A stretch of 64,000 nt of DNA from a virus. Taxonomy: Duplodnaviria; Caudoviricetes. Every line of letters starts with the position of its first letter. Within the stretch, counting starts at the first letter, position 1. The DNA is taken from positions 32,001 through 96,000 of IMG/VR virus record IMGVR_UViG_2811995030_000001, one strand, 5' to 3'. Shown here piece after piece: positions 1 through 64,000 of this stretch. The notes under the pieces were generated by a model. The model was not told the DNA's origin, did not search any database, and saw only the letters and a program-made list of their open reading frames with translations. The position numbers and the translations under genes were made by a program.

Positions 1-813
1 AAGCTCAACTTTGCTATTACGCTCATCAGTGAATGGGTTAACAAGGTTGAAAGCATCTGAACGACCAATAGTAGAAGGGTTAAGACTAGTAAGCAACTCT
101 TCACGGATATTGTCAGTTAAAAGGTTTTTGTATGTAGCATCTGTAGCTTGTTGCATAGCGAAATGGTCAATAAGTAGAGTATCCGCTACGAATAGTGGAC
201 GACCACCATAACGACCTAGAGTGGAAGCTAATTTGTTATAATCAGCTAGAGCCAAGTTGTCTCCAGAAAGGATGTTAGCTGTTGGAATTTCTCCACTAGC
301 AGTAGCAGTAGCAGTAAGTTGTGCGATAGCGTCTAGATAAAGACGAACTTTAGCATTAGCAATATCTTGAGTTAGAGTACGGATAGACGCTTCAGCATCT
401 TCAACCATACCAAATGGCTCATAGTAGAAACCAGTAGTGAATGTTTTAGGTACAGCTACATCGAACTTTTTACCTTCAACACGAACTAGATCTACGCCTG
501 AACCGTTAGCAGACCAACGTACTTTAGCCTTGTTTTTAGTTGGGATTTCATATTTAATTACTTGATCTCTACGAGCATTCTTTGTGCTTGCAAAAATACC
601 AATCATATTAGTTACAATCGGTTTAGCGATTTCATCAGCTTTTTGAACTACAAGGTTGTTAAATTGATGAAGAAGAGAAGGGTCAGGATTGAATTCTCCT
701 GTACCAAATACTCGTGTAGCAAACTCACGAATATGTTGAGAATCTTTTTCTTCCATTTTGTCGTCAATTACACGAGAGAATAACCCTCTTAGTTTATCTG
801 TACTTAAAGTCAT
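1..813 (-). CDS. yonB: Major capsid protein, YonB-like (3' end runs off the window)
   Basis: Read manually: ATG at 813 after an AGGAGG RBS, MTLSTDKLRGLFSRVIDDK...; no stop seen before the window edge; follows the yonC/yonD-like genes. Confidence 0.75.
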   Translation of the reverse strand, partial: MTLSTDKLRGLFSRVIDDKMEEKDSQHIREFATRVFGTGEFNPDPSLLHQFNNLVVQKADEIAKPIVTNMIGIFASTKNARRDQVIKYEIPTKNKAKVRWSANGSGVDLVRVEGKKFDVAVPKTFTTGFYYEPFGMVEDAEASIRTLTQDIANAKVRLYLDAIAQLTATATASGEIPTANILSGDNLALADYNKLASTLGRYGGRPLFVADTLLIDHFAMQQATDATYKNLLTDNIREELLTSLNPSTIGRSDAFNLVNPFTDERNSKVEL

Positions 814-868
814 TTAAATTTCCTCCTAAAATATAATGAATATATGTAATTTATTTTTTTAATTTTAA

Positions 869-1399
869 TTAAGCTTCGATTACTTCAAAACGAACCTGTT
901 CTTTACCATTTGTGTACTCTAGGTCATCTTCGTTAGAAACAACTTCAAATTTAGCAGAAGCAGTTGCATAATCAACATGTGAACCGTCATGAATACGGAA
1001 TTTCTTAGCTGCTACATCCCAATGAGCCTTTTGGCCATTAGTAACTTTTGGAGCTGTTGCATCTAGCACAAAAGCAGAAGAATCAAAACGAGTATAAGCT
1101 GCTTCTAAAACAACGATACGAGCACGATCTCCAACACCATTATAGAAGTCTACAAGTTGCTCTCCCAAATAACGGTCTTCTGGAGTTGCGATAAGATAAG
1201 ATTTCTTAGCTACATCTGAAAGTTGTTTGCAAGTACGTTCACCTTCAGCGTTATATCCTAACTCCACAAGTGTGAAGTTATCAACATCTGCACCTACAAC
1301 AATTGCACCATGAGCAACTGTTTTTACCTTCAGGCTGTTTAAATTTCCAATTTCGTGATTACCAACTTCTGTTAAAGCTTTCATGTGACGAGTAGTCAT
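869..1399 (-). CDS. yonC: YonC-like virion/head decoration protein
   Basis: 176 aa, between the scaffold/protease and capsid genes as in SPbeta. Confidence 0.65.
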   Translation of the reverse strand: MTTRHMKALTEVGNHEIGNLNSLKVKTVAHGAIVVGADVDNFTLVELGYNAEGERTCKQLSDVAKKSYLIATPEDRYLGEQLVDFYNGVGDRARIVVLEAAYTRFDSSAFVLDATAPKVTNGQKAHWDVAAKKFRIHDGSHVDYATASAKFEVVSNEDDLEYTNGKEQVRFEVIEA

Positions 1400-1434
1400 G
1401 TATTACACTCTCCTTGTTTTTATAATTTATTTTA

Positions 1435-2874
1435 TTAAATAGAATATAAGCTATCGAAATCGTCTTCATCAGCAATGAGATTTTCTCGCTTGCTAGACAA
1501 TTCACGAATAACTTGATTTTCTACTTTTTCCTCTTTAACTGGTACTTGCACTAAATCAACAAGTTTTGTATTAAGTTGTAAAACTGCTTCATTATTATCT
1601 TTAGCTGCTTCAGCAATAAGTGATTGAATTTCCTCTTTCGCAAACTCTTCTTCTGCATTTACAGCTTCAAATTTAGCAGAGTAGTATTCTTTCTTTTCGC
1701 TAAGTTTCTTTTCAAACTGTTCTTGCTCATATTTCTCTTTGAAAGGAGAAAGGGTATCAATTTCAGAATTAAGCTTAATTAATTTTTCACTAGCATCATT
1801 AAACTGTACTTCCAATTCAGACTTAGCAATCTCTAAATCTTTTACAGACTTAGTAGCTTCATTGAGTTGAGTTTGAGCTTCTTCGTGAGTTTCTTTAAGT
1901 TCTTTAAGTTCATTTTGAATCTGTTCAAATTGTGTAACCTCAACCCAATCACGTTTTAAAAACACCTCTGTTTTTGAATCAAAGTTGATAGAAACAGCTT
2001 CATCATTTTTAGAGTACTCATACTTATAATAGTGGTAACCCTCTGATGAATCTAATTCAACAATAAAATAACCTTCATATACGTCAGTAATCCAAGAATA
2101 TACACCTTCACCTAATGTCGGGTCTAACTGACCGTATAGAAGGGTGCGAACATCTGAATGTGACAATTCAAACACTTTCTTAAACATATCTTCACCTTCC
2201 TTAGTTGTATCTTGATTAATAGCTTGAGCTACTAATTGTCTAAATTCATTTACTTCATTGAGACTTAATAGTTTGGCAGAATCATAGGCAGGATTAACAA
2301 TTGCATGATCTCCACGCTGCTCAGAGTTTAATACACAATGTCCTTCAAAATAGACAGGGGATTGTAAGTATTCAACACCTTCTACAAATGTGTAATTCTT
2401 GTAAAGTAATTCACAACTTGTATTAATGTTAACTCCACGGTTAAACCATTCAACGATTAAATCACAAGCATCAGAGAATCTTGTTTTCCACAGAATAGCG
2501 TCTGCTGCCAATACTTTCTTTTCAGCACCATTCTCATCTAGAATAGTTGTGATATATCCATTGGACATAAATGTACCAATAGGAGTAGTATCAAACTGAA
2601 CATCCAATTCTCCGTGTTTATTAGTTCCTAAAGAAGCTTCATGTCCACCTAATGCATCAGTAGATGTATTGAAATCTTCAACTTCATGGTACTTTGTAAC
2701 AATAGGTTTTCCCATAATAGTTTCAGCAATCTCTAAAGCTAATTCTTCCTCAATAACAGTATTGTTGTGGGATTTCTCAAAATCAAAAATTGAAAATGTA
2801 CACTTTAATTGAGTTGGATCATCTGTTTCAACAATGTTATTTAGTTGTAAATTCCAAAGCTTTCTTTTATCCAC
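1435..2874 (-). CDS. yonD: YonD-like prohead protease/scaffold protein
   Basis: 479 aa, globular N-terminus plus long acidic coiled-coil C-terminus; lies between portal and capsid. Confidence 0.7.
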   Translation of the reverse strand: MDKRKLWNLQLNNIVETDDPTQLKCTFSIFDFEKSHNNTVIEEELALEIAETIMGKPIVTKYHEVEDFNTSTDALGGHEASLGTNKHGELDVQFDTTPIGTFMSNGYITTILDENGAEKKVLAADAILWKTRFSDACDLIVEWFNRGVNINTSCELLYKNYTFVEGVEYLQSPVYFEGHCVLNSEQRGDHAIVNPAYDSAKLLSLNEVNEFRQLVAQAINQDTTKEGEDMFKKVFELSHSDVRTLLYGQLDPTLGEGVYSWITDVYEGYFIVELDSSEGYHYYKYEYSKNDEAVSINFDSKTEVFLKRDWVEVTQFEQIQNELKELKETHEEAQTQLNEATKSVKDLEIAKSELEVQFNDASEKLIKLNSEIDTLSPFKEKYEQEQFEKKLSEKKEYYSAKFEAVNAEEEFAKEEIQSLIAEAAKDNNEAVLQLNTKLVDLVQVPVKEEKVENQVIRELSSKRENLIADEDDFDSLYSI

Positions 2875-2881
2875 TTATTTT

Positions 2882-4255
2882 TCACCTCCTTATGGGAAGA
2901 GATAGATTGCATTTAGACATGAAAAAAGACGTTAATTTATTTCTAACGCCTTCATACTTATCCTTTAAATCTTCAGGATATATTCCTATATAGTGGATAT
3001 CGGGATTACTTTGATAATAATGACTTTTTCGTTTAGTTTTTCTAACATAAGTTTTAACAAGATCATCATCATACTCTTCATGGTACAATCCGTAAAATTC
3101 AATATATAAAGGTTTATCTAGCAAAGGAAAATCTTTATTGTCTAAAAAGAAGTCAGGACAATACCACTCTTTATGTTCATTGTTGTAAAAAATCTTTTTT
3201 CGTTTAGAACCTATACCTTGAATGGATTTTAAGTTTAAGTCGGAATACAGAAAATCAAAGACCTCTTTCTCCTGAAAAGAGTCGCATTTGGTAACTCCGT
3301 CTGCTCCAAAAAAGGTTTTAAAGTCTTTTTCCTCTAGATTGAAGTTTGGAAATAAGCCGTTTATCCATTCTGAAAAAGAGTTGTAGTGTTTATGACGATA
3401 TATGCAATTATATAAAGAAATTTTTCCGTTATCTCTGAGCGCATCACAAGTAAACAAGGCAGGTAGTTGTTGCTTAGGTGATTCTAGGCTTGGTAATAAA
3501 GAATCTATATACTGCTTCATTTCTCTATCCACATTCGCTTTAACTTTCCAGTAGTTCCCTTTCTTCACCTTGAAGTCACATTCTGACGTGGTTATTTCTT
3601 TTTTGTTTAAAAACCATATTAATAACTTTCGCATATCACCGAACTTGTTGACTAAAGAATCTAATTTATATTCTTTTTGAATATTCGATAGTGATATCTG
3701 GCTGTTTAAAATATCTTGTATTGGATATTTCATTAGTACAGCTTCCATAACCCTCTCTATCTCTTCCTCTTTCCAAAAGGCAGTTCCCATACATCTTTTT
3801 CTAAGTATAGCCGTATCTTTGTCAGAGTAAAAATTTTTAATAAATTCTAAAAGACTTCCGCTGTGTTTATAGATACATGTTAATTTATAATCTTTGATTA
3901 AATTTGTAGAAAGCTCATTAATATCCTTAATCCCAATCACATTAAATGCTACATAATCCACTAGTTCTCTCATATTGTCCTTAATATTAATTTCATCAGG
4001 AAGCCTACTCAGATTTTTGCCATTGGGAGTTCCGTAATAAATAAACTTCCACCACTCTATAGGGGAGTATGTTTTAAAGTAATCTTCATTTAAAATTATT
4101 CCATACTTATTTTTGTATTTCCCAATGTTTCTGCGAACAGTGTTGCAATTTAAGCATATTCTCCTTAATCCAAATCGTCTATTCTTATCTGAAGTGAAAT
4201 AGTCTGCATTAAAGGGTAAAGATTGGTTACATTTACTACAATTAACGTTTTTCAT
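2882..4255 (-). CDS. Free-standing homing-endonuclease-like protein (Zn ribbon, repeats, PD-(D/E)XK-type C-terminus)
   Basis: N-terminal CxxC...CxxC; C-terminal CDSFQEKEV...YCPDF...IEFYG motif; interrupts portal-yonD synteny. Confidence 0.6.
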   Translation of the reverse strand: MKNVNCSKCNQSLPFNADYFTSDKNRRFGLRRICLNCNTVRRNIGKYKNKYGIILNEDYFKTYSPIEWWKFIYYGTPNGKNLSRLPDEINIKDNMRELVDYVAFNVIGIKDINELSTNLIKDYKLTCIYKHSGSLLEFIKNFYSDKDTAILRKRCMGTAFWKEEEIERVMEAVLMKYPIQDILNSQISLSNIQKEYKLDSLVNKFGDMRKLLIWFLNKKEITTSECDFKVKKGNYWKVKANVDREMKQYIDSLLPSLESPKQQLPALFTCDALRDNGKISLYNCIYRHKHYNSFSEWINGLFPNFNLEEKDFKTFFGADGVTKCDSFQEKEVFDFLYSDLNLKSIQGIGSKRKKIFYNNEHKEWYCPDFFLDNKDFPLLDKPLYIEFYGLYHEEYDDDLVKTYVRKTKRKSHYYQSNPDIHYIGIYPEDLKDKYEGVRNKLTSFFMSKCNLSLPIRR

Positions 4256-4287
4256 AATATCATCCTTTGTAAAATATAAAAGCGAAC

Positions 4288-4452
4288 TTAATAACCTCTT
4301 CTATTTTTGAGGTAAGTATTTAATTTATCACTTCCCTCAAACACCCAGAAGTTACGCTTGGTCTTAAAGTGTTGTGCTTGATGAATATACTGTATTCCTT
4401 CAAGCAATAATTCTTTCTTCAACTTAGGAGAGTAGCAGTAGAATAATTTCAA
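4288..4452 (-). CDS. Small DUF5659-like protein (54 aa), not in the ORF track
   Basis: TTG start after GAGGTG; MKLFYCYSPKLKKELLLEGIQYIHQAQHFKTKRNFWVFEGSDKLNTYLKNRRGY; same motif pattern as 33669..33860. Confidence 0.7.
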   Translation of the reverse strand: MKLFYCYSPKLKKELLLEGIQYIHQAQHFKTKRNFWVFEGSDKLNTYLKNRRGY

Positions 4453-4470
4453 AGATTAAACTCACCTCTT

Positions 4471-5988
4471 TTATTCAGGTAATGAATTACTATCATTCTC
4501 TTTGCTTTTAATAGTGTTTTCATTCTGACTTTCTATTTCGGGTCTCCCATCTTCCTCTTGACCTGTAGAGGTATAAGCAGAAGCATACGGTTTGATTTTC
4601 TCTTGAAGTTTTAACACTTCTTGTTCATATACAGATTGTTCAATGTATTCATCGAAGTTTATTCCGCTTACCATATCAACAATAGGTTTCAAAGCAAATC
4701 CTTCTTGCGTATGTAATTTAAGCAATACATCAATCTTCTCTTTAAGTGTCAAAGGTTGCTCTTTGTCATAAGTTAGTGTGAAGTTGTCAGTTTGATTAGA
4801 AGGGAGGACGATGTTAAATAATTTTGCATAAATCCTTTCAATATCTTCTAACAAATCCCCAATCTTCTTATAGAGAACATCAATGTTGATTTTTGCAGAA
4901 GCAAAGTTAGAGCCTGTTCCATTTAACAGGCTTTGTGAAAGTCCATAACTAGATGTAATATCATGGTTGATTGAGTCAAACTTCTTAGGATCTAGGCTGT
5001 TTCCGCTTTTAATGTCAGGGAATTCAATGTCAGCAAATTCAGGAATAGTAACAACAGTAATTCCGTCTTTACTATTCTTCTCTAAAGCACCTTTAACTCC
5101 TGAGTGGATTTTCTTTTTAACTCCTTTAGGTAGCTTCATATTTGCATATTGACCATCATTAGCTTCACTACCAACTTTTAACACAGCAACAGCATTAATA
5201 ATTTTGTTGGCTACGGCCTTCTCTAAATCTTTAAGTTTCTTCTTGTGAAGGATGTCATACATTCCTTGTGTAATCCAACTTACCCCACGATTTTGTGAAC
5301 GTTTAAGAGTATGCGTTCTAATTACTCCTGTGCGCTCTTGAGGTAGGTCAATATATTTATACTGACTTTTTGTGGAGTTGCTTTTATAACGTTGGTAATC
5401 CTTATCTGTGATGTAAGGAGAGAGATTTTCTAATGTGACAGTTCTCATATAATCTGTCATTGTGTCAAACCAACTCATATCAACAGTAACTTGCCATTCT
5501 CCTTGCAATCTATGAGAAGGGAACACGTAATCCAAATCATCAAAAATGTAAAAGTAAGGATTCTTACTGTCTCCTAACCAAATACCACAGAGAGTTCCAG
5601 AAGTTATTGTTTGAGAAATCATATCTCGTGTTAAGGTTTTATGACCAATTTTGTAAAGAAGCTTATTAATGTTGCCCATATGTTTTTCATAGGATTTGTT
5701 TTTCTCAAAGACATCCAATTTATAATTTAAAGTAGGAAGGACTCTAGTAATGTCTAGTAATTGAAAAATCTCACCGTTTGTAATGTAATAGTATTGGGCG
5801 ATATTTTCAATTTCCTTTTGGAAAGCATCGGGATTGGAAAACCACTGTTTAAGTTTCTTACTGTCAACTTCTGTAACAATGCCGTCAGAGAATAACTTAG
5901 AAACAAATCCATCTACATAAGTGTTGATATAATCCTTATACTCATTAATACTTCGATCATAATTTTCTTGTGTAAAATCCTCACTCAC
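4471..5988 (-). CDS. yonE: Portal protein, YonE-like
   Basis: 505 aa immediately downstream of the terminase; size and synteny. Confidence 0.8.
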   Translation of the reverse strand: MSEDFTQENYDRSINEYKDYINTYVDGFVSKLFSDGIVTEVDSKKLKQWFSNPDAFQKEIENIAQYYYITNGEIFQLLDITRVLPTLNYKLDVFEKNKSYEKHMGNINKLLYKIGHKTLTRDMISQTITSGTLCGIWLGDSKNPYFYIFDDLDYVFPSHRLQGEWQVTVDMSWFDTMTDYMRTVTLENLSPYITDKDYQRYKSNSTKSQYKYIDLPQERTGVIRTHTLKRSQNRGVSWITQGMYDILHKKKLKDLEKAVANKIINAVAVLKVGSEANDGQYANMKLPKGVKKKIHSGVKGALEKNSKDGITVVTIPEFADIEFPDIKSGNSLDPKKFDSINHDITSSYGLSQSLLNGTGSNFASAKINIDVLYKKIGDLLEDIERIYAKLFNIVLPSNQTDNFTLTYDKEQPLTLKEKIDVLLKLHTQEGFALKPIVDMVSGINFDEYIEQSVYEQEVLKLQEKIKPYASAYTSTGQEEDGRPEIESQNENTIKSKENDSNSLPE

Positions 5989-6018
5989 TCAAACACCTCC
6001 TTTGTATTTTATTTATGT

Positions 6019-7803
6019 TTAATAATAAACGAATTCATCATCTTCATCATATTGCTCTTCAGTTTCTTCTTTTTCTAAGAACATGAATATGTAGTAAAGG
6101 GCATAGGCTAATGCAGAATATCTGTCTTTATCTATTTTCTTTTGTACTTGTTCAACAGTGATTGAAGTCTTAGTGGTTTTCAACTTTAAGTTTGAAACTT
6201 CATCAATTAAATATTGAGTATGCTTATAAGCTTGCTCTTCCTCAGTTGCACTTTCTGAAGAAGTGGACTTACCTTTAATATCATCAAACACTTTAAGCAT
6301 CTTTAATTTACCAGTTTCTACGTAATCAATGAACGCACGTATAATGTCTCCATTTATACCTTGAGCAGTTAAATCATAAATAATTCTAGGCGCATTAGGT
6401 ACGTCAGGTTTTTGTTCTGTATTAACTGTATCAAAACACCCTAATTCTTCATTAGTTTCGGGATCAGTAACGTCTTCTAACATTCTATCAATAAGTCCCT
6501 TACCAATTACGTTACCATCGACTACAATAGTTTTAACTCTTGATTTATTTAAATCTAAGCTTCCACCGTATTTATAAAACATACGTTTAACTAATATACT
6601 TTGCTCTTTAAAACTTAAGCCATTAGGTGGCTCTACGATATTAACTAATTGAATTTGTCTAATAACACCGCTATTACTTCTGACTATCTTTAAAACAACA
6701 ATCGCTGTTTTGTTATTACTTTGAGAATTACTACGTGCAACGTCAATTCCAAAGATATATTCATTCAGTTCAAAATTACCACGTTTATCCCTAGGGCACT
6801 CTAATTCAGGCTTGTTTAAGGTTCTTATTTTGAGTAATTTAGAAATATTAATTAATGCTCCATCTGTAGCTCCAACCCAACGAGATTCATAGTTCATTGC
6901 AAATGCAGTGGAAGAGGTTGTGGGATCTTTCTTTTTAGCTAAGATTTGAGTTCTTGTCTCTCCACGTCCAAAATGGCAGGGGAGTTCCCAACTAGCTCCT
7001 AAAACAATTTTCCCTTTAAGGTCAGCCATTTCATCCAACATATTAAGAATGCGGTTAAACTCATCCGATCCTCTATAGCCTGACGTTGTGAGGTAGTTAA
7101 TCATTCCATTTAGCTCATATGGATTTATAGTAGCTAAAGCACCAATTGTTCTTCGAGGTACGTTAACTACAGGCTCTAATACATCTTTAAACAATTCATT
7201 GTTTAGTAGAGCTGATTCTTCTACATTTAATCTTCTCCTACGTTGCCCTTTGGTAGATTGAGCATTGGCCAAAACAGTATAAGTTCCCCCAGAAGAGAAG
7301 ATGACTTCCACACTATCCTTAGTAAAACTTGGGCTTTTGGCTAACTCGTTTTTCATCAAAGGAAACCATTTCATAATCTCGTTGTGTTTTTCTTCACTGA
7401 TAGAAGCAGCGTTCTCACGAGTCTGAGCTGACATAGCTATTGTAATATCAGGAAACCATATACAAGTATGATAGATAGACATTAACTCAAGCATTGTTTT
7501 ACCAAATCCACGAGGGAACACTCCATAAGTACTAACAAAACGACTCATACAGCGTAAAAACACACGCTGATCTAAATCTAATCTCATTCCGCCTTTTTCG
7601 GGCTTTATAAGGTCATACCACAGGTCTGGGAACCAGCGCGACCATTGAACAAACTCTGTCCACTGGTCTAGATTTTTCTCGAATGAATCCATTTTATTTT
7701 CATTAGCTTGAACACTGGAGTTAAACGCAGGATTGTCATCCATTCGTGAACTCGCTTTTGTATATTTAAAATTATCACTGCGGAAGTTTTTTCCACTTGC
7801 CAT
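6019..7803 (-). CDS. yonF: Terminase large subunit, YonF-like
   Basis: Walker A PRGFGKT, Walker B LNVEE, nuclease motifs GIDVA and DRYSAL. Confidence 0.92.
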   Translation of the reverse strand: MASGKNFRSDNFKYTKASSRMDDNPAFNSSVQANENKMDSFEKNLDQWTEFVQWSRWFPDLWYDLIKPEKGGMRLDLDQRVFLRCMSRFVSTYGVFPRGFGKTMLELMSIYHTCIWFPDITIAMSAQTRENAASISEEKHNEIMKWFPLMKNELAKSPSFTKDSVEVIFSSGGTYTVLANAQSTKGQRRRRLNVEESALLNNELFKDVLEPVVNVPRRTIGALATINPYELNGMINYLTTSGYRGSDEFNRILNMLDEMADLKGKIVLGASWELPCHFGRGETRTQILAKKKDPTTSSTAFAMNYESRWVGATDGALINISKLLKIRTLNKPELECPRDKRGNFELNEYIFGIDVARSNSQSNNKTAIVVLKIVRSNSGVIRQIQLVNIVEPPNGLSFKEQSILVKRMFYKYGGSLDLNKSRVKTIVVDGNVIGKGLIDRMLEDVTDPETNEELGCFDTVNTEQKPDVPNAPRIIYDLTAQGINGDIIRAFIDYVETGKLKMLKVFDDIKGKSTSSESATEEEQAYKHTQYLIDEVSNLKLKTTKTSITVEQVQKKIDKDRYSALAYALYYIFMFLEKEETEEQYDEDDEFVYY

Positions 7804-7805
7804 TA

Positions 7806-8735
7806 TTAATTATCCTCCCTCATAGAAGGATCGTTATCTAGTTCTTGTTTTTCATAATCAGCTCTTCGTTCTTCATAAAAATTGTAAATGTCTTTATAGT
7901 CCGCTTCAGGAAGTCCTTTTAAATCTCTTATATAATTTAAATAGCACCATAAAACAACATCTGGCTTATCTTTGGGTTGTGAGATAAATTTTGGAAGTAC
8001 AGGAATAATATCTTTTCTTTCTTCTACCATTCTTGCTAACTGGCCAAATCCATCTAAACCTTGTGATAAGTCAGCTTTACTCATTTGAGAAGGTTTTAAT
8101 TTTCCTGCTTCAGCAACATCTTTAGCCATTGAAGCCCAATCCTTAGCCTGCTTAAAATCTCCTTTAGCCTTAGCTAATGTTTCATAAACTTTGTTTACAC
8201 AGTATTCTCTCAAACACTCTTCGTGCATAGTTGTAACAAGTTGAAAACTTGGACGTAATTGCAAGAATTTCTTTTCAAACAGAAGATAGTCATCATCAGG
8301 ATAACCATACCCATATTTCTCTTTTAAGTCTTCAAGCTCTTTAGGAGAGATTTTCGAGTTAGAGTGTTTGTTATCTACATCTGAGTCTTCGTTACTGTTG
8401 TTATTGACAGTCTTACTAGGTTCAGGAATCTTACTATTGCTCCAGTTTGTACCTTCAAACTGTTTTAAAGAGTTGACCATTGTCATATAACGTTTGAATG
8501 TATCAATCTTACTAGCTTTAGCTTTATCCCAATAAAGAGGATCAAACATTACGTCTAGTTGTTGAAGTACTCTGTAGATAGTGCTCATATCCTCATAGTT
8601 AACCATTGATATTAAGCAGGCTTTACAGAAAGGAATCTTACCTAGTTCTTTATAAATTCCGCTCCTTGCATTGTAAAAGTTTTTCTCTCTGTTACGTTCA
8701 TTCTTACAGTTAATGCATTTTAAAGTTTCGCTCAT
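7806..8735 (-). CDS. yonG: YonG-like protein (possible terminase small subunit)
   Basis: 309 aa, N-terminal CxxC..CxxC, directly upstream of the terminase large subunit. Confidence 0.6.
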   Translation of the reverse strand: MSETLKCINCKNERNREKNFYNARSGIYKELGKIPFCKACLISMVNYEDMSTIYRVLQQLDVMFDPLYWDKAKASKIDTFKRYMTMVNSLKQFEGTNWSNSKIPEPSKTVNNNSNEDSDVDNKHSNSKISPKELEDLKEKYGYGYPDDDYLLFEKKFLQLRPSFQLVTTMHEECLREYCVNKVYETLAKAKGDFKQAKDWASMAKDVAEAGKLKPSQMSKADLSQGLDGFGQLARMVEERKDIIPVLPKFISQPKDKPDVVLWCYLNYIRDLKGLPEADYKDIYNFYEERRADYEKQELDNDPSMREDN

Positions 8736-8765
8736 CTATATATCACCGCCTTGAGTCTAAAAATG

Positions 8766-8796
8766 AAAAAGGAGACAGTCGCTTGACCGCCTCCTT
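8766..8796 (-). terminator. Probable intrinsic terminator
   Basis: AAGGAGGCGGTC-AAGC-GACTGTCTCCTT followed by a T run on the minus strand. Confidence 0.6.
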
Positions 8797-8858
8797 GGAA
8801 TAATATTTTCTATGCAACACTTAGGTTTTAAGTGCTGTTAACAAAATACTATTTAGTT

Positions 8859-9440
8859 TTATAATACTTTATCTACAATACCATGCTTAACTGCATCTTC
8901 TACACCAAAGAACCAATCTAATTTACCACGTTTAACTTTATCTAGCTGAGCCTTTTTAAGATTAGTTTTCTCTAGTAGAATATTGTCATACATTTTCTGT
9001 AAACGTTTATTTTCTTTAGTGATTTCTTCAATTTCTGTATTTTTACCTACGCCACCACTCGAAACTTCATGATACATAAAGTTACTGTATTTTCCTGCAA
9101 GACGTTCATGACATACAGAGAAAATCAAGAATCCCATTGACATTACGTAGCCGTCACAGATACCAATGACTTTTGTTTTGCTTCTTTCAATAGCCGAACA
9201 AATACCAAATCCATCATACACAACTCCACCGTAAGAGTTAATATAAATTTTAATTGGTTTGCGTTCTTCAACAGGAATATTAGCTTTTTCATCCTCAGTA
9301 TTGAAGCGTTCGATTTGCATAGCTACAGGCTCATATAGAAGGTAATCAACTCCGTCATTAAGTATAATCTTACGTTCTTTCAGGTCTTCTAAGTAAATTT
9401 TATCTTCAACATTAGTAATTTTCTCAGAATTGTAATCCAT
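8859..9440 (-). CDS. clpP: ClpP-like serine protease
   Basis: IKIYINSYGG, GYVMSMG (Ser), FMYHE (His), DWFFGVEDAVKHGIVD. Confidence 0.85.
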   Translation of the reverse strand: MDYNSEKITNVEDKIYLEDLKERKIILNDGVDYLLYEPVAMQIERFNTEDEKANIPVEERKPIKIYINSYGGVVYDGFGICSAIERSKTKVIGICDGYVMSMGFLIFSVCHERLAGKYSNFMYHEVSSGGVGKNTEIEEITKENKRLQKMYDNILLEKTNLKKAQLDKVKRGKLDWFFGVEDAVKHGIVDKVL

Positions 9441-9480
9441 ATGTAACCTCCAATATTCTTATTTTATGTATTTTATTTTA

Positions 9481-10671
9481 TTAATTATGTAATTTAATAT
9501 CGTATGTAGCTAAGCGACCTTCATCTTCATCAAAGATAATTAATTTTTGAGCACATTTACTAGTTCTACGAATGTCTTTTGCAAATTCATCAACACCTGA
9601 GAAGCTGCGGTTGATAATAATCTCAACTCCATGATCCTCATTCTCTTCATGGTGATGATAGTGTCCCATAACAATATATTCTGCAAATGTTTTTGTCATT
9701 TGACTTATATCATGATTGACATTTTTAATCTTGTCTTTGTGTCCATGTACTCCGAAAATTGTATGGCCAAGAATATCTGTTACAATAATTTCATCGTCAT
9801 ATTTATTTTCCATGAAAGTAATATTCTTCACATGAGACAGTCTCAATTTCAAGAAGTGAGGAATGAAATCATTAAAACTTTCTTTTGCAATCTCATCTTT
9901 TTTATTAGCTGTGACTCTATCATGATTTCCTCTGACGTTGTATACTTTAACTTCTTCAAACTCATTACATAATTCTGCCAACACTTCTGAAAGAATATCA
10001 GAAACTTGAATTGTTTGTGTTACTGCGTCTTCAGTGTTGTTGATACGTGTAATCAGATGAATAAGACCGTTGATAAGGTCGCCTAAAAGGAACACATTCA
10101 TTACTTTAACCTTATGTAGTTGACTATGAGAAACCGTTCTAGTGATGAGCTTCTTCATTCTTCGCTTAAACTCTTCGTTATTGAAATCGTTCCAATAATT
10201 TTTTGCAAACATTCCATAATGAGTGTCGGAGATTAATAGCAAACCTTCTTTAGTAGAATCGTTAACAAAAGTTCGATCAACCCAAGATAGAGGCTTAGTG
10301 TGATTTAGCTTCTTAATTTCTTCAGTCGCTACTTCAAAGTATTCTTTCATTCGAGCTTCCACACGATTAGGTTTGAAATACTCTCGCTTTCTATCAGCAT
10401 ATCTAATCTTCATTTGCTCGAATTCAACAATTTTATCTTCAAGTTCTAATAGTTGCTCACTTACATCTGAATTATCAGTAGTGGCATCTTGATAGCCTTC
10501 AGAATAAAAACGCCAAAATTTACGAAACCAATCAGGGGATTTATTTTCTCCTGTTGCTTCAAACCAAAGGGGAGGGAGGTCTTTCCATCTTAAATCATAC
10601 AAGTCCTTATTTTTACATAAACGAATACGATACGCATCTACTGACTCATTTGATTTGATTTTATATTCCAT
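9481..10671 (-). CDS. yonJ: YonJ-like calcineurin-like metallophosphoesterase
   Basis: SDTH, LGD, GNHD, HGH and GHYH motifs. Confidence 0.8.
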   Translation of the reverse strand: MEYKIKSNESVDAYRIRLCKNKDLYDLRWKDLPPLWFEATGENKSPDWFRKFWRFYSEGYQDATTDNSDVSEQLLELEDKIVEFEQMKIRYADRKREYFKPNRVEARMKEYFEVATEEIKKLNHTKPLSWVDRTFVNDSTKEGLLLISDTHYGMFAKNYWNDFNNEEFKRRMKKLITRTVSHSQLHKVKVMNVFLLGDLINGLIHLITRINNTEDAVTQTIQVSDILSEVLAELCNEFEEVKVYNVRGNHDRVTANKKDEIAKESFNDFIPHFLKLRLSHVKNITFMENKYDDEIIVTDILGHTIFGVHGHKDKIKNVNHDISQMTKTFAEYIVMGHYHHHEENEDHGVEIIINRSFSGVDEFAKDIRRTSKCAQKLIIFDEDEGRLATYDIKLHN

Positions 10672-10683
10672 TCATTCACCTTC

Positions 10684-10881
10684 CTATTCTTCAACAGGGT
10701 CAATGTTTTCATCAACTTTAAAAGTGATTGAAACAGTGTGCCCATTATATTTTTGTAGAGTTTTCTCTAAGTCATAAACTGTTTCGCCTTCATCCTTCTT
10801 ATCAATAAACGTAACTGTCATTTCCTCAACATCTAATACACCTGTGAGATTTGAACTCATAGTATCTTGATTCTTTGCCAA
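10684..10881 (-). CDS. yonK: YonK-like small protein
   Basis: 65 aa acidic protein directly upstream of yonJ. Confidence 0.7.
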   Translation of the reverse strand: MAKNQDTMSSNLTGVLDVEEMTVTFIDKKDEGETVYDLEKTLQKYNGHTVSITFKVDENIDPVEE

Positions 10882-10937
10882 TCTACATTCCTCCTATAAT
10901 CTCTATAAAACTACTATTTCACTTGATTATTATGTAT

Positions 10938-11588
10938 TTACCAAGAAAGTTGGTCAGCGTGATTTGCTAATTCTCCTCTAAAGTTAACTGTAAGATTACA
11001 AACTTTAGCATAATCCTGATTCTCAAAGTGTTCTAAATAAGGGAGAAACCCACTTTTCTTAGGATCAGGTAAATCACATTGCATTTCATGACCAATTACA
11101 ACAACCTTCACCGAATTATGTATACGAGTCAGCACCTTCTTAAGTTCTCCACGAGTGAAATTTTGTGCTTCATCAATGATTACTAATTTATTTCCGTCAA
11201 TATTTGTTCCACGAGCAAACACATGTGACATGGCTTTAACCCAAGTGTTACCATTCTTCATGTTTTCGATATTTTCTTCAGACTCAATTACTCTAGATGG
11301 GTCTTCATTAATTTTTAATAAAGCATCACGAAGAGGGACAGTGTACTTCAACTCTTTTGCCTCAACTGTGCCAGGGGTGAAACCAAGTGCTTTTTCTTCT
11401 ACAGGAGAGAATATGTATACCAATTCACGTTGCATAATACTTGCACAAGCAACTGCAATAGTTGTTTTACCAGTTCCTGCTTTAGCATTCACAAATGTAA
11501 TCTGATTATCAAAAATAGAATCAGCGTATTCTTGTTGCTCATTAGTTAGTTTTAATCCGAAGAACATATTATCCTTTGGTAGTGGCAC
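10938..11588 (-). CDS. phoH: PhoH-family ATPase
   Basis: AGTGKT, GFTPG, ARGTN, IIDEAQN motifs. Confidence 0.9.
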   Translation of the reverse strand: MPLPKDNMFFGLKLTNEQQEYADSIFDNQITFVNAKAGTGKTTIAVACASIMQRELVYIFSPVEEKALGFTPGTVEAKELKYTVPLRDALLKINEDPSRVIESEENIENMKNGNTWVKAMSHVFARGTNIDGNKLVIIDEAQNFTRGELKKVLTRIHNSVKVVVIGHEMQCDLPDPKKSGFLPYLEHFENQDYAKVCNLTVNFRGELANHADQLSW

Positions 11589-11618
11589 TTAATCACCTCT
11601 TATGTAATTTAAATTATT

Positions 11619-11860
11619 TAGATAAAGGAGAGGTCTTTGTCAGGACTAAGCCCACTAAACTTCACCTTATCTACGTATGTAGTTATCATTGTTCAAATTT
11701 TAAATAAGATAGTACAGCTTTCCCTATACTATCCGTGTTGATTGAATATTAAATACTAGTAGGTGGGGCAGCTCCGTAACTTATCCGTTCGGTTTCCCAC
11801 ATCTCCCTGATTTATCGAAGAGGGCGATAGAAGCCTTTCTATCCTCTACTAGTATTTAAT
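11619..11860 (-). ncRNA. Candidate structured RNA between the HU and phoH genes
   Basis: Perfect 15-bp inverted repeat (11748-11762/11846-11860) enclosing three GC-rich hairpins, plus two adjacent hairpins; strand inferred from flanking genes. Confidence 0.45.
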
Positions 11861-11982
11861 CTGGGCTATCTAGCCAATTCTTAAAATGTTACCGACTCAC
11901 ACAGAGTAATGTTAATGTGTCTTAATGTATCTTAATGACAACCTGAAATTTAAATGTGCTGTAATAGCAACTGGATTATAAT

Positions 11983-12261
11983 TTATTTACCTTTAACAGC
12001 TTCTTTAAGAGCTTTACCAGCTTTGAATTTTGGTGCTTTAGATGCTGGAATGTCAATTGCTTCCCCCGTAGAAGGATTATGACCTTTACGTGCTGCACGT
12101 TCAACTACTTCGAAGTTTCCAAATCCGATTAGTTTAACAGGTTGGCCTTCAACTAGAGCTTCTGTAATTGCTTCAAGTGTAGCTTCTACAACCTTACCTG
12201 CGTCCTTTTTAGTTAGTTCTGCTTTCTCTGCTACTACTGCAATTAAATCTGTTTTATTCAT
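11983..12261 (-). CDS. hup: HU histone-like DNA-binding protein (YonN-like)
   Basis: MNKTDLI...GFGNF...[13 protein letters not shown]...[10 protein letters not shown]. Confidence 0.96.
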
Positions 12262-12435
12262 ATGTAAATTCCTCCGATATATTTTATTTTATTTATATTT
12301 TGAAACTTATGTATAAAAGAAAAGGGGAGAGGGATGCAATCTCTGTACCGCATAAATTAGCTTGCTTCCTTTACAGTCGGTTAACTTTTTTTATGAAATG
12401 TCTATAAACGTTGATATAACAGCGTTTTGGGTGCT

Positions 12436-13173
12436 TTAGTTAGGTAAAGAGTTTTCTTTCTTCTTTTTTCTACGCTGTTTTGCATAAAGAACCTTTACTT
12501 TTTGAGTTCTTTTTTCTGCGCATTTTTTACATCGAAGATGATTACTACCTCTAGCTCTAAACATCTTAGGACAGTCTTCACACTTCCTAAGTCGCTTATT
12601 GATATTTTTCGCACAAGGGAGACATGTTCCTCTTCTGATTCTGTATTTAGTTAAATGCTCACCGCATATAGAGCAGAGCTTTTCAGAAAAGTCATCTATA
12701 GGTCTGAAAATAAAGTCTTCTTTCTTGTAGTTCCAAAATGTATGATTCTCTTTGAAGCTTTTCTTTATTTTTGTTTCTGAGTATCCCGACCACTGACAAG
12801 CATCTTTAATAGAAGCAAACGCTTTACCATTGTCTATACACATACATTTTACTGCATTTCTTTTATTTAAAGCTCCTAATACATCACCCCCTTCAATCAT
12901 ATTATAATAATCCTCACTTTTGACCGCATCGAGAAACTCAATCCACTCACTTTCTTTTTTGTTTAGTTCTTCTAGAGAATAGCTGTAGTCAACAATATCT
13001 CTATGAAAGTTTTCCTTTCCATATTTCTTTATAGAATTTGCTAAGTATGTACCACTTCCTAAATACGATCTCCATCTTGATCCTGTGTCGAACTTTTTCT
13101 GACCTATATATCTCTTGCCGTTAATTAGATTTGTAGTTATGTAGATAAATCCATAAGGGTTTTTAACTTTCAT
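12436..13173 (-). CDS. GIY-YIG homing endonuclease with C-terminal Zn ribbons
   Basis: GFIYITTNLINGKRYIGQ, YLGSG, YYN motifs; four CxxC pairs at the C-terminus. Confidence 0.88.
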   Translation of the reverse strand: MKVKNPYGFIYITTNLINGKRYIGQKKFDTGSRWRSYLGSGTYLANSIKKYGKENFHRDIVDYSYSLEELNKKESEWIEFLDAVKSEDYYNMIEGGDVLGALNKRNAVKCMCIDNGKAFASIKDACQWSGYSETKIKKSFKENHTFWNYKKEDFIFRPIDDFSEKLCSICGEHLTKYRIRRGTCLPCAKNINKRLRKCEDCPKMFRARGSNHLRCKKCAEKRTQKVKVLYAKQRRKKKKENSLPN

Positions 13174-15761
13174 AAATTAGAAACCCTCTTCTTTCTAGAG
13201 TGAATGGCATTATTTTGATCTTTGCTTTTCTTCCTTGCTAAGTTGGTGCACTTTGTGCATAAGGTTTGTCTTTGCATAACCTTCATTTCTCTTTTGCCAC
13301 AAGTAACACATTGAATTGTTCCTGCTGTATTCTTTTGGATATTCTCCACCAACTCATCTCCAAAACATTCCCAAAGAGTTTTCTTGTTGTTGACATTCTT
13401 CATTCCATAAAGATATTGCACTAGCACATCTGCTACATATGTAGGGTTATCTTCAATAGAGAGAAGTGTATCTCGAATTACTTGATAGATGTAAACTTTA
13501 TCTTGGTTAGTTTTGGTCGATACAGTTCCCATCATCCATTTCTTATTTCGATGCATCTCATTATATGTATTAACAATAACTTCATCAATTTTAATCTTTT
13601 TATCACTCATCAAATATGTATAATCAAACTTTCCAGCTACTTTAGTAAAATGAATACGTTGTGTAGGAATTATATCATCTAATCTATTCACTAAACTACT
13701 GTTCTTTGGCTCAACTCGTTTTTCTTCTTTATCTTTAGCATAAATGAAGAAATGAGGGGCTTTGCTTTTATTAAAATCATTAATCTTATCCTGAATCTTC
13801 TTAGGTACTTCAGGCATGAACAATGTTTTAGCATAGTCAATCACAAAGTTATTGAGACAGGTGAGCACCTTAACGATCTTCAAGCTTTCCTCATTAATCT
13901 CTGTAGTGCTGTTGAAAATCTTAGTGATTCTGTTACTGATGTCACCGATGTTGGCCTTATAAGCTAAGATAAGACTGTCATAAATCTTCTGATTATCAAT
14001 GATAGAAGGATCAGCCTTGGCCATTTCATAATACAAAGGCTTAACATCAAATTTCTCAATTACTCTCTCAGCAACTCTAATCAGTGTTTCATCCTTGACT
14101 ACAAGTAGCTTATCTCCATCATTATCAAATTGCAAAATCTTAGAAATAGGGTCAAATACACTTGTATACACTGCATTAGTGCAAAACCATTCAGCTTTCT
14201 TTTCATCGATTACATTAGTGCGTATAGAGTGCTCAATATACAAGTGAGGGCTTCTTAACAGGTCTAACTTACCTTCCCCATACAAGTTACAATATACTTC
14301 ACCGTTATTGAGCAAGCCTTTAGGATGCTTATCACCTTTAAACAAATATTCACAGAAAGCATAAAGGTCAGGGGAGACGAACGTATACTTCCCGTTAATG
14401 TTTAACTTTCCAGCTTTAGCCTGCTTAATTACAGAGGCTTTTTTATCCTTAATGGCCTGACGTGCATGAGCATCACTCAATAATTCAGGGTAGAGGGAGA
14501 GGGCTTGCTGAAAACTATTCTTTCTTGGATTAGCTTCATCAGCCCCTAAGATACGCAACATTACATCTTTGTCTTTGCCAATCTTCTGTATATCTTGAAT
14601 AGTATCATCTGCAATTGCTAATAATTCCTCATCTGACATAGTTAATGTCTGTAACATCTGATAATTAAGCTTAGCATCAGGAATCAAAGTTTCTTCTTCA
14701 TTTAGTTTTGCAGCCTGACAATTATGTAATTTAAAATTGTTTTTATACTCTTCCCAACTGGAGTAATACTTCCACATCTTAAACTGAGACTTTGTAAAGA
14801 TAACTTGAATATCCTCTTTGATGATGTCATGCTCTTTTCCGTAAATGTCTTTTACTAAGATTTGACCATTCTCATCTTTAAACTCATCAGCCTTAAAGTT
14901 AAAAGGGACGAGTAGGCCTTTAACCCAAGGAAGTCTACACATAAAGGCTTTCTTATTATTTCTGTTAGCAATAATCATTCCACAACCATCTGTATGTTCA
15001 ATTGGAATCTTCATATCTGTAGGTGTGATTTTGAATTCATTCTTTGTGTCAATATAATCTACAGTTGCTTCAACTTCAGTTTCCATATCAGGGACAACAA
15101 TTGTCTTATCAATATTGAAACCTCTCCACTGGTCTGTGGCCGAGTTCGTGAGGGCGAGGTACGCTAAAAATTTATTTGTATTACAACCACCTTTTGCGTT
15201 GATCGCCTCTAAACTCAATCCACACGTTAATGATTCTTTATGTTTTTCCCACACACTCTCTTTAAAAAATACACTTTTTTTCTGTCTAATCTGACCAGCA
15301 GATGAGCTGAAATAGCGATAAAGCTCACCTTTGTAAATAAAACCATTAAGGATGATGTCTTTTAACACCTTAAAGTAGTAGGATTGCACAATAACAATAT
15401 CATCCGTTACTGTATTGGGTTTAATTTTCAAAGTGCGACTTAAAGCACTGTCGAATAATCCGACCTTGTTTGTGTCTTTCATTGCGTCTTCTCTGAGATA
15501 ACGAATTTCCGTATTTTTCTCTAACTCCATCTTAAGAATACCTTTTAAACGCTTTAAACGTTTGCTGAGGAGCTTCTTAATTCTTTCTAACTGTTCAAGT
15601 TTATGTTTGCTTTGTTTCTTGTCTTCAGCTAACTTATTAATCTCAGCCTGTAGATGGTAAGTTTGCAACTGAAGTATATGTATATTATGTTCTCTGCCGT
15701 CACGATAAAAACCCGATGTATCTACTGAATGCACATAAAACTGTTTGCTTAAACTTTTCAA
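13170..15761 (-). CDS. yonO: Single-subunit DNA-dependent RNA polymerase, YonO-like
   Basis: 863 aa; HTDGCG, RLPWVKG, RSPHL and catalytic FDNDGD motifs; heads the late operon. Confidence 0.92.
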   Translation of the reverse strand: MKSLSKQFYVHSVDTSGFYRDGREHNIHILQLQTYHLQAEINKLAEDKKQSKHKLEQLERIKKLLSKRLKRLKGILKMELEKNTEIRYLREDAMKDTNKVGLFDSALSRTLKIKPNTVTDDIVIVQSYYFKVLKDIILNGFIYKGELYRYFSSSAGQIRQKKSVFFKESVWEKHKESLTCGLSLEAINAKGGCNTNKFLAYLALTNSATDQWRGFNIDKTIVVPDMETEVEATVDYIDTKNEFKITPTDMKIPIEHTDGCGMIIANRNNKKAFMCRLPWVKGLLVPFNFKADEFKDENGQILVKDIYGKEHDIIKEDIQVIFTKSQFKMWKYYSSWEEYKNNFKLHNCQAAKLNEEETLIPDAKLNYQMLQTLTMSDEELLAIADDTIQDIQKIGKDKDVMLRILGADEANPRKNSFQQALSLYPELLSDAHARQAIKDKKASVIKQAKAGKLNINGKYTFVSPDLYAFCEYLFKGDKHPKGLLNNGEVYCNLYGEGKLDLLRSPHLYIEHSIRTNVIDEKKAEWFCTNAVYTSVFDPISKILQFDNDGDKLLVVKDETLIRVAERVIEKFDVKPLYYEMAKADPSIIDNQKIYDSLILAYKANIGDISNRITKIFNSTTEINEESLKIVKVLTCLNNFVIDYAKTLFMPEVPKKIQDKINDFNKSKAPHFFIYAKDKEEKRVEPKNSSLVNRLDDIIPTQRIHFTKVAGKFDYTYLMSDKKIKIDEVIVNTYNEMHRNKKWMMGTVSTKTNQDKVYIYQVIRDTLLSIEDNPTYVADVLVQYLYGMKNVNNKKTLWECFGDELVENIQKNTAGTIQCVTCGKREMKVMQRQTLCTKCTNLARKKSKDQNNAIHSRKKRVSNL

Positions 15762-15805
15762 TTAACCACCTCTATGTATTTGATTTCGGTTATGTACTCT
15801 ATGTA

Positions 15806-16033
15806 TTAATTATGATATTCTTTCTTCATTGCTCTCTTGATTTTCTTATATGTATTATTCTTTCCTGCTTCTTCAACTTCTCCGTTATATGCGTACTTCT
15901 CATACCACTCTGTTTCTTCTTCAGTTGCTTCCTCGTAAGCCATTTTATCTTCAATGTATGCTACAATCTCTCCATCCGTAAAATCCAACTTAGCTTCCTC
16001 ATTATTCCCGAAATAAATCTTTACCTTTTTCAT
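15806..16033 (-). CDS. Small hypothetical protein at the YonP position
   Basis: 75 aa with AGGAG RBS upstream of yonO. Confidence 0.65.
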   Translation of the reverse strand: MKKVKIYFGNNEEAKLDFTDGEIVAYIEDKMAYEEATEEETEWYEKYAYNGEVEEAGKNNTYKKIKRAMKKEYHN

Positions 16034-16186
16034 ATATCAATCTCCTATTCTTATATTGTATTTTATTTTATTAGTTATGTATCACTTAAACTTTTATCTC
16101 CATAAGCTCTTTGAATATGTTTCTAACATTTCCTTTAAGGATCAATTCACCTCATCATTTCACTTCCCTTCACTTGGTATGATTTG

Positions 16187-16215
16187 ATTATATATTTTAT
16201 TTTTGTTGATGTAAA
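16187..16215 (-). promoter_or_regulatory. SigA-type promoter for the yonO operon
   Basis: TTTACA-17 bp-TATAAT on the minus strand; the spacer contains the AAATAAAATA motif. Confidence 0.65.
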
Positions 16216-16360
16216 GAGTTATTTTGAAAAATATTTAATTTTTTGGTAAAAAATTTGGAATAAGACAATTTCGTGACCGCTATATTTAAACTACAAGCCG
16301 AAAGAAACCGACTGCAAACCGATTCGATCAGCTTAGAATCCACTAAGGGAGAGATGCAGT

Positions 16361-16645
16361 TTGAACAATTATTTTAAGACTACAGTTAAGAAGCTAACTT
16401 ATGAGGATGTACAGATTATAGGGAAGTTATACGAATTGCAGGCCGACTCCACTCTGAGTGCAATCCGAAGACAGCAAATTGCAGACGAACTTGACCTATC
16501 CAAACACAAACTTTCTCTAAGTATTTACAGATTAATAGGAATGTCCTTAATCGAATTTGCCAACGGAACACAGAATACTCACCTTTATGTTACTGATTTT
16601 GGAATGAAAGTCATCGAAGATACATTACAAAGGGAGGAAATATAA
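16361..16645 (+). CDS. Winged-helix DNA-binding protein, TubR-like adaptor
   Basis: RQQIADELDLSKHKLSLSIYRL wHTH; stop overlaps the tubulin start. Confidence 0.65.
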   Translation: MNNYFKTTVKKLTYEDVQIIGKLYELQADSTLSAIRRQQIADELDLSKHKLSLSIYRLIGMSLIEFANGTQNTHLYVTDFGMKVIEDTLQREEI

Positions 16646-17775
16646 TGTTAAGTTTAGCTTTTATTGGATTAGGTGGAGCTGGTGGGAATGTTGCTGAAGA
16701 GGCGAAACGGTACGGTTATCATGTGGGAGCGATTAACTACTCACAAAGAGATTTAGATTCATTAGAAGGTATTGATCCTACATTTAAACTGAGAATATTG
16801 GGAACAGAAGGAGTTGGCCATAATAGAGACTTAGCAATTGAGTTATTTACGCAACATCATGCGCTAGTTATAGATTTCATTAACAAGAACTTTCAAACTA
16901 ATGATATTATCGCTATCCCTTTTGCCTGTGGAGGTGGGAGTGGAAGTGGTTTAGCCCCAATTATATGTGATGTGTTGAAGTCTTCTTATCCAGACAAAAC
17001 GATTATCGCTATGCCAATCTTACCTGATTTATCTGAATCCACTATAAGCCAATTAAACACTTTATATGTATTTGAAGAACTATCTAATCTTGATGTGGCC
17101 GTATTACCAATAGATAATCAACAGCAAAAAGCTCAATTTTCTTCTATAGGTAAAGATAAGCTTTACACAGAAACCAATCAAAAAGCCGTCTATTTACTTC
17201 ATAAGCTATTTAGCTATACAGAACAGCATTCAAAGAACGGAAACTTTGACAAAAGGGACTTTATGACATTGTTCAATAATAAGGGGATGACTCATATTAC
17301 AGAAATCAACCTAAGTAGCGAAAAGAGTGAAGGGGAGAATGTGACTCATGATTCTATAAGTAAGAAGATTAATAACTCCTTATGTAATGGAGTTTTCATA
17401 CCGCCTCAAAAGGAGCAAATTATCAATGGGGCATTAATATTTGAGGGAAATGAGCGACTTTTAAGCTTAATTAATCCTGAAAGTGTATTTAGTTATTACG
17501 ACAACGATGTAATTGACTTATTTGAGGGGAATTATAGTGGGAAGAATAATAATCTCATTATCGCAGCATCAGGATTATCTTGGTGTAAGGAGAGATTGAG
17601 TAAGATTGAGGACATGGCCGAAAAGAAGAAGGAGGTTATCGAAAAAGCATTCTCCAATGAAAATCAGCAAACTTACCAATCACGAACATCTGTAAGTGGC
17701 TTCATGTCCAAAATTCGTCAGCCTAAAAAGAAGGCGAACTCCATTTCAGACGTATTGAGTAAGTATAAAAGGTAA
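16645..17775 (+). CDS. tubZ: Tubulin/FtsZ-family GTPase, TubZ-like
   Basis: IGLGGAGGN, GVG, tubulin signature GGGSGSG, PIDN, T7-like NFDKRDF. Confidence 0.85.
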   Translation: MLSLAFIGLGGAGGNVAEEAKRYGYHVGAINYSQRDLDSLEGIDPTFKLRILGTEGVGHNRDLAIELFTQHHALVIDFINKNFQTNDIIAIPFACGGGSGSGLAPIICDVLKSSYPDKTIIAMPILPDLSESTISQLNTLYVFEELSNLDVAVLPIDNQQQKAQFSSIGKDKLYTETNQKAVYLLHKLFSYTEQHSKNGNFDKRDFMTLFNNKGMTHITEINLSSEKSEGENVTHDSISKKINNSLCNGVFIPPQKEQIINGALIFEGNERLLSLINPESVFSYYDNDVIDLFEGNYSGKNNNLIIAASGLSWCKERLSKIEDMAEKKKEVIEKAFSNENQQTYQSRTSVSGFMSKIRQPKKKANSISDVLSKYKR

Positions 17776-17926
17776 CTCGATCTTCTATTTTGATCTTCAG
17801 TTTTCATTACCCACTTCGTTACCGAACACAAAAAATTACGTTACCCATATCGTTACCGCCTACGTGGGTAATTACCTGAGCGTCAGGTAACTAAAAAACA
17901 GTAAGCGACAATTTTGGGTAACGTAA
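17771..17926. repeat. Cluster of GTTACC/GGTAAC motifs, candidate centromere (tubC-like)
   Basis: C(G/A)TTACC at 17805, 17817, 17839, 17851 (pairs 12 bp apart); inverted copies near 17771, 17867, 17886, 17917. Confidence 0.55.
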
Positions 17927-17957
17927 CTCCTCTTTATTCGGTGTCGGTGAGAGAGGG

Positions 17958-18119
17958 CTATATATTGAACCGAACAATATCTTTCTTGACTAAAGTTTTC
18001 AAGAGTTGTTTACATTGTTCGGAATTCAATCCTTCTTGCTCAAAAATCCAATCATCAATTTGAGCTAATTTGTAGTCGATTTCTCGATCATCTAAATCAG
18101 ATAAAAATGAAAATAACAT
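17958..18119 (-). CDS. Small hypothetical protein (53 aa)
   Basis: MLFSFLSDLDDREIDYKLAQIDDWIFEQEGLNSEQCKQLLKTLVKKDIVRFNI, preceded by GGAAAG. Confidence 0.5.
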   Translation of the reverse strand: MLFSFLSDLDDREIDYKLAQIDDWIFEQEGLNSEQCKQLLKTLVKKDIVRFNI

Positions 18120-18259
18120 CAGCGTCACTTTCCTTTAGGCTTAATTTTTTGACCATCTTTAATTGTTTGATCGATGAATTGATCTAAGTTGCTTTGTAAC
18201 ATAAGCATCAGCTCCTAAATATGTTAGGTATAGCATGTCCATAGAAAGGAGAGATATAC

Positions 18260-18682
18260 ATGCTTTCTGAATACAAATTGAAACTTGATGAGAAGCAAGC
18301 CGAAAAGATAAAGCGACTAACTGTATATGAGAATTTCAGGAGAGAGTTAATCAAGGGAGAAGAACTGATTGAAGAAGAAGACATAATTTATGCTGCCGTT
18401 AATTTTTACCTCAACTCGATTGAAACCTTCTATAAGATCAATACACTTGATGATAAAAAAGAAAGTAAAACATTTCTGAAGTTAAAGTTCAAAGACCTTC
18501 TTAAAGAAAGCAAAACGAAAATCCAACAAAAGGATATTGCGAAATTTATAGGAGTGGACACAGGGCACATAAGCCAAGTCTTAAACAATAAAACATTTCC
18601 ATCTCTAGATGTATTCTTAAAGCTATGGGTATTCTTTGGTAGTCCTCCTTTAGACAAGGTGATTGAATTGAAAAATAATTAA
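18260..18682 (+). CDS. XRE-family HTH transcriptional regulator
   Basis: C-terminal QKDIAKFIGVDTGHISQVLNNKTFPSL; AGGAGAG RBS. Confidence 0.8.
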   Translation: MLSEYKLKLDEKQAEKIKRLTVYENFRRELIKGEELIEEEDIIYAAVNFYLNSIETFYKINTLDDKKESKTFLKLKFKDLLKESKTKIQQKDIAKFIGVDTGHISQVLNNKTFPSLDVFLKLWVFFGSPPLDKVIELKNN

Positions 18683-18761
18683 TTTTTATTTTAAAAATTG
18701 TGTATCAAACAATTTGTACTCAACATAGGCTATATCATCAAAGAGAAAAGGAAGTGACAGC

Positions 18762-18941
18762 ATGGGAACAGCTCTTATAGGAGTTATGATTCTTAAGTTT
18801 GGCGCAGTGTTAGGGATAGGGGGAGGCATTATACAGGGAACAAATGCCTTCTACTCATTTAAACCGAAAGCATCTAAGAAGAAAGGAAGTGATAACCATG
18901 ACGACAGTAAAACTAAGCATCTCCTCGAAAAATTTGAATAG
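18762..18941 (+). CDS. Small single-pass membrane protein (59 aa), not in the ORF track
   Basis: MGTALIGVMILKFGAVLGIGGGIIQG...; AAGGAAG RBS. Confidence 0.55.
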   Translation: MGTALIGVMILKFGAVLGIGGGIIQGTNAFYSFKPKASKKKGSDNHDDSKTKHLLEKFE

Positions 18942-19425
18942 TCATGTGAACTATCACAAACCAAAGAAAACTTACGCAATAACAAATAATAATAAAGAAC
19001 AGACGAAGACGGATTTTTTAGAACAAACAAAGAAAAAGGGGGAGATAAATCAAAAACAAAAGGAAATTTTAAAGAAAATCGCAAAAATAACTCTCATGTC
19101 AGGGATGGTATTTCTAACTTCAACACATCCAACATTCGCAGCAGTAGCAGTTCCAGTAGCAACCGCTCAAGAAGTAGACATAATGAATATGGGAAAATAC
19201 TTAATCACAGCTACAACAGCATTGGGAGTAGTAGCAGCGATTATAGCTTACCAGTTTGCAGGAGGACTAAGAATCTTCAGAAAGGGAGAAGTAGCCAACA
19301 AATGGTCAACGGACATCAAGAAGGGATTCATTCAGATTCTAACTGCTCCGTTCCTGTTCGCTCTATTGCACGTAGTCGTTCAATACTTTCTAGGAGGATT
19401 CGATTGGTTCTCAATGATAAAGTAA
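18898..19425 (+). CDS. Membrane protein with pilin-like (TrbC/VirB2-like) architecture
   Basis: Basic N-terminus, signal-like segment ending PTFAA, two further TM helices; start moved to ATG 18898 after AGGAAG. Confidence 0.5.
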   Translation: MTTVKLSISSKNLNSHVNYHKPKKTYAITNNNKEQTKTDFLEQTKKKGEINQKQKEILKKIAKITLMSGMVFLTSTHPTFAAVAVPVATAQEVDIMNMGKYLITATTALGVVAAIIAYQFAGGLRIFRKGEVANKWSTDIKKGFIQILTAPFLFALLHVVVQYFLGGFDWFSMIK

Positions 19426-20498
19426 AGCAAAGTAAAGCTATCCCCCTAGCCACTTTATCCGCTTTCCCTTTTGTACTTAACCCAACCAAGGCAAGTGCAG
19501 AAGGGATAAAGGATAAACTAGACGAAGCTAACAATATTATTGACATACTGAATAAAGGATACAACGGAATTGATGAAATGAAGCATAAATTAGAAGCATT
19601 CACAGAAACAGCAATACGAGTGAGTGAGTTCTTTACTAATTTGCCATTTCACATTATGCAAGGATCGGTTCTACTTATCACAAAGGTTTATGAATTACTC
19701 TCATCCTTCATTCTTTACACACCTGTTTATCTATTTCAAAACGATGCAGTGAAAGCAGTAGTTGAACAATTAACTACAGGTTCTATTTACGGACTAATCC
19801 TGTTGACTATGTTTGAAGGTATAAAGATGATTGTCAGAAAGAAGTATACTCCCCCAAGTAAGATTGTTCAGCGAAGTGTTATCTCTATGTTAGCAACAAG
19901 TTCAAGTTTATTCTTATTCTCACAAGGATTTACACTTGTCAATCAACTTTCACAAGGAATCTTTCAACTAGGGCAACAGTCAATGGGAGAAGGGGCTTCT
20001 AAAGCACTTGCCAATGTAAACCCTGATCCAATCTCTCTAATTTTCATGGTTCTTTTTGATATTGTTCTATTGATATTCTCTTGCGTCCTATTTACACAAA
20101 CGGGAACAAGATGGTATAAAACTATCAATTTAGCTATCATGAGTCCCTTGGTGATGACAGCATGGGTATTTGATAAGCACCAAAATATCTTTAATAAGTG
20201 GTGGAGAGAAGTTAAGAGGATTGGAATTGTTCAAATCGTTTATGCAATAGAACTAATGATAATTGGAATCCTAATATTTGCAACTCAGGGATCAGTAGGA
20301 ACAAAAGCCTTATTAATTAAGCTTTGCCTAAATATCGGGGCGCTGAACGCTCTAATTAAGCAACCGAAAATTGTAAATGAGTATATTGGCAAACAGGAGT
20401 CTATGGGGGATATGTGGAAAAGTATGAGTTCAAGTTTCATTCAGTTAAAAACAGGGATCAACCTCAAGAAGTTAGGAAAAATGAAACTGAAAAAGTGA
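19404..20498 (+). CDS. Polytopic membrane protein (VirB6/TrbL-like topology)
   Basis: Several hydrophobic segments, SPLVMTAWVF...FNKWW pattern; likely TTG start at 19404 after AGGAGG. Confidence 0.55.
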   Translation: MVLNDKVKQSKAIPLATLSAFPFVLNPTKASAEGIKDKLDEANNIIDILNKGYNGIDEMKHKLEAFTETAIRVSEFFTNLPFHIMQGSVLLITKVYELLSSFILYTPVYLFQNDAVKAVVEQLTTGSIYGLILLTMFEGIKMIVRKKYTPPSKIVQRSVISMLATSSSLFLFSQGFTLVNQLSQGIFQLGQQSMGEGASKALANVNPDPISLIFMVLFDIVLLIFSCVLFTQTGTRWYKTINLAIMSPLVMTAWVFDKHQNIFNKWWREVKRIGIVQIVYAIELMIIGILIFATQGSVGTKALLIKLCLNIGALNALIKQPKIVNEYIGKQESMGDMWKSMSSSFIQLKTGINLKKLGKMKLKK

Positions 20499-20510
20499 GC
20501 GTGATGACTT

Positions 20511-22739
20511 GTGAATAGATTCTTAAAAAAGCAGAAGCTAAATTATGATAATTTGAGTCGGATAGAGTATAATCTATCTAACTTCGATTCTAAGGTATCT
20601 AGCGTTCTCTCTGAATCGTTTAAATTCGATTCGAGTATAATTAGTCTCGAAACTCTTAAAATTGATTCTGAGCAATTCTGGAACGTTTCAGTACCATGTC
20701 ATTATAAAGGGGTATTTCATGAGAGGGATATAGGAGAGGAATTACCCTTTGATTTTAGCTCAGATTCCCTTGTACTGCAAGTTAAATCCACTCAGCCTAG
20801 CTTTCTACCTTTCTATGCAAAAGACCAGCTCAGCCTATTTGAAGACTTGAATAGACTGTATGTAGAAGGAGAGATATTTACTCAACTCTTATTAATTAAA
20901 CGCACCAAGGCTTACAATGAATTGCTCATTGAGCTGTACGAGAACTATCTAAATGGGAATGACATTGCTACAACTAACAAGATACTTAATGCTATGCAAA
21001 CGAGAATACTAAGAAAGTTAGGTAATATTGTTCAAGAAAACTTTGAGCGCACACCTGACACCGATATAGAAGACAAAGTAACAGACTCCCTTTATGAGTA
21101 TGAGTGGAGGATTGTTATTAACTCTAAATTCTATAAAACATTACTCCCTGAGATTGAAGAAATCTTAAAGCAAGCAGATTTTCATAATCAATTTGAGCTT
21201 CAGACTATGAAAAAGTTTAATATTGACCTTATACGCAATAGAACATTCTCCAATACTTCTCATCTACAAGTATTTTCCCAAAAGGAGCTAGATACATTGT
21301 TCCTATCGACCTCAAATATCCCAGAAGTTGAAACAAAGCCTATTCCTGTGATTGAAAAAGTAGATAAAGAGCATCCTATACACCTTTTACCTGATCCAGA
21401 AGTTAAAAAAGAGCGTGAAAGAGATGAAAGTGAGCTTAAAACGATGCTATCCAATGCTTTGAGGCGTGTAAAAGCTACAAATAACACAAAAATACAATAC
21501 ATCGAGATAGAACAAGGTGTAACTGTTGAGAGAATTGTCATGAAAATCCCTAAAGATACGAATTTCACCAACATACAGAAGAAATTAGTTGATTTACAGG
21601 CACAAACAGGAACGGATATGAACATTGAGCGTGGTAAAGAGCCTGATACAGTGACATTTTTGATTCCTTGTGAGCAAAGAGAGGTGGTTTATCTTAAAGA
21701 ATTGTTGCAGAATGAGGAATTTCTACAGTTTGCACAAGATAACCCTTTACCATTTGTAGCAGGGGTGGATATGTATAATAAGCCCCTCTACCGTTGCCTA
21801 ACAAAAGCCCCCCATCTATTAGTAGCTGGAGCAACTGGTGGAGGAAAGAGTGTATTTATCAATGCTCTGCTTATTACTTTGATACTTACTAAATCACCTG
21901 AGCAATTGAGATTATACTTAATTGATCCTAAGCATATAGAGTTAGAGCAGTATAAAGGAATTTCTCACGTAGAAGATGTGATTACAGATATGAAGAAGGC
22001 TTATAATATCTTAGAGTCATTGGTTATTGAAATGGATAAACGCTATGAACTTATGGCTAAAAACAAATGTAAAAGTATTAAAGCGTTTAACAAAAAGTCA
22101 GGAAAGTATATGCCCTATATTGTAGTTGTGGTTGATGAATATAACGACTTGAAGATGGTTTCTTCTGAGGTTGAGAGCCAAGTTGAACGATTGGGGCAGA
22201 AAGCGAGAGGATGTGGAATACATCTTATCCTAGCTACTCAAAAGCCATCTGCTGATGTATTAACGGGAACACTTAAAGCGAATCTGCCTTCAAGAATAAG
22301 TTTTAAACTATCTACCTCTTCCGACTATAAGACTGTTTTTGGAAAGGGTATTCCTTATAATTTATTAGGTAAAGGGGACGGTGTGTTGAGTTATGACGGA
22401 CAGATGGAGGATTATATACGCCTACAATCGCCTGTAATCACTCTGAATGAAGACGAAGAGGAAATGGTCTATGAGAAGATTCAAAGCCTTTACAGAGGAA
22501 AATATGAAGAATTAGAGCTATCTGAACCTGAGAGTCTCCTAGACAAAATGAAAAGGATAATTGCTAATACGAATGAGACTAGAGTTGGAGAGCTAAGAAA
22601 GCAAATGAAAATACGGATAAATGACGTACAGGACTTAATGCAACAACTTGTAGATGAGAAATGGTTAACTAAAGAAGATGGGAAGAGAGGTTATCAGCTT
22701 ATTGCAACTGAAGAAGAACTATCACAGTGGAGAGATTAA
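20511..22739 (+). CDS. FtsK/SpoIIIE-family DNA translocase ATPase
   Basis: PHLLVAGATGGGKS, LIDPK, VVVDE, ARGCGIHLILATQKP, RISF, LLGKGD; C-terminal wHTH; no evident N-terminal TM. Confidence 0.92.
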   Translation: MNRFLKKQKLNYDNLSRIEYNLSNFDSKVSSVLSESFKFDSSIISLETLKIDSEQFWNVSVPCHYKGVFHERDIGEELPFDFSSDSLVLQVKSTQPSFLPFYAKDQLSLFEDLNRLYVEGEIFTQLLLIKRTKAYNELLIELYENYLNGNDIATTNKILNAMQTRILRKLGNIVQENFERTPDTDIEDKVTDSLYEYEWRIVINSKFYKTLLPEIEEILKQADFHNQFELQTMKKFNIDLIRNRTFSNTSHLQVFSQKELDTLFLSTSNIPEVETKPIPVIEKVDKEHPIHLLPDPEVKKERERDESELKTMLSNALRRVKATNNTKIQYIEIEQGVTVERIVMKIPKDTNFTNIQKKLVDLQAQTGTDMNIERGKEPDTVTFLIPCEQREVVYLKELLQNEEFLQFAQDNPLPFVAGVDMYNKPLYRCLTKAPHLLVAGATGGGKSVFINALLITLILTKSPEQLRLYLIDPKHIELEQYKGISHVEDVITDMKKAYNILESLVIEMDKRYELMAKNKCKSIKAFNKKSGKYMPYIVVVVDEYNDLKMVSSEVESQVERLGQKARGCGIHLILATQKPSADVLTGTLKANLPSRISFKLSTSSDYKTVFGKGIPYNLLGKGDGVLSYDGQMEDYIRLQSPVITLNEDEEEMVYEKIQSLYRGKYEELELSEPESLLDKMKRIIANTNETRVGELRKQMKIRINDVQDLMQQLVDEKWLTKEDGKRGYQLIATEEELSQWRD

Positions 22740-22802
22740 TTTCTTTCCACTTTTTTGTTTACATTAACATAAATAAATTATATAATATAAAAAGATTAAA
22801 AC

Positions 22803-23477
22803 ATGTATTCAAAAGGAGATGATGTTTATTTGTTTAAGATTCAGATGCCTAACAGTGTTATTAGAGACAGTGAGTTTAGTTCCGCTTCTTTTTACGTCTT
22901 AGCTAAGTTTATTCAAAGGTTCTATGTACAGAAACAATCTACAACTACATTCCAGTTAGACCATAAGCAATTTATGTATTACGCAGGGATTAAGAGTAAT
23001 CAAGGCTTTAAGAAGATTTTAAATGAATTATATGAGAGAGGAGTTATTAAGAATAAAATTGATACATTACCCAGAAAGGAATTATTAACGATAGAGTTTA
23101 ATGCAGAATGGTGTGATGAACAAGGAAAGCCGTTTGCTCAGCTACCTTATACTATACTTAGTAAGGAACTGTTAGATTTAATTGGCTATCAGGGAGTACG
23201 ATTATTGTTTTACTTTAGATCATACATAAGAAACACCGCCCATCATTTCTGTTTTACCTCTCAGGAAACTATAGCTACCGAAACAGATATGACAGAGAAC
23301 ACAATTACTAAATACACTAAGATACTTAAAGATAATAAATTAATTAGAGTAAGTAAACATGTTTTAACCGCTACCTATAGTTACGAAGAGGATGAATTTA
23401 ATAATTCAAAAATGGAATTTAAAAAGTACAATAATCACTATTTTTTAGACATCGAAAAGTTGAAAAAATTTAAGTGA
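22803..23477 (+). CDS. Replication-initiator-like winged-helix protein
   Basis: CFTSQETIATETDMTENTITKYTKILKDNKLI HTH typical of phage/plasmid Rep proteins; followed by direct repeats. Confidence 0.6.
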   Translation: MYSKGDDVYLFKIQMPNSVIRDSEFSSASFYVLAKFIQRFYVQKQSTTTFQLDHKQFMYYAGIKSNQGFKKILNELYERGVIKNKIDTLPRKELLTIEFNAEWCDEQGKPFAQLPYTILSKELLDLIGYQGVRLLFYFRSYIRNTAHHFCFTSQETIATETDMTENTITKYTKILKDNKLIRVSKHVLTATYSYEEDEFNNSKMEFKKYNNHYFLDIEKLKKFK

Positions 23478-23534
23478 AAAATAGAGTAAAAATAACCCCA
23501 AATTGCTAATGCTTTTTTAGCGATTTGTAATACT

Positions 23535-23652
23535 ATATCTTTATATATCTTTTATATCTTTATATATAATCTAACTAGACCTCAAATTATCTTACATAAT
23601 TTGCGGTTGTATCTTAAATGATTTGCGGTTGTATCTTAAATGATTTGCGGTT
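23535..23652 (+). repeat. AT-rich TATATCTTT repeats plus three 22-bp direct repeats (iterons); putative origin
   Basis: TATCTTA(C/A)AT(A/G)ATTTGCGGTT(G) at 23588, 23610, 23632. Confidence 0.75.
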
Positions 23653-23743
23653 AGGTGAAAAAGTGGGGTAAATTTAAGGTGAAAATTAAGGCTATTTTTT
23701 ACTCTAAAATGAGCTGCTAAAATGACATAAATTTTGATGAGAT

Positions 23744-23769
23744 GGAGTGGTGAAAACTACTCCTTTTTT
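23744..23769 (+). terminator. Intrinsic terminator
   Basis: GGAGTGGT-GAAA-ACTACTCC followed by TTTTTT. Confidence 0.7.
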
Positions 23770-23823
23770 GTGTGCAATTTTGTGGTAGAATATTTACTTG
23801 TGATTAAAAGGAGAGATGACTAA

Positions 23824-24000
23824 ATGGAAAATGAAACTCCATATTATGAAGATAAAAGCAAAGTATATGACATAATTAAATATCCTGATCGCATTAGTGG
23901 AAGATGTGATGACTGTGGAGAAGCTAAATTTAGCAGTAGAATAGAGGATAGGAAGCTAGTAAGAAAGTGTAAAAAGTGTGGATTGCAGAAAAGTATTTAA
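23824..24000 (+). CDS. Small zinc-ribbon protein (58 aa), not in the ORF track
   Basis: AAGGAGAG RBS; CDDCG...CKKCG. Confidence 0.7.
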   Translation: MENETPYYEDKSKVYDIIKYPDRISGRCDDCGEAKFSSRIEDRKLVRKCKKCGLQKSI

Positions 24001-26100
24001 TCGTAAAAGGTAGAGTTCATATAGTCTGATGGACATTTTTAGGGTTAAAAAGTGGGTATCGTGAGTAATTTTAGTGTCAATCGTGCTACGATACAAATTT
24101 TAGATGAAAACTCAATAGTATCAAGGCTTAAGGTGATGTATGTCACCTTTTTTGTCGTGCTTAAATATGCTTGCATCGTAAAAACACAGTAATAGCAAGG
24201 GATTAGAGGTGATTTATAGGGTGAAAATGAACAATTTAATTTTATGCATAGAGGATAAAGTCAATAGTAGCAAGGGATGAACGATTGAAGGTACGATTAA
24301 AATAGGGTAAATTAGGGTGATTTTATACAGTAATATACATTAATTATGCATAAAGGATACATAGGGTAAATTGGTAATTATTTGGTATATATTAGGAGAA
24401 AATTAGAGTGGATAATTGTAAATTTAGGTGAGGTGTGGAAATGGAAGAGCTAACACTGTATATCCGATTTGTCAACTAAGTTTAGATGTAAAGTATCCCC
24501 CCTCCTTATAAATACTGGCTTAATTCTAGTGTCGTATAATTTAATTTATACAGACAATTGAAAGATGAAGTAGTTTCTTCTATAGAAGGGTAAACTTTTT
24601 CATCTGGTGTCTAATTAGGTAACAAATGGTAAATTTAAATTTTTAAAAATTATTTTGTTGCACTATTTTTTGAATGAAAATTGTATAATGTGTTCGTCAT
24701 AATAATAGACTTCCAAAGCAACATGAGTTATAACTTTATCTTATCATATATTATATTATTCATAAGTATTACTTATACTATATCCTATCCACTTATCACC
24801 ATATTGTATCATCTTGCTACTCATCCACTTTATATTAATCTAATTGTATAATCAATTTATAATCTATGTACAACATATGTATAACTAACTTACTCTACTT
24901 ATCATAACCTCACCTTATCACTATTCCATTTATCCATAACTATTCCTTATATCAATCTCATATCACTGTATTACCTACTCTAGTACAGTATAACACGCTC
25001 ATTCATCCTCATCTATCCACCTTATCCTCACCTAATCTATCCTAACTGTATCACTCAATACTCATCATACTAATACAACTCACGCTAATCTGCTACATAA
25101 TATATAATACAGCATCTCATCTACTCATCTAATCTGTACCACTATATCACCTATAATATTATTACAGTTTAATCTAATGTGTATCACTCAACTATAACAG
25201 CATCACCTTACATTCCACTCACTCACACTTATTCCTCATCTATACTCAATCAATCCACCTCATATTAATCTATCCTATTATAATATAATCTCACACTGTT
25301 CACTATATACTCATCATCCTATATCACCTATCACAACTCAATCACTTATCTTATTCACATATTATATACAATATTATCCACAACTTACTCACACTATAAA
25401 CTCACTAATCATCCTGCATTATCCCATTTATCCACAATATATAATTTATATTATTTAATCTAACCTAATCACTATACACATTCACTACTCACCTGATCTA
25501 CTCTAATCAATCCTAATATTACTCATCAATTTATTATCTACATTATAATATTTCTACACGTTATAAATTTCCTACACACTAAAAAATATAAGGCCATCAT
25601 ATTATTAATCATCATCACATTACCTTATCCTATCTACATAACCTATATCTATCTTATATAATAAGTATATCTAATAACTCATCAATCACTTACTAATCAC
25701 ATTAATACATAATCAATCTACATATCATATATACTTTACCTATTCATATTATATAATCCTTATCTCTTCTATATAATGTACTCACATTCCATTCTAAGCT
25801 CACGTATCCATTAGCCTAACCTTATCCTTCATTAAATAGAAAGAAGCCATTAGAAACTAATCTAATGACTCATCTCATTATAGTATAGAGGTCTATTTCA
25901 TTACGTATTATCTCCTTACTCACTTAACTATATACATTCAATGCTCTATGCTCTTGCTTACATATATAATATAGAAAGAACATGAGCGTTAGCGAATGCA
26001 AAAATTATTTAATATTTACATCAACAAATATAAATTACATATTGAATTATTAATTGAGGTATGATATATTATAAATAGAGACAGGGAACACGTAATCAAA
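24001..26100. other. Long non-coding region with strong strand-compositional asymmetry
   Basis: No ORF of 60 aa or more in the track; G-rich/C-poor about 24000-24450, nearly G-free about 24730-25830. Confidence 0.85.
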
Positions 26101-26125
26101 TAAAACCAAATGGGAGGAATTAAAA

Positions 26126-26881
26126 ATGAAAATGAATACTATTCGTAAATGGGCTGAATCAAAAGGTTTTGGAATTGAAGAAATGGAAAACGGTGTAGTA
26201 ATCACAATTAACGGTCATGTAGCTTATAAAGTAACAACTACGAACGGCAAGAATGTTTTTCTTGAAGATGCTACAGGCTTTGCGATCCGTTACGCTTCAC
26301 AAAAACAAATTATCGATATGATTTCTCCTCAGTTTGAGGAAGTGCAATCTAACGTTGAAACTAATACAACTGAAGAAGAAGTAATTGAAGAAGTTAAAAC
26401 TCCACAAGAAAAGTTTATGAACAATGAAAAGATTACAAATGTAGAGTTCTTAGAGTTACTTAATCAATATGGAATCGAACTTAACTATTCATTAAATCAA
26501 TGGTGTGAACGTCAATTAGATGCTGTAGGACTTGGGCAGTATTCTTACAGAGCTATAGGCAAAGGTATGTTTCCTAAAGAACTTGATAGCATTGTAGAGG
26601 AGTTATATGAGGCAATTAAGGAAGCAGAAAAGAATAATAAAGAGGCTCAAGAAGCTAACGCACTCACTATTGAAGAAGCTACTACATACCTTGAGAATAA
26701 TTCATACAATGAAATCATCTTCACTCATCAATCAGTTAATAAGTTGCACTTTGTGGCCATTGATAAAGAAGATGAACTATGTAAAAAAATTGTATTTGAT
26801 AGTCTTCCTACTCATATTACTGTTAGCGAGAAAGTTAATAATGAATATAGGATTGTTGAACAAATTAATATTTCCAATTAA
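26126..26881 (+). CDS. Hypothetical early protein
   Basis: 251 aa, GGGAGG RBS, promoter-like sequence upstream. Confidence 0.8.
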   Translation: MKMNTIRKWAESKGFGIEEMENGVVITINGHVAYKVTTTNGKNVFLEDATGFAIRYASQKQIIDMISPQFEEVQSNVETNTTEEEVIEEVKTPQEKFMNNEKITNVEFLELLNQYGIELNYSLNQWCERQLDAVGLGQYSYRAIGKGMFPKELDSIVEELYEAIKEAEKNNKEAQEANALTIEEATTYLENNSYNEIIFTHQSVNKLHFVAIDKEDELCKKIVFDSLPTHITVSEKVNNEYRIVEQINISN

Positions 26882-26893
26882 ATTAATATAACA

Positions 26894-26937
26894 AAAATAA
26901 AATACATGTTGAAATTATTCGGTTTGTCCTTTATAAT
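26894..26937 (+). promoter_or_regulatory. SigA promoter with adjacent AAATAAAATACAT motif
   Basis: TTGAAA(26909)-17 bp-TATAAT(26932). Confidence 0.7.
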
Positions 26938-26982
26938 TATAAATATAAGATAACTACTTCAAAACAAAGGGGAAATGTTAAA

Positions 26983-28860
26983 ATGAATATCACTTATAAC
27001 TTAAATGAAGAGTTGAACGGAATTGAATTATTTTTCTCAGCTAAACCACAAAAAGAAGTACTAAGCAACTTAAAAGAAAATGGTTTCCGTTGGTCTAACT
27101 TTAAAAAATGTTGGTACACAAAACAATCTGAAAAAGCTTTTCAAGTTGTTAACAGCTTAGTAAGTGGAGAAGTTAAAGAAACTAAAGAGGAAAAAAATAA
27201 ACAAAATAAATTACATACAAGAAAAAATAAACAAGTAAAAACTTTAAGTTTATGGGAAGCTGCACAATGGAACGGAATGGAAGTAAATACAGACCAAGAA
27301 GCTAAAGTAATTGCAAAAGAAATTCGCGCACATATCAAGAAACGTTTTCCACAATGTAAGTTTTCTGTAACAGTTCCTTACTACGGTAAAATTAATTTCA
27401 CTATCAAATCTAGTCCATTTGAAAAAGGTTCAGTGTATTTAAACGCTGTTAAAGAATATTGCGTTAATCTTTTAAATGCTTACAGACATTGTTACAGTCC
27501 TTCTGATCCATATACAGACTATGCAGGAAGCTATAATTTTTATGGATATGTTGAAATTGATTGGGAATATACTCAAACAGCAGCAACAGAAGAAGTTGAA
27601 AAAGATATGAAAGAATTTGATGTGAAGTTTGTTGAAGCTGAAGAAGCAGCAGAAGAAAAAAGAAAGCAAGAATTCCAAGCATACATGGAGCAAAGAGAAG
27701 CAGAACAACGTGAGTATGAAAAGCAACAAGCAGAAGAAAAGAAACAAGTTGAAACTATCTATAACAATGTTGAAGTTAAAGAGTTAGACGAAACTAACCA
27801 ATATTTTATTACAGGTTCAGAATTTGCAAACTTAAACAAAAACGAAACTTTAGACCAATATAAAGAAGAAGTGCAGAACGGTGACTATTCTCTAGAAAAC
27901 GTTAAAGTTACAAAGGAAGTACATTTTAGCAGTCAAGAAGCTTTAGTAAACTTCTCAAATATGCTTTTAAATGACTTTGATTTCTTAGCTAATACTGGTG
28001 GAAGCTTCACAGAAGACAACAGAATTAATTCTATGACAGACTTCTATAACATGGATGAGTTAGAAAAACAAACAGTACAATGGAATTTATACGGTGTAGC
28101 AATCTATTTAGACGGTCAATTACAGTTTATTGTAGACGCTCAAGGGCACTCATATGCTCGTTATGTAGGTCTTACAGATAACGCAAAAGTTGAAAAGACT
28201 ATTGTATTCAATCAAGTTGTGACTGATGAAGAGAAAGAAGAGTTGACACATCAGGCTGACGTATTAGAAGACATCTCGACAGAGGTTATCTGTGAACTAA
28301 ATATCATGGATACATGGCAAAATGAAAGCTGGAAAGAGTATAAAGAAGCGATGAAAGTTAAATTTAAAGAATCCAACTTCAGCTTTACTAAGAGAGTTAT
28401 TCAACAGCTAGAGCTAGAAGAGTTGAAAGTAAGTATGTATAAGCTTCTACAGGATGTGGACAGTATACAAGACCAATTTGAAGAAGCTGACCTTTCAACA
28501 GGCGATAAGGTTACATTATTCTATATTTCTGATTGGGGTTCAATTGTAACAAGTAGAGTTACTCTTGATGAAGTAGCAAACGAAAAATATGCGCAGTATG
28601 ACAATGCTGTTAAGTTAACCTTTACACCAGAGAAGAAAAGAAAGCTACATTATAAACACTTCTATTCTGAATTGCTAGTATATAAAGGATGGCTTAACCT
28701 TCCTGATACAGTATTGCATCATGTAGAAGAAACAAACAATATGAAAGTAACAAGAAGTAAATACCATTCATGTGACCATAGACAGTATGATGAAATTCTA
28801 AACTACTTCGATCAACAAGGAATAGAGCCAATTGTGAACACTTATAAGCCTAAATTCTAA
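26983..28860 (+). CDS. Large polyvalent-type protein with LPD29-like domain
   Basis: LNGIELFFSAKP..LKENGFRWS..WY N-terminus; IAKEIRAHIKKRFPQCKFSV..SDPYTDY segment. Confidence 0.6.
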   Translation: MNITYNLNEELNGIELFFSAKPQKEVLSNLKENGFRWSNFKKCWYTKQSEKAFQVVNSLVSGEVKETKEEKNKQNKLHTRKNKQVKTLSLWEAAQWNGMEVNTDQEAKVIAKEIRAHIKKRFPQCKFSVTVPYYGKINFTIKSSPFEKGSVYLNAVKEYCVNLLNAYRHCYSPSDPYTDYAGSYNFYGYVEIDWEYTQTAATEEVEKDMKEFDVKFVEAEEAAEEKRKQEFQAYMEQREAEQREYEKQQAEEKKQVETIYNNVEVKELDETNQYFITGSEFANLNKNETLDQYKEEVQNGDYSLENVKVTKEVHFSSQEALVNFSNMLLNDFDFLANTGGSFTEDNRINSMTDFYNMDELEKQTVQWNLYGVAIYLDGQLQFIVDAQGHSYARYVGLTDNAKVEKTIVFNQVVTDEEKEELTHQADVLEDISTEVICELNIMDTWQNESWKEYKEAMKVKFKESNFSFTKRVIQQLELEELKVSMYKLLQDVDSIQDQFEEADLSTGDKVTLFYISDWGSIVTSRVTLDEVANEKYAQYDNAVKLTFTPEKKRKLHYKHFYSELLVYKGWLNLPDTVLHHVEETNNMKVTRSKYHSCDHRQYDEILNYFDQQGIEPIVNTYKPKF

Positions 28861-28925
28861 GCACTAAGCAGTTTTAACAGGTTTCTGCAAAATAAAAAAC
28901 CTGCAACATTTAGGAGGTTTTAAAC

Positions 28926-30545
28926 ATGTTTAATAATAATCCTGATTTCTATCCAACGCCTGACAATCTACAAAGAAAGATGTTAAATAAAATTGATTTT
29001 AGAAAAGTACAATCAGTATTAGAGCCTTCAGCAGGCAAAGGAGACTTAGTAAAAGCGATTTATAAACAACTTGACTACACTAGGAATTATCGTAGAACTA
29101 ACAAATATGATGTTGATACTATTGAGCTTGATGAAAATCTAGTGCATATATTAAAGGGGAGAAACTATAGAGTTGTTCATGATAACTTTCTATCTTATGG
29201 AACTTTTAAAAAATACGATGCTATAATTGCAAACTTTCCATTTTCAGAAGGTGATAAACACGCTTTGCATGCAATAGAATTAGCAGAAAAACAAATACAA
29301 TCTTGTCAGCTAGTATTTTTATTAAATGCTGACACTTTAAAGAATCCATTTTCCAACACTCGAAAACATCTTATTAGAAAACTTGAGGAATATAACGCAG
29401 AAGTTGAATATATAGAAAATGCCTTTCTAAACAGCGAGCGCTCTACAACAGTAGAAACGGCACTTATTTATATAAATATAGAAAAGAAAGAAAGTAATTC
29501 GATCTTAGTGGATGAGTTGAAGAAAGAAGAAGCGCATAGAACTAATAACAATCAATATACAAGCGATAAACTAATCAATTCTGATTTTATAAAAGGAATC
29601 GTTGAACGCTATAATTATGAAGTGAAAGCAGGATTAAAGCTAATAAATGAATATAATAGTCTTAAACCGTTAATGTTGAAGAGCTTTGAGGAAAATGATA
29701 CACCAGTTTTAAAGCTTGAGCTTGAACGTGAAGACAATGAGGAAAGCAGCCTAGAAAATGCATATATAAAACAAATCCGCTCCAAGTATTGGCAAGCGCT
29801 ATTTTCAAATGAGCAATTTATGGGGCTTTTTACAAGCAATTTAAAACAAAAATATATGCAATATGTAAATGAATTAAAAGACTATGATTTTTCTTTATAT
29901 AACATTTACACTTTAAGAATACAGCTTAGTAAGGAAATGACACAAGGCGTTGAAGAAACTATTTTAAACTTATTTGAAGAGTTTAGCCATAAACATTATT
30001 ATGATGAGTCATCAAAAAACGTCCATCTTTTCAACGGCTGGAAAACTAATAAATCTTATAAAATTAACAAAAAAGTAATTATTCCTCTAAATGGCTTTAA
30101 TACATGGTGGGGCATGAAGTACAATCCTACTAATTATGATGTACTAGACAAATTAAAAGACATTGAAAAAGTGTTTAATTATTTAGATGACGGAAAAACC
30201 GAAGAGATTGACATAACAGACACTTTAAAAATGGCAGAATACTACCAAGAAACTAAGAAAATAGAGTTGAAATATTTCTATGTTACTTTCTACAAAAAGG
30301 GTACATGTCATATTGAATTTAAAAATATGGAATTGCTACATAAGTTTAATCTTTTTGGCAGTCAAAAGCGTGGATGGATTCCTAATAGTTTTGGTAAAAC
30401 TACATATAGCAATATGACAAAAGAAGAAAAAGCTGTTGTAGATTCTTTTTGTGGAAAAGAAGAATATAATAAAATATTGAATAATAGCGAGTATTATCTA
30501 TATGAGCCAGAAAAAACATTATTATTAGATGGAGGAGTTGCATGA
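28926..30545 (+). CDS. SAM-dependent DNA methyltransferase-like protein with DUF4942-like C-terminus
   Basis: DFYPTP, VLEPSAGKGD (motif I), IIANFPF (motif IV-like), YKKGTCHI. Confidence 0.8.
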   Translation: MFNNNPDFYPTPDNLQRKMLNKIDFRKVQSVLEPSAGKGDLVKAIYKQLDYTRNYRRTNKYDVDTIELDENLVHILKGRNYRVVHDNFLSYGTFKKYDAIIANFPFSEGDKHALHAIELAEKQIQSCQLVFLLNADTLKNPFSNTRKHLIRKLEEYNAEVEYIENAFLNSERSTTVETALIYINIEKKESNSILVDELKKEEAHRTNNNQYTSDKLINSDFIKGIVERYNYEVKAGLKLINEYNSLKPLMLKSFEENDTPVLKLELEREDNEESSLENAYIKQIRSKYWQALFSNEQFMGLFTSNLKQKYMQYVNELKDYDFSLYNIYTLRIQLSKEMTQGVEETILNLFEEFSHKHYYDESSKNVHLFNGWKTNKSYKINKKVIIPLNGFNTWWGMKYNPTNYDVLDKLKDIEKVFNYLDDGKTEEIDITDTLKMAEYYQETKKIELKYFYVTFYKKGTCHIEFKNMELLHKFNLFGSQKRGWIPNSFGKTTYSNMTKEEKAVVDSFCGKEEYNKILNNSEYYLYEPEKTLLLDGGVA

Positions 30546-31810
30546 CTAGAGAAGTGTACCTAGACAATTTACCAAAATGGGAGACGGGCGGTAATAAAGG
30601 TCGAATAGATTGGTCTAAATCAGCAGGATACAAAGTTGGTTTTCTTTATAACGATGTAAAGGGGTATATTGAAATACTAGATTATGATAAAAATAAACAA
30701 ATCCTTGTAACTAAATATAAAAACAACACTCTGCATATAAAAACTTCACATTTTAAAAAGGGTGCAATAGGAAACTTGCTAGGCTTAATAAATCATGCGC
30801 ATACCTATAACAAAGGTGATGTTGTAAAAGTATCAACAGGGAATATTGAAGTTTTAGATCAAATCTTGATAAAAAACAGTAAAAATCACACTGTTAGAGG
30901 ATATAAATATAAATGTTTAAACGATGGATATATAGGTGAAGTGTCTGAACCAAAATTAAAAAATAAAAATGGGTGTTCAGTTTGTAGCAACAGAATAATA
31001 ATTAAAGGGATAAATGATGTAGCAACCACTCATCCGCATTTACTAAGCTACTTTATAAATAAAAATGATGCTTATAGAAATTCTTATGGGAGCAGAAAAG
31101 AAGTGTTAATGCAATGTCCAAATTGTGAGCATAAAAAGAAGTACAGTATAGATAAACTTACAAAAAGAGGCTTTCCTTGTCGTAAATGTGGAGACGGTAT
31201 TTCCTATCCAGAAAAATTTATATTTAATTTACTTGAGCAATTAAATATTGTATTTGAAATACAAAAAGTTTTTGAGTGGTCAGATAGTAGGCAATATGAT
31301 TTCTATTTACCAGAGTTGAATTTAATTATAGAGACACATGGGTTGCAACACTATGAAAATAATTATTCTTTTTCTCCTGATGTAAAATTAAAAGACATAC
31401 AAGAAAATGACAATTATAAATATAAATTAGCACTAAGAAACAACATATATAAATATATTGTGTTAGATTGCAGGGAATGGGAAAATAATTGGATAAAAGA
31501 TAGTATTGAAAATAGTGATCTAGCAAAAATATTTGATTTGTCTAAAATTAATTGGATAAATTGTCATATGTTCTCATGCTCTTCACGTGTAAAAGAAGTG
31601 TGTGATTTATGGAGCGAGTCTATAAGTGACACGAAATTAATAAGTGAAAAAATAAAACTGTCTAGACAAACAGTAATTAAGTATCTAAAACAAGGAAGTG
31701 AATTAGGTTGGTGCGATTACAACCCTAAAAAGAATATGTCTGATAATGGTAGAAATAATATTATGAAACGAAAGACGAATTTGAAGGCGAACAGTCATAT
31801 AGCAAAGTGA
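30542..31810 (+). CDS. Zinc-ribbon homing-endonuclease-like protein
   Basis: CSVC..GINDVATTHP, CPNC, CRKC, SYPEK, YDFYLP..IIETHGLQHY. Confidence 0.65.
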   Translation: MTREVYLDNLPKWETGGNKGRIDWSKSAGYKVGFLYNDVKGYIEILDYDKNKQILVTKYKNNTLHIKTSHFKKGAIGNLLGLINHAHTYNKGDVVKVSTGNIEVLDQILIKNSKNHTVRGYKYKCLNDGYIGEVSEPKLKNKNGCSVCSNRIIIKGINDVATTHPHLLSYFINKNDAYRNSYGSRKEVLMQCPNCEHKKKYSIDKLTKRGFPCRKCGDGISYPEKFIFNLLEQLNIVFEIQKVFEWSDSRQYDFYLPELNLIIETHGLQHYENNYSFSPDVKLKDIQENDNYKYKLALRNNIYKYIVLDCREWENNWIKDSIENSDLAKIFDLSKINWINCHMFSCSSRVKEVCDLWSESISDTKLISEKIKLSRQTVIKYLKQGSELGWCDYNPKKNMSDNGRNNIMKRKTNLKANSHIAK

Positions 31811-31921
31811 TGAAAAATAAATCGTATTATATTCTTGATACTAGTGAGTTATTACAATTAACATCTTGATGCTCTAGTTTACTTAAAAGTATTATTTTAC
31901 AGAAACTTAAGGAGTGATTTC

Positions 31922-32056
31922 ATGTACAATAATAACGAAAAGTCTACACATGAAGAAGACGGACTCTCTACAGCTAAAGGAATCATAAACGGCCTACAAA
32001 TGGGAATAGCTCTATGGATTTTAATTATCATGGCCATTAAGTTAATCTTTCTATAA
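31922..32056 (+). CDS. Small membrane peptide (44 aa)
   Basis: AAGGAG RBS; hydrophobic C-terminal helix. Confidence 0.55.
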   Translation: MYNNNEKSTHEEDGLSTAKGIINGLQMGIALWILIIMAIKLIFL

Positions 32057-32085
32057 ATAAAATAAAATATAACGAGGTGTAAAAG

Positions 32086-32304
32086 ATGATTCCTAACAAA
32101 ATTAAAATAGTTTCTAATTGTCCTCACACTGGTCAAGATGGGCTTTTACCTGAAGTCATAGGGAAAGTATTTAGTGTTGCATATTATGAGCCTCACACAA
32201 AAGAAGCAAGCGTTTATAGTGAAGCCTATAAGGGAGTTATTTCTCTTAATGAAAAGGAATATGAAATTGTTAGCCGATATGTAGTAGAATATAACTCAAA
32301 GTAA
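32086..32304 (+). CDS. Hypothetical protein
   Basis: GAGGTG RBS; co-oriented with the array. Confidence 0.7.
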   Translation: MIPNKIKIVSNCPHTGQDGLLPEVIGKVFSVAYYEPHTKEASVYSEAYKGVISLNEKEYEIVSRYVVEYNSK

Positions 32305-32341
32305 AGTAACAATTTTACACGAATAAAAGGGAGGGTTATAT

Positions 32342-32767
32342 ATGAGGGAATATAGAATTTTTTATGGGATAAATGATGAGAAGAAAGAATATGAAGAAAC
32401 TATGGTATTTGAAAAGGAATACGAGGCAGAATTATTTGCTCGCAGGTTGGCGTATGAAGAATATAAGAAGAGCACAGGGGCAGAAGAAGACTTATCATTT
32501 CTTTATGGTGAATTTAATAGTATTGGTATATTTTCAGTCGAATGTGTAGAAGATGAGGAGTTTGAAAAGGCTACTAGAAAATGTCCATGTTGTGGCGAAG
32601 ATGTACATTTTGAAAATGGAGAATTAAAATCTGAAAATCGTCAAAGTAGCTATGATAGTGATTATGGATATAGTACTGAAAAAATTCAGTTTATAGGCAG
32701 ATATACGGAAAATGTGACGGCTTCAAAATGTGAAAATTGTAATTATATAATGTTATTTGCTGATTAA
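32342..32767 (+). CDS. Hypothetical protein with C-terminal Zn ribbon
   Basis: GGGAGG RBS; CPCC...CENC. Confidence 0.75.
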   Translation: MREYRIFYGINDEKKEYEETMVFEKEYEAELFARRLAYEEYKKSTGAEEDLSFLYGEFNSIGIFSVECVEDEEFEKATRKCPCCGEDVHFENGELKSENRQSSYDSDYGYSTEKIQFIGRYTENVTASKCENCNYIMLFAD

Positions 32768-32802
32768 GTAATCATGTTATACTAATCTTAACAATAAAAG
32801 GA

Positions 32803-33132
32803 GTGGAAAGCATGGAGGATATTTTAAAACAAATACTTGAAAAGGTTTCTAAAATTGAAAATGGATTAGATACAGTTAAGGATGATGTTAATTCATTAAA
32901 GCAAGGTCAACAAGAGTCAAAAGAATTTCTTTCAGCTCTAAAAGAAGGTCAAGAACTAGCAAACGCTAAACTTACAGCACTTGAAGAAACAATGAACAAA
33001 GGATTTGATAACGTTCATTTCCGTCTTGATCGTTTAGAAAGAAGAGTAAAGATGATTGATATAGATTTAGATGAAATGTATGAACAAGCTAAGCAAAACC
33101 GAAAAGATATAGACAGATTATTAAGAAATTAA
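32803..33132 (+). CDS. Coiled-coil hypothetical protein
   Basis: Heptad pattern; AAGGAG RBS. Confidence 0.7.
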   Translation: MESMEDILKQILEKVSKIENGLDTVKDDVNSLKQGQQESKEFLSALKEGQELANAKLTALEETMNKGFDNVHFRLDRLERRVKMIDIDLDEMYEQAKQNRKDIDRLLRN

Positions 33133-33240
33133 AGCCTACAATACGTGGGCTTCTTTCTGCATTTGAGGAGGTGGTTAGATTGGAGTAGATGGAATGTTTA
33201 TAAATTAAATCAATTACATTATAATAAGGAGTGGTATTGA

Positions 33241-33648
33241 ATGAAAGTATTGTCAAAATTAGAAAATACAAAAATGAAAGCATATATAATGATTTTAGAA
33301 GTCTATCCTAATTTACTGCCTAAAATTGAATATGAGGTATCGGAGGAATTAGAAGAACTGCTAAAACAATTAGAAATAAATGAAAAAGCTACAACCTTAT
33401 ATAATCCTCTTCAAAAAACAATATTCTTACTAGCTCACAATTATACTGTTGATGATTTATTATGGGGAATAGGAAGTGCTATTCATGAACAATTATTTAA
33501 TAGTAAAAAAGTAATTCTTCCTAAAGGAATTAAGTTTCCAGAAGCATTTGCGAAAAGTGTAGATCAAACTTTCTTTTATCAAGGTGGAATGAGTGCTGAT
33601 GCTTCAATATTAAAGAAAATGTTAGAAGATAAGCTAAAAGAGAAATAG
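33241..33648 (+). CDS. Hypothetical protein
   Basis: 135 aa; AAGGAG RBS; contains AIHEQ. Confidence 0.7.
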   Translation: MKVLSKLENTKMKAYIMILEVYPNLLPKIEYEVSEELEELLKQLEINEKATTLYNPLQKTIFLLAHNYTVDDLLWGIGSAIHEQLFNSKKVILPKGIKFPEAFAKSVDQTFFYQGGMSADASILKKMLEDKLKEK

Positions 33649-33668
33649 TAAGTATAAGAGGTGTTACC

Positions 33669-33860
33669 GTGAAAAGTTTAAACAATCAATATTACTATTG
33701 TTATAACAAATCAGTACATACATATTTACATTTAAAAAGGGGAATTCCTTTTATATGTACAGCTTTACATGAGAAGACAGGTAAAAAGTTTTGGCTATAT
33801 GAGCAAGATAATAGATTAACTAATGCGTTAAGAGATTACCAGTTAAATAAAAATAGTTAA
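33669..33860 (+). CDS. DUF5659-like small protein
   Basis: YYCYN..L...GI.F...H..TGKKFWLY pattern. Confidence 0.65.
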   Translation: MKSLNNQYYYCYNKSVHTYLHLKRGIPFICTALHEKTGKKFWLYEQDNRLTNALRDYQLNKNS

Positions 33861-34000
33861 ATAGCTGCGTGGATGGTTTGGAAACCTGCGCAGCAAGGTT
33901 AATATAAGACACGCCAGTGGATTATATTAATAACAGGTTTCCAAGGTCTTAACATCCACTGTTAAACGAATAAAGTTAAACTAAAGGAGATGCTTTTATA

Positions 34001-34534
34001 TTGGGACAAAGTAGACAAGAATTTCTTCAAGAACTTCAAGAAGTAGGCCAAATTATTGTTAATAATGCTATTAAAGATCATATGGAGGCTCATGACTATA
34101 AAGAAACAGGCTACGATATAAGCATCAAGATAAACGATCATAATCAAGTTCCGTGGAAGAGGAATGCTCTTTTTAGTAAAGTATTTGTGAAGGAGTTGGA
34201 AAATAAAATGAAGAAAAGAGAACTTACACTTGAACAAGTTGGCTTATTGACTTGTTTATCAGCCAGACTTGATATAAAAGATAATGAAAGTGTATTAAGG
34301 AATTCAGATGGTAGCTATATGTCTCAACAAGATATTTCTGAATATGTAGGATGGAGCAGAAATAAAACACATGAAACAATTAAACTATTGGTACAGTCTA
34401 AAATGTTATTTACTAAGCCACAAGAAGAGAATAAACGAAAAAAGAAATACTATCTTAATCCTAAAGTTTTCTATAGTGGAACATTTATTAATACATATTT
34501 TAAAGATGAAATTGAGAAGGAAATTAATAAATAA
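34001..34534 (+). CDS. RepL/MarR-like winged-helix DNA-binding protein
   Basis: MSQQDISEYVGWSRNKTHETIKLL...YYLNPKVFYSG. Confidence 0.7.
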   Translation: MGQSRQEFLQELQEVGQIIVNNAIKDHMEAHDYKETGYDISIKINDHNQVPWKRNALFSKVFVKELENKMKKRELTLEQVGLLTCLSARLDIKDNESVLRNSDGSYMSQQDISEYVGWSRNKTHETIKLLVQSKMLFTKPQEENKRKKKYYLNPKVFYSGTFINTYFKDEIEKEINK

Positions 34535-34886
34535 TAAATTGTCGGGAGATATTAAGAAGACTTTTTAGGGGTAAAATGACGAAACTCCAACAGCCACAAG
34601 GGATTTAACGATTTTAACATACCCAAAAGTAAGTGCATGTTGTTTTTATAAACGTTGATATAGCAACACCAATTTTCTAACATACCCTATATGAGGGGCA
34701 TATTAAACGATATAAAATACATAAGAGTAAACACAGATCACTAAAAGTGGTCTTTTTTATATTCCAATAAATCACGTATTTTACGGATAATTTGAACACA
34801 TTTTAATTCAATAAAAGGAATTAAACTAACAAAAAATGAATACATATTTGTATATACCTTTCACTTATAAAAAGGAGGAGTAATAT

Positions 34887-35678
34887 ATGCAAAGTAAAAC
34901 TGTATCTAAACGAACAGACAAAAATAAAGTCAACGCTAAGAAAAAGGAACTTAAACGAATAGCCTTAGAGCACAAAGAATACTTTTCAAAAGTATCAGTA
35001 TGGGATAAATACGCAAGAGAGAACAATTTACCATTAAGTCATCAATTTCAATATTACTTTGAGTCTTGGCATAATGCTAAAATAGAAATAGGTTTATCAA
35101 AAGAGGCAGAAAGCTCTTTAGCTGGCGGATACTCATTTTCAGATGAAGAGCTATTAGAAATCGGGAAGCGGTATATGACTGCTTCCATGGGAACAATTGA
35201 GTGGGATTGCTTAGCAAGGAAAAATAACCTTCCAAGATACAGTGCTTTTGCTAGGAGATTTGGAAGTTGGGAGCAAACTAAAAAAGTTATGGGATTGACG
35301 AAATTTAAAACAACAGAGGAATTATTGAGAATTCTTAAAGAAAACGAAAAATATCTTGAGACTGTTAAAAAATGGAGTAAGTATGCAGAAAAGAGTGGAT
35401 TACCTTCACATAGGCAACTGATGAGGATTTTTAAATGTAATTGGACAGATGTAAAAAGAAGAGTAAGGGAGGCTGCTCAGGTGGAAAGCAGAGAGTATTC
35501 AGATGTAGAAATTATATCTTTATTAGTAAAACACTTTCCATCCATCGTTGACAAATCATATTATCAAATTTACGCAAAAGAACACAGGCTTCCTTCTATG
35601 GATATTATCATGGATAGACTCAGGGAGATTGAGAAAATGGAGGATGGCAACTTTATCAAATTTCTTAAAAATAATTAA
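34887..35678 (+). CDS. Protein built of homing-endonuclease-associated repeats, no visible nuclease domain
   Basis: About four repeats of W..YA.E..LP......F..W. Confidence 0.65.
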   Translation: MQSKTVSKRTDKNKVNAKKKELKRIALEHKEYFSKVSVWDKYARENNLPLSHQFQYYFESWHNAKIEIGLSKEAESSLAGGYSFSDEELLEIGKRYMTASMGTIEWDCLARKNNLPRYSAFARRFGSWEQTKKVMGLTKFKTTEELLRILKENEKYLETVKKWSKYAEKSGLPSHRQLMRIFKCNWTDVKRRVREAAQVESREYSDVEIISLLVKHFPSIVDKSYYQIYAKEHRLPSMDIIMDRLREIEKMEDGNFIKFLKNN

Positions 35679-35715
35679 ATTTCAGTCATAAATTAGATGA
35701 GGTATCGTATACTGT

Positions 35716-35972
35716 AGTGTAAGGTGAAATCAAGAATGCTTACAATGACACTTAAAACTGTAGTCCTATCTTTCTTGGGAGGGAAAAGGTGAGGCTGCAA
35801 CTTAAAAGAGAAAGCTTACTAGATAAGCTAAGAGGTTTTGACATGGGTCTGTCAAAAGCAATCCTCAATATTTAGGTATCAAAGAATTTATCTGCAATTA
35901 ACTTTAGTCCATCTATGAAACCAAAAAAGAATTTCTTGCTAAAAGGCTGTCAGTTAATCTGGCGGTCTTTTT
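35716..35972 (+). ncRNA. Candidate stand-alone structured RNA
   Basis: TATACT at 35708, four hairpins, terminator-like stem at 35940-35972, no plausible ORF. Confidence 0.4.
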
Positions 35973-36084
35973 AATTTGTTTATAGTATAAATTATTCAGA
36001 ATAATTGTAAAAATATGTTGATAGTTTTGTATAAATGTTATAATATGTTTATTGTTGTAACATATTGCAGGGGAGGAAATTACT

Positions 36085-36606
36085 ATGAAAAACTTGAAAA
36101 AACTTTGTGCAGGTATTATGGCCTGTGGATTTGTGCTTGGAGTAGGTAATGTAACTACACAAGCAGCTCCATCAGACGATAAAAACTGTATCGACTTCAA
36201 AGGGGACAAGCAAGCTCTTATGGATTTTTGGTATCAAAACGGATACAATGCTAACAATGATCCTCATGACTTAGACCGTGACAATGACGGCCTACCATGT
36301 GAGACAACTAAAGGCGAATGGGATCAATATGTTGCAGAAAAAGAAGAAGCTAAGAAAGAAGATTCTGCTACAGAGGAAACAACTAAGCAAGAAGAATCAA
36401 CTTCAACAACTCCAGCTACAACTGAAGAAAAATCAGATGATGATAAACAATCAACAGTAACTACAACTAAAGAAGAATCAACTGAAACAAAAGAACAAGG
36501 TGAGGCACTTCCTAACACTGCAACAAATGACGTTGCTATGATGGGACTAGCTGGCCTTATGGCTGCTGCTGGTGGAGTGTTAATGTTTAAACGTAGAAAG
36601 AAATAA
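36085..36606 (+). CDS. Cell-wall-anchored LPXTG-type protein with Excalibur-like Ca-binding domain
   Basis: Signal peptide, NC..F...DLDRDNDGLPCE, S/T/E-rich stalk, LPNTA + TM helix + KRRKK. Confidence 0.88.
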   Translation: MKNLKKLCAGIMACGFVLGVGNVTTQAAPSDDKNCIDFKGDKQALMDFWYQNGYNANNDPHDLDRDNDGLPCETTKGEWDQYVAEKEEAKKEDSATEETTKQEESTSTTPATTEEKSDDDKQSTVTTTKEESTETKEQGEALPNTATNDVAMMGLAGLMAAAGGVLMFKRRKK

Positions 36607-36653
36607 TAGATGCAACTAAGAGACAGGTTAATCCCTGTCTTTTCTTTATAGAG

Positions 36654-37253
36654 GTGATAAAACTGAAACGTTTCATAGGATTTATTTTAATTGTGGCTGC
36701 ATTAGTAATAGGATTAAACTCTTTTCTAAATTGGCATCAAGGGAAATCAGCAGCTCAAGAATTAACGCAAGCAGAAGTTAAACAATATAAAGCATCTTCA
36801 ACAACTACAAATGAGCAGGAAACTAAACAAATTCCATCCTCTAGTGTAAGTCATAATAAAGGTGATAAAGTGGCTATGCTCATGATTCCTTCACTTGGAA
36901 AGAAGTATTCTGTGTATTGGGGAACAGATGAAGATAGTCTGAAAAAGGGTGTAGGAATGTTTGTAAGCTACACAACAACAACTCCTAGTGGTAATGGTCA
37001 TACTGTTTTAAGTGGTCATAGAGACACAGTATTTGCTGAATTAGGGGAACTTAAGGAAGGTAATACTTTAGTTGTTAAATATGATGACGAATATTACACA
37101 TACGAGATAACAAAAACATGGATTGTTGATAAGGATGATAGAAGCGTTATTGTAAAGAAAGATAAATCTACGCTAACTCTTACAACATGCTATCCTTTTC
37201 AATATGTAGGAAATGCACCAGAGCGATATATTATACAAGCTAAACGAATGTAG
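36654..37253 (+). CDS. srtD: Class D sortase
   Basis: N-terminal TM; LSGHRDT, LTLTTCYPF and ERYI catalytic His/Cys/Arg. Confidence 0.92.
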   Translation: MIKLKRFIGFILIVAALVIGLNSFLNWHQGKSAAQELTQAEVKQYKASSTTTNEQETKQIPSSSVSHNKGDKVAMLMIPSLGKKYSVYWGTDEDSLKKGVGMFVSYTTTTPSGNGHTVLSGHRDTVFAELGELKEGNTLVVKYDDEYYTYEITKTWIVDKDDRSVIVKKDKSTLTLTTCYPFQYVGNAPERYIIQAKRM

Positions 37254-37377
37254 TTATATTATCTATTCCAAATAGGCATAGAAGAATATGGTATCTAGAA
37301 GGAATTTTCATGTAATTTAAAGAATATAATATAACAAAGAATAAGAGCTTCAAGCAAAACGCCTGAAGCTTTTTAAA

Positions 37378-37572
37378 TTACTTATAATCAAATATATCAT
37401 TAGGCGTACACTCCAAGGCTGTACAAATTAAATGTAGTAAATCAAATTTTATGGATTCAGTTTTATTGTCGGCCAACTTACACAAGTTGTGATATTGCAT
37501 ACCTATTTCTTTAGCTAACCAGTAACGAGTTTTACTTTTTTCTTTTAGTAGATCATCAATCATTATTTTCAA
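37378..37572 (-). CDS. XRE-family HTH regulator (YozG-like)
   Basis: TRYWLAKEIGM..NL...IKFDLL..IC.ALECTPNDIF. Confidence 0.85.
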   Translation of the reverse strand: MKIMIDDLLKEKSKTRYWLAKEIGMQYHNLCKLADNKTESIKFDLLHLICTALECTPNDIFDYK

Positions 37573-37713
37573 TATTAAACACCTCAGAGAACATTGTAAA
37601 ATAAATATATACTTTTCGCAATATATACCGTTGACAGTATATAAAATAATGTAGTATAGTATTATCAGATGAGGGAAAACGGAGAATTAAATTAATAAAA
37701 TCAATTACAGGAG

Positions 37714-38145
37714 GTGCTGATAATGGGCATTAAAAGTATGGAAGTTAAAACTTTTGAAGATGTAGGTTTCCATTATGTGAAAGCGTTTATTAAGCACATA
37801 TCAGAAAATTTATTTGACCTTAAAGTCAACGCAACTGAATTGTTAGAGGAAAATAAAGAAGTAAATGAAGAACATATTGAACAAGAAAACAAAGTGATTG
37901 TCATGAAAAAAGTAGTGGATGACGTACATATTATAAGCATTGATCTACATAATAAACTATTCGGTTCTCTAGTTATCTACGGTGAATTCCAAGGGTTAAA
38001 TATGGTTGGAGATATTAAAGCTTCTTATGAGCCAATACATGAACATGTAACACTGATTGATTTAATTGTTGACTTTGAGGAAGAGTATGAAATTATTCAA
38101 GAGTTAAATAAAAAGGAGATAAAACTCATTAAATTTCTAACTTAA
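37714..38145 (+). CDS. Hypothetical protein, divergent from the XRE gene
   Basis: GGAGG RBS; TTGACA/TATAGT promoter near 37631. Confidence 0.7.
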   Translation: MLIMGIKSMEVKTFEDVGFHYVKAFIKHISENLFDLKVNATELLEENKEVNEEHIEQENKVIVMKKVVDDVHIISIDLHNKLFGSLVIYGEFQGLNMVGDIKASYEPIHEHVTLIDLIVDFEEEYEIIQELNKKEIKLIKFLT

Positions 38146-38165
38146 TAACAAAAATAAATTACTTA

Positions 38166-38194
38166 TTGATAAATTACAAAAGAACAAGTATAAT
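38166..38194 (+). promoter_or_regulatory. SigA promoter with upstream AAATAAATTAC motif
   Basis: TTGATA-17 bp-TATAAT. Confidence 0.65.
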
Positions 38195-38264
38195 AGGCTT
38201 ATAGAAGAAAATGGGTTACTATACTAAATAAGGAGGATATTGAACGGTAAAGGAGAGGCTGCTT

Positions 38265-38483
38265 ATGATGAAAAAGGTTAGGATTCCAAACAGAGATATA
38301 TACGGTTACATAATAGGAGTTAAAAAGGTAAAAGTAAATTGGAGATGTCCTTATTGTGGGGAGAAGATGGGAGAAACAAAACCATACACTTTCTACGAAA
38401 AAGGAAAGAGATACACAATAGATATTTGGTATAATAAATGCGGTCATGCAGTAAAACATCATGATCTAGAAATTATTAAATAG
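38265..38483 (+). CDS. Small Zn-finger protein
   Basis: WRCPYCG...CGH; AAGGAGAGG RBS. Confidence 0.75.
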   Translation: MMKKVRIPNRDIYGYIIGVKKVKVNWRCPYCGEKMGETKPYTFYEKGKRYTIDIWYNKCGHAVKHHDLEIIK

Positions 38484-38514
38484 AAGTCTAATCTTATACA
38501 AGGAGTGATTTTAC

Positions 38515-38661
38515 ATGAATAAAGAAGAAAAAGAAATAGTTAAGTATGATGATAAATGGTGGATGTTAGAAAAAGTATCTGATAACAATATGGCCACTAT
38601 TTGGAGAAATGGGCAATCTGCAATAGTATCTATAACTGAAGTGGTGAGAAAAAGTAAATAG
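38515..38661 (+). CDS. Small hypothetical protein (48 aa)
   Basis: AAGGAG RBS; MNKEEKEIVKYDDKWW... Confidence 0.6.
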   Translation: MNKEEKEIVKYDDKWWMLEKVSDNNMATIWRNGQSAIVSITEVVRKSK

Positions 38662-38695
38662 AATTCTAATTCTACACAGAAAGGGCTGATAAGAA

Positions 38696-38887
38696 TTGAA
38701 TGAAATGTTTTGGCTGCATCAGTATGCATTCTATTTAGACAATCAGATAAGCTTATTGCGAGAAGAGAGAAAGCTCACTAATTTAAGAACAGAACAGGCT
38801 GAGGATGTAATTGAATGTTTATCTAAAAATAAAATTGATATGGAATATGTAAATGCAGAGCAAGTAAATTTAATACTAATTAATTAA
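38696..38887 (+). CDS. Hypothetical protein
   Basis: ORF track; co-oriented. Confidence 0.55.
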   Translation: MNEMFWLHQYAFYLDNQISLLREERKLTNLRTEQAEDVIECLSKNKIDMEYVNAEQVNLILIN

Positions 38888-38921
38888 AAGGTTGATTTTA
38901 CATTGATAAGGAGGGAAATTA

Positions 38922-39188
38922 ATGGAAGTCGGTGAATGGGTAAAAGTTAATAATAAAATGGGATTCATTGTTTACAAAAATCACCTAGAGACTTCAATAA
39001 AAGTTAAATTTGGACTTAAAAATAGTGAAGTATTTTCTAAAGATCAGTTATCATTTACTGATAATCAGTTATTAAAGGAAGATATTCATACTTTGCAATT
39101 ATTAGCCTTGGAGACAAATGACAAAGATTGGTTTGAGGAGTTAGGAAGATTAAAAATGAAGGGAGTTGGGATAAATGGGAAGATATAG
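38922..39188 (+). CDS. IDEAL-domain protein
   Basis: C-terminal LALETNDKDWFEEL. Confidence 0.7.
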   Translation: MEVGEWVKVNNKMGFIVYKNHLETSIKVKFGLKNSEVFSKDQLSFTDNQLLKEDIHTLQLLALETNDKDWFEELGRLKMKGVGINGKI

Positions 39189-39378
39189 ATTTGAACCAGA
39201 TCAGGAATTAAAAGAGCTACTTAAAAAAGCGCAATTAGAATTAAAAGAAATTACTTCAGTTTTACAAGGGGATAAATCAATAGATAGTAAAGATGAATTT
39301 AATGACTTCTTTGATAAGATGAGAGATTATGAAGATTTAGCTCATGACATATTAGTGAAAGCAAATGATTGTTGGTAG
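39175..39378 (+). CDS. Hypothetical protein
   Basis: GGGAG RBS; overlaps the previous gene. Confidence 0.65.
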   Translation: MGRYRFEPDQELKELLKKAQLELKEITSVLQGDKSIDSKDEFNDFFDKMRDYEDLAHDILVKANDCW

Positions 39379-39909
39379 TAATTTAAATAAATGTTCTATT
39401 TTCTACAGAAGGGAGGAACATGTGTATGAATATAGGTGATAAAGTTCTTTTTTACTCTGGAATTCATCAAAACTTTATTGAGGGTGTAATTATTAGCTCT
39501 AGATTTGAGACGTATGGTATTGACACAGGAATGAGTGTGGTGATTTATAAGCATAAAGATGAATTACGAAAAGTATAGATAAAATCCTATTCTGCAAAAA
39601 GGAGAGGTGTTATGAGAATATTTACAACAATGTGCAGGAATAAAGAGTGTAAGCACAAGGAATTAAAAATTTTCCCTATCAGAGATTGTGAAAAATGTGG
39701 TGGGAAATGTGATGTTTACGTCTTTAGGTAGAGCTATGATTACATATAAGGAGAGATGATATGGACGATTGTAAGCATGAAAGCATTGAGAAAAACTCGT
39801 ATCCAATTTCTCATTATGGTGCATGGAAAGTGGTGACAGTAGAGCAGTGTGAAGATTGTGGAGAGATTCTTAATGAAGAGTCAAAGGAACTATAAAAAGG
39901 AGAGATGAT

Positions 39910-40182
39910 ATGATTTTAAAAGTATTTAAAACAGAAAATAAAATAGAGCGAGATAAAACAATGGATGAATTGAATGAATGGGGAGCGAAAGTTTTTAACG
40001 ATGCATACAAATACTATTCAGATTTAGCGAGAAATGAGAATGAAAATGTGTTTAAGATATTTGATGACTGGTGGAAAGGTAAATGCGTTTCTACTGAAGA
40101 ATATATGAGTAAGCATACAAAAGAAAATAATGACTTAGCATACGGAATTATTATGACAGCTATTTCAAATGGATTTGGATGA
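39910..40182 (+). CDS. Hypothetical protein
   Basis: AAGGAGAG RBS. Confidence 0.7.
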   Translation: MILKVFKTENKIERDKTMDELNEWGAKVFNDAYKYYSDLARNENENVFKIFDDWWKGKCVSTEEYMSKHTKENNDLAYGIIMTAISNGFG

Positions 40183-40405
40183 TATAATTAAATTAAAAAG
40201 GAAGAAGGAGATATTAATGAAAAAGCCTCAAACAAGTTTAGCAGATTTAATAAAGGTTGAGCGTGAAAAGAAATTAGAGGAGTATAGAAATTCATCTGAT
40301 AAAGATGTTAACCATTACTATAAGCCGAACACTACTTTAGCTGAGAGATTAGGAGTAAAAGAAGATGAGTTAGTTATTAATGAAGATGAAGAGGAGGACG
40401 ATTAA
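40169..40405 (+). CDS. Hypothetical protein (start may be the internal ATG near 40217)
   Basis: AAGGAG precedes MKKPQ. Confidence 0.6.
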   Translation: MDLDDIIKLKRKKEILMKKPQTSLADLIKVEREKKLEEYRNSSDKDVNHYYKPNTTLAERLGVKEDELVINEDEEEDD

Positions 40406-40480
40406 TCCTTTTCTCTTCATTCTGTAAAATACCGATTTTAAATAAAATAAAATACGTAAAAAGAGGGAGAAGAAGCAACA

Positions 40481-40819
40481 TTGACGTTAATGAATGAAGG
40501 GAATACGGGAATTCTTAAAGAAATGAGTAAACTTTTGAAGGAAATCGAGATACAAAAAGCAGGACTTAATAAATTAAGCGCTGAAATACAGGAAAGTATG
40601 GATAAGTTTAAGGTTGAGATTAAAGAAAATATGAGTAATTTTAGGACGGAAACTAATAAAGGTATGAATAATTCACAAAATAGTATGAGTGAGGAGTTTC
40701 AACAACTTAATATTAAAGTTGATAAGCTACAAACTGATATGTTAACAGAAATGAAAAAGATCAATGACAAGATTGCTGAGCAGAATAGTTTATTGAGTAT
40801 TAAATTATTTGGTAAATAG
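40481..40819 (+). CDS. Coiled-coil hypothetical protein
   Basis: Heptad-rich; GGGAG RBS. Confidence 0.65.
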   Translation: MTLMNEGNTGILKEMSKLLKEIEIQKAGLNKLSAEIQESMDKFKVEIKENMSNFRTETNKGMNNSQNSMSEEFQQLNIKVDKLQTDMLTEMKKINDKIAEQNSLLSIKLFGK

Positions 40820-40834
40820 GGGAGGAAGATTAAT

Positions 40835-41275
40835 ATGGGATTCGATATTTATTTTGAAGAGAAGCTCTTACATGTTACTCATGAGTTCATGGATTTTATT
40901 AGTTGTGGCGATAATGAATGTTATTTCGGAAGGAATAGAGAGAATTATGATGAAGAGGGATTCGCAATCTCAGGTGATAGCCATCTAGAAAACTCAACGG
41001 ATTTATTGGGACTTGTAAAGGAAGCTAAAAAACATGGGTTAGAAGTTCAGCTTATTGAAGATAAATCATTTGATTGGAGAACCGCTCTGTACATAAAGAA
41101 ATCTGTAGAACAAATAGAGCAAAAATATCGGATAGTCTACAAGAATTTAAAGTTGAATAAAATGTACGATATAAAATGTGTTGATAAAGTATATGAGACA
41201 ATAAAGAAAATGGAAGACAAAGGTGAAGTGCAGATTATAGTTGACGAGCGAAAGGAGTTAGGAGTCAGTCAATAG
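40835..41275 (+). CDS. Hypothetical protein
   Basis: GGGAGG RBS. Confidence 0.75.
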   Translation: MGFDIYFEEKLLHVTHEFMDFISCGDNECYFGRNRENYDEEGFAISGDSHLENSTDLLGLVKEAKKHGLEVQLIEDKSFDWRTALYIKKSVEQIEQKYRIVYKNLKLNKMYDIKCVDKVYETIKKMEDKGEVQIIVDERKELGVSQ

Positions 41276-41619
41276 ATTATAGAAAATGTCAGGTTTCTAT
41301 AAGATTAGGAGGGAATTAATGAACTATAAAGAATTACAAATTATCAAGCATTCACTACAAAAGTATATTAAAAGACCAGAAACAACAGAGAAAGAGGTTA
41401 CAGAAGAAAAAGGTTACTGAATAAAGTTAAAGTTATAGAGGAAGTTAATAGAATGAAAGAAGCATATGACATTAAATAAGATAGGGAGCTGTTTAAAATG
41501 GATAAATACGAATTAAGATATTTTTGCTCAAGATGCAAAGTAGAATATGACGATGTTGAAGAAGCTATTGATTGTTGTATAGAAGTTGTAAAATTAAAAC
41601 AATATTACGAGGAGGAAGA

Positions 41620-41802
41620 GTGATGGGGAAAGAATATATTTTAATTTTTGATAACAAAGAAAAAGAATATGTAGAAGATTATAATATAGGGACTAAGCAT
41701 GTCACAGTAGGTTTTAGAAAATACAATGCATTAAAATTTGTTGATCGTTCTGTTGCAGAATATGTAGCTGAAGTAATGGGCTGCAAGGTGGAGGCTATTT
41801 AG
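41620..41802 (+). CDS. Hypothetical protein
   Basis: GGAGG RBS before GTG/ATG at 41620. Confidence 0.6.
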   Translation: MMGKEYILIFDNKEKEYVEDYNIGTKHVTVGFRKYNALKFVDRSVAEYVAEVMGCKVEAI

Positions 41803-41852
41803 ATAAATTGTCAAATTTATTTAAAAGTTTATCAAGGAAAGGAGATTGTTTA

Positions 41853-42509
41853 TTGGAAGGTAAACAATGCAAGAGTTGTTTAGAATATAAAAAACTTGAA
41901 TATTTTTATGCTCAAAAAAGAAAGAGTAAAAAGAAAGGCGAGTACATGTATTATCCTCCAGAATGTAGGGAATGTACCAAAGATAGGTTTACAAGGTGGA
42001 GAAAAGAAAACGTCATATATTACAGAGCCTATATTAGACAGAGACATAAACGACAGGAAAACAAAGACTCAACTAGGAGAAGTAATGAAGAAAGAAGAAG
42101 AAATGGGAAGTATAAAGAATGGCAGCAAAACAATAGAGAAAAAATGAAAGAATATCATGAAAACAGAGCAATGAACAAAACTCATAATATAACAAAAGAT
42201 GAATGGAGAGTATGTAAAGAATATTTTGATTATAAGTGTGCCTATTGCAATATAACTGAAAATGAAGCCAAAGAGAAACAGGGAAATTATTTCCACAGAG
42301 AGCATGTGGATCACGAAGGAGCTAATGACCTATCTAATTGTGTACCAAGTTGCAAGTCTTGCAATTCGAGTAAGTATACATCTGATTTTGAACATTGGTT
42401 TAAAGAGCTGAGTGGTCTGTATACAGATGAGAAGTATAATAAAATTATTAGTTGGCTTCAAAAAGATTATAAGATGCATGTAGAAGGAGTAAAGGAGGAT
42501 TATTCATGA
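41853..42509 (+). CDS. HNH endonuclease
   Basis: N-terminal CKSC..CREC; CAYC...HREHV..GANDLSNCVPSCKSCNSSK; TTG start after AAGGAG. Confidence 0.88.
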   Translation: MEGKQCKSCLEYKKLEYFYAQKRKSKKKGEYMYYPPECRECTKDRFTRWRKENVIYYRAYIRQRHKRQENKDSTRRSNEERRRNGKYKEWQQNNREKMKEYHENRAMNKTHNITKDEWRVCKEYFDYKCAYCNITENEAKEKQGNYFHREHVDHEGANDLSNCVPSCKSCNSSKYTSDFEHWFKELSGLYTDEKYNKIISWLQKDYKMHVEGVKEDYS

Positions 42510-42654
42510 TTAAACAAAGAGAAATCAGTTGTGGGAACTGTGGGAATAAATATGATGATTGTATGGTGCTTACTTTAAGCTGTCCTGTGTGTTGTAGTAG
42601 CAAAAATCAGAACCCAAGATAAGCTTAAAACTAAATGAGTTAGGATGTGTACTT

Positions 42655-42852
42655 ATGGATAAGAAACGCATAATCAAACTAATGGACATTGAGCAAAGAG
42701 TGAATAAAGATAAGGAGCTAAAGGATAAGATTGTTGAAAAGTTTGAAAATAATCTTTCTACACGCAAATTAAATAAAGGTCGAGTACGTCCTAAAGATTC
42801 AAAAGAGGATGAAATTTTAAAGTCTTTTAAACGTAAAGATGGAGAGATATAA
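42655..42852 (+). CDS. Hypothetical basic protein
   Basis: ORF track; co-oriented. Confidence 0.55.
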   Translation: MDKKRIIKLMDIEQRVNKDKELKDKIVEKFENNLSTRKLNKGRVRPKDSKEDEILKSFKRKDGEI

Positions 42853-43277
42853 GGAGGAGGTTAAATATGCAAACAATTGAAAAAGTTGTTTTTGATGACG
42901 GATATATAATTATAAAATATACTGATGAAACTTATGCGGAAGTATATAATTACGAAGGAGTGATGCCTGTAGTGAAAACTCAGTTTTGGGAAAAATCAGA
43001 CCAGAAAAAGTGGCACAAATTAAATTTTTGTATTGATTAAGTATGAGCTGAGTAGTTCAGTGAAATGTCATTTACTTAAAATGGAGGTTAGATATGACTT
43101 GTGTACATAAGGAAATCATAATGGTTAATGCGATAGGAAGGAAGCTTGAGAGTGGCGGTCATGAAGTAGACTTTGTCATTAGGTGTCATATATGTGATGA
43201 GGAATTATTTCGTATGGGAGAGTATAGAAAGATAATACATAACTATTCAAAGCATTAAATTATAAAGGAGGCTTGCT

Positions 43278-43493
43278 ATGCTAAAGAAAGGCGATAAAGT
43301 AGTAATGCATACTTGTATGGAAGCTGAAATACATGACGGTAAGATTTGGACTTGTAGAACAGATGAATATATTCAAGGTGAAGGAGTTTATGAGCAACGA
43401 TTAGTATTCTTAGATGGGTTTGGAAGTAGCTTTCTAGTTAAGTATTTACAAAGAGTTAATTTAGAAGGGGAGAATACATATGCAAACAGTTGA
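43278..43493 (+). CDS. Hypothetical phage protein
   Basis: AAGGAGG RBS; KGDKVVMHTCMEA. Confidence 0.75.
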   Translation: MLKKGDKVVMHTCMEAEIHDGKIWTCRTDEYIQGEGVYEQRLVFLDGFGSSFLVKYLQRVNLEGENTYANS

Positions 43494-43755
43494 GTTAAGT
43501 TTAAATGACGTTTCTAAGCAGCAGTTAGAAGAAATGAAGCATGCTCTAGGTATGAGTTACAAAAGTAAACCATATCGCAATTACTTTCATGTAAATGAGC
43601 CTGATGATGATTGGGAGGACTTAGTGAATAAAGGATTTGCTAAAAGAGGTACAGGAATCAACAAAGGGACATCAACTGTATATTGGTTAACTTATGCAGC
43701 CACTAAATTAGTTTATGGAAAGAGGATTTCTGAGAAGTATTATAATGAGCTTTAA
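43480..43755 (+). CDS. Hypothetical phage protein
   Basis: MKHALG..PYRNYF..WEDLV.KGFA; GGGGAG RBS. Confidence 0.75.
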   Translation: MQTVELSLNDVSKQQLEEMKHALGMSYKSKPYRNYFHVNEPDDDWEDLVNKGFAKRGTGINKGTSTVYWLTYAATKLVYGKRISEKYYNEL

Positions 43756-43778
43756 TTAAATAATATATAAAAAGGAGA

Positions 43779-43988
43779 ATGATACATATGAAGCAGATTA
43801 GAAGCTATGAAGTGAAGGAGTTCACCTACAATAGTAAGACCTATAGAAATTATCATGTCGCTGATATGGAGCGAGAAGGATGGATTGAGAGCGGTCAAAT
43901 GAAACGCTTAAAACCTAACGTAAGTATTACGGATGCAACTAAAGATGACTATGAGTGGTATGCACATTTTCAAAGAGAAACTACATGA
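43779..43988 (+). CDS. Hypothetical protein
   Basis: AAGGAG RBS. Confidence 0.65.
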   Translation: MIHMKQIRSYEVKEFTYNSKTYRNYHVADMEREGWIESGQMKRLKPNVSITDATKDDYEWYAHFQRETT

Positions 43989-44026
43989 AATCTACTTTTC
44001 ACATAGAAATAAGGGAGGAAAATGAA

Positions 44027-44236
44027 ATGTTGAAATTAAAAAATACGATGATAGAATTTGATTATGTTAATTGGAGAGGTGAAAAGTCTAGAAGAACAGC
44101 TATGGTAGAAAATGTATGGTATGGCTCTAATGAATATCACAAAGAAGATCAATGGTTACTAGAAGCGACTGATAGAGATAAGCAAGAAATAAGGTTGTTT
44201 GCTATGAAAGATATGAGTAATATTAAGTATTGGTAA
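44027..44236 (+). CDS. Stand-alone WYL-like domain protein
   Basis: IEFDYVNWRGEKSRR...QWLLEATDRDKQEIRLFAMKDM; GGGAGG RBS. Confidence 0.7.
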   Translation: MLKLKNTMIEFDYVNWRGEKSRRTAMVENVWYGSNEYHKEDQWLLEATDRDKQEIRLFAMKDMSNIKYW

Positions 44237-44303
44237 GCTGTAAATTGCAATAAAATATCCATTTCCTATAGAAAAATAAATTAGAGAATAATTGAAAAAG
44301 TGC

Positions 44304-44332
44304 TTGCAATATCAGATACAAGAGATTATAAT
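44304..44332 (+). promoter_or_regulatory. SigA promoter with downstream AAATAAAATACAT motif
   Basis: TTGCAA-17 bp-TATAAT; motif at 44348. Confidence 0.65.
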
Positions 44333-44359
44333 TAAGTTAAATCAAACAAAATAAAATAC

Positions 44360-44626
44360 ATGAAAGGAGATAATCTTTTGTATCTTATTGAGTGGAAAGT
44401 TGATGGAAAGGTAAAAACATATGTTGCTGAAGGTTTCATTGAACGTAACGCAAAATTAAACGAACTAGAAGAACATAATCTAAACTATATAGTACATAAT
44501 GACAGCAAAGAATACAATCCTGAAACCTGTAATAAGTGTAAAAGGAATATCGACTTAACAGAAGCAGCTTATTATAAAGGAAACTGTAAAGACTGTTATA
44601 AAGAAAGCTTATTGGCCGAAGTGTGA
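44360..44626 (+). CDS. Hypothetical protein with C-terminal Zn finger
   Basis: CNKC...CKDC. Confidence 0.65.
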   Translation: MKGDNLLYLIEWKVDGKVKTYVAEGFIERNAKLNELEEHNLNYIVHNDSKEYNPETCNKCKRNIDLTEAAYYKGNCKDCYKESLLAEV

Positions 44627-44795
44627 GGAAGTGATCTAGATGGATAAGAAAAAGAAATACGACAAAGTTAAATGTAGACAATGTGGAAGGGAAATTGAAT
44701 TGAAGGAACATATCAATAGATGTAAATGCGGTGCAATAACTAAATTACTAAAGTATTGATAAAAAATTGATTTTAAATAGAGGAGGAGAAGTAGA

Positions 44796-45068
44796 ATGAA
44801 TGTAAAAAGAGAAGGGTTTGCCCTAGTTACTTTAGAAGGTGAGTATTTAACGTTTGAACAAGTCGCAGAAAGAGATATAGAAGTGTACGCTGTAGAGAAC
44901 GCAGATGAGGCTGACCTATTCAACACAGAAATGGAAGCTAATGAAATTGCATTAGATATTCTTAAAGAAAGGTCACAGTGGAATTACCTTTTAGAATCCA
45001 CTAATAATCCTGTTTCAATTGTGAAGGTAATCAAGGAATTAAAAATAGAAAAGACAAAAGAACTTTAG
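44796..45068 (+). CDS. Hypothetical protein
   Basis: GGAGGAG RBS. Confidence 0.7.
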   Translation: MNVKREGFALVTLEGEYLTFEQVAERDIEVYAVENADEADLFNTEMEANEIALDILKERSQWNYLLESTNNPVSIVKVIKELKIEKTKEL

Positions 45069-45256
45069 GTAAAAAGTTAATTTTAAATGAAATAAATTAC
45101 TCTTAGGTGGTGTGTGTATGGGGGCTGTGACATAAAGTTAATAAATTATTCATATTAGAAAGTAATTTATTAACTCAACTAACCCAATTTTTGTTAATAT
45201 GTCTTTAGGACTATTATAATAGTTCTATCACATATTTACGGAAAGAGTGGGAAGAA

Positions 45257-45928
45257 GTGGAGCGAGAAAAGTTGTCTGAGGAAATAAGTATTGCGTACAC
45301 AGATCATCTAAGTGTGATTATTGAAATTGAGGAGAAAGGAATTAAGAAGGAATTTGAGCTAACTAATTCGCAAATGAGTTTGCTTGTAGCTGCTTTTATT
45401 AAGAGAAGACAAAGCACTGAATGGACAGAGAATTTAGAAAAGGAAGTTATTGAAGAGATTGTTAGTTATCTAGACAAACAAATGACTTTTGCAGAAATAT
45501 TAGAAAGGACTGCTTATAAATTCAATGTACCAAAAATTATAATTAAGAAAAGATGGGTGGGAGAAGGTGAGTATCCTTGCTTAAAGGATAAGTATGATAT
45601 AGCTGTTGAGGAGTACAGAAGAAAGAATGAAAGAAAATGGACTGAAGAGGATTTAGATTATATGCAACACTCTATAGAAGAATATCTGGAGTATGGAGGC
45701 ACATCCATAGCAAAGAAACTCAAAGACTTGGCTGATGAGTTTGGTGTGAAGTTAGGAGAAATAGAAAAAATATGGCATGGATTTCAAGGTGCTCCAAGTA
45801 TAAGGGATCGTATGAGTTTTAATCCATATAGAGCAGAAAGACAAAATAAAGCAGGTGACAGAAGAGGTGAAAGGGTTAATCCAATTGATAATTTCTTTAA
45901 AAAGTACCATAGTTATGAAGGAACTTAG
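45257..45928 (+). CDS. Hypothetical protein, possible Myb/HTH-like DNA binder
   Basis: RKWTEEDL...LADEFGV..IEKIW. Confidence 0.6.
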   Translation: MEREKLSEEISIAYTDHLSVIIEIEEKGIKKEFELTNSQMSLLVAAFIKRRQSTEWTENLEKEVIEEIVSYLDKQMTFAEILERTAYKFNVPKIIIKKRWVGEGEYPCLKDKYDIAVEEYRRKNERKWTEEDLDYMQHSIEEYLEYGGTSIAKKLKDLADEFGVKLGEIEKIWHGFQGAPSIRDRMSFNPYRAERQNKAGDRRGERVNPIDNFFKKYHSYEGT

Positions 45929-45974
45929 GTTTATATAATCTATTAAATTACTAACTATAAAAGGGGAGAATTTC

Positions 45975-46976
45975 ATGAAGAAATTAGGAGTATTTGCCGT
46001 AGCATCAGCTTTATGTTTCACTTTAACAGCTTGTGGAGATTCAGGAGAAACTAAAAATAGTGGTAATGAATCACAAGAAGAAAAAGCAAATGAGAAAAAA
46101 GATGTAAAGACGATTAAGGAAGAAGCAAAAACATATACTTATGATGAGCTTAAGGATAAAAAAGCTAAAAAAGGAGCTTCTGTTAAAATTGAAGGTAAAG
46201 TTATTACATCAGATGAAGTAGAGGATGACGATGCAGTCACTAAGTCAACTTATTTCAATGTTCAACCTAAAGAAGCAGAGGAAGATAGTTCAGATGTATT
46301 TGTAGTTAGAAATGATTCAAAAGATAAGTTTAAGATTGATGATAACGCTACGATTTATGGTACTTATGTAGGCCTTGATGAATTCTCAGATGAGCCAACT
46401 GTTGAAGCTGTATCTGTAGAGAATGAAGCTTCTGCAATGAAGAAAGATGGATGGGAAGAGACTGACGCAGGTTTTATGAAGCCTGTAGGGTACGGATATA
46501 ATGATGAAGTTGGCATAGATGGAACAGACGCACCTATAAAACCTGTGCAGTTTGGCTCTATGCAACTATATATCAAGAATATGAGTGTATATGACCTTCG
46601 ACCAAATGAAGATAGTCTATATGAATTTGATAACCAAGAGCAAGTAAGAGTAGTTTTAGTTGATATGAAAGTTAAAAATACAGCCGATCAGGATATTACA
46701 TTCTATCCAGATCAAGCGATTTTGACTACAGATACAGGGGAACAAGTGGAATCCGATTTATTAGGCGATGATTTAGGCGGTGACTTCTTAGGGAAAGTTG
46801 AAAAAGAAGGTATGGCAATGTGGGTGCTTAAAGATCATGAAAAAGAATTGAAGAATATTAAAATGATTATCTCTCCACCTTATGGAATGGATAGTATAGA
46901 AGATATTGGTCAAGAAAAACGCTTGGACTTTGAAATTTTAAATCCAAAAGATGCAAAAGAAAGGGATGCTAAATAA
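45975..46976 (+). CDS. Lipoprotein with DUF4352-like C-terminal domain
   Basis: Lipobox LTAC; acidic; VKNTADQDITFYPDQAILTTDTGEQ. Confidence 0.8.
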   Translation: MKKLGVFAVASALCFTLTACGDSGETKNSGNESQEEKANEKKDVKTIKEEAKTYTYDELKDKKAKKGASVKIEGKVITSDEVEDDDAVTKSTYFNVQPKEAEEDSSDVFVVRNDSKDKFKIDDNATIYGTYVGLDEFSDEPTVEAVSVENEASAMKKDGWEETDAGFMKPVGYGYNDEVGIDGTDAPIKPVQFGSMQLYIKNMSVYDLRPNEDSLYEFDNQEQVRVVLVDMKVKNTADQDITFYPDQAILTTDTGEQVESDLLGDDLGGDFLGKVEKEGMAMWVLKDHEKELKNIKMIISPPYGMDSIEDIGQEKRLDFEILNPKDAKERDAK

Positions 46977-47323
46977 TGAAACGTACAACTGAATTTACAT
47001 TGGGATTAATTGGTGGAATTTTTGGAATCTTGTTTGCCTTCGCTGCTCTCTTTATGGGTGTAATTGATTCAGCATTAAACGCAAGTGGCACTAGTTCTCT
47101 TACTGGTCTTGGATGGGGAGCAGTAATCATGTCTATCATAGGAATTATTGGATCAGTTATTGTAAAAAGTAAAGCAAAACTAGGTGGAGCGCTTATGTTG
47201 ATCGCTGCGATTGGTGGATTCATCTGCATTTCAATGTTCTATATTATATCAGGTGTTTTATTACTAATTGCTGGTATTATGGGATTAGTGAGAAAAGATA
47301 AAAGTAAATCAATGTCTGCATAA
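46976..47323 (+). CDS. DUF4064-like small membrane protein
   Basis: MKRTTEFTLGLIGGIFG; 3-4 TM helices. Confidence 0.8.
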   Translation: MKRTTEFTLGLIGGIFGILFAFAALFMGVIDSALNASGTSSLTGLGWGAVIMSIIGIIGSVIVKSKAKLGGALMLIAAIGGFICISMFYIISGVLLLIAGIMGLVRKDKSKSMSA

Positions 47324-47443
47324 GAAATACTAATAAGGAAGCTCACTCAAAAGGTGGGCTTCTAAATACATAATGCAAGTATTTTATATAAAGTGTTAAT
47401 AAATAAAATAGCGTGTATACTAACACTAAAGGAGTGGATAAGA

Positions 47444-47629
47444 ATGGCTATTTCAAGAGAGCGTTTAGATGAAATTTTAGATCGCCTTTCAGAAGATAAA
47501 CTTAAATTAGTTGAAAAATATGCTGAAACACTGATTAAAGAGGATGAGTTTGATAAAGATTTTGAGGAAGCTTTTGAGTATGGTATTAAGAAATACGACA
47601 AAGCTCTCAAAAGACTGGTGGATAAATAA
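47444..47629 (+). CDS. Antitoxin partner of Doc
   Basis: 61 aa, AAGGAG RBS, ends KKYDKALKRLVDK, stop overlaps the toxin start. Confidence 0.75.
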   Translation: MAISRERLDEILDRLSEDKLKLVEKYAETLIKEDEFDKDFEEAFEYGIKKYDKALKRLVDK

Positions 47630-48033
47630 TGATTAAATATCTTACAGTCAGTCAAGTAATTAAAATTAATGAGCGTATGATTCTTATGTACAACGATAAG
47701 GAACAAATAGGAGTTAAAGACTTATCTCTACTAGAGTCAGCAGTAAACAGGCCTAAACAATCAATCTTTCTTGAGGATGCTTATAAATCTATATTTGAGA
47801 AGGCTGTAGCTTTATTTGAATCCATTGCTAAAAATCACGCCTTCCACAACGGTAATAAAAGAACAGCTCTTATGTGCTTAGTTGTATTTTTAAAGATGAA
47901 TGAAGTAGAGTTTATTATGGACGACAATGAAGCTGATGATTTTGTTGTTGATGTAGTAAATAAGAAATTAGATTTCTATGAAATTGTAAAGGTAGTTAAA
48001 GAGAATTGTATGGTTGATGGTCAAAGATTATAA
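47629..48033 (+). CDS. doc: Doc/Fic-family toxin (death-on-curing)
   Basis: LLESAVNRP, HAFHNGNKRTA. Confidence 0.92.
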   Translation: MIKYLTVSQVIKINERMILMYNDKEQIGVKDLSLLESAVNRPKQSIFLEDAYKSIFEKAVALFESIAKNHAFHNGNKRTALMCLVVFLKMNEVEFIMDDNEADDFVVDVVNKKLDFYEIVKVVKENCMVDGQRL

Positions 48034-48067
48034 AATAAACCTTGTCTTAGAAATGAGGCTGTTAAAT

Positions 48068-48235
48068 ATGGTACGTGACTTTAAAATAGGTGACAAAATA
48101 ATAAGAAAACGTGACGGAAAGTTATTTACTTATATAGGCACAGATGATTCAGACGATGATAACTATGGTCATGTTAAAGAAATGTTAGTTCCTGTTTATT
48201 TACCTGATTTTGAAAAAGTAGAAGATAAACAATAA
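48068..48235 (+). CDS. Hypothetical protein
   Basis: GAGG RBS; FKIGDKI. Confidence 0.55.
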   Translation: MVRDFKIGDKIIRKRDGKLFTYIGTDDSDDDNYGHVKEMLVPVYLPDFEKVEDKQ

Positions 48236-48248
48236 GGAGAGTTATTAA

Positions 48249-48545
48249 ATGACACAAAATAATCAGTCAGACGAATTTAAAGAGTATATTGGAAGAGAGT
48301 ATCAAAAAATAAGTCAAAAGTATAATCAAATAAAAAGAGATTTATTAGAATATATGGGTTATGATGATGCTTTTCTTACGACTAAGGCAGGTTATAGGAA
48401 GCAAACTAAAAATCAGTTAATTGAAACTGTATTTCAACAACGTGCCATGATACGTAGATTATTAGAAGAGTTAGATGAGGATAAGAGAGCAAAGTTAGTA
48501 AATGAATTAGATGAGTTTTATATGGAGAGAGATAATTCTAAGTAA
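48249..48545 (+). CDS. Hypothetical protein
   Basis: AAGGAGAG RBS. Confidence 0.7.
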   Translation: MTQNNQSDEFKEYIGREYQKISQKYNQIKRDLLEYMGYDDAFLTTKAGYRKQTKNQLIETVFQQRAMIRRLLEELDEDKRAKLVNELDEFYMERDNSK

Positions 48546-48569
48546 GATAATGCATGAAGGAGAATTATT

Positions 48570-48929
48570 ATGATTGAAAAAGATATTGATGTCCTAGTAG
48601 GCGAAAGATTAGCGTATCTCAGGAATAAAAAAGGCTATACCATGAGAAAGGTTGCAGAGGCTCTTAGTATTGATCCTAGCTATATTAGCCGTATAGAAAA
48701 AGGGCATATTCCATCTATCAAAATTTTGCAGTCATTTGCAGAATTGTATGAGGTTAAACTGTCAGACTTATTGGAGAGTGGAGACGGTGTTTCTTCAATC
48801 AAAATAGAAGTAGAATATGAATGGTTTGAATTTGTAGAGACGATGAAATAAAGAGATATGAGTCCTGAACAGATTATTAAATACTTAGATACTGTCGAGG
48901 GGATAAAAAGAGACTTGAAAAATCTATAA
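48570..48929 (+). pseudogene. XRE/SinR-like HTH regulator with in-frame premature stop at 48849-48851
   Basis: HTH LRNKKGYTMRKVAEALSIDPSYISRIEKG; the frame continues past TAA as RDMSPEQIIKYLDTVEGIKRDLKNL. Confidence 0.6.
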
Positions 48930-48963
48930 GAAATAATGTTTTTAACTAGAAAGGGGTAGATAT

Positions 48964-49278
48964 ATGGGAAGAGCAATAGTAACAAATTATAAGGATAAGT
49001 GGGCTTTGTATTCATCCATTGTTGAGGATAGTATTGTAGAATTTAAAACAGAAGACGAACTAAAGGCTTACATGGCTAGGGAAATGGTTTACGAGGGAAA
49101 ATTGAAAGCGATTGAGTTATTGATGGATTTCCCTCACAGATTAGTAGTCAATGATTCTGTTCAAGTATGCCCAATGAAGCTTCAATATCATAATTGGTAC
49201 ACAAGACTTTTAGCAACCACTACTGATGAAGAGTATTTTAGGTGTATTGACAGTAAATTGAATGAACTAATGAATTAA
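48964..49278 (+). CDS. Hypothetical protein
   Basis: AAGGGG RBS. Confidence 0.7.
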   Translation: MGRAIVTNYKDKWALYSSIVEDSIVEFKTEDELKAYMAREMVYEGKLKAIELLMDFPHRLVVNDSVQVCPMKLQYHNWYTRLLATTTDEEYFRCIDSKLNELMN

Positions 49279-49320
49279 ATAAAGCTAAACAGCCTTATAT
49301 AGAAAGGGGAGTATTTAATT

Positions 49321-49653
49321 ATGATTATAGATTCACCGTTGTTTAAGGATTTTCCTAAAGTTGCTTTAACTGCTGATAATTATGGCTTTACATATGAGGA
49401 TATTTCATACTTGATGGATATAGTTAGGCTTGATCCATATTGCCAACAACGCTATAGAGGTGAAGGCTCTATTGAAATTGCATTAAAGACTATCATATTT
49501 CGTTTAGACCTTAAAAAAGAAGCGTTTTATAATTTTGTATCGACTTTGCAAGCAAAAGACTATGAGGACATGGAACATTTGTCATTCTTAGTGGGGAAAT
49601 ATCATCTTGCTGAATTTGTAGCAATAGTAAATGCTTTAGGCAATGTAAAATGA
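49321..49653 (+). CDS. Hypothetical protein
   Basis: AAGGGGAG RBS. Confidence 0.7.
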   Translation: MIIDSPLFKDFPKVALTADNYGFTYEDISYLMDIVRLDPYCQQRYRGEGSIEIALKTIIFRLDLKKEAFYNFVSTLQAKDYEDMEHLSFLVGKYHLAEFVAIVNALGNVK

Positions 49654-49687
49654 GTCTTTTACACGATAATCAAGGGGGAAATATGTT

Positions 49688-50518
49688 GTGAAGAGTATCT
49701 TAAAGTGGATTCCTATAGTGGGAATCTTATTTTTTGTTGTGGGTTGCTCAGGAAAAGAAGTTCCAAAAGGGTTTAGTGAAGAAAGTTATGATGAATTTGT
49801 AAGTATATATGAAGATTTTCAGAAGGCGAAAGATAAAGAAAAGGAATATCCAACAGATAAATTGGAGTTTATAGATGAATATGCTAAGAAAGAGAAAGAT
49901 GGAGAGTTGACTAAAAAAGAAGCTATGACATTTGGAAATTTAGGGATGTTGGTATTGATCTATAATGTTCCTTTTACAGATGAAGGTTATGAGGAAAATT
50001 TAAGGAAGGTGAATGGTATAGAAGGTGTTTATGCTTCGCAAACTGTAGAAGACTATGAGAAAGAAGTCACCAATCTCTTAGGAATTGAGAATGAATCTTC
50101 AAATTCAGATAAAGGTGAGAAGAAGGAAGAGCCTGTTGAAGAGGAAGTAGCTGAAGATAATGGAGAAACAATTGCGAAAAAAGAACTGTATGCTGTTGCT
50201 TCAAATTTCCTTGAAAATTTACTTGGAGCGCCTGATCGTATAATTCCAGCAGACTATACTAATTCAGTAGTTCAGAAAAGAGAAGACGGCTTATATTATA
50301 TTTCCTCTTCATACACTGTAACAGGAACTGGAGCGCAACCTAATACGTATTATGAATATGAAATGCTTGTAGATGAACAAGGGAACTTTAAAGACGCTTA
50401 TATGCCTAACACAATAGGGAGATATAACCGTCCTATTGTTTATGATAAATTAAAAGCTGCTGGTATGATGACAGAGGAGCTAGAGGCTAAGTCCTATACA
50501 ATACCAATGGTGCAGTAA
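49688..50518 (+). CDS. Lipoprotein
   Basis: Lipobox VVGC after a hydrophobic leader. Confidence 0.8.
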   Translation: MKSILKWIPIVGILFFVVGCSGKEVPKGFSEESYDEFVSIYEDFQKAKDKEKEYPTDKLEFIDEYAKKEKDGELTKKEAMTFGNLGMLVLIYNVPFTDEGYEENLRKVNGIEGVYASQTVEDYEKEVTNLLGIENESSNSDKGEKKEEPVEEEVAEDNGETIAKKELYAVASNFLENLLGAPDRIIPADYTNSVVQKREDGLYYISSSYTVTGTGAQPNTYYEYEMLVDEQGNFKDAYMPNTIGRYNRPIVYDKLKAAGMMTEELEAKSYTIPMVQ

Positions 50519-50546
50519 TAAACTGAATAAGATACAAATTTTAACT

Positions 50547-50577
50547 AGAGATTGCTAATTCAGCAGTCTCTTTTTTA
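50547..50577 (+). terminator. Intrinsic terminator
   Basis: AGAGATTGCT-AATTC-AGCAGTCTCT followed by TTTTT. Confidence 0.7.
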
Positions 50578-50730
50578 TCGGTGAAAATAGTCTCTCAAAC
50601 TTTTTTGCTAAAAATCTGAAAAATTTATAAAAAAGTACTATACAATGTACTATACATTTGGTAATATAAATCTCGTGGGGAAAATACTTCCTTAACAAAA
50701 AAACTCGATAACCGAAAGGGGAAATGATTT

Positions 50731-51507
50731 ATGGAATTTAAGTCTGCAATCTTAACAAAGGTATTAGTTGGTGGAGGAATTTCGCTTGGAGCTTTAGGAT
50801 TACTTTGGACTGGAACTCCTTACCTTGATGGAGCTAAACAATTCATCGACAAAAATGTAGTGGATATTGGTGATTACGAAGAGAACGAAAATAAATTAGT
50901 GGCTTTAATTAACAGCCTAAAGAAAGATGCTGATGCACAAGTTGCTAAAGCTAATGGAATTATCTCTGAGAAGAATGGTTCTATCGCAGGACTTGAAGGG
51001 GATAAGGCGGAATTAGCAAAAGAAATCTCTACTCTTAATCTAGAAAATGCTTCACTTAAAGAAACTTTAGAAAGCACTAAAGCAGAATTAGAAAAAGCAA
51101 ATGCTGATATTGCTGGTAAAGAAGGAGAACTTACAGCTCTACAAGCTGAGCTAGATTCTAAGATTGCTGATTTAGATAAAGCTACAGCACAAATTGCTGA
51201 ATTGACAGCTCAGAATGAAGACCTTAAAGCACAAGTTGCTAAACTTACAGCAGAAAACGCTGATCTTAAAGATACAATCACTTGGGGAGCTGGTAAAGCA
51301 AAACAGGTTGATGAGAATGTAGCTAAAGTTGAAGGCGAAATCAAGAAGGCTAACACAGAGGCTGAAGCTTTAGGAGAAGCTACAGAAGCTGCTGAAGCTC
51401 AAGTTGAAGGCAAAGAGCCTATGACAGACGAGGAAATCGATGCAATTGATACTAATGTAACAGAAGTAGTTGATGGCCAACAGCCAGCAGAACAACCTGC
51501 TCAATAA
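50731..51507 (+). CDS. Membrane-anchored/secreted long coiled-coil protein
   Basis: Hydrophobic N-terminus then about 180 aa of heptads. Confidence 0.8.
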   Translation: MEFKSAILTKVLVGGGISLGALGLLWTGTPYLDGAKQFIDKNVVDIGDYEENENKLVALINSLKKDADAQVAKANGIISEKNGSIAGLEGDKAELAKEISTLNLENASLKETLESTKAELEKANADIAGKEGELTALQAELDSKIADLDKATAQIAELTAQNEDLKAQVAKLTAENADLKDTITWGAGKAKQVDENVAKVEGEIKKANTEAEALGEATEAAEAQVEGKEPMTDEEIDAIDTNVTEVVDGQQPAEQPAQ

Positions 51508-51536
51508 TTAAAGGAAAACAGGTAGCTACCAACCAC

Positions 51537-51761
51537 CTATTTATCCTTATCAGATAAAGCTTCAATAACAGCATCTTTCACAAGTCGCTTTAGTCGGTTG
51601 TCTTGTGAGGATGCTGTTTTTACATTTCTAATAACTATTTCCTGCGTTAAGGAGTCGTAGAATACGTCTACTTCATTCTCTACTCCCATCTCTTTAAGAG
51701 CTTTCTTAGGCAGGTAAACAGCTTTAGAATTGCCAATATCCATTAGTTTCTTACTAGCCAT
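51537..51761 (-). CDS. AbrB/MazE-type DNA-binding protein
   Basis: KLMDIGNSKAVYLPKKALKEMG. Confidence 0.8.
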   Translation of the reverse strand: MASKKLMDIGNSKAVYLPKKALKEMGVENEVDVFYDSLTQEIVIRNVKTASSQDNRLKRLVKDAVIEALSDKDK

Positions 51762-51835
51762 TGATCTTCCTCCTCCATTAAAGTATTCTACATTAAACAG
51801 GCCTTTATGAGCAAATTAAAAAAATATATCAAATA

Positions 51836-51878
51836 AAATAAATTACATGTTGACTTAATTGTTTGTAGGGTGTAATAT
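51836..51878 (+). promoter_or_regulatory. SigA promoter with adjacent AAATAAATTACAT motif
   Basis: TTGACT(51850)-17 bp-TAATAT with TG extension. Confidence 0.65.
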
Positions 51879-52113
51879 GTAATTAAGAACAAAACAACTA
51901 GACAAAACACCTACAAATTACATGAGGTGATAATATGAAAGCGTGGATTGAAGAGTTATTTGAGAATGATCTAAGCTTTAAAGAAGTTCTAGTTTACACT
52001 GTATTTGGTGGATTAATTGTTTTTGGAATGTTTTATGGAGCAGCACTTTTAAACTTTTTACATTAATACATAATATGAATCTAGGAAAAAATTTATTAGA
52101 AGGAGGAGTTTAC

Positions 52114-52287
52114 ATGTCAAGAGTATCTGAAAAGCAAAAAATTGCAATAGGTGGAGCTATTCCATTCAATGGAGACTTCAGAGAACGAATGAAAGTAGTC
52201 AAAGAATTGGAACGGAAATATAGTAAAGTAAGAGTTACATATGATGGCAGTATGGTATTTTGGGACGGAATGCAAGAAGTATATTAA
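52114..52287 (+). CDS. Hypothetical protein
   Basis: AGGAGG RBS. Confidence 0.65.
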   Translation: MSRVSEKQKIAIGGAIPFNGDFRERMKVVKELERKYSKVRVTYDGSMVFWDGMQEVY

Positions 52288-52342
52288 CGAAATAAAATAC
52301 ATAACAATAATTACATGAAATAATAAAATAAAATATAATGAG

Positions 52343-52732
52343 GTGTTTAAAATGTGTGGGGCAACAAAAGTATTATTAACAATTGAAGATACTCTAAAGA
52401 AAGCCAATTCAGAAATCAGAAGATTAACTGATGAATTATCTAAATGTGATCGTGAGTTTTCTAAATTCTATCATGAATTAGAACAAAAAACATTCAACGC
52501 TGTAGAAGGTTATTACATAGCTAAGAATTTTCAAAACTTATCAAGACGTAGAAGAATTATTAAACAAGAACTTGAAGCATACAAGGTTATGCAAAGAGAA
52601 ACGAAGAAATTAGATTTAAGTAGAATTAAAGGAGCTAAGCATGCTCTAAGAAACACAAGAATGAGACAAAGTAAATACATAGCTGATTGGAATATTGAAG
52701 ACTTAAATAACGATGACTTTAAGGTGTATTGA
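52343..52732 (+). CDS. Hypothetical coiled-coil phage protein
   Basis: FYHELE..FNAVEGY...RRRIIKQE. Confidence 0.7.
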   Translation: MFKMCGATKVLLTIEDTLKKANSEIRRLTDELSKCDREFSKFYHELEQKTFNAVEGYYIAKNFQNLSRRRRIIKQELEAYKVMQRETKKLDLSRIKGAKHALRNTRMRQSKYIADWNIEDLNNDDFKVY

Positions 52733-53022
52733 TGATTTGGTTCATTATAGCACTATTTGGAACGTTAGTTGGGTTTGTTGGATTAGGGTTATACCTAACA
52801 ATTGAAGATGAAAAGGAGTACAGAAATGCGACTGAAACGAAAAAAGAAGCGTAAAGACTCCAGTTGGATTGAATGGGTTTTTGAACTACTTGAACCGTTA
52901 TGGTTATTGTTTCAGTGGGTCATCAAATTAATACATAGATATATTTAAACTAAAATTGGAATTTTATATAGAAATAGGGTTTCAAGAATGGCGTTAAATC
53001 AACGTTTCTAGGAGGTGCGAAA

Positions 53023-53241
53023 ATGTTCTTTAGAAAGAAGATAAAGAAAGAAAGCAAAGAGTCATTTTGTCTACATGAATGGCAGCTAGTTGACTACTAT
53101 ACTGATACTTTTAATACAGGTGTAGCTGTAGAAGTAGATGATTATTATAAATTAGGCTGCCCTAAATGCAAAACATACAAATCTGTAGAGGAATATGAGT
53201 TATTTAGAATGAGAGATTTAGGATTGATTAAAGACAACTAA
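53023..53241 (+). CDS. Small Zn-binding protein
   Basis: CLHEW...CPKC; GGAGG RBS. Confidence 0.7.
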   Translation: MFFRKKIKKESKESFCLHEWQLVDYYTDTFNTGVAVEVDDYYKLGCPKCKTYKSVEEYELFRMRDLGLIKDN

Positions 53242-53352
53242 GGAAGTGTACATAATGGAGATTAAAGAAATTTTATTCGTGTTCGGTGGAGGCTTATTTT
53301 TAGGGCTACACTACGGCTATATGTTAGGACGTTATAGAATGGGGAGATGTGA

Positions 53353-53595
53353 ATGAAGCGAGAAACTCTCAACCAAATTAAGAAATTACAAAACAAGAAA
53401 GCAAAGGCACAACAAAAATTAGCAAGCCTTGGAATAAAGAAAGAAATGTTAGATAAGGGATATGAAGTTGGAAGGTTTGTATCAAGGAAGAGCCAAAATT
53501 CACGACTAACAGAACAAATAAATGGATTAAATAGAGAGATAAAATACTACGATGTCAAAATTGGTTTGTTGATTAAGGAGGTTTGTAAGAAATGA
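53353..53595 (+). CDS. Hypothetical protein
   Basis: GGGGAG RBS. Confidence 0.65.
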   Translation: MKRETLNQIKKLQNKKAKAQQKLASLGIKKEMLDKGYEVGRFVSRKSQNSRLTEQINGLNREIKYYDVKIGLLIKEVCKK

Positions 53596-53972
53596 GTATA
53601 CCACAAAAAATTGCAATGCAAGGGGTTAAGGTAGTTGAGGAGTATTTGAGTTATATGAATCGAATAGAAACAGCACAGAAACAATGTAAGGACTGTGCGT
53701 TAAAGATAAAAGAAATAGAGAAGAGAATTAGAAAGCTAGTAGAGGAAAAATATCATTGGTCATACTCTCATTATGAGAGGGATAAGCCAAATTTATTACT
53801 TGTTTCTTATGAACTGGAGGAGCTGGTTAAAGATCATGTTTCCACGACACTTTCTTTCACTGAAGCAGATAATCTCCAACTATCCTTGAGAGAAGAGATG
53901 TATTACAAACGATGGCTTTCAGATTGGGAAATTGAACGAAGAGAACGTATAGGTTCAAAGAAATCACGTTAA
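53592..53972 (+). CDS. Hypothetical protein
   Basis: AAGGAGG RBS; ATGA overlap with the previous gene. Confidence 0.7.
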   Translation: MSIPQKIAMQGVKVVEEYLSYMNRIETAQKQCKDCALKIKEIEKRIRKLVEEKYHWSYSHYERDKPNLLLVSYELEELVKDHVSTTLSFTEADNLQLSLREEMYYKRWLSDWEIERRERIGSKKSR

Positions 53973-54012
53973 AACAGAAATCTTATCGTAATTTAAAATT
54001 AGGAGGAAGCCT

Positions 54013-54465
54013 ATGAAAAGTAGATATAAAAAACACTTAAAGCGTATAGCAGCCAGAACGCCTATAGTTACCTTTTCTCAAAATGAAACAGCAAACAAAG
54101 GAGAAGTTATTGATAAGGCTATTCTAGACAATTATTTTGATAAATTTACAGGATATATTGCTGAACAATGGCAGTTAGAAGAAATGCGATATGAAGATAT
54201 TAAGAAAGGTTTCTATTCAGATGTATTACTCTTTATGAACAATTATTTAACTTGTGGTAATAATGATTATATTTATTTGTTGATACCTACTAGTAAGAAT
54301 AAATATAAAGTTATTGAAAAAGAGCATGTTCCTACATGGCAACGTATTTATTGGGAGAAAGAAGACCCTAATGATGATAGAAGTTGGTGTTATTTTGATG
54401 AAGACACTTATGATCTTTGGGAGTATATGATAAATCAGCTTGATAAACATGTAGAGGCTTTCTAA
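54013..54465 (+). CDS. Hypothetical protein
   Basis: AGGAGG RBS. Confidence 0.75.
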   Translation: MKSRYKKHLKRIAARTPIVTFSQNETANKGEVIDKAILDNYFDKFTGYIAEQWQLEEMRYEDIKKGFYSDVLLFMNNYLTCGNNDYIYLLIPTSKNKYKVIEKEHVPTWQRIYWEKEDPNDDRSWCYFDEDTYDLWEYMINQLDKHVEAF

Positions 54466-54707
54466 GATTTAGGATAAAAGATAGCTTATATCTAGAATTA
54501 AATATTTTTCTTGCAATTAGTTTGAAAATATGCGATAACTAAATTAAATAAATTACATAACTGGATTAAATGAATATTTCTCTTGTAAAAAAATTAAAAA
54601 TAAGATATAATCAAATTAAATAAAATACATATTAAAAATAAATTCCTTTTAGTACAGTATGGAAAGTGTGTATAAAATCAAAATTAGACATTGGGAGGTG
54701 AATATTT

Positions 54708-56153
54708 ATGTCGAATTATATCCTTACACTAAAACTAAGAACTGAAAAGTATCAGGAAGATATATTAAATAAACGTCTAGAGGTTGGAAGGCGTATATAC
54801 AACAGCATACTAGGCGACCTACTTAAACGTTATAATACCCTTAAGCAAAGCAAAGGGTATAGATTAGCTTTAAAAATGCAAAAAGGTAAAGAACGCAATA
54901 AAAAACTTAATGATCTGAATAAAGAATATGGTTTGACTGAATATTTACTTCATACACACATTAAACCGATGCAAAAGAAATTTAAGAAAAACATAGATAG
55001 CTCCACAGCGCAGAAAATTGCTACTAGATGTTTTAGCGCTTTTCAGAAATTGATGCTTCACGAGGCAGACAAATTGAATTTTAAAAAATGTGGAGAGCTA
55101 AACAGTCTAGAGGGAAAATCCAATAAAACAGGAATTAGGTTTAAAAATAACCAATTAGTTTGGAATAAATTAATAATTCCTGTAATTATAAAGAAGAATG
55201 ATATATATGCTCATACTGCATTACAAGATAATATTAAATATTGTCGTGTTGTACGTAAATTAATTGGGGGAAAGTATAAGTTTTATATTCAACTTATACT
55301 AGAAGGAATCCCTCCTAAGAAACATAACAACGAAACTGGTGAAGTTAGGCATGTTAGAAATGAAGGATCAGTTGGAATTGATATTGGCACACAGACGATT
55401 GCTATCTCCTCTCAAAAAGAAGTTAAACTATTAGAGCTTGCGCCAGAAGTGAGTATTATAGAGAAAGAGAAACGTATATTACAGCGTAAGTTGAATAGAC
55501 AACGCAGGGCAAACAATCCTCATAAGTACAATGAAAATGGGCTGATTAAGAGAGGAAATACAGGTAAGTGGATATATAGTAAAAACTATATTAAAACAAA
55601 AAATAAATTAGCTGAGTTACAAAGGAAGATTGCTGCTAAGCGTAAGCAGTCTCATGAGAAATTAGCTAATTACATCCTAACGCTTGGCGATAACATTAAA
55701 GTTGAGCAGATGAACTATCAGGGATTACAGAAGAGAGCAAAAGAAACAACTGTCAATGAGAAGACAGGTCGATTCAATAAAAAGAAAAGGTTTGGGAAGA
55801 GTTTAGAAAATAAAGCACCAGCAATGTTTCTAATAATACTAGATAATAAATTAAAATTTGATAATAAAGAGCTAAGAAAAATTAACACAACCTCATTTAA
55901 AGCAAGTCAATATAATCATTTTACTGATGAGTATGTTAAAAAGAAGTTGTCTGAACGTTGGAATAAATTTGAATGTAGTAAGATTCAGAGAGACTTATAC
56001 AGTGCATATCTGATTATGAACAGTAGATGGAACTTAAAAGAAGCTGATAGAGATTTATGCTTTGATAATTGGAACAGGTTTAAGGAGCTACATGACTTAG
56101 AGATTGAACGATTAAGAAATGAAGATAGAACGATAGCGAGTATGGGAATCTAG
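54708..56153 (+). CDS. tnpB: TnpB-family RNA-guided endonuclease, no adjacent TnpA
   Basis: RuvC I VGIDIG, RuvC II KVEQM, RuvC III QRDLYSA; KRFGKSL...APAMF. Confidence 0.9.
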   Translation: MSNYILTLKLRTEKYQEDILNKRLEVGRRIYNSILGDLLKRYNTLKQSKGYRLALKMQKGKERNKKLNDLNKEYGLTEYLLHTHIKPMQKKFKKNIDSSTAQKIATRCFSAFQKLMLHEADKLNFKKCGELNSLEGKSNKTGIRFKNNQLVWNKLIIPVIIKKNDIYAHTALQDNIKYCRVVRKLIGGKYKFYIQLILEGIPPKKHNNETGEVRHVRNEGSVGIDIGTQTIAISSQKEVKLLELAPEVSIIEKEKRILQRKLNRQRRANNPHKYNENGLIKRGNTGKWIYSKNYIKTKNKLAELQRKIAAKRKQSHEKLANYILTLGDNIKVEQMNYQGLQKRAKETTVNEKTGRFNKKKRFGKSLENKAPAMFLIILDNKLKFDNKELRKINTTSFKASQYNHFTDEYVKKKLSERWNKFECSKIQRDLYSAYLIMNSRWNLKEADRDLCFDNWNRFKELHDLEIERLRNEDRTIASMGI

Positions 56154-56352
56154 GCTATAATAAGGTTTTGACACGAGCCTATAGGACGTTAATTTCAACA
56201 TTGGTTGAATTGTCCATGAAAGTCTTATTGAAATGAATGAGTCTTTACATGTTGTAGCTATTCTTGAAATAGTGAGAGTGTAGAGGAAATTCAATAGTAA
56301 ATAAGAACCTCGCAATAATTGTGAGAGTGTCAGATAACTGGGAGGAATAGGT
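56154..56352 (+). ncRNA. Putative TnpB omega/reRNA scaffold and guide
   Basis: About 180 nt of non-coding tail ending GAACCTCGCAA-TAA-TTGTGAG-AGTGTCA (56332), resembling IS200/605-type right ends. Confidence 0.55.
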
Positions 56353-56379
56353 ACAGAATTATTAAAAGGAGGAATAGAT

Positions 56380-56688
56380 ATGGAATTGTTAAGATTCAGC
56401 AAAAAGGCGTTTAGATATTATTCATTTGAAATCAAGGGTAATGAAGGAGTTTCTTACTTAGAGGCCAGAAAGAAAATGACACGCAATATGTTGCTTGCAT
56501 ATAAGTCTACGGCTGAAGGCTATGAAGGTGATTTATATAAATATGGTTGTCTATGGTTTTTAGTTAAGAATAATAGAATAGTATGGATGAGAAATAAATC
56601 ATATTTTCCTCTTGGATGGAAGAAGGATCATGAGAGATATGAGCAGCTTAATGAAGAGTTGGGAATTAAAACCTTAGTACATACATAA
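56380..56688 (+). CDS. Hypothetical phage protein
   Basis: AGGAGG RBS; ARKKMTRN..YKYGCLWF. Confidence 0.75.
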   Translation: MELLRFSKKAFRYYSFEIKGNEGVSYLEARKKMTRNMLLAYKSTAEGYEGDLYKYGCLWFLVKNNRIVWMRNKSYFPLGWKKDHERYEQLNEELGIKTLVHT

Positions 56689-56732
56689 TAAAAATAAAAT
56701 ACAAAACAGGTGATTAAAAGGAGTGTGAGCAG

Positions 56733-57008
56733 ATGTATGGTATAAAATACAATCAAAGAGATATTCAAGAGAGATTGAGCTATGAAATTAACTATAAAAA
56801 AACTTTAGAGGATAAGATTGCTCTAATGCAAAAAGATAGGCTTAGAGTACAAAATGACGAAACTAAGACAATCATTGATGGAGCGATTAAGGATATTGAG
56901 AATCGTATGAGTAAATCTGTAAAATACATAGAGCTTTATAGCAACTTGATTGAGGAATTTATCATAGGAAAAAGGAAGATTGCTAGCTATTACGATATTT
57001 TTAAGTAA
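56733..57008 (+). CDS. Hypothetical protein
   Basis: AAGGAG RBS. Confidence 0.7.
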   Translation: MYGIKYNQRDIQERLSYEINYKKTLEDKIALMQKDRLRVQNDETKTIIDGAIKDIENRMSKSVKYIELYSNLIEEFIIGKRKIASYYDIFK

Positions 57009-57046
57009 ATCATTCAACTTACTTTAAATTCTGAAGGAGAAAAAAT

Positions 57047-57286
57047 ATGAAAGCTTTTGAGGTACATTATCAAACACCAAGGAAGTCTACGATGGTGATT
57101 ATTTTATCTAAAACAGAAGAAGGTATTGAAAATAATTTAATTGATAGAGATGCTGAATATAAAAAATATAAGGGGAAAGTTGCAACTTGTAAAATCAACT
57201 CTCATAAGGAAATTCCTTTATCTAATGTTTTAGTTAGTCACCTATCTGTTGTTGATTTAATGAAGCTTTTAAAGGAGGAGAAATAA
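57047..57286 (+). CDS. Hypothetical protein
   Basis: AAGGAG RBS. Confidence 0.7.
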   Translation: MKAFEVHYQTPRKSTMVIILSKTEEGIENNLIDRDAEYKKYKGKVATCKINSHKEIPLSNVLVSHLSVVDLMKLLKEEK

Positions 57287-57411
57287 ATGGAAAAGAGAAT
57301 TGAATTTAAAAATGGTAGTGTAATTGAGGCTCATGATACTAAAGAAAGCATCAGAGGTAAACGCAGCAACTTTATTGAGTGGAAAGAAAAAGAAAATAAA
57401 GAGGTGAATAA

Positions 57412-57750
57412 ATGAAAAATAATTCTTTAGAATTGAATATTATCAACGATTACACGTTTGATATTGTGCCCAATGAAAAAGGAGAAATGCTCATTTACTT
57501 CAAAGTTGAAGATAAAGAATGTATTCTTCCTGTATCTCAATTGGACTTAAAGAATATGGTATGGTGCTCAGAGCAGGCATTAGATGAACCAAGTGGTTTT
57601 ACTTTGTATGAGTCAGATATAGAAGAAATGGTATCAGCTCCAGCAAGTAAGATTCCTGATTTGAAATTGGTACATGATGTAGACTTAACAGAGGAAGAAA
57701 GGATTGAGAAAGCTAGGCGCATTCTAGCCTCTCGAAAGGGAGGAATGTGA
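57412..57750 (+). CDS. Hypothetical protein
   Basis: GAGGTG RBS. Confidence 0.7.
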   Translation: MKNNSLELNIINDYTFDIVPNEKGEMLIYFKVEDKECILPVSQLDLKNMVWCSEQALDEPSGFTLYESDIEEMVSAPASKIPDLKLVHDVDLTEEERIEKARRILASRKGGM

Positions 57751-57753
57751 TGA

Positions 57754-58197
57754 ATGACAGTAGCAGTTACAACAGATCAACGAGATATGCTAATAAACAA
57801 AATTAAATTATACATAAAATGGCCTATAAGCATATTTAACAGCTTTGATACAGATGAGCTACATAACTTATATACATACATAAATGAAGGCTACACAGTG
57901 CATAAAGCAAAGGTTAGAGGTAATACAAGATCAATTACATTAAGGCTTCCTAAAGCAGTCACAGAAGAATTAGGGCTTACATATGGTGACAGGTTTAATC
58001 TAAAAGGTAATACTAGTCGAATGGTAATTTTAGAACCATACATATCAGGTAAATTGAAACTAGGTACAAGTAACACAATCAACTTTCCAGCATTGTTAGC
58101 AGCTAAACAATTACTAAAACCAGCAGATGACACTTTGATTGTAGTTAAGGATGGTCGAATATTCCTTAAGTCATTTACTTATATGCAAAGGTATTAA
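57754..58197 (+). CDS. Protein with tandem AbrB-like domains
   Basis: SITLRLPKAVTEELGLTYGD and NTINFPALL..LKPADD. Confidence 0.65.
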   Translation: MTVAVTTDQRDMLINKIKLYIKWPISIFNSFDTDELHNLYTYINEGYTVHKAKVRGNTRSITLRLPKAVTEELGLTYGDRFNLKGNTSRMVILEPYISGKLKLGTSNTINFPALLAAKQLLKPADDTLIVVKDGRIFLKSFTYMQRY

Positions 58198-58224
58198 GTA
58201 AATCAATTAGAGAGGTGATGAAAA

Positions 58225-58677
58225 TTGAATATTATTTATGATGATTATGAAGGAGATCAATTAAGTTTAATCTTAGCATTTAATGAACCTCAAGAGTTAT
58301 TTATAGGCCACTTAGAAACGCCCATGACATCAGATTCATTAGTTAAATGCCTAGAGTGGGAGAAGGGAATAACACATAATCTAATTTGCTTAAGTGATGA
58401 TTTAGAGCCACAGTCAATTAAACATTCAATGATTAATGAAGTTGTACCAGTTAAATCAATACTAGAAGAAGTTGAGAAGGAATTAGAATATAAAATCAAA
58501 TACAATTACTGGTTAAATGAAGTTAAATCTTATAGTTTTCATGAAGTCTTACATACGTTGTTGGGGATTTCCTTACTTAAAGATAAAAGAATGCAGCTAT
58601 TTACAGCAAAAGAAGTTGTTAGGGAACACTTTAGAAAGGTAATAGATACTGAAGTAAATAAAAAATGTGCTAAATGA
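58225..58677 (+). CDS. Hypothetical protein
   Basis: GAGGTG RBS. Confidence 0.7.
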   Translation: MNIIYDDYEGDQLSLILAFNEPQELFIGHLETPMTSDSLVKCLEWEKGITHNLICLSDDLEPQSIKHSMINEVVPVKSILEEVEKELEYKIKYNYWLNEVKSYSFHEVLHTLLGISLLKDKRMQLFTAKEVVREHFRKVIDTEVNKKCAK

Positions 58678-58856
58678 TAAAGGAGGAATACATAATGAAG
58701 GTTGATTATGGGATTGAGGTGTTAAGGCAGGCAAAAAGTAGCGCAGAATACATATTAAGAACTCATTGTTATGATAGTGAATCAGAGAAGGAATTAATGA
58801 TCCAGTTAGAACAGCTTGAAGCAAGTATTAAAAAATTAGGAGGAGATGAAAAATGA
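58674..58856 (+). CDS. Hypothetical protein
   Basis: AGGAGG RBS before the internal MKVD. Confidence 0.6.
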   Translation: MIKEEYIMKVDYGIEVLRQAKSSAEYILRTHCYDSESEKELMIQLEQLEASIKKLGGDEK

Positions 58857-59032
58857 GCCAGCACAATATTTTATTTAGTATCACTGAGGACAGTAGAGAT
58901 GGCGTTAACTTTCAAGTAAAGGGAAATGAAGTCAAATTTATTCTTGAACATAAAGAAGATGTTTTAGCAGTGATGGAGAGATTACAAAAAGCTTTGATTA
59001 ATGAAACTTATCCTTTCACACGATTCAAATAA
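58853..59032 (+). CDS. Hypothetical protein (59 aa), not in the ORF track
   Basis: AGGAGGAG RBS; MSQHNILFSITEDSRDG... Confidence 0.65.
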   Translation: MSQHNILFSITEDSRDGVNFQVKGNEVKFILEHKEDVLAVMERLQKALINETYPFTRFK

Positions 59033-59355
59033 AGAAAAATAAAATATTTATTACATAGAATATAGATTTTACATAATTATTAATACAACATGTAGATATA
59101 AATTAGTTTTAATCCTCTATATATAGTTGTTATTTGGTTAAAACTGCACAAATTTCAAAAAAGTTCATCCTAGATGAGCTTATTTGTGTTTTTTCCTGTT
59201 GCATTATCTATAATCACATGGTATATTATATATAACTTAAACAAATAAAATAAATTACATTACATAGTTTAAAAATAAGTAATAAAGAGTATAATATAAG
59301 TGAGCAGGTAAATTAGTGACTAACCAAATTAATAACAATTAAGGGGAGAGTTAAT

Positions 59356-59526
59356 ATGAATAAGAAAATTGTAAACTTTGGTGAATTTAAAGCAATTAAA
59401 GAATATAATGTGGCTAATGTAGCTGGTGAAATTTATGGAATGACAACTGAGCAGGATCAATACATAGTAGAAAAAGACTTCGCAAAGGAATATGCTAAAG
59501 CATACATGAAGTTACTTAGTAAATAA
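59356..59526 (+). CDS. Small protein (56 aa) heading the repression operon
   Basis: AAGGGGAG RBS; MNKKIVNFGEFKAIKE... Confidence 0.65.
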   Translation: MNKKIVNFGEFKAIKEYNVANVAGEIYGMTTEQDQYIVEKDFAKEYAKAYMKLLSK

Positions 59527-59561
59527 AAGTAACTAAAATCAATTATAAGGGAGAGGTTAAA

Positions 59562-60611
59562 ATGGAAGCTAAAGTATTAGCATTCGATAATGGTAAATCA
59601 GATAATTATAAAGTATATGAGATCATTGAAAAATTTTTAGACTTCTATAAATATAATGATTTTGGTAAAGCTAATAATACAGCTAGAAATTATAAGAGTC
59701 ATATTAATCACTTCTTCGATTACCTAAAGAAAGATATTAGATTCTTAACTGTTGAAGATATTCAAATTACTGTTGATGATGTTGAAAGATATATGAAATA
59801 TATGAAGAATTCTAAAGATAATACAGCTTCAACAATTAAAACTAAAGTAGGAACTATTAATAAATTATATGAAGAATTCTATAAGAAGGACTTAGTTAAG
59901 GATTTAAAAGCATTTGATACTAAGTTATTTAAAAAATTAAATACTACTTCGCAGGAAATTGATGCATTCACAGCTAATGAAATAGAAGCAATGGTTAAAG
60001 TTGCAGGGGAAGATAGAGAGAAGCCACTTGAAAAACAATGTTTATTAAAATTAGCAGCTACTATTGGTTTTCGTATAGGTGACTTATTAAATTTAACTTG
60101 GAGTGATTTTGCAGTATATGATGAATATGTATTAGTTAAGGCCAGACAACCAAAGAGAGGTAATGCTTATGCTAATAAAATTTCACATGAATTATATGAA
60201 GAGATATTAGAAATTAAATCTGAAAACGCTTCTAAAGATAATAAAGTATTTAATTTTGTCTCTAAGACTGTAGAGAGAATGATGACTAGATATACTGAGA
60301 AAATTGGTATTCAAGATGAAAGATCATTAAGCTTCCATAGTATTCGTAAGTTTGCTATTACAAATTTCTATTCAATTACTAAAGATTTCTACGCAACTCA
60401 ACTATTTGCTAATCATAAAGAGCCTTCTACAACGAAAAAGTATATTAAATATGTAGATGATTATGGTGTAATTGGCCTATTCAATTCTAATAAAGAAGAC
60501 ACAAATGAGTTAAATGATATTTCAGAAGCTGAATTAAGAGCAGTTATTAAGTCATTAACTGAAAGTCAGAAATTAGATTTACTTAGAAAACATAAAGAGT
60601 TATTTGGTTAG
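59562..60611 (+). CDS. yopP: Tyrosine recombinase, YopP/SroD-like
   Basis: SAM-like core-binding region; catalytic set present: GFRIGDL, K, HSIRK, ANH, TKKY. Confidence 0.8.
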   Translation: MEAKVLAFDNGKSDNYKVYEIIEKFLDFYKYNDFGKANNTARNYKSHINHFFDYLKKDIRFLTVEDIQITVDDVERYMKYMKNSKDNTASTIKTKVGTINKLYEEFYKKDLVKDLKAFDTKLFKKLNTTSQEIDAFTANEIEAMVKVAGEDREKPLEKQCLLKLAATIGFRIGDLLNLTWSDFAVYDEYVLVKARQPKRGNAYANKISHELYEEILEIKSENASKDNKVFNFVSKTVERMMTRYTEKIGIQDERSLSFHSIRKFAITNFYSITKDFYATQLFANHKEPSTTKKYIKYVDDYGVIGLFNSNKEDTNELNDISEAELRAVIKSLTESQKLDLLRKHKELFG

Positions 60612-60810
60612 GGATTATGGAGAATTTATATCTTTTATCGTGTATTTTTATCCCATGCTTCTCATATATGGTAAAAAGTACACGCTAAAAAGGTATAAAA
60701 CTCATTAAAAAGGTTTACTTACAAAGGAATAAATTATAAAATTGAGAATGAATCTTATTAAAAGTAATTTATTATCCTTTTTCGATATTGTTTAGATTCA
60801 CTATGAGAGG

Positions 60811-62193
60811 ATGAAAAGTATGAAATTGGGAAGAGATTTTGAGGAAGTGTGTGAGGTTGTTACAGAAGCAATTCAAATGTATAAGAGAAACAGAAGAAGA
60901 TATCCTTTAGTTCAAGTAATTGCTGAAGACCTTACAAAGTACAGTGTGAACCCTAGTTACATTAGAGATATATTTAACAATCCAGAAGAAAAGCTAAGAG
61001 AAGTAGATAGAAAATTAGTTATTTTATTTATGGAAGCATTTTACAGACATGAACAAATTCAAGGCGTAGAACCAAGTTTATACTTTACAGAACCAGAGAT
61101 TAAAGAGGCTAAATTGTACGATGGCATGGAAGGTAGAAATGTTGATCTAGGCTTACCTTACACATTTAATCGTGCATTGCCAGCAGGAGTAGACGCTTAT
61201 TTAGCTACTGTTACTCCAAGTGATATTAAGAATTTAATGGATGGTCAGGATTTACATTATGATTTTGAAACTCAACGTGAAGCTGATTTCATTAAGACTC
61301 ACGAGGGGGTTCGTGCTGTTCCTAAGATTAACTCAAATAATATCGCTGAAATGGCAGATTTAATGGTTAAGGGAGAATTAATGCCAAGTACATTAGTTTG
61401 GAATGCTGCGGTAGGAACTTCAGATACAGGTGACGAATTAGTATACGATGTTAAATCTACATCTTTAACTATCCAAAGAGGAACAATTGTTAATAATTTA
61501 GACGGTTATCATCGTTGCAAAGCTACAGTAAGAGCGTTTGAGATTGATCCTGAGTTTGATAAGAAACATAGCTTTGTATTCTCTGTATTAGTTGTAAACT
61601 ATTCAACTAAACAAGCTCAAAAGTATTTAGCTCAACACGCTAAAGCTATGCCTATGTCAGTAACTCATGTTGAAATGTTGGATGCTGTACGTAGGGGTGA
61701 CGACATAATTAAACAATTGAGGAATGAATCTGACTTAGCAGGTCGTATTTCTACTAAAGAAAATGCTATGGTGTCAGTAGATCAATTAACAACTTATAAA
61801 GTATTAGTGGAAGCAATTGAAAAAGATTTCAAATTAGATAGTAAAATGAAGACAATTAAAGCTGGAGATTATTTAGTTAAATTCTTTACTTATTTATTAG
61901 GTGAATTTGAAGATGAGTTTACGAATAAATATCAAGAGACTAGAGAATATTCTTTTATAAATCATAGTTCGATGTTCGCTGGATACATTAGATTAGCAAG
62001 TAAAATGTATTATGAAGAAATTTCATTAGACAACTTAGAGAAAATAATTAATAGTATAGATTTTAGTAAAGACTCGGACAACTTTAAAGAATTAAATAAT
62101 GAAAAGAATCCAGAATCAGCTAAAGCACAACAAATATGCAGAGACTTTTTTGACAAATTAGATATAGAGAAATCGATAGGGGCGATTAAGTGA
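60811..62193 (+). CDS. yopQ: YopQ/SroE-like DndB/ParB-fold (DGQHR-like) protein
   Basis: 460 aa; ETQRE and LDGYHR motifs; synteny. Confidence 0.78.
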   Translation: MKSMKLGRDFEEVCEVVTEAIQMYKRNRRRYPLVQVIAEDLTKYSVNPSYIRDIFNNPEEKLREVDRKLVILFMEAFYRHEQIQGVEPSLYFTEPEIKEAKLYDGMEGRNVDLGLPYTFNRALPAGVDAYLATVTPSDIKNLMDGQDLHYDFETQREADFIKTHEGVRAVPKINSNNIAEMADLMVKGELMPSTLVWNAAVGTSDTGDELVYDVKSTSLTIQRGTIVNNLDGYHRCKATVRAFEIDPEFDKKHSFVFSVLVVNYSTKQAQKYLAQHAKAMPMSVTHVEMLDAVRRGDDIIKQLRNESDLAGRISTKENAMVSVDQLTTYKVLVEAIEKDFKLDSKMKTIKAGDYLVKFFTYLLGEFEDEFTNKYQETREYSFINHSSMFAGYIRLASKMYYEEISLDNLEKIINSIDFSKDSDNFKELNNEKNPESAKAQQICRDFFDKLDIEKSIGAIK

Positions 62194-63218
62194 TGACTGG
62201 TTTTTATAATGAGGGATTAAAACTAGCTTATATGCATCGTGAGGGTGCGCCAGAAAGTACAGAAGATATATATAAATCGGTATTCAGACGTTCTAAAGTA
62301 GAAGAGGAGCGTTTACAAAGAGACTTAAAGGATTTCACTAGGGATGATTTTCGTAATTTATTTCATTATTTAGAGCCATCAACCATACCTGCTGTAAGAA
62401 CATTGGCAAGTTTTATATCTAACTATGTAGAATGGACAATTGAAAACGGACATAGAACCAGTAGAGATAATCCGCTGAAGCCATTAGGAGACAGTTTTAT
62501 TGAGGCCGTAGTGTCTGGACATAAATTATATATAAATGAAGAAGAATTATTAGAAATTGAAGCTGATCCAAGAATTAGTTTTGCTAATAAAGTAATCCTT
62601 AGATTAATATGGGAAGGTGTTTTAGGTAAGGCTAATTCTGAATTATTGAATTTACACAAAGATGATATAGATTTTGATAAACGAATGTTGACTTTACGTG
62701 ATGATGATAAAGATATAGGTGAGAGAACTATACAAGTTAGTGAAAGATGTATTGAAATAATCAAAGCAGCATTGAATGAAGATAATTATACAATTACAAC
62801 GCCTAGAGGCAATAGAGATTTTGAATTGATAAATACAGGATATGTTATAAAGAAAACTACATTTGGTAAAGCATCTGCTGATACATCTGGTAAAGCAACT
62901 AAACAGGTAACAATGAGTCGATTAAAAGATGTGGCATATGGTCTAGAAATGAAATTCCTAACACCTACAAATGTAAGAAGATCAGGAATGATAAATATGG
63001 CTAAGAATTTATTTTTACGTGATGGAGAATTATCACCTGAACAATTTAGAGAAATATCTAAGCAATTTGGAATTAAGAAAATCAACAGAAGCTCAAATCC
63101 AAATGAAGTTAATATGGATTATAATTATTATTATACAGTAAAGGTGTTTACAACAAGAGACAACATTCTAAAGTTATATGGAATAGACATCGAGAAAGAA
63201 CCTTCTACTCAACAGTAA
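62190..63218 (+). CDS. yopR: YopR/SroF/MrpR-like master repressor (degenerate tyrosine-recombinase fold)
   Basis: LIWEGV..SELLNL..DIDF and NVRRSGMI: integrase-like fold lacking the catalytic R and HxxR; synteny. Confidence 0.8.
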   Translation: MMTGFYNEGLKLAYMHREGAPESTEDIYKSVFRRSKVEEERLQRDLKDFTRDDFRNLFHYLEPSTIPAVRTLASFISNYVEWTIENGHRTSRDNPLKPLGDSFIEAVVSGHKLYINEEELLEIEADPRISFANKVILRLIWEGVLGKANSELLNLHKDDIDFDKRMLTLRDDDKDIGERTIQVSERCIEIIKAALNEDNYTITTPRGNRDFELINTGYVIKKTTFGKASADTSGKATKQVTMSRLKDVAYGLEMKFLTPTNVRRSGMINMAKNLFLRDGELSPEQFREISKQFGIKKINRSSNPNEVNMDYNYYYTVKVFTTRDNILKLYGIDIEKEPSTQQ

Positions 63219-63224
63219 GCCAAA

Positions 63225-63251
63225 TAGCCCTCTTTAATATGGGAGGGCTAA
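63225..63251 (+). terminator. Probable terminator after yopR
   Basis: TAGCCCTCT...GGAGGGCTA stem. Confidence 0.55.
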
Positions 63252-63572
63252 AAATTTAATTTGTAAACAAAAATAAATTACAATTTTGTTGTAATTATTT
63301 GAAACTTAGAATATAATGAAATAAAGTAACTAAGTTACAAGAAGTGAAATGCTAGGAAACTAGGATAAAATTGTACATAATGTGAATAAATTTTCAAAAT
63401 TAGGTCTTGTGCGTGTTTTTCGACAAAAATAGACATGGCTACATTTAGTAAAATATAGTAAGATAGATAGAGAGCAAGATAGTCCATTCTAACTAAGAAC
63501 TACTCTCAATAGAGTAGTTGATGGTGAGCCGAAAGAATCCAAGTTATGGATTGCTAACGACTCGTAAACTTA

Positions 63573-63779
63573 CTATTCCCAACTATAGAGATCGTCAATC
63601 TGACAATCTAGCGCAAGAGAAATAGATTTAGCAGTAACAAGGCTCATCGACTTTCGGTTGTTTGAATAATCCGATATTCGCTGTTCGGACATGCCTGTTC
63701 GCTCTGCTAACCAACGAGCTGTTTTCTTGCGCTCCTTAAGCAAAATAGTAAGCCTACAGCGTCCTAGTTTGATGTTCAT
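63573..63779 (-). CDS. yopS: XRE-family HTH regulator, YopS-like
   Basis: GRCRL..LLKERKKTARWLAERTGMSEQRISDY..MSL..A.SI..AL.C.IDDLY; opposite strand after yopR. Confidence 0.75.
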   Translation of the reverse strand: MNIKLGRCRLTILLKERKKTARWLAERTGMSEQRISDYSNNRKSMSLVTAKSISLALDCQIDDLYSWE

Positions 63780-63932
63780 AGACGGCTCACCTCTTGCTCA
63801 ATACAACTGTTGAATAACAGTCACCCATCTATATTAGCAAAATGTACCGCATATGGAAAGTTTTTTGTGAGAGAGTTAAAGTTTAGGTATTTTAGTAGTT
63901 TATTGAAGAAAAATCGGGTATAATGTAAAATG

Positions 63933-63946
63933 AGAACTACTGTTCT
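63933..63946. promoter_or_regulatory. Candidate LexA (Cheo) box
   Basis: AGAAC-TACT-GTTCT just downstream of TATAAT (63919) and upstream of an RBS/ATG at 63979. Confidence 0.5.
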
Positions 63947-63978
63947 ATTTTGCTTCACTAAGAGGAGGAAGGCATCAA

Positions 63979-64000
63979 ATGGAAAAAAAGTTATACAGTG
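63979..64000 (+). CDS. Start of a gene truncated by the window end
   Basis: GAGGAGG RBS then ATGGAAAAAAAGTTATAC. Confidence 0.5.

Follow-up and report, generated by a model that had tools for sequence, protein, structure and literature searches.

The element that carries this locus is a complete 136.5-kb SPbeta-like provirus (136,534-bp genome), a Bacillus-type prophage whose portal, terminase and protease are of the SPbeta-like type. In the window, by which we mean the whole 64,000-nucleotide stretch analysed, four plus-strand genes at 18762-22739 (g1 to g4) form a cassette, co-oriented and with the first three overlapping, as the first-pass annotation had described; Pfam also recovers the XRE gene that the cassette was said to follow and the TubZ and Rep-like genes on either side. 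The features are as follows.

16361..16645, plus strand: TubR-like gene, 94 aa, directly upstream of the TubZ gene and abutting it
16645..17775, plus strand: TubZ-like GTPase of the tubulin/FtsZ family, 376 aa (Pfam Tubulin, 46.1 bits; cut-off 33)
17771..17923, no strand assigned: nine RTTACC/GGTAAY hexamers in both orientations, a candidate cis site
17958..18128, minus strand: small ORF, 56 aa, divergent from the XRE gene, HTH-like in its look by sequence
18260..18682, plus strand: XRE-family regulator, 140 aa, heading the cassette (Pfam HTH_3, E 6.3e-5)
18651..18690, plus strand: promoter-like site TAGACA-17-AATAAT before g1
18762-18941, plus strand: g1, ATG start, 59-aa single-pass membrane peptide with a charged tail
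18898..19425, plus strand: g2, 175-aa membrane protein, phrog_3528 (1.9e-20)
19404..20498, plus strand: g3, 364-aa polytopic VirB6/TrbL-like membrane protein, phrog_3750
20511-22739, plus strand: g4, GTG start, 742-aa FtsK-type ATPase without a membrane anchor
20541..21308, plus strand: N-terminal domain (head) of g4, residues 11-266, soluble alpha/beta, folded like the N-terminal (docking) domain of VirB4
21375..22388, plus strand: motor of g4, residues 289-626, FtsK/SpoIIIE alpha and beta domains (Pfam FtsK_SpoIIIE, 156.8 bits)
22494..22688, plus strand: C-terminal winged helix of g4, residues 662-726, in the position of FtsK gamma (Pfam DnaD_N, E 0.0019)
22726..22751, plus strand: terminator-like hairpin at the end of g4, a 10-pair stem plus a T run
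22758-22786, plus strand: promoter-like site TTTACA-17-TATAAT, downstream of the hairpin, for the gene after g4
22803..23477, plus strand: Rep-like/DnaD-like winged-helix gene (HTH_36, 8.7e-5; phrog_186 DnaD-like, 5.8e-9)

Gene starts were refined from ribosome-binding sites. The g2 protein, with a longest ORF of 193 aa (18844-19425), is likely to begin at the ATG at 18898 after AAAGGAAGTGA, giving 175 aa, and g3 (longest ORF 19302-20498, 398 aa) probably starts at a TTG at 19404, 6 nt past AGGAGG, giving 364 aa. With these starts the g1/g2 and g2/g3 overlaps are 44 and 22 nt, against 98 and 124 nt if the longest ORFs are taken; the gap between g3 and g4 is 12 nt. The promoter-like site before g1 scores 10/12 in a consensus scan and is overlapped by an AT-rich palindrome (inverted repeat I5), both being pattern matches only. 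The small minus-strand ORF would encode 53 aa if the ATG after AAAGGAAAG is used; small minus-strand ORFs occupy the equivalent place in two related loci (L020 and L021).

The neighbours of the cassette vary among its relatives. The TubR-like gene matches no curated family and shows a weak SarA/Rot-type HTH (E 0.015), and its homologues precede TubZ in 8 related loci; the TubZ protein also matches phrog_4733, PhuZ-type (1.4e-6). Of 45 IMG/VR loci, 8 have the TubR-TubZ pair ahead of the cassette; other relatives have ParM- or Alp-type actins in its place. XRE homologues stand ahead of the cassette in 7/9 annotated or genomic loci and in 11 of 40 non-redundant viral loci, and are absent from Herelleviridae-type loci. 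The Rep-like gene falls just below the RepL cut-off (19.2 bits; cut-off 20.3), has homologues downstream of the cassette in four loci (L008, L017, L018 and L021) and has no similarity to the relaxase-like orf200 of phage 0305phi8-36; we treat it as a neighbour of the cassette, a candidate member at most.

Three independent lines identify g3 as the VirB6-like polytopic protein that the sequence alone had suggested: its Atlas features (0.92 to the TrbL_3/TrbL_4 clusters), Pfam matches within its family and structure comparison. TrbL_4 is matched by 9 of 68 family members (best E 2e-9), and among the longer members 3 of 10 exceed the TrbL_4 cut-off. The AF2 model is polytopic and all-helical (pLDDT 83.9); the top nine Foldseek matches are all TrwI/VirB6, and VIA-align gives Z scores of 10.2 to TrwI and 9.5 to DotA. 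The g2 protein had been called pilin-like, a description that holds for its architecture and not for its family: it has a hydrophilic leader with a basic N-terminus, a signal-like segment ending in an AxA-type motif and, in alignments, a two-helix hydrophobic hairpin with a conserved basic loop. Its Atlas leads go to T4SS_pilin/TrbC (0.84-0.86), but Pfam TrbC is matched by only 4/34 family members and T4SS_pilin by 2/34, all below threshold (best E about 0.04). We therefore regard g2 as VirB2/VirB3-like in build only and not as a demonstrable pilin. A hydropathy scan places one hydrophobic helix in g1, at residues 1-26; sequence similarity to g1 is detectable in few loci.

The ATPase g4 does lack a membrane anchor: in the hydropathy scan its sole hydrophobic segment is the Walker A region, and there is no transmembrane segment. 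Its motor carries intact Walker A (GATGGGKS) and Walker B (VVVVDEY) motifs, and residues 289-626 match Pseudomonas aeruginosa FtsK (2iuu) at E 2.2e-57. Against NCBIfam models g4 scores 3.5e-60 to FtsK, 2.5e-31 to EssC, 1.4e-13 to TraB and 6e-4 to TraD, and by these comparisons the motor appears closest to true FtsK, alpha domain included. A profile of the C-terminal winged helix built from 12 homologues finds weak MntR/DtxR, MarR and GntR regulator matches (best E 0.0055), with FtsK gamma absent among them. The head has a different likeness. In Foldseek searches with its AF2 model (pLDDT 83.1) the top 11 matches are all TrwK/VirB4, and VIA-align superimposes it on TrwK residues 33-397 with Z 13.0 and an rmsd of 3.1 A over 216 residues; the runners-up reach Z 9.6 (ESX-3 complex chain 6lar_G) and 6.8. 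At the level of sequence, none of 40 members matches any VirB4-related Pfam family, and hhalign of the head against three Gram-positive VirB4-like N-termini gives a probability of 0.1, equal to that of unrelated controls. Because the fold of its first 270 residues resembles that of the VirB4 N-terminal domain, g4 looks, judging from the model, like a chimera of a VirB4 docking domain and an FtsK motor, a VirB4 derivative that carries an FtsK motor.

The searches for a relaxase, a VirB4 and a wall hydrolase covered the whole 136,534-bp genome and not the window alone. Each of four relaxase families (PF03432, PF13814, PF02486 and PF01076) has 0 matches there, as has PF03135; PF12846 finds only g4, at 23.1 bits and below its cut-off of 27.5, and no VirB4 ATPase is recognisable anywhere in that genome. 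A VirB8-like protein and a VirD4-type coupling protein are likewise absent from the element. The statement that the operon lacks a relaxase is thus borne out genome-wide, and these profile searches reveal no full T4SS with a relaxase elsewhere in the element. "Without VirB4" needs rewording: the ATPase is missing, but a domain of VirB4-like fold is present at the head of g4. The absence of a wall hydrolase is true of this cassette, the sole M23 peptidase domain of the genome lying within a 2605-aa open frame outside the window, but 20 of 40 related loci have an M23 peptidase immediately ahead of the cassette.

The linkage of the cassette genes is far above chance, and the neighbourhood is conserved. 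The genes g2, g3 and g4 occur together in 9/9 annotated or genomic loci. Among 40 non-redundant IMG/VR loci, g3 is present in 40, g2 in 39, a small hydrophobic ORF before g2 in 35 and the M23 peptidase in 20, the VirB6-like gene preceding the ATPase gene in every one; of 34 phage loci with nothing more than a motor-type FtsK match, 0 have g2 or g3. In relatives the cassette is usually joined by an M23 wall peptidase and by a gene for a TubZ or actin-like filament. The module is common in virulent myoviruses, which make up most of its carriers; it is found in 2 of the 401 genomes sampled from the class and on 12 large Bacillaceae plasmids among 72,556 plasmids.

The hexamers upstream may be the site on which such a system acts. 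The window has 5 copies of CGTTACC (1.13 expected; 0/100 shuffles reach 5), and 4 of these fall within the array. Across 44 loci the strongest hexamer cluster lies no more than 2.3 kb upstream of g2 in 27, a region that makes up 14.7% of locus length. Arrays of the TTACC type adjoin TubRZ, Alp-type and ParM-type neighbours alike, and the helix motif [IM][RK][IM]N is found in 12/15 loci with such arrays as against 1/29 other loci. The array motif thus co-varies with the C-terminal winged helix of g4, in the manner of the clt repeats and Streptomyces TraB. Alternatively, the filament system may use the array as its centromere, and the co-variation is confounded by shared descent; a recognition locus for the g4 winged helix and a TubR centromere are both candidates.

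Several known systems share parts with the cassette. With the inner-membrane complex and stalk of the T4SS (R388 TrwI/VirB6, TrwK/VirB4 and TrwM/VirB3; Gram-positive systems of the ICEBs1/pCW3 type) it has in common the VirB6 fold of g3, placed in the TrbL clan by family-level matches, the VirB4-like fold of the g4 head and, in many relatives, a wall hydrolase; it differs in that its element has no VirB4 ATPase domain, VirB8-like protein, VirD4-type coupling protein or relaxase. To our knowledge VirB4 is the one universal T4SS protein, so that by definition the cassette is not a T4SS. Streptomyces TraB is an FtsK-family hexamer that moves dsDNA without a relaxase, its C-terminal winged helix reading short clt repeats, and in this it agrees with the working principle proposed for the cassette. 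TraB has its own membrane-association region, however, and needs no VirB6-like partner; the curated model makes it a separate family (50.2 bits; cut-off 800), and the hosts of the cassette are Bacillaceae. Cellular FtsK/SpoIIIE/SftA proteins are the best sequence match of the g4 motor, and SftA is soluble as g4 is, but g4 has neither the four-helix membrane domain nor the long linker, its head is unrelated and its winged helix is not detectably FtsK gamma.

Closer relatives are in print. In phage 0305phi8-36 of Bacillus thuringiensis, Pathria et al. (2012; PMC3357382) described orf200-207 as a "DNA translocation operon", with orf203 as a virB6 homologue and an ATPase that has no membrane anchor, and proposed that DNA is translocated from cell to cell. 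The order is the same: an actin-like partition gene with a small partner, in the place of TubR-TubZ, then orf204, which matches g2 (E 6.7e-20), orf203, which matches g3 (1.1e-73), and orf201; here an XRE gene heads the block, and the 0305phi8-36 operon ends with the relaxase-like orf200, which has no counterpart in the present genome. The similarity of orf201 to the g4 head spans its residues 79-348 (4.8e-21), the g4 profile aligning over positions 63-306 only, whereas the motor, as that paper presents it, is a conjugation-type AAA_10 ATPase in place of the FtsK alpha/beta domains and winged helix of g4 (PMC3357382). Since a g4-type head is thus fused to an AAA_10 ATPase, the head would be a docking module whose motor can be exchanged. 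Bastille-like Bacillus myoviruses (Herelleviridae, Bastillevirinae; for example phage B4 BCB4_0127) have the same g2-g3-g4 block, with 35-37% identity across 97-100% of g4; they are virulent, carry a ParM-like gene in place of TubZ, have no XRE gene and often have an M23 peptidase. Their FtsK gene has been annotated since 2013-2015 and read as 'sporulation-related' (PMC3601020, PMC4528723); in the records seen, its partner membrane genes are labelled 'hypothetical' or 'membrane protein'. The linear plasmid pELF2 of Enterococcus faecium has a minimal conjugation system (TraC, TraD, TraG) in which genetics is reported to make an anchor-less FtsK/VirD4-type motor essential for transfer, its partners being a membrane-anchored protein and a membrane protein of six helices taken for a VirB6 analogue; by that paper's account TraC and TraG have no sequence similarity to VirB4 and VirB6, and anchor and motor are two ATPases where g4 joins a VirB4-like head and a motor in one protein (PMC13492992).

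Set beside the identities of the parts, their conserved linkage and the absence of a relaxase and a VirB4 ATPase, all observed here, the reading that we tentatively favor, while granting it somewhat less than an even chance, is a membrane-docked dsDNA translocon acting on the element's own DNA. Transfer of dsDNA across a septum or between cells agrees with the anatomy of the cassette; the proposal is not new, the homologous operon having prompted it in the account of Pathria et al. (PMC3357382). Counted against it are the reported lack of any change in plaque size or yield on deletion of the homologous 0305phi8-36 operon (PMC3357382), a VirB4-like fold that sequence comparison does not support, a g2 that is not a demonstrable pilin, a winged helix that is not detectably FtsK gamma, the alternative reading of the array as a centromere, the 17 of 44 loci in which the upstream array is not the top cluster, Spo0A boxes at chance level in the window with none near the cassette, the absence from the cassette of a wall peptidase, which a channel through the wall would require, and the want of an obvious gain from virion-free transfer for virulent myoviruses.

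Should no DNA leave the cell, g4 could be an SftA/FtsK-like segregation aid that the membrane proteins tether at the closing septum. Working there together with the TubZ or ParM filament, it would clear or orient the replicated DNA of the phage, and a further role might be to activate the two tyrosine recombinases of the element (59562-60611 and 62190-63218 in the window) for multimer resolution. The constant linkage to partition-type filament genes, the true-FtsK-type motor with a winged helix in the gamma position, the two recombinases and a soluble FtsK homologue of B. subtilis described as recruited by divisome proteins (PMC9320952) all suit this alternative. We nevertheless think it unlikely, since it leaves unexplained the VirB6-like anchor and VirB2/3-like hairpin, the M23 wall peptidase in 20/40 relatives and the fusion of the head to what is described as a conjugation-type ATPase in 0305phi8-36, and host division is of little concern to virulent phages.

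True conjugation, in which phage or plasmid dsDNA would pass to separate recipients without a relaxase in a TraB- or pELF2-like way, draws on the same parts as the translocon. The 12 plasmids that carry the module are called non-mobilizable by MOB-suite because they have no relaxase, the authors of pBtic360 took its FtsK-like gene as a hint of self-transfer (PMC6199540), and propagation via translocation is what Pathria et al. proposed (PMC3357382). Yet no adhesin, VirB8-like protein or VirB4-type assembly ATPase accompanies the cassette, no wall hydrolase lies within the window, the NCBIfam TraB score is far under its cut-off, and the module is rare in chromosomes and plasmids and common in virulent phages; we hold this reading to be quite doubtful. 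If true, the element would have a second means of spread that needs no virion.

That the cassette exports no DNA at all, and serves type VII-like protein secretion or a conflict role such as excluding other phage or plasmid DNA, we judge improbable. The type VII protein EssC is an FtsK-family ATPase, and g4 matches EssC/EccC models as well as the FtsK-like C-terminal region of the defence protein SspH (7.9e-55); its head resembles the ESX-3 chain, and temperate elements provide the cassette with an XRE regulator of its own. The match to FtsK far exceeds that to EssC, however, and includes the DNA-translocase alpha domain; the motor is followed by a winged helix that probably binds DNA, PADLOC defence models find no match in g1-g3, and the ORF lists of the window show no WXG100-type substrate gene beside the cassette. 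Least credible, and very improbable, is a decaying remnant of a conjugative element acquired by phages and now without function: the part set is incomplete by T4SS standards and deletion of the sister operon reportedly left plaque size and yield unchanged, with no growth defect or laboratory phenotype (PMC3357382), but all four frames are open, catalytic motifs are intact, gene order is kept in 40/40 non-redundant loci at just 33-43% identity, and clustering at 50% leaves 119 representatives of the g3 family.

For the translocon, we suggest the following course. The VirB6-like g3 would form a membrane platform or channel with g1 and g2, and the anchor-less g4 would dock on it through its VirB4-like head. 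As its family predicts, a g4 hexamer with an FtsK-type alpha/beta motor would pump dsDNA, and co-variation suggests that its winged helix selects the element's own DNA by reading the upstream hexamer array, as TraB reads clt. The TubR-TubZ filament, to go by its conserved linkage, may bring or hold the DNA at the site. The path of the DNA would then lead through a septal or cell membrane, either into the forespore from the mother cell or from one sister cell to another within a chain, with no relaxase involved. The block itself is common to many Bacillus phages and has been in print since 2012; what is added here is the VirB4-like head of g4, the conserved gene order, the M23 and filament additions in relatives, and the upstream array. 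On this reading, XRE-g1-g2-g3-g4 may be a self-contained mobile module, a dsDNA pump made from T4SS-derived parts.

The portal protein of this element is 54.7% identical to its SPbetaL1 match and 54.5% identical to YonE, the portal of SPbeta/SPBc2, and it is adjoined by a terminase, a prohead protease, and an 863-aa homologue of phrog_8308, the place of which is occupied by yonO in SPbeta. On these grounds we regard the element as a distant SPbeta-like phage; its single record of 136,534 bp, of which the window spans bases 32001-96000, is classed as a provirus by IMG/VR and as 100% complete by CheckV. The four-gene cassette g1-g4 opens the rightward early arm, opposite the yonO-like gene. No FtsK-family gene was found in SPbeta, and the block is therefore an accessory of the present lineage. 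The genes and sites concerned are these:

4471-5988, minus strand: portal protein
12436-15761, minus strand: the 863-aa phrog_8308 homologue (E 1.3e-261), with a DxDGD-like motif, FDNDGDK, and directly after it, with a 4-nt overlap, a 245-aa GIY-YIG homing-endonuclease gene
16361-17775: TubR-TubZ, preceding the g1-g4 block
17771-17923: nine RTTACC/GGTAAY hexamers, directly after tubZ
17958-18215, minus strand: two tiny ORFs of 27 aa (read by eye) and 53-56 aa, divergent from the XRE gene, each with a good ribosome-binding site upstream
18260-18682: XRE gene, preceding the block
18762-18941: g1, 59 aa, a single hydrophobic helix
18898-19425: g2, 175 aa, its ATG start behind AAAGGAAGTGA
19404-20498: g3, 364 aa, its TTG start 6 nt after AGGAGG
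20511-22739: g4, 742 aa, an ATPase without a transmembrane helix
22803-23477: Rep/DnaD-like gene, following the block
28926-31810, plus strand: a 539-aa protein, similar at its N-terminus to domains of very large phage methyltransferase-like proteins, followed with a 4-nt overlap by a 422-aa HNH/homing-endonuclease-like gene
54708-63218, plus strand: a transposase-like gene (phrog_506), a phrog_5732 gene, and on either side of the latter a tyrosine-recombinase gene (59562-60611 and 62190-63218)

Within the cassette, g1 and g2 overlap by 44 nt and g2 and g3 by 22 nt, and g3 is separated from g4 by 12 nt; the starts of g2 and g3 were placed from ribosome-binding sites, later than those of the longest ORFs. 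By hydropathy, g1 has one helix, g2 two and a signal-like stretch, and g3 several; g4 has none outside the Walker A region. The ORFs and hydropathy together confirm the arrangement described in the first-pass annotation, namely four genes in the same orientation, the first three overlapping, that follow an XRE gene and lie between the TubZ and Rep modules. Pattern matching places a promoter-like site, with a palindrome overlapping it, before g1 and a terminator-like hairpin at the end of g4. TubZ has a tubulin/FtsZ GTPase domain (Pfam Tubulin, above the cut-off), and a 94-aa gene abuts it upstream, a candidate for its small DNA-binding partner. In a two-sequence comparison the XRE protein is marginally similar to SPbeta YonR (E 0.005). 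The two tiny minus-strand ORFs and the XRE gene look like a small switch; small minus-strand ORFs occupy the equivalent place in two related loci (L020 and L021). The pairing of the 863-aa gene with a GIY-YIG endonuclease likewise recurs, in locus L012. SPbeta uses a serine recombinase, and given the tyrosine recombinases found here, integration or multimer resolution may differ in the present element.

The motor of g4 is of the FtsK type. Pfam FtsK_SpoIIIE scores 156.8 bits against a cut-off of 24, the Walker A (GATGGGKS) and Walker B (VVVVDEY) motifs can be read in the translation, and the closest solved relative is Pseudomonas aeruginosa FtsK (E 2.2e-57 over g4 residues 289-626), in an alignment that begins at chain residue 72 and so covers the alpha domain as well as the beta. 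Among curated models, FtsK (3.5e-60) stands far above EssC (2.5e-31), TraB (1.4e-13), and TraD (6e-4). PADLOC matches g4 only to the FtsK-like parts of SspH and mad8, and it has no model matching g1-g3. An N-terminal multi-pass membrane domain was not found: in 19-residue windows the hydropathy threshold of 1.5 is reached only at residues 441-459, which is the Walker A region, and residues 11-266 are predicted to form a soluble alpha/beta domain. The FtsK ATPase without a membrane anchor that had been read from the sequence is thus borne out. At its C-terminus, at the position of FtsK gamma, g4 carries a conserved winged-helix-like segment with weak matches to generic winged-helix regulators, FtsK gamma structures being absent among the matches.

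The N-terminal head of g4 (about 270 residues) resembles VirB4 in its predicted structure. Residues 1-300 were modeled from 40 homologues (pLDDT 83.1), and the eleven best Foldseek matches are all TrwK/VirB4 chains; the independent VIA-align comparison puts TrwK 33-397, the N-terminal domain, first at Z 13.0 (216 residues, rmsd 3.1 A), followed by an ESX-3 complex chain (9.6) and unrelated folds (6.8 or lower). In the model, then, the head is a VirB4 N-terminal-domain fold, and the likeness is at the level of fold only. None of 40 head domains matches a VirB4-related Pfam family, and hhalign against three Gram-positive VirB4-like N-termini returned a probability of 0.1, equal to that of the controls. 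No VirB4-type C-terminal ATPase was found in g4: the motor is FtsK-type, no VirB4 chain appears among its PDB sequence matches, and AAA_10 touches the P-loop only, at 23-24 bits, below its cut-off. In plasmid R388, the VirB4 ATPase sits on VirB3 and the membrane by way of its N-terminal domain.

The description of g3 as a polytopic VirB6-like protein holds up on three lines of evidence. The protein itself matches no Pfam family. For its own family a full HMMER scan gave 119 representatives; of 68 aligned members, 9 match TrbL_4 (best E 2e-9) and one matches TrbL, and the longer members P0013, P0022, and P0050 exceed the TrbL_4 cut-off. Membership of g3 in the TrbL clan would therefore hold by transitivity, through its relatives, and not directly. 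A language-model atlas places g3 with TrbL_3/TrbL_4 clusters at 0.92. In its AlphaFold model (pLDDT 83.9) g3 has a predicted polytopic helical fold of the VirB6 kind: the nine best Foldseek matches are all TrwI/VirB6 of plasmid R388 (best E 2.4e-4, TM 0.24-0.46), and VIA-align ranks TrwI first (Z 10.2 over 227 residues, rmsd 5.8 A), then Legionella DotA (9.5) and the next match at 7.4, values that are modest by themselves, the protein being helical.

For g2, which had been called pilin-like, the build stands and the family matches are weak. Hydropathy and alignments show a long leader, a conserved A-x-A-like site, and a hairpin of two hydrophobic helices joined by a basic loop (AG..R.FRK...W..DIIKG), an architecture like that of a VirB2/VirB3-type protein. 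The Pfam matches of its family to TrbC (4 of 34 members, best E 0.039) and T4SS_pilin (2 of 34, best E 0.037) are below significance and no stronger than those to unrelated membrane families; atlas leads point to the same two families at 0.84-0.86. A programmed g2-g3 fusion was considered and rejected: some homologues are longer, reaching about 500 aa, but in the single case compared the additional N-terminal stretch does not resemble g2.

The linkage of these genes is strict. By tblastn, g4 is found in 384 phage records, 242 of them from Bacillus phages (at least 80% of the protein is covered in 158), and g3 in 162, all but two (160) from Bacillus phages. Nine loci, from phages B4 and 015DV004, two large plasmids of the B. 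cereus group, and five Bacillaceae genomes, all carry g2, g3, and g4 together, and seven of them an XRE gene. From IMG/VR the g4 profile fetched 79 loci, of which 45 hold a full-length relative and 40 remained after identical g4 were removed. In this set g3 adjoins g4 in 40/40 and g2 is present in 39/40, the missing one being cut by a contig end, so that the neighborhood proposed from a single sequence is conserved. A small hydrophobic ORF precedes g2 in 35 of the 40, an M23 peptidase lies directly upstream in 20, and an XRE gene accompanies the block in 11; TubR-TubZ is found in at least 7 and an actin-like gene, located by query, in at least 8, counts that are lower bounds since the 365-aa ParM-like gene of locus L027 was missed, though it shares 63.6% identity with the partition protein of B4. 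In the 34 loci where the FtsK match is of the motor type only, neither g2 nor g3 occurs. Plasmids seldom carry the block (12 of 72,556, all typed non-mobilizable), and g3 occurs in 2 of 401 sampled genomes of the class, a sample that gives no taxonomic pattern; a genome scan with a smaller g3 alignment found five loci. Megablast of 18200-23500 against phages and plasmids gave no match, nor did a single-sequence g3 scan of viral contigs, and a word-indexed protein search returned only the query proteins themselves and one relative of the g4 head.

The distance from g3 to g4 is 3-250 nt except in three loci (L017 4934-6775, L018 5690-6934, and L025 5867-6742), where 0.9-1.8 kb is inserted between them, a mobile endonuclease being one possibility. 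The Sporosarcina globispora genome (contig C20 of G001; loci L016 and L098) has a second, more divergent XRE-g2-g3 copy on a 108-kb contig that also bears a VirB4-like AAA_10 gene about 32 kb away, so a single replicon can hold the cassette together with classical T4SS parts.

What the winged helix of g4 might read is suggested by the hexamer array. CGTTACC occurs five times in 64 kb, four of them inside the array, against an expectation of 1.13, and 0 of 100 shuffles reach five. Arrays like this one recur in related loci, again placed between filament genes and cassette. When hexamer clusters are compared along each whole locus of 10-20 kb, the strongest falls within 2.3 kb upstream of g2 in 27 of 44 non-redundant loci, a region amounting to 14.7% of the sequence (naive binomial P 1.6e-12, uncorrected for relatedness). 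Arrays of the TTACC type stand beside three kinds of filament with differing small partner genes (TubRZ, Alp-type, and ParM-type), and TubR and the ParM partners show no similarity by BLAST. They accompany the putative recognition-helix motif [IM][RK][IM]N of g4 in 12 of 15 loci versus 1 of 29 with other helices, and other helix types pair with other hexamers, for example IKAE with GGAATT/GAATTA. Since array type co-varies with the helix motif, we suggest that the winged helix of g4 reads the array, much as Streptomyces TraB reads clt repeats. The co-variation could also come from shared descent, and the array could be a centromere. A role in intracellular segregation or resolution, which would have the filament genes on its side and the VirB6-like g3 to accommodate, seems to us unlikely. 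In three of the related loci (L012 6553-6780, L011 6440-6673, and L008 6176-6418) a 75-80-aa protein with a ribbon-helix-helix-like start (KSVSFNLNDP...) follows the Alp-type actin gene upstream of the cassette, with the hexamer array just after it; it is likely an adaptor.

Parts of a conjugation system that were not recognized in the window were not found in the genome as a whole either. Across all 136,534 bp, four relaxase families (PF03432, PF13814, PF02486, and PF01076) and the VirB4 family PF03135 gave no match, and PF12846 (AAA_10) none above its cut-off; the combination of VirB4 ATPase, relaxase, and coupling protein that marks a conjugative T4SS is thus absent among the families searched. 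The cassette also lacks a wall hydrolase, the only M23 domain of the genome lying elsewhere, inside a 2605-aa frame that is probably a virion protein by analogy with the SPbeta tail lysin.

Among the closest known systems is the operon orf200-207 of Bacillus thuringiensis phage 0305phi8-36, which comprises a relaxase-like orf200, an anchor-less AAA_10 ATPase (orf201), a virB6 homologue (orf203), and an actin-like orf207; its deletion left plaque size and yield unchanged, and Pathria et al. (2012) proposed cell-to-cell propagation by translocation (PMC3357382). The two share homologues of g2, g3, and the ATPase head, arranged alike next to a filament gene: orf204 matches g2 (E 6.7e-20), orf203 matches g3 (E 1.1e-73), and residues 79-348 of orf201 match the g4 head only (E 4.8e-21). 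They differ in that orf200 has no counterpart here, by PF13814 or by tblastn against the genome, and no relationship was found between it and the Rep-like gene. They differ also in the motor, which is AAA_10 in orf201 and is left uncovered by the g4 profile. Orf201 shares the head of g4 and joins it to this AAA_10 motor, so the same head sits on a conjugation-type ATPase in one lineage and on an FtsK motor in the other; orf201 itself has no sequence match in the PDB. Within the operon, orf205 (7399-7914 of locus L096), annotated as a low-copy virion structural protein, lies on the opposite strand between the actin-like pair and the g2 homologue.

Other precedents are partial. Streptomyces TraB is not the same equivalog, NCBIfam plasmid_TraB scoring 50.2 bits on g4 against a cut-off of 800. 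For pELF2, genetic work published in 2026 shows that conjugation is mediated by a minimal set, in which an anchor-less motor of the FtsK/VirD4 type is joined by a membrane ATPase and a six-helix membrane protein (PMC13492992). True conjugation by the present element, for which so small a set would be a model, has the lack of a VirB4-type assembly ATPase and of a wall hydrolase against it, and we consider it distinctly improbable. Secretion or exclusion, which would have to employ a motor nearer to FtsK than to EssC, is very doubtful, and decay of the block, with g3 beside g4 in every non-redundant IMG/VR locus, is hardly credible.

The anatomy fits a membrane-docked pump for double-stranded DNA, built on a secretion-derived platform and acting on the element's own DNA, and we regard this reading as plausible, if somewhat short of probable. 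The DNA would be delivered to the forespore, a sister cell, or another cell. Four points tell against such a pump: (i) deleting the sister operon of 0305phi8-36 gives no laboratory phenotype; (ii) the VirB4-like head of g4 is without sequence support; (iii) the present copy has no wall hydrolase; and (iv) there is no sporulation signal near the cassette, Spo0A boxes (TGTCGAA) numbering 4 in the window against 4.8 expected, none of them near it. The translocation device proposed in the first-pass annotation is in part supported, and its outline had been proposed before. The present copy, a variant of that known kind, is marked by its FtsK motor, its TubRZ neighbor, its XRE head, and the lack of a relaxase and a peptidase. 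From 2013-2015 onward the FtsK gene of Bastille-like phages has been mentioned and read as "sporulation related" (PMC3601020, PMC4528723), and a 2026 paper on SPO1 shows that phage genomes become trapped in spores and draws attention to Par-like genes (PMC12991052). The searches turned up no published account of three features, namely the VirB4-like head, linkage statistics this strict, and the co-varying array, nor any paper on the FtsK-motor version as a block; supplementary gene tables might bear on this.

In a larger context, we speculate, with little confidence, that many Bacillus phages, among them virulent ones, can move their genomes by a route that needs no virion. A T4SS-derived membrane platform would carry a chimera of VirB4 head and FtsK motor that reads the repeat array on phage DNA; the chimera would drive the genome, as double-stranded DNA, through the sporulation septum or into a sister cell, and a tubulin or actin filament would feed the pump. 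How phage DNA enters Bacillus spores, and whether phages can spread without virions, are old open questions, and the module, which more than 150 sequenced Bacillus phages carry, including some that infect laboratory strains of B. subtilis, is a concrete and genetically testable candidate. In evolutionary terms, a T4SS docking domain that changes motors, between a conjugation-type ATPase and an FtsK pump, links both known styles of conjugation. If the virion-independent route is real, it would be dedicated machinery behind phage-carrying spores, and the reading of FtsK genes in phages proposed for biocontrol, now flagged as "sporulation or virulence related" without a mechanism, would change.

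Follow-up and report, generated by a model that had tools for sequence, protein, structure and literature searches.

A dyad-symmetric site at gene junctions

The DNA analysed here (the window, 64,000 nucleotides) is the part of a 136,534-bp phage contig that runs from base 32001 to base 96000. It carries, ahead of many of its genes, the inverted repeat TAAAA-N6-TTTTA. An earlier note on this DNA had listed seven perfect copies, and all seven are present where it placed them. The perfect sites, the best-scoring imperfect ones and two genes lying between them are the following (sites carry no strand; scores are those of a half-site matrix):

10906-10921: one-mismatch site, right arm TTTCA, score 12.6, in the minus-strand late operon
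31884-31899: perfect junction site, spacer GTATTA, score 22.5, intergenic
32302-32317: one-mismatch site, left arm TAAAG, score 14.4
38885-38900: perfect site, spacer GGTTGA, score 20.8; its TAA is the stop codon of the ORF 38696-38887
40425-40440: perfect site, spacer TACCGA, score 22.7
44760-44775: perfect core with a poor left flank, score 11.5, left border of a one-gene slot
44796-45068, plus strand: 90-aa ORF filling this slot
45070-45085: perfect site, spacer AGTTAA, score 17.9, right border of the slot
49646-49661: perfect site, spacer TGAGTC, score 22.6, upstream of the lipoprotein gene
49688-50518, plus strand: yokB-like lipoprotein gene, between sites 49646 and 50528
50528-50543: borderline one-mismatch site, left arm TAAGA, score 11.9
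52951-52966: perfect site, spacer TTGGAA, score 18.3
54475-54490: one-mismatch site, right arm TTATA, score 13.2
59056-59071: one-mismatch site, left arm TAGAA, score 17.7, about 500 bp upstream of a YopP-like gene

Site 40425 is followed by a copy of a second, polar motif at 40446.

The motif lies strongly above both shuffled and spacing-matched backgrounds. The seven perfect copies in the window compare with a mean of 1.32 in shuffled sequences, none of 100 shuffles reaching seven, and the whole contig holds 19 perfect copies with a 6-bp spacer against 0-4 at each of the 14 other spacers within 0-14. By rough gene calls, 17 of these 19 are intergenic in a genome that is about 80% coding. One-mismatch copies show no excess genome-wide (47 at spacer 6 versus 31-48 over spacers 3-10) and a modest one in intergenic DNA (23 versus 6-18 at other spacers), and at a matrix score of at least 12 there are 33 sites with spacer 6 versus 0-4 at control spacers. 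The earlier note had added twelve near copies and three copies with compensating arm changes. Only four to five of the near copies are supported by the matrix, namely 32302 (whose score, 14.4, is above the level at which control spacers yield 0-2), 54475, 59056, 10906 and, as a borderline case, 50528; those at 34768, 38481, 39388 and 53970 (scores 8.5-9.1) exceed the controls only partially, and those at 44251, 47371, 48031 and 48929 (-6.1 to 6.4) are at background level. The compensated copies at 38659, 41804 and 43986 score 4.5, 7.6 and 9.2, and with 12 compensated arm pairs spacer 6 does not stand out from other spacers (10-22). The observation is thus partly confirmed: the motif is real, yet narrower than first claimed. 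We found no published description of it.

The core is embedded in a dyad of about 26 bp with the half-site yTAnrTAAAAk (n = 38 half-sites; T/C, T/A, A, n and G/A before TAAAA, T/G after it), and the two half-site centres are separated by roughly one turn of the helix. The outermost spacer bases show symmetry without complementarity. The sites had been described as polar; the symmetry continues beyond the core on either side (yTAnr...ynTAr), and what survives of the polarity is mainly an A-rich right flank. The arms vary independently of each other: among T[AG]AAA-N6-TTT[TC]A sites of phage Perkons, the four arm combinations occur 8, 7, 5 and 6 times at spacer 6 and 0-1 times each at spacers 5, 7 and 8. 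We looked for arm covariation and for a stable hairpin and found neither: folding of the window's seven perfect sites, each taken with 5 nt on either side, gave only 0 to -3.3 kcal/mol (z-scores -1.0 to +0.65). With independent arms and no RNA hairpin, the element resembles a target in duplex DNA for a dimeric protein.

Distribution and placement

Enrichment of the motif was found in 16 of 17 SPbeta-like genomes or fragments from Bacillus, Geobacillus, Psychrobacillus and Staphylococcus phages. SPbeta itself has 34 copies versus 0-3 at other spacers, and its arms are nearly all-or-none, one-mismatch copies being in little excess. Within 32-41-kb parts, Perkons has 8 (versus 0-1), E3 15 (versus 0-2) and a Staphylococcus SPbeta-like phage 7 (versus 1-2). 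Against a reversed-pattern control, nine of ten IMG/VR relatives show an excess, six near-complete SPbeta-sized records with 24-36 copies versus 0-3 and three others with 7-10 versus 0-2; a 22-kb fragment has 2 versus 2.

As the earlier note had observed, the left arm can supply the upstream stop codon (6 of 24 T[AG]AAA-N6-TTT[TC]A sites of the genome) and consecutive sites can bracket a single gene, the slot 44796-45068 lying exactly between the perfect sites 44760 and 45070. The 90-aa product of this slot has only distant homologues, in unrelated Bacillus siphoviruses. The distance from site to next start codon is regular (15-33 nt), which may point to a part in expression. Of the 38 genes next to perfect sites in this phage, only 5 are homologous to an SPbeta gene, which places the sites among accessory genes. 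The lipoprotein gene 49688-50518 shows 48% identity over 118 aa to SPbeta yokB; the SPbeta homologue is found elsewhere in its genome, there too adjoining a site (2629). Most sites are in the early region. Those of SPbeta occur in both early and late operons, upstream of promoters, including that of aimR, and between convergent genes.

Sites as joints between replaced genes

A comparison of regions of 12-20 kb from seven SPbeta-group phages shows that homology changes at these sites. Relative to the site start, HSP starts cluster at -2 to 0 and HSP ends at +16/+17, and a breakpoint is present at 53 of 56 junctions with a site versus 105 of 191 without one. Where only the left flank is alike, the spacer is identical in 17 of 20 pairs and different in three; where only the right flank is alike, it is identical in 30 of 31; and 43 pairs share the spacer with neither flank alike, versus about 0.3 expected by chance. 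The sites follow the same order in these phages, and up to five alleles in five phages fill the slots that they delimit. All nine shared-spacer junctions have at least two unrelated alleles on a flank, with a sum of (alleles - 1) of 33. Whole sites lie inside 45 of 71 intergenic single-copy islands and are the main class of intergenic identity islands. Another conserved, A-rich motif likewise makes islands. Within each of the seven regions every spacer is unique, so that no cassette there is flanked by identical sites.

SPbeta and phi3Ts form one independent genome-wide pair. Of the 34 SPbeta sites, 21 recur in phi3Ts with the same spacer and in the same order; nine of these keep both flanks alike, seven one flank and five neither, which places 12 of the 21 at homology breaks. 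Two sites (SPbeta 87599 and 88400 versus phi3Ts 80190) delimit one gain or loss of a cassette, which unites sites with different spacers. In a second clade, the left edge of a shared site coincides with a homology break (G004 versus G005) and a 37-bp island is present (G005 versus G010). The joint pattern covers SPbeta-group phages and this one other clade; a close relative was sought for the window's own cassette region and none was found, and it is by extension that we infer the same behaviour for the window's phage.

The earlier note's proposal that these are cassette junctions is in this way partly supported. Both checks that it had named as able to refute it favour it: the motif is enriched over background, and replacement and gain/loss breakpoints in relatives coincide with the sites. 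Its integron- or pdif-like specifics are not supported, with neither arm covariation nor a stable hairpin nor repeated spacers in the seven regions, and with sites at a minority of breakpoints. They account for 115 of the 578 ends of pairwise HSPs counted in the variable region, a count that repeats related genomes. In a strict genome-wide SPbeta-phi3Ts test, 2 of 68 HSP ends fall in the edge windows (null mean 0.52, null maximum 4), and with looser windows about 6-7 of 76; the nine shared sites with both flanks homologous are a further counter-point. In laboratory phi3Ts-SPbeta hybrids, parents switch inside parent-identical blocks and six of seven switch intervals span 1.4-18 kb, so these crossovers are not assignable to sites; the remaining interval is narrow, at 40 bp, and contains none.

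Candidate binding proteins

The genes of the window considered in relation to the sites are the following:

13170-15761, minus strand: YonO homologue (phage RNA polymerase), 50% identical to SPbeta YonO
59562-60611, plus strand: YopP-like tyrosine recombinase (Pfam PF00589, PF13495, PF02899)
60811-62193, plus strand: YopQ-like DndB-family protein, in the conserved yopP-yopQ-mrpR trio
62190-63218, plus strand: MrpR homologue, master repressor family (PF22822, PF22823)
63573-63779, minus strand: Cro/C1-type HTH protein (PF13443, PF01381), at the position of SPbeta yopS by synteny

The yopP-yopQ-mrpR trio is conserved in all five phages inspected. R171, K198, H259, H285 and Y294 of the YopP-like protein are invariant in the five, and residue 262 is R in three and K in two (SPbeta and the Staphylococcus phage); the window's protein has the full set, including R262. 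The HxxR..H..Y block of the YopP profile aligns to the integron integrase IntI4, its closest solved-structure match, and to a XerC-like recombinase, XerA and XerD being also among the listed hits. Judged by its sequence, the YopP-like protein is a candidate binder or catalyst for the sites, and the Cro/C1-type protein an alternative candidate binder. According to the accessible parts of the SPbeta literature, integration is carried out by a different enzyme, SprA, and yopP, which has no function reported there, is among the core genes probably transcribed in the lysogen (PMC10516654; bioRxiv 2021.11.22.469490). Of the two proteins that the earlier note had singled out, at 59562 and 62190, the first is this YopP-like candidate and the second the MrpR homologue, whose SPbeta counterpart binds another element, SPBRE (PMC10516654). 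MrpR, a neighbouring paralogue of YopP, is described as a recombinase-fold protein that has lost catalysis (PMC10516654, as far as available).

A proposed protein-bound joint and its alternatives

We propose that TAAAA-N6-TTTTA is the invariant core of a duplex-DNA site of about 26 bp, a hallmark of the whole SPbeta-like family and most likely read by a dimeric phage protein, such as the YopP-like or the Cro/C1-type protein. The sites occupy short gaps between accessory genes, often overlapping the upstream stop codon, and each locus has its own 6-bp spacer. Arms and spacer keep their place in the gene order of related phages as genes on one or both sides are replaced, and a site that stays fixed amid replaced genes is a joint where cassettes are swapped, gained and lost. 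We infer that exchange takes place by recombination between co-resident relatives, restricted to the identical core of 16-20 bp; it would be short-homology recombination, possibly stimulated by the bound protein, and the locus-specific spacers would hold it in register and guard against intragenomic deletions. The protein probably has an additional regulatory or architectural role. To this explanation as a whole we assign a probability of about 0.55.

The strongest competitor, which we consider unlikely though deserving of real weight, is dedicated conservative site-specific recombination, in which a YopP-like enzyme would attach to the inverted arms and carry out strand exchange over the 6-bp spacer. 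A fixed spacer between inverted arms, nearly all-or-none arms, a spacer kept when either or both flanks are replaced, the catalytic set of the window's protein, its alignment to IntI4 and a XerC-like recombinase, its place in a conserved trio and, in SPbeta, integration by another enzyme, SprA, all agree with it. However, strong conservation is limited to 5 bp per arm, residue 262 is Lys in SPbeta, with its 34 sites, and in the Staphylococcus phage, the paralogue MrpR is catalytically inactive, three left-flank pairs have different spacers and the 87599/88400 event joins sites with unlike ones; short-homology recombination predicts the same comparative pattern. Xer/dif-type core sites and the pdif modules of Acinetobacter plasmids likewise have inverted arms around a 6-bp spacer and sites that bound modules, and a Xer/IntI-like recombinase gene is present in the phage genome. 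They differ in that the present arms are identical rather than XerC-type plus XerD-type, with only 5 bp per arm strongly conserved and spacers locus-specific, and in that the recombinase is only a candidate. If this reading were true, only sites with like spacers would recombine and co-resident relatives would swap cassettes in register, as nature's version of the engineered cassette exchange that uses heterospecific lox or FRT sites, where arms are the same, spacers differ and only like-spacer sites pair. The engineered systems share common arms, differing spacers and in-register exchange with the present sites but are man-made, and the enzyme that would do so here is hypothetical.

Purely regulatory operators, where a repressor or roadblock silences or times the arrays without any part in exchange, are a clearly less probable explanation; the joints would then be an appearance arising only because a conserved site stands at most gene boundaries. 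Dyad symmetry with half-sites a helical turn apart, regular start-codon distances, sites in early and late operons and before the SPbeta aimR promoter, and the Cro/C1-type HTH proteins encoded in the window are all in line with operators. Spacer retention with both flanks replaced (5 of 21 SPbeta-phi3Ts sites; 43 pairs in seven phages) and the prominence of sites among identity islands would nevertheless be unexplained, and alignments would be predicted to end at the first arm, whereas they run through the spacer. The stoperators of mycobacteriophage L5, tens of repressor-type sites in short intergenic gaps of both operons of a temperate phage, are the parallel. They are asymmetric, orientation-dependent and of one shared sequence, whereas the present sites are dyad-symmetric, and to our knowledge they have not been reported as mosaic joints.

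Integron-like attC sites, which would recombine in folded single-stranded form while cassettes enter and leave as circles, seem very improbable. In integrons, palindromic sites separate an array of cassettes, and the cassette-sized units seen here, the IntI-like similarity of the phage recombinase and a gain/loss linking one site's left arm to another's spacer and right arm recall that arrangement; unlike attC sites, the present ones show neither covariation nor a folded-strand signature, each spacer is used once per compared region, there is no evident attI-plus-promoter (Pc) platform, and the genes in the slots have promoters of their own and in some cases lie on the opposite strand. An intercistronic RNA hairpin for processing, stability or translational coupling would suit sites in transcribed gaps between stop codon and ribosome-binding site, but it hardly merits consideration given the weak folding without covariation, the SPbeta sites upstream of promoters or between convergent genes and the lack of any Rfam match at the sites. 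No greater credence attaches to a promoter for the YonO homologue or another phage-directed polymerase: the window encodes this homologue and the motif precedes many genes, but the gap considered for that reading holds no perfect site, sites are mostly in the early region and a symmetric site is unusual for a promoter, and we rejected a YonO promoter as the motif's identity.

Among short intergenic elements, a close parallel to the proposed joint is offered by the PeSL cassettes of T4-type phages, in which, according to the available parts of the reports, small dispensable genes of hyperplastic regions have short conserved motifs on either side (Arbiol et al. 2010, PMC2839356; PMC4122927) and recombination between these motifs drives modular shuffling between close relatives (PMC2839356). 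Accessory genes flanked by short intergenic motifs and shuffled between relatives are common to both. A PeSL is, however, described as a sigma70-like promoter plus terminator stem-loop, with copies alike within a genome, so that nearby copies are able to recombine into mini-circles (PMC2839356, available part), whereas the present element is a 16-26 bp dyad with locus-specific spacers, no stable hairpin and no promoter-like hexamers seen. SPBRE, the MrpR operator, likewise recurs between genes of SPbeta-like phages, and the recombinase-fold protein that binds it shares an operon with YopP; as far as the accessible text goes, SPbeta MrpR gave 10 ChAP-seq peaks, all at SPBRE (PMC10516654). We rejected SPBRE as the identity of the motif: it differs in sequence and exists in about 10 copies, associated with promoters, whereas SPbeta contains 34 copies of the present motif, most of them at gene junctions.

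A distant SPbeta-like phage

The window spans positions 32001-96000 of one phage contig of 136,534 bp. On its gene content the source phage is SPbeta-like, though distant from SPbeta, and the genes most relevant to what follows are:

13170-15761, minus strand: YonO-like RNA polymerase of 863 aa, 50% identical to SPbeta YonO
59562-60611, plus strand: tyrosine integrase-family protein (YopP-like)
60811-62193, plus strand: DndB-like protein (YopQ-like)
62190-63218, plus strand: MrpR-family protein

The last three ORFs make up the yopP-yopQ-yopR(mrpR) trio of SPbeta. Of 211 rough gene calls, only 31 find a homologue in SPbeta (blastp, E<1e-8), and the closest record in the phage collection, Psychrobacillus phage Perkons, aligns over a part of the terminase gene, at 76.5% identity (megablast, window 1-16000). 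Megablast of window 38000-46000 against the same collection gave no match, protein-pattern scans for MrpR-like proteins in viral contigs and YopQ-like proteins in genome contigs retrieved no relative, and the IMG/VR relatives found through their terminase have no usable DNA in common with window 31801-64000. A protein identical to the YopP-like one is recorded on five contigs, the longest of 4.87 Mb, which implies that the source phage also occurs as a chromosomal prophage in a bacterium. Beyond these, the closest homologues of the protein (55% and 35% identity) are labeled Priestia and Metabacillus.

An inverted repeat with a fixed 6-bp spacer

An earlier note, made from the sequence alone, had reported seven perfect copies of TAAAA-N6-TTTTA in the window and proposed that they delimit gene cassettes. 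All seven are in place, and they are enriched over a shuffled background (mean 1.32 copies; none of 100 shuffles reached seven). The whole contig holds 19 perfect copies with a 6-bp spacer compared with 0-4 at each other spacer length from 0 to 14, and rough gene calls, by which ~80% of the genome is coding, place 17 of these 19 between genes. The palindrome extends into its flanks, with a half-site y-T-A-n-r-TAAAA-k (in 38 half-sites T24/C11, T22/A12, A23, any base, G17/A12, then TAAAA, and T19/G12 as first spacer base) and a dyad of ~26 bp; per arm, 5 bp are invariant and another 5 bp plus one spacer base merely biased. A matrix made from these 38 half-sites finds 33 sites scoring at least 12 at spacer 6 (0-4 at control spacers) and 53 scoring at least 8 (8-22 at controls). 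The shuffle, spacer-control and matrix counts together rule out a chance A/T-rich palindrome.

The wider set of copies proposed in that note fared less well. Genome-wide, copies with one mismatch are not enriched (47 at spacer 6, 31-48 elsewhere), with a modest excess within intergenic DNA (23 against 6-18 at control spacers), and arm pairs taken to carry compensating changes are equally common at spacer 6 (12) and at other spacers (10-22), the three copies so described, at 38659, 41804 and 43986, having matrix scores of 4.5, 7.6 and 9.2. Among the near copies, those at 32302, 54475, 59056 and 10906 score at least 12 and that at 50528 is borderline (11.9); those at 34768, 38481, 39388 and 53970 reach 8.5-9.1, a range in which controls are exceeded only in part, and those at 44251, 47371, 48031 and 48929 score as background. 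We estimate that the genome of the source phage has 33-40 sites, about a dozen of them in the window; they are scattered across ~70 kb.

Several properties bear on how the site is read. At the two ends of the spacer the bases mirror each other, T/G at the left and A/C at the right, and include non-pairing combinations such as G..A and T..C. In Perkons, the arm combinations T[AG]AAA x TTT[TC]A occur 8, 7, 5 and 6 times at spacer 6 and 0-1 times at spacers 5, 7 and 8; since all four combinations occur, the arms vary independently. Folded as RNA with 5 nt on either side, the window's seven perfect sites range from 0 to -3.3 kcal/mol (z from -1.0 to +0.65, RNA parameters). The end spacer bases, the independent arms and the weak folds point to a double-stranded element that would be read by a dimer. 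An RNA hairpin or processing signal is rejected because the folds are no better than those of shuffles and the arms lack covariation; the sole match of an Rfam scan of the window lies elsewhere and none lies at the sites. An intrinsic terminator is likewise rejected, the arms being A/T only, with no G+C-rich stem and with fold energies near zero. The SPbeta record places sites 2629 and 116415 inside features annotated "stem_loop"; as it marks just these two copies, and only under that label, the site family is not annotated as such.

The sites sit close to the genes that they separate. The left arm supplies the upstream stop codon (T[AG]A) at 6 of 24 sites in the source phage, 10 of 36 in SPbeta, 10 of 26 in Perkons and 6 of 22 in Geobacillus virus E3. 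From the site to the following start codon the distance is mostly 15-33 nt. The slots between consecutive sites hold some genes on the opposite strand and genes with their own promoters.

Conservation across the SPbeta-like family

With other spacers or the pattern read backwards as controls, the site recurs throughout the family. SPbeta has 34 perfect copies, 29 of them intergenic, compared with 0-3 at spacers 3-10. Partial genomes of Perkons (41 kb), E3 (41 kb) and an SPbeta-like Staphylococcus phage (32 kb) have 8, 15 and 7 copies, respectively, and 0-2 at other spacers. Five IMG/VR proviruses found through their terminase carry 24-28 copies (control 0-3), and five other IMG/VR relatives 36, 10, 8, 7 and 2 (controls 3, 2, 2, 0 and 2). 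Two spacers of the source phage reappear in distant relatives, TTGGAA in SPbeta and TTAGCT in E3, which by our own estimate is about chance level and was discarded as a signal. Downstream of the yomM-like integrase gene, whose product is 67% identical between the source phage and SPbeta, a site is found in both, with spacer GAGGGG at contig position 25843 (outside the window) and GAGGGA at SPbeta 39886. This pair may be orthologous, its spacer conserved over a deep divergence, or may reflect chance.

The motif is thus real and family-wide and, as far as our searches reach, undescribed. A literature search for the motif sequence, with the 1999 SPbeta genome paper (Lazarevic et al.) and supplementary files outside its scope, found no description, and the available portions of an SPbeta review and of the Goettingen comparative paper do not mention it.

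Sites as joints between exchangeable genes

To look at the joints, the junctions where flanking genes are replaced among relatives, we compared SPbeta 82000-101000 with the matching regions of Goe13, Goe11, SPbetaL4, phi3T, SPbetaL2 and SPR. Relative to the site start, alignment starts cluster at -2..0 and alignment ends at +16/+17, so that homology blocks start and stop with the whole site, spacer included. Junctions with a site have a breakpoint in 53 of 56 cases, those without in 105 of 191. In these counts, as in the others from the seven regions, related genomes are repeated and the DNA is hypervariable. The contrast is clear for gaps of 61-150 bp (23/24 with a site, 30/57 without) and above 150 bp (12/12 and 14/40), and weak for gaps of 20-60 bp (18/20 and 20/28).

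The spacer is retained when the genes around it change. It is identical in 17 of 20 site pairs sharing only the left flank, in 30 of 31 sharing only the right flank, and in 43 pairs with neither flank alike, where ~0.3 would be expected by chance. All seven phages have the site with spacer GATGCA, and on each side of it several unrelated sequences are found, in various combinations. Site order is constant in the seven regions and slot contents differ, with up to five kinds in five phages. By gapped flank comparison, each of the nine junctions with a shared spacer shows two or more unrelated alleles on a flank (sum of alleles minus one, 33). Of 105 single-copy identity islands of at least 16 bp that lie between unrelated flanks, 45 include a complete site (45 of 71 for intergenic islands). 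Pairwise alignment ends fall at sites in 115 of 578 cases, 8.9 being expected for uniform placement in intergenic DNA; sites therefore explain a minority of the breakpoints.

SPbeta and phi3Ts were compared as an independent, genome-wide pair. In a strict edge test, 2 of 68 alignment ends fall at sites (null mean 0.52, maximum 4), which alone is not significant. Viewed from the sites, the comparison is clearer: phi3Ts shares 21 of the 34 SPbeta sites, with the same spacers in the same order, and both flanks are homologous at nine of these, one at seven and neither at five. SPbeta site 87599 has the left flank of phi3Ts site 80190, the spacer of which is that of the next SPbeta site, 88400; judged from the alignment, this is a cassette gain or loss with the two sites as bounds. 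In a second, more divergent clade, a shared site lies at the left homology edge between genomes G004 and G005 and within a 37-bp island between G005 and G010, and another shared site has both flanks alike. In three laboratory phi3Ts-SPbeta hybrids, the switch of parent falls within parent-identical blocks, and six of the seven intervals span 1.4-18 kb, too long to place crossovers. Some hybrid block edges lie a few bases from a site (for example, both ends of a 1.4-kb block in Hyb2), and the single 40-bp switch interval contains no site.

The proposal of the earlier note that the sites delimit cassettes is supported in part, by the joints in the SPbeta group and in the second clade. Because no relative shares the DNA of the window's cassette region, we infer joint function there from the family. 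Genes flanking the perfect sites of the source phage have an SPbeta homologue in only 5 of 38 cases. The ORF of 90 aa at 44796-45068 is exactly bracketed by two perfect sites and has phage-collection homologues only in unrelated Bacillus siphoviruses. Sites 49646 and 50528 enclose a yokB-like lipoprotein gene, the SPbeta homologue of which adjoins a site at the far end of the SPbeta genome. The junction past the yosR-like gene has a site in both the source phage and SPbeta, with different spacers.

Possible mechanisms

The site is best read as a protein-bound dyad serving as a cassette-exchange joint, a variant of the shuffling theme of the PeSLs of T4-type phages, in which a conserved intergenic motif mediates modular shuffling according to the accessible part of their description (PMC2839356). 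The likeness is that copies of the site bound indels and replacements between close relatives in the SPbeta group and the second clade. Neither the strong sigma70-like promoter nor the terminator stem-loop of PeSLs was recognized at the sites, where no stable stem-loop forms and where, with the start codon 15-33 nt away, there would be no room downstream for a promoter and a leader. In contrast with T4-type PeSLs, SPbeta-like phages have locus-specific spacers, which would act as addresses. Recombination confined to the short identical core would exchange cassettes, and to exchange in this way we assign a probability of about 0.55.

The enzyme, if there is a dedicated one, could be YopP. Tyrosine-recombinase core sites such as Xer/dif, lox and FRT have inverted arms of ~9-13 bp around a 6-8 bp spacer, and the sites too have inverted arms and a spacer fixed at 6 bp. 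The YopP-like protein of the window has the catalytic set R-K-H-R-H/W-Y and is, on its sequence, the most interesting candidate to act on the sites. Residues R171, K198, H259, H285 and Y294 are invariant in five phages, and position 262 is R in three of them, including the window protein, and K in two, SPbeta and the Staphylococcus phage. A profile built from four YopP sequences aligns its HxxR..H..Y block to IntI4 and a XerC-like recombinase, with XerA and XerD among the matches, and the gene adjoins YopQ and MrpR in all five phages inspected. SPbeta integrates by means of SprA, and yopP has no reported function in the portions available of two studies (PMC10516654, bioRxiv 2021.11.22.469490). 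That YopP carries out true site-specific recombination at the sites nevertheless seems to us doubtful. Equally tentative is its broader corollary, a natural spacer-addressed exchange in which YopP would work on 20-40 heterospecific sites per genome and phages would trade slot by slot, anti-defence genes included, with gene order kept.

A purely regulatory site without any role in exchange appears improbable. In its favor, the half-sites of the dyad lie one helical turn apart, and a Cro/C1-type HTH protein encoded where SPbeta has yopS is no less ordinary a candidate to bind it than YopP. MrpR, the neighbor of YopP, uses a recombinase fold purely as a DNA-binding repressor in the accessible text of its report (PMC10516654). 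The site is not the SPBRE, the 15-bp MrpR operator of SPbeta, from which its sequence differs: nine of the upstream regions of ten MrpR-bound SPbeta genes have a common element unlike the site, and the ten MrpR ChAP-seq peaks lie at SPBRE in that same text (PMC10516654). A YonO promoter is excluded by the lack of a perfect site in the SPbeta gap with the late transcription start, the late operon having one YonO start in the part of the report at hand (PMC5467207).

The integron-like reading of the earlier note, finally, is not supported. An attC site is an imperfect palindrome recognized as a folded single strand, its structure conserved and its sequence free. At the phage sites, compensated arms are not enriched, the arms are independent and the folds are near zero; an attI beside an integrase gene with a common promoter was not found either, the sites being spread over ~70 kb among opposite-strand genes and genes with their own promoters. 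The remaining rivals deserve little weight.

SPbeta has been a model phage for 50 years and its relatives now yield anti-defence genes, with Gad1 genes present in the annotated regions that we retrieved; we know of no explanation so far for the turnover of accessory slots in these phages. A family-wide junction element with its own spacer at each locus gives a base-level account of where mosaic joints lie, and suggests a role for yopP, a core gene without known function. In practice, the conserved sites offer reference points for marking off variable slots and comparing them, or landing pads in engineering work. If the exchange were enzyme-catalyzed, it would represent a new kind of phage gene-exchange system.

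Other features of the window

A second intergenic motif, this one polar, reads AATAAA[AT]TAC, usually with AT next; of its 36 copies on the whole contig, 31 are intergenic. Examples in the window are:

855, 6013, 9477 and 16067, minus strand: AATAAA[AT]TAC motif
26896, 38153, 40446, 44350, 51837, 52291, 54547, 54619, 56693, 59249 and 63272, plus strand: AATAAA[AT]TAC motif

The motif follows gene direction: below 48.1 kb of the contig its six copies all lie on the minus strand, and beyond 58 kb the plus strand carries 27 of 30. Copies are found either a few bases ahead of the ribosome-binding site or immediately before sigmaA-like -35/-10 pairs. The motif may be the source phage's counterpart of SPBRE or an UP-like element; it may also explain part of the polarity that the earlier note ascribed to the sites. 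A related A-rich motif recurs in SPbeta-group phages, where it likewise forms identity islands.

Three further features were identified in the window:

11755-11853, minus strand: skipping-rope RNA (Rfam RF02924, 50.1 bits, gathering score 36.7)
16645-17775, plus strand: tubulin/FtsZ-family protein of 376 aa (PF00091, E 9e-12)
54708-56153, plus strand: ORF of 481 aa, weakly matching OrfB_IS605 (TnpB-like) at E 0.0019, short of the Pfam cut-off

The skipping-rope RNA separates an HU-like gene (11983-12261) from the genes that follow downstream; an unannotated non-coding RNA has been reported in the same region of SPbeta, at the YonO transcription start, in the available section of that study (PMC5467207). 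Within a plus-strand region, ~2.5 kb (23500-26100) are nearly devoid of ORFs of at least 50 aa and gave no match in tRNA and Rfam scans, and GC skew is reversed at 24001-26000 (-0.31). The tubulin/FtsZ-family protein may act in the phage cytoskeleton or in partition, as a TubZ/PhuZ-like protein. In Geobacillus virus E3, several genes annotated as IS605-type transposases are found in roughly the same region as the 481-aa ORF.
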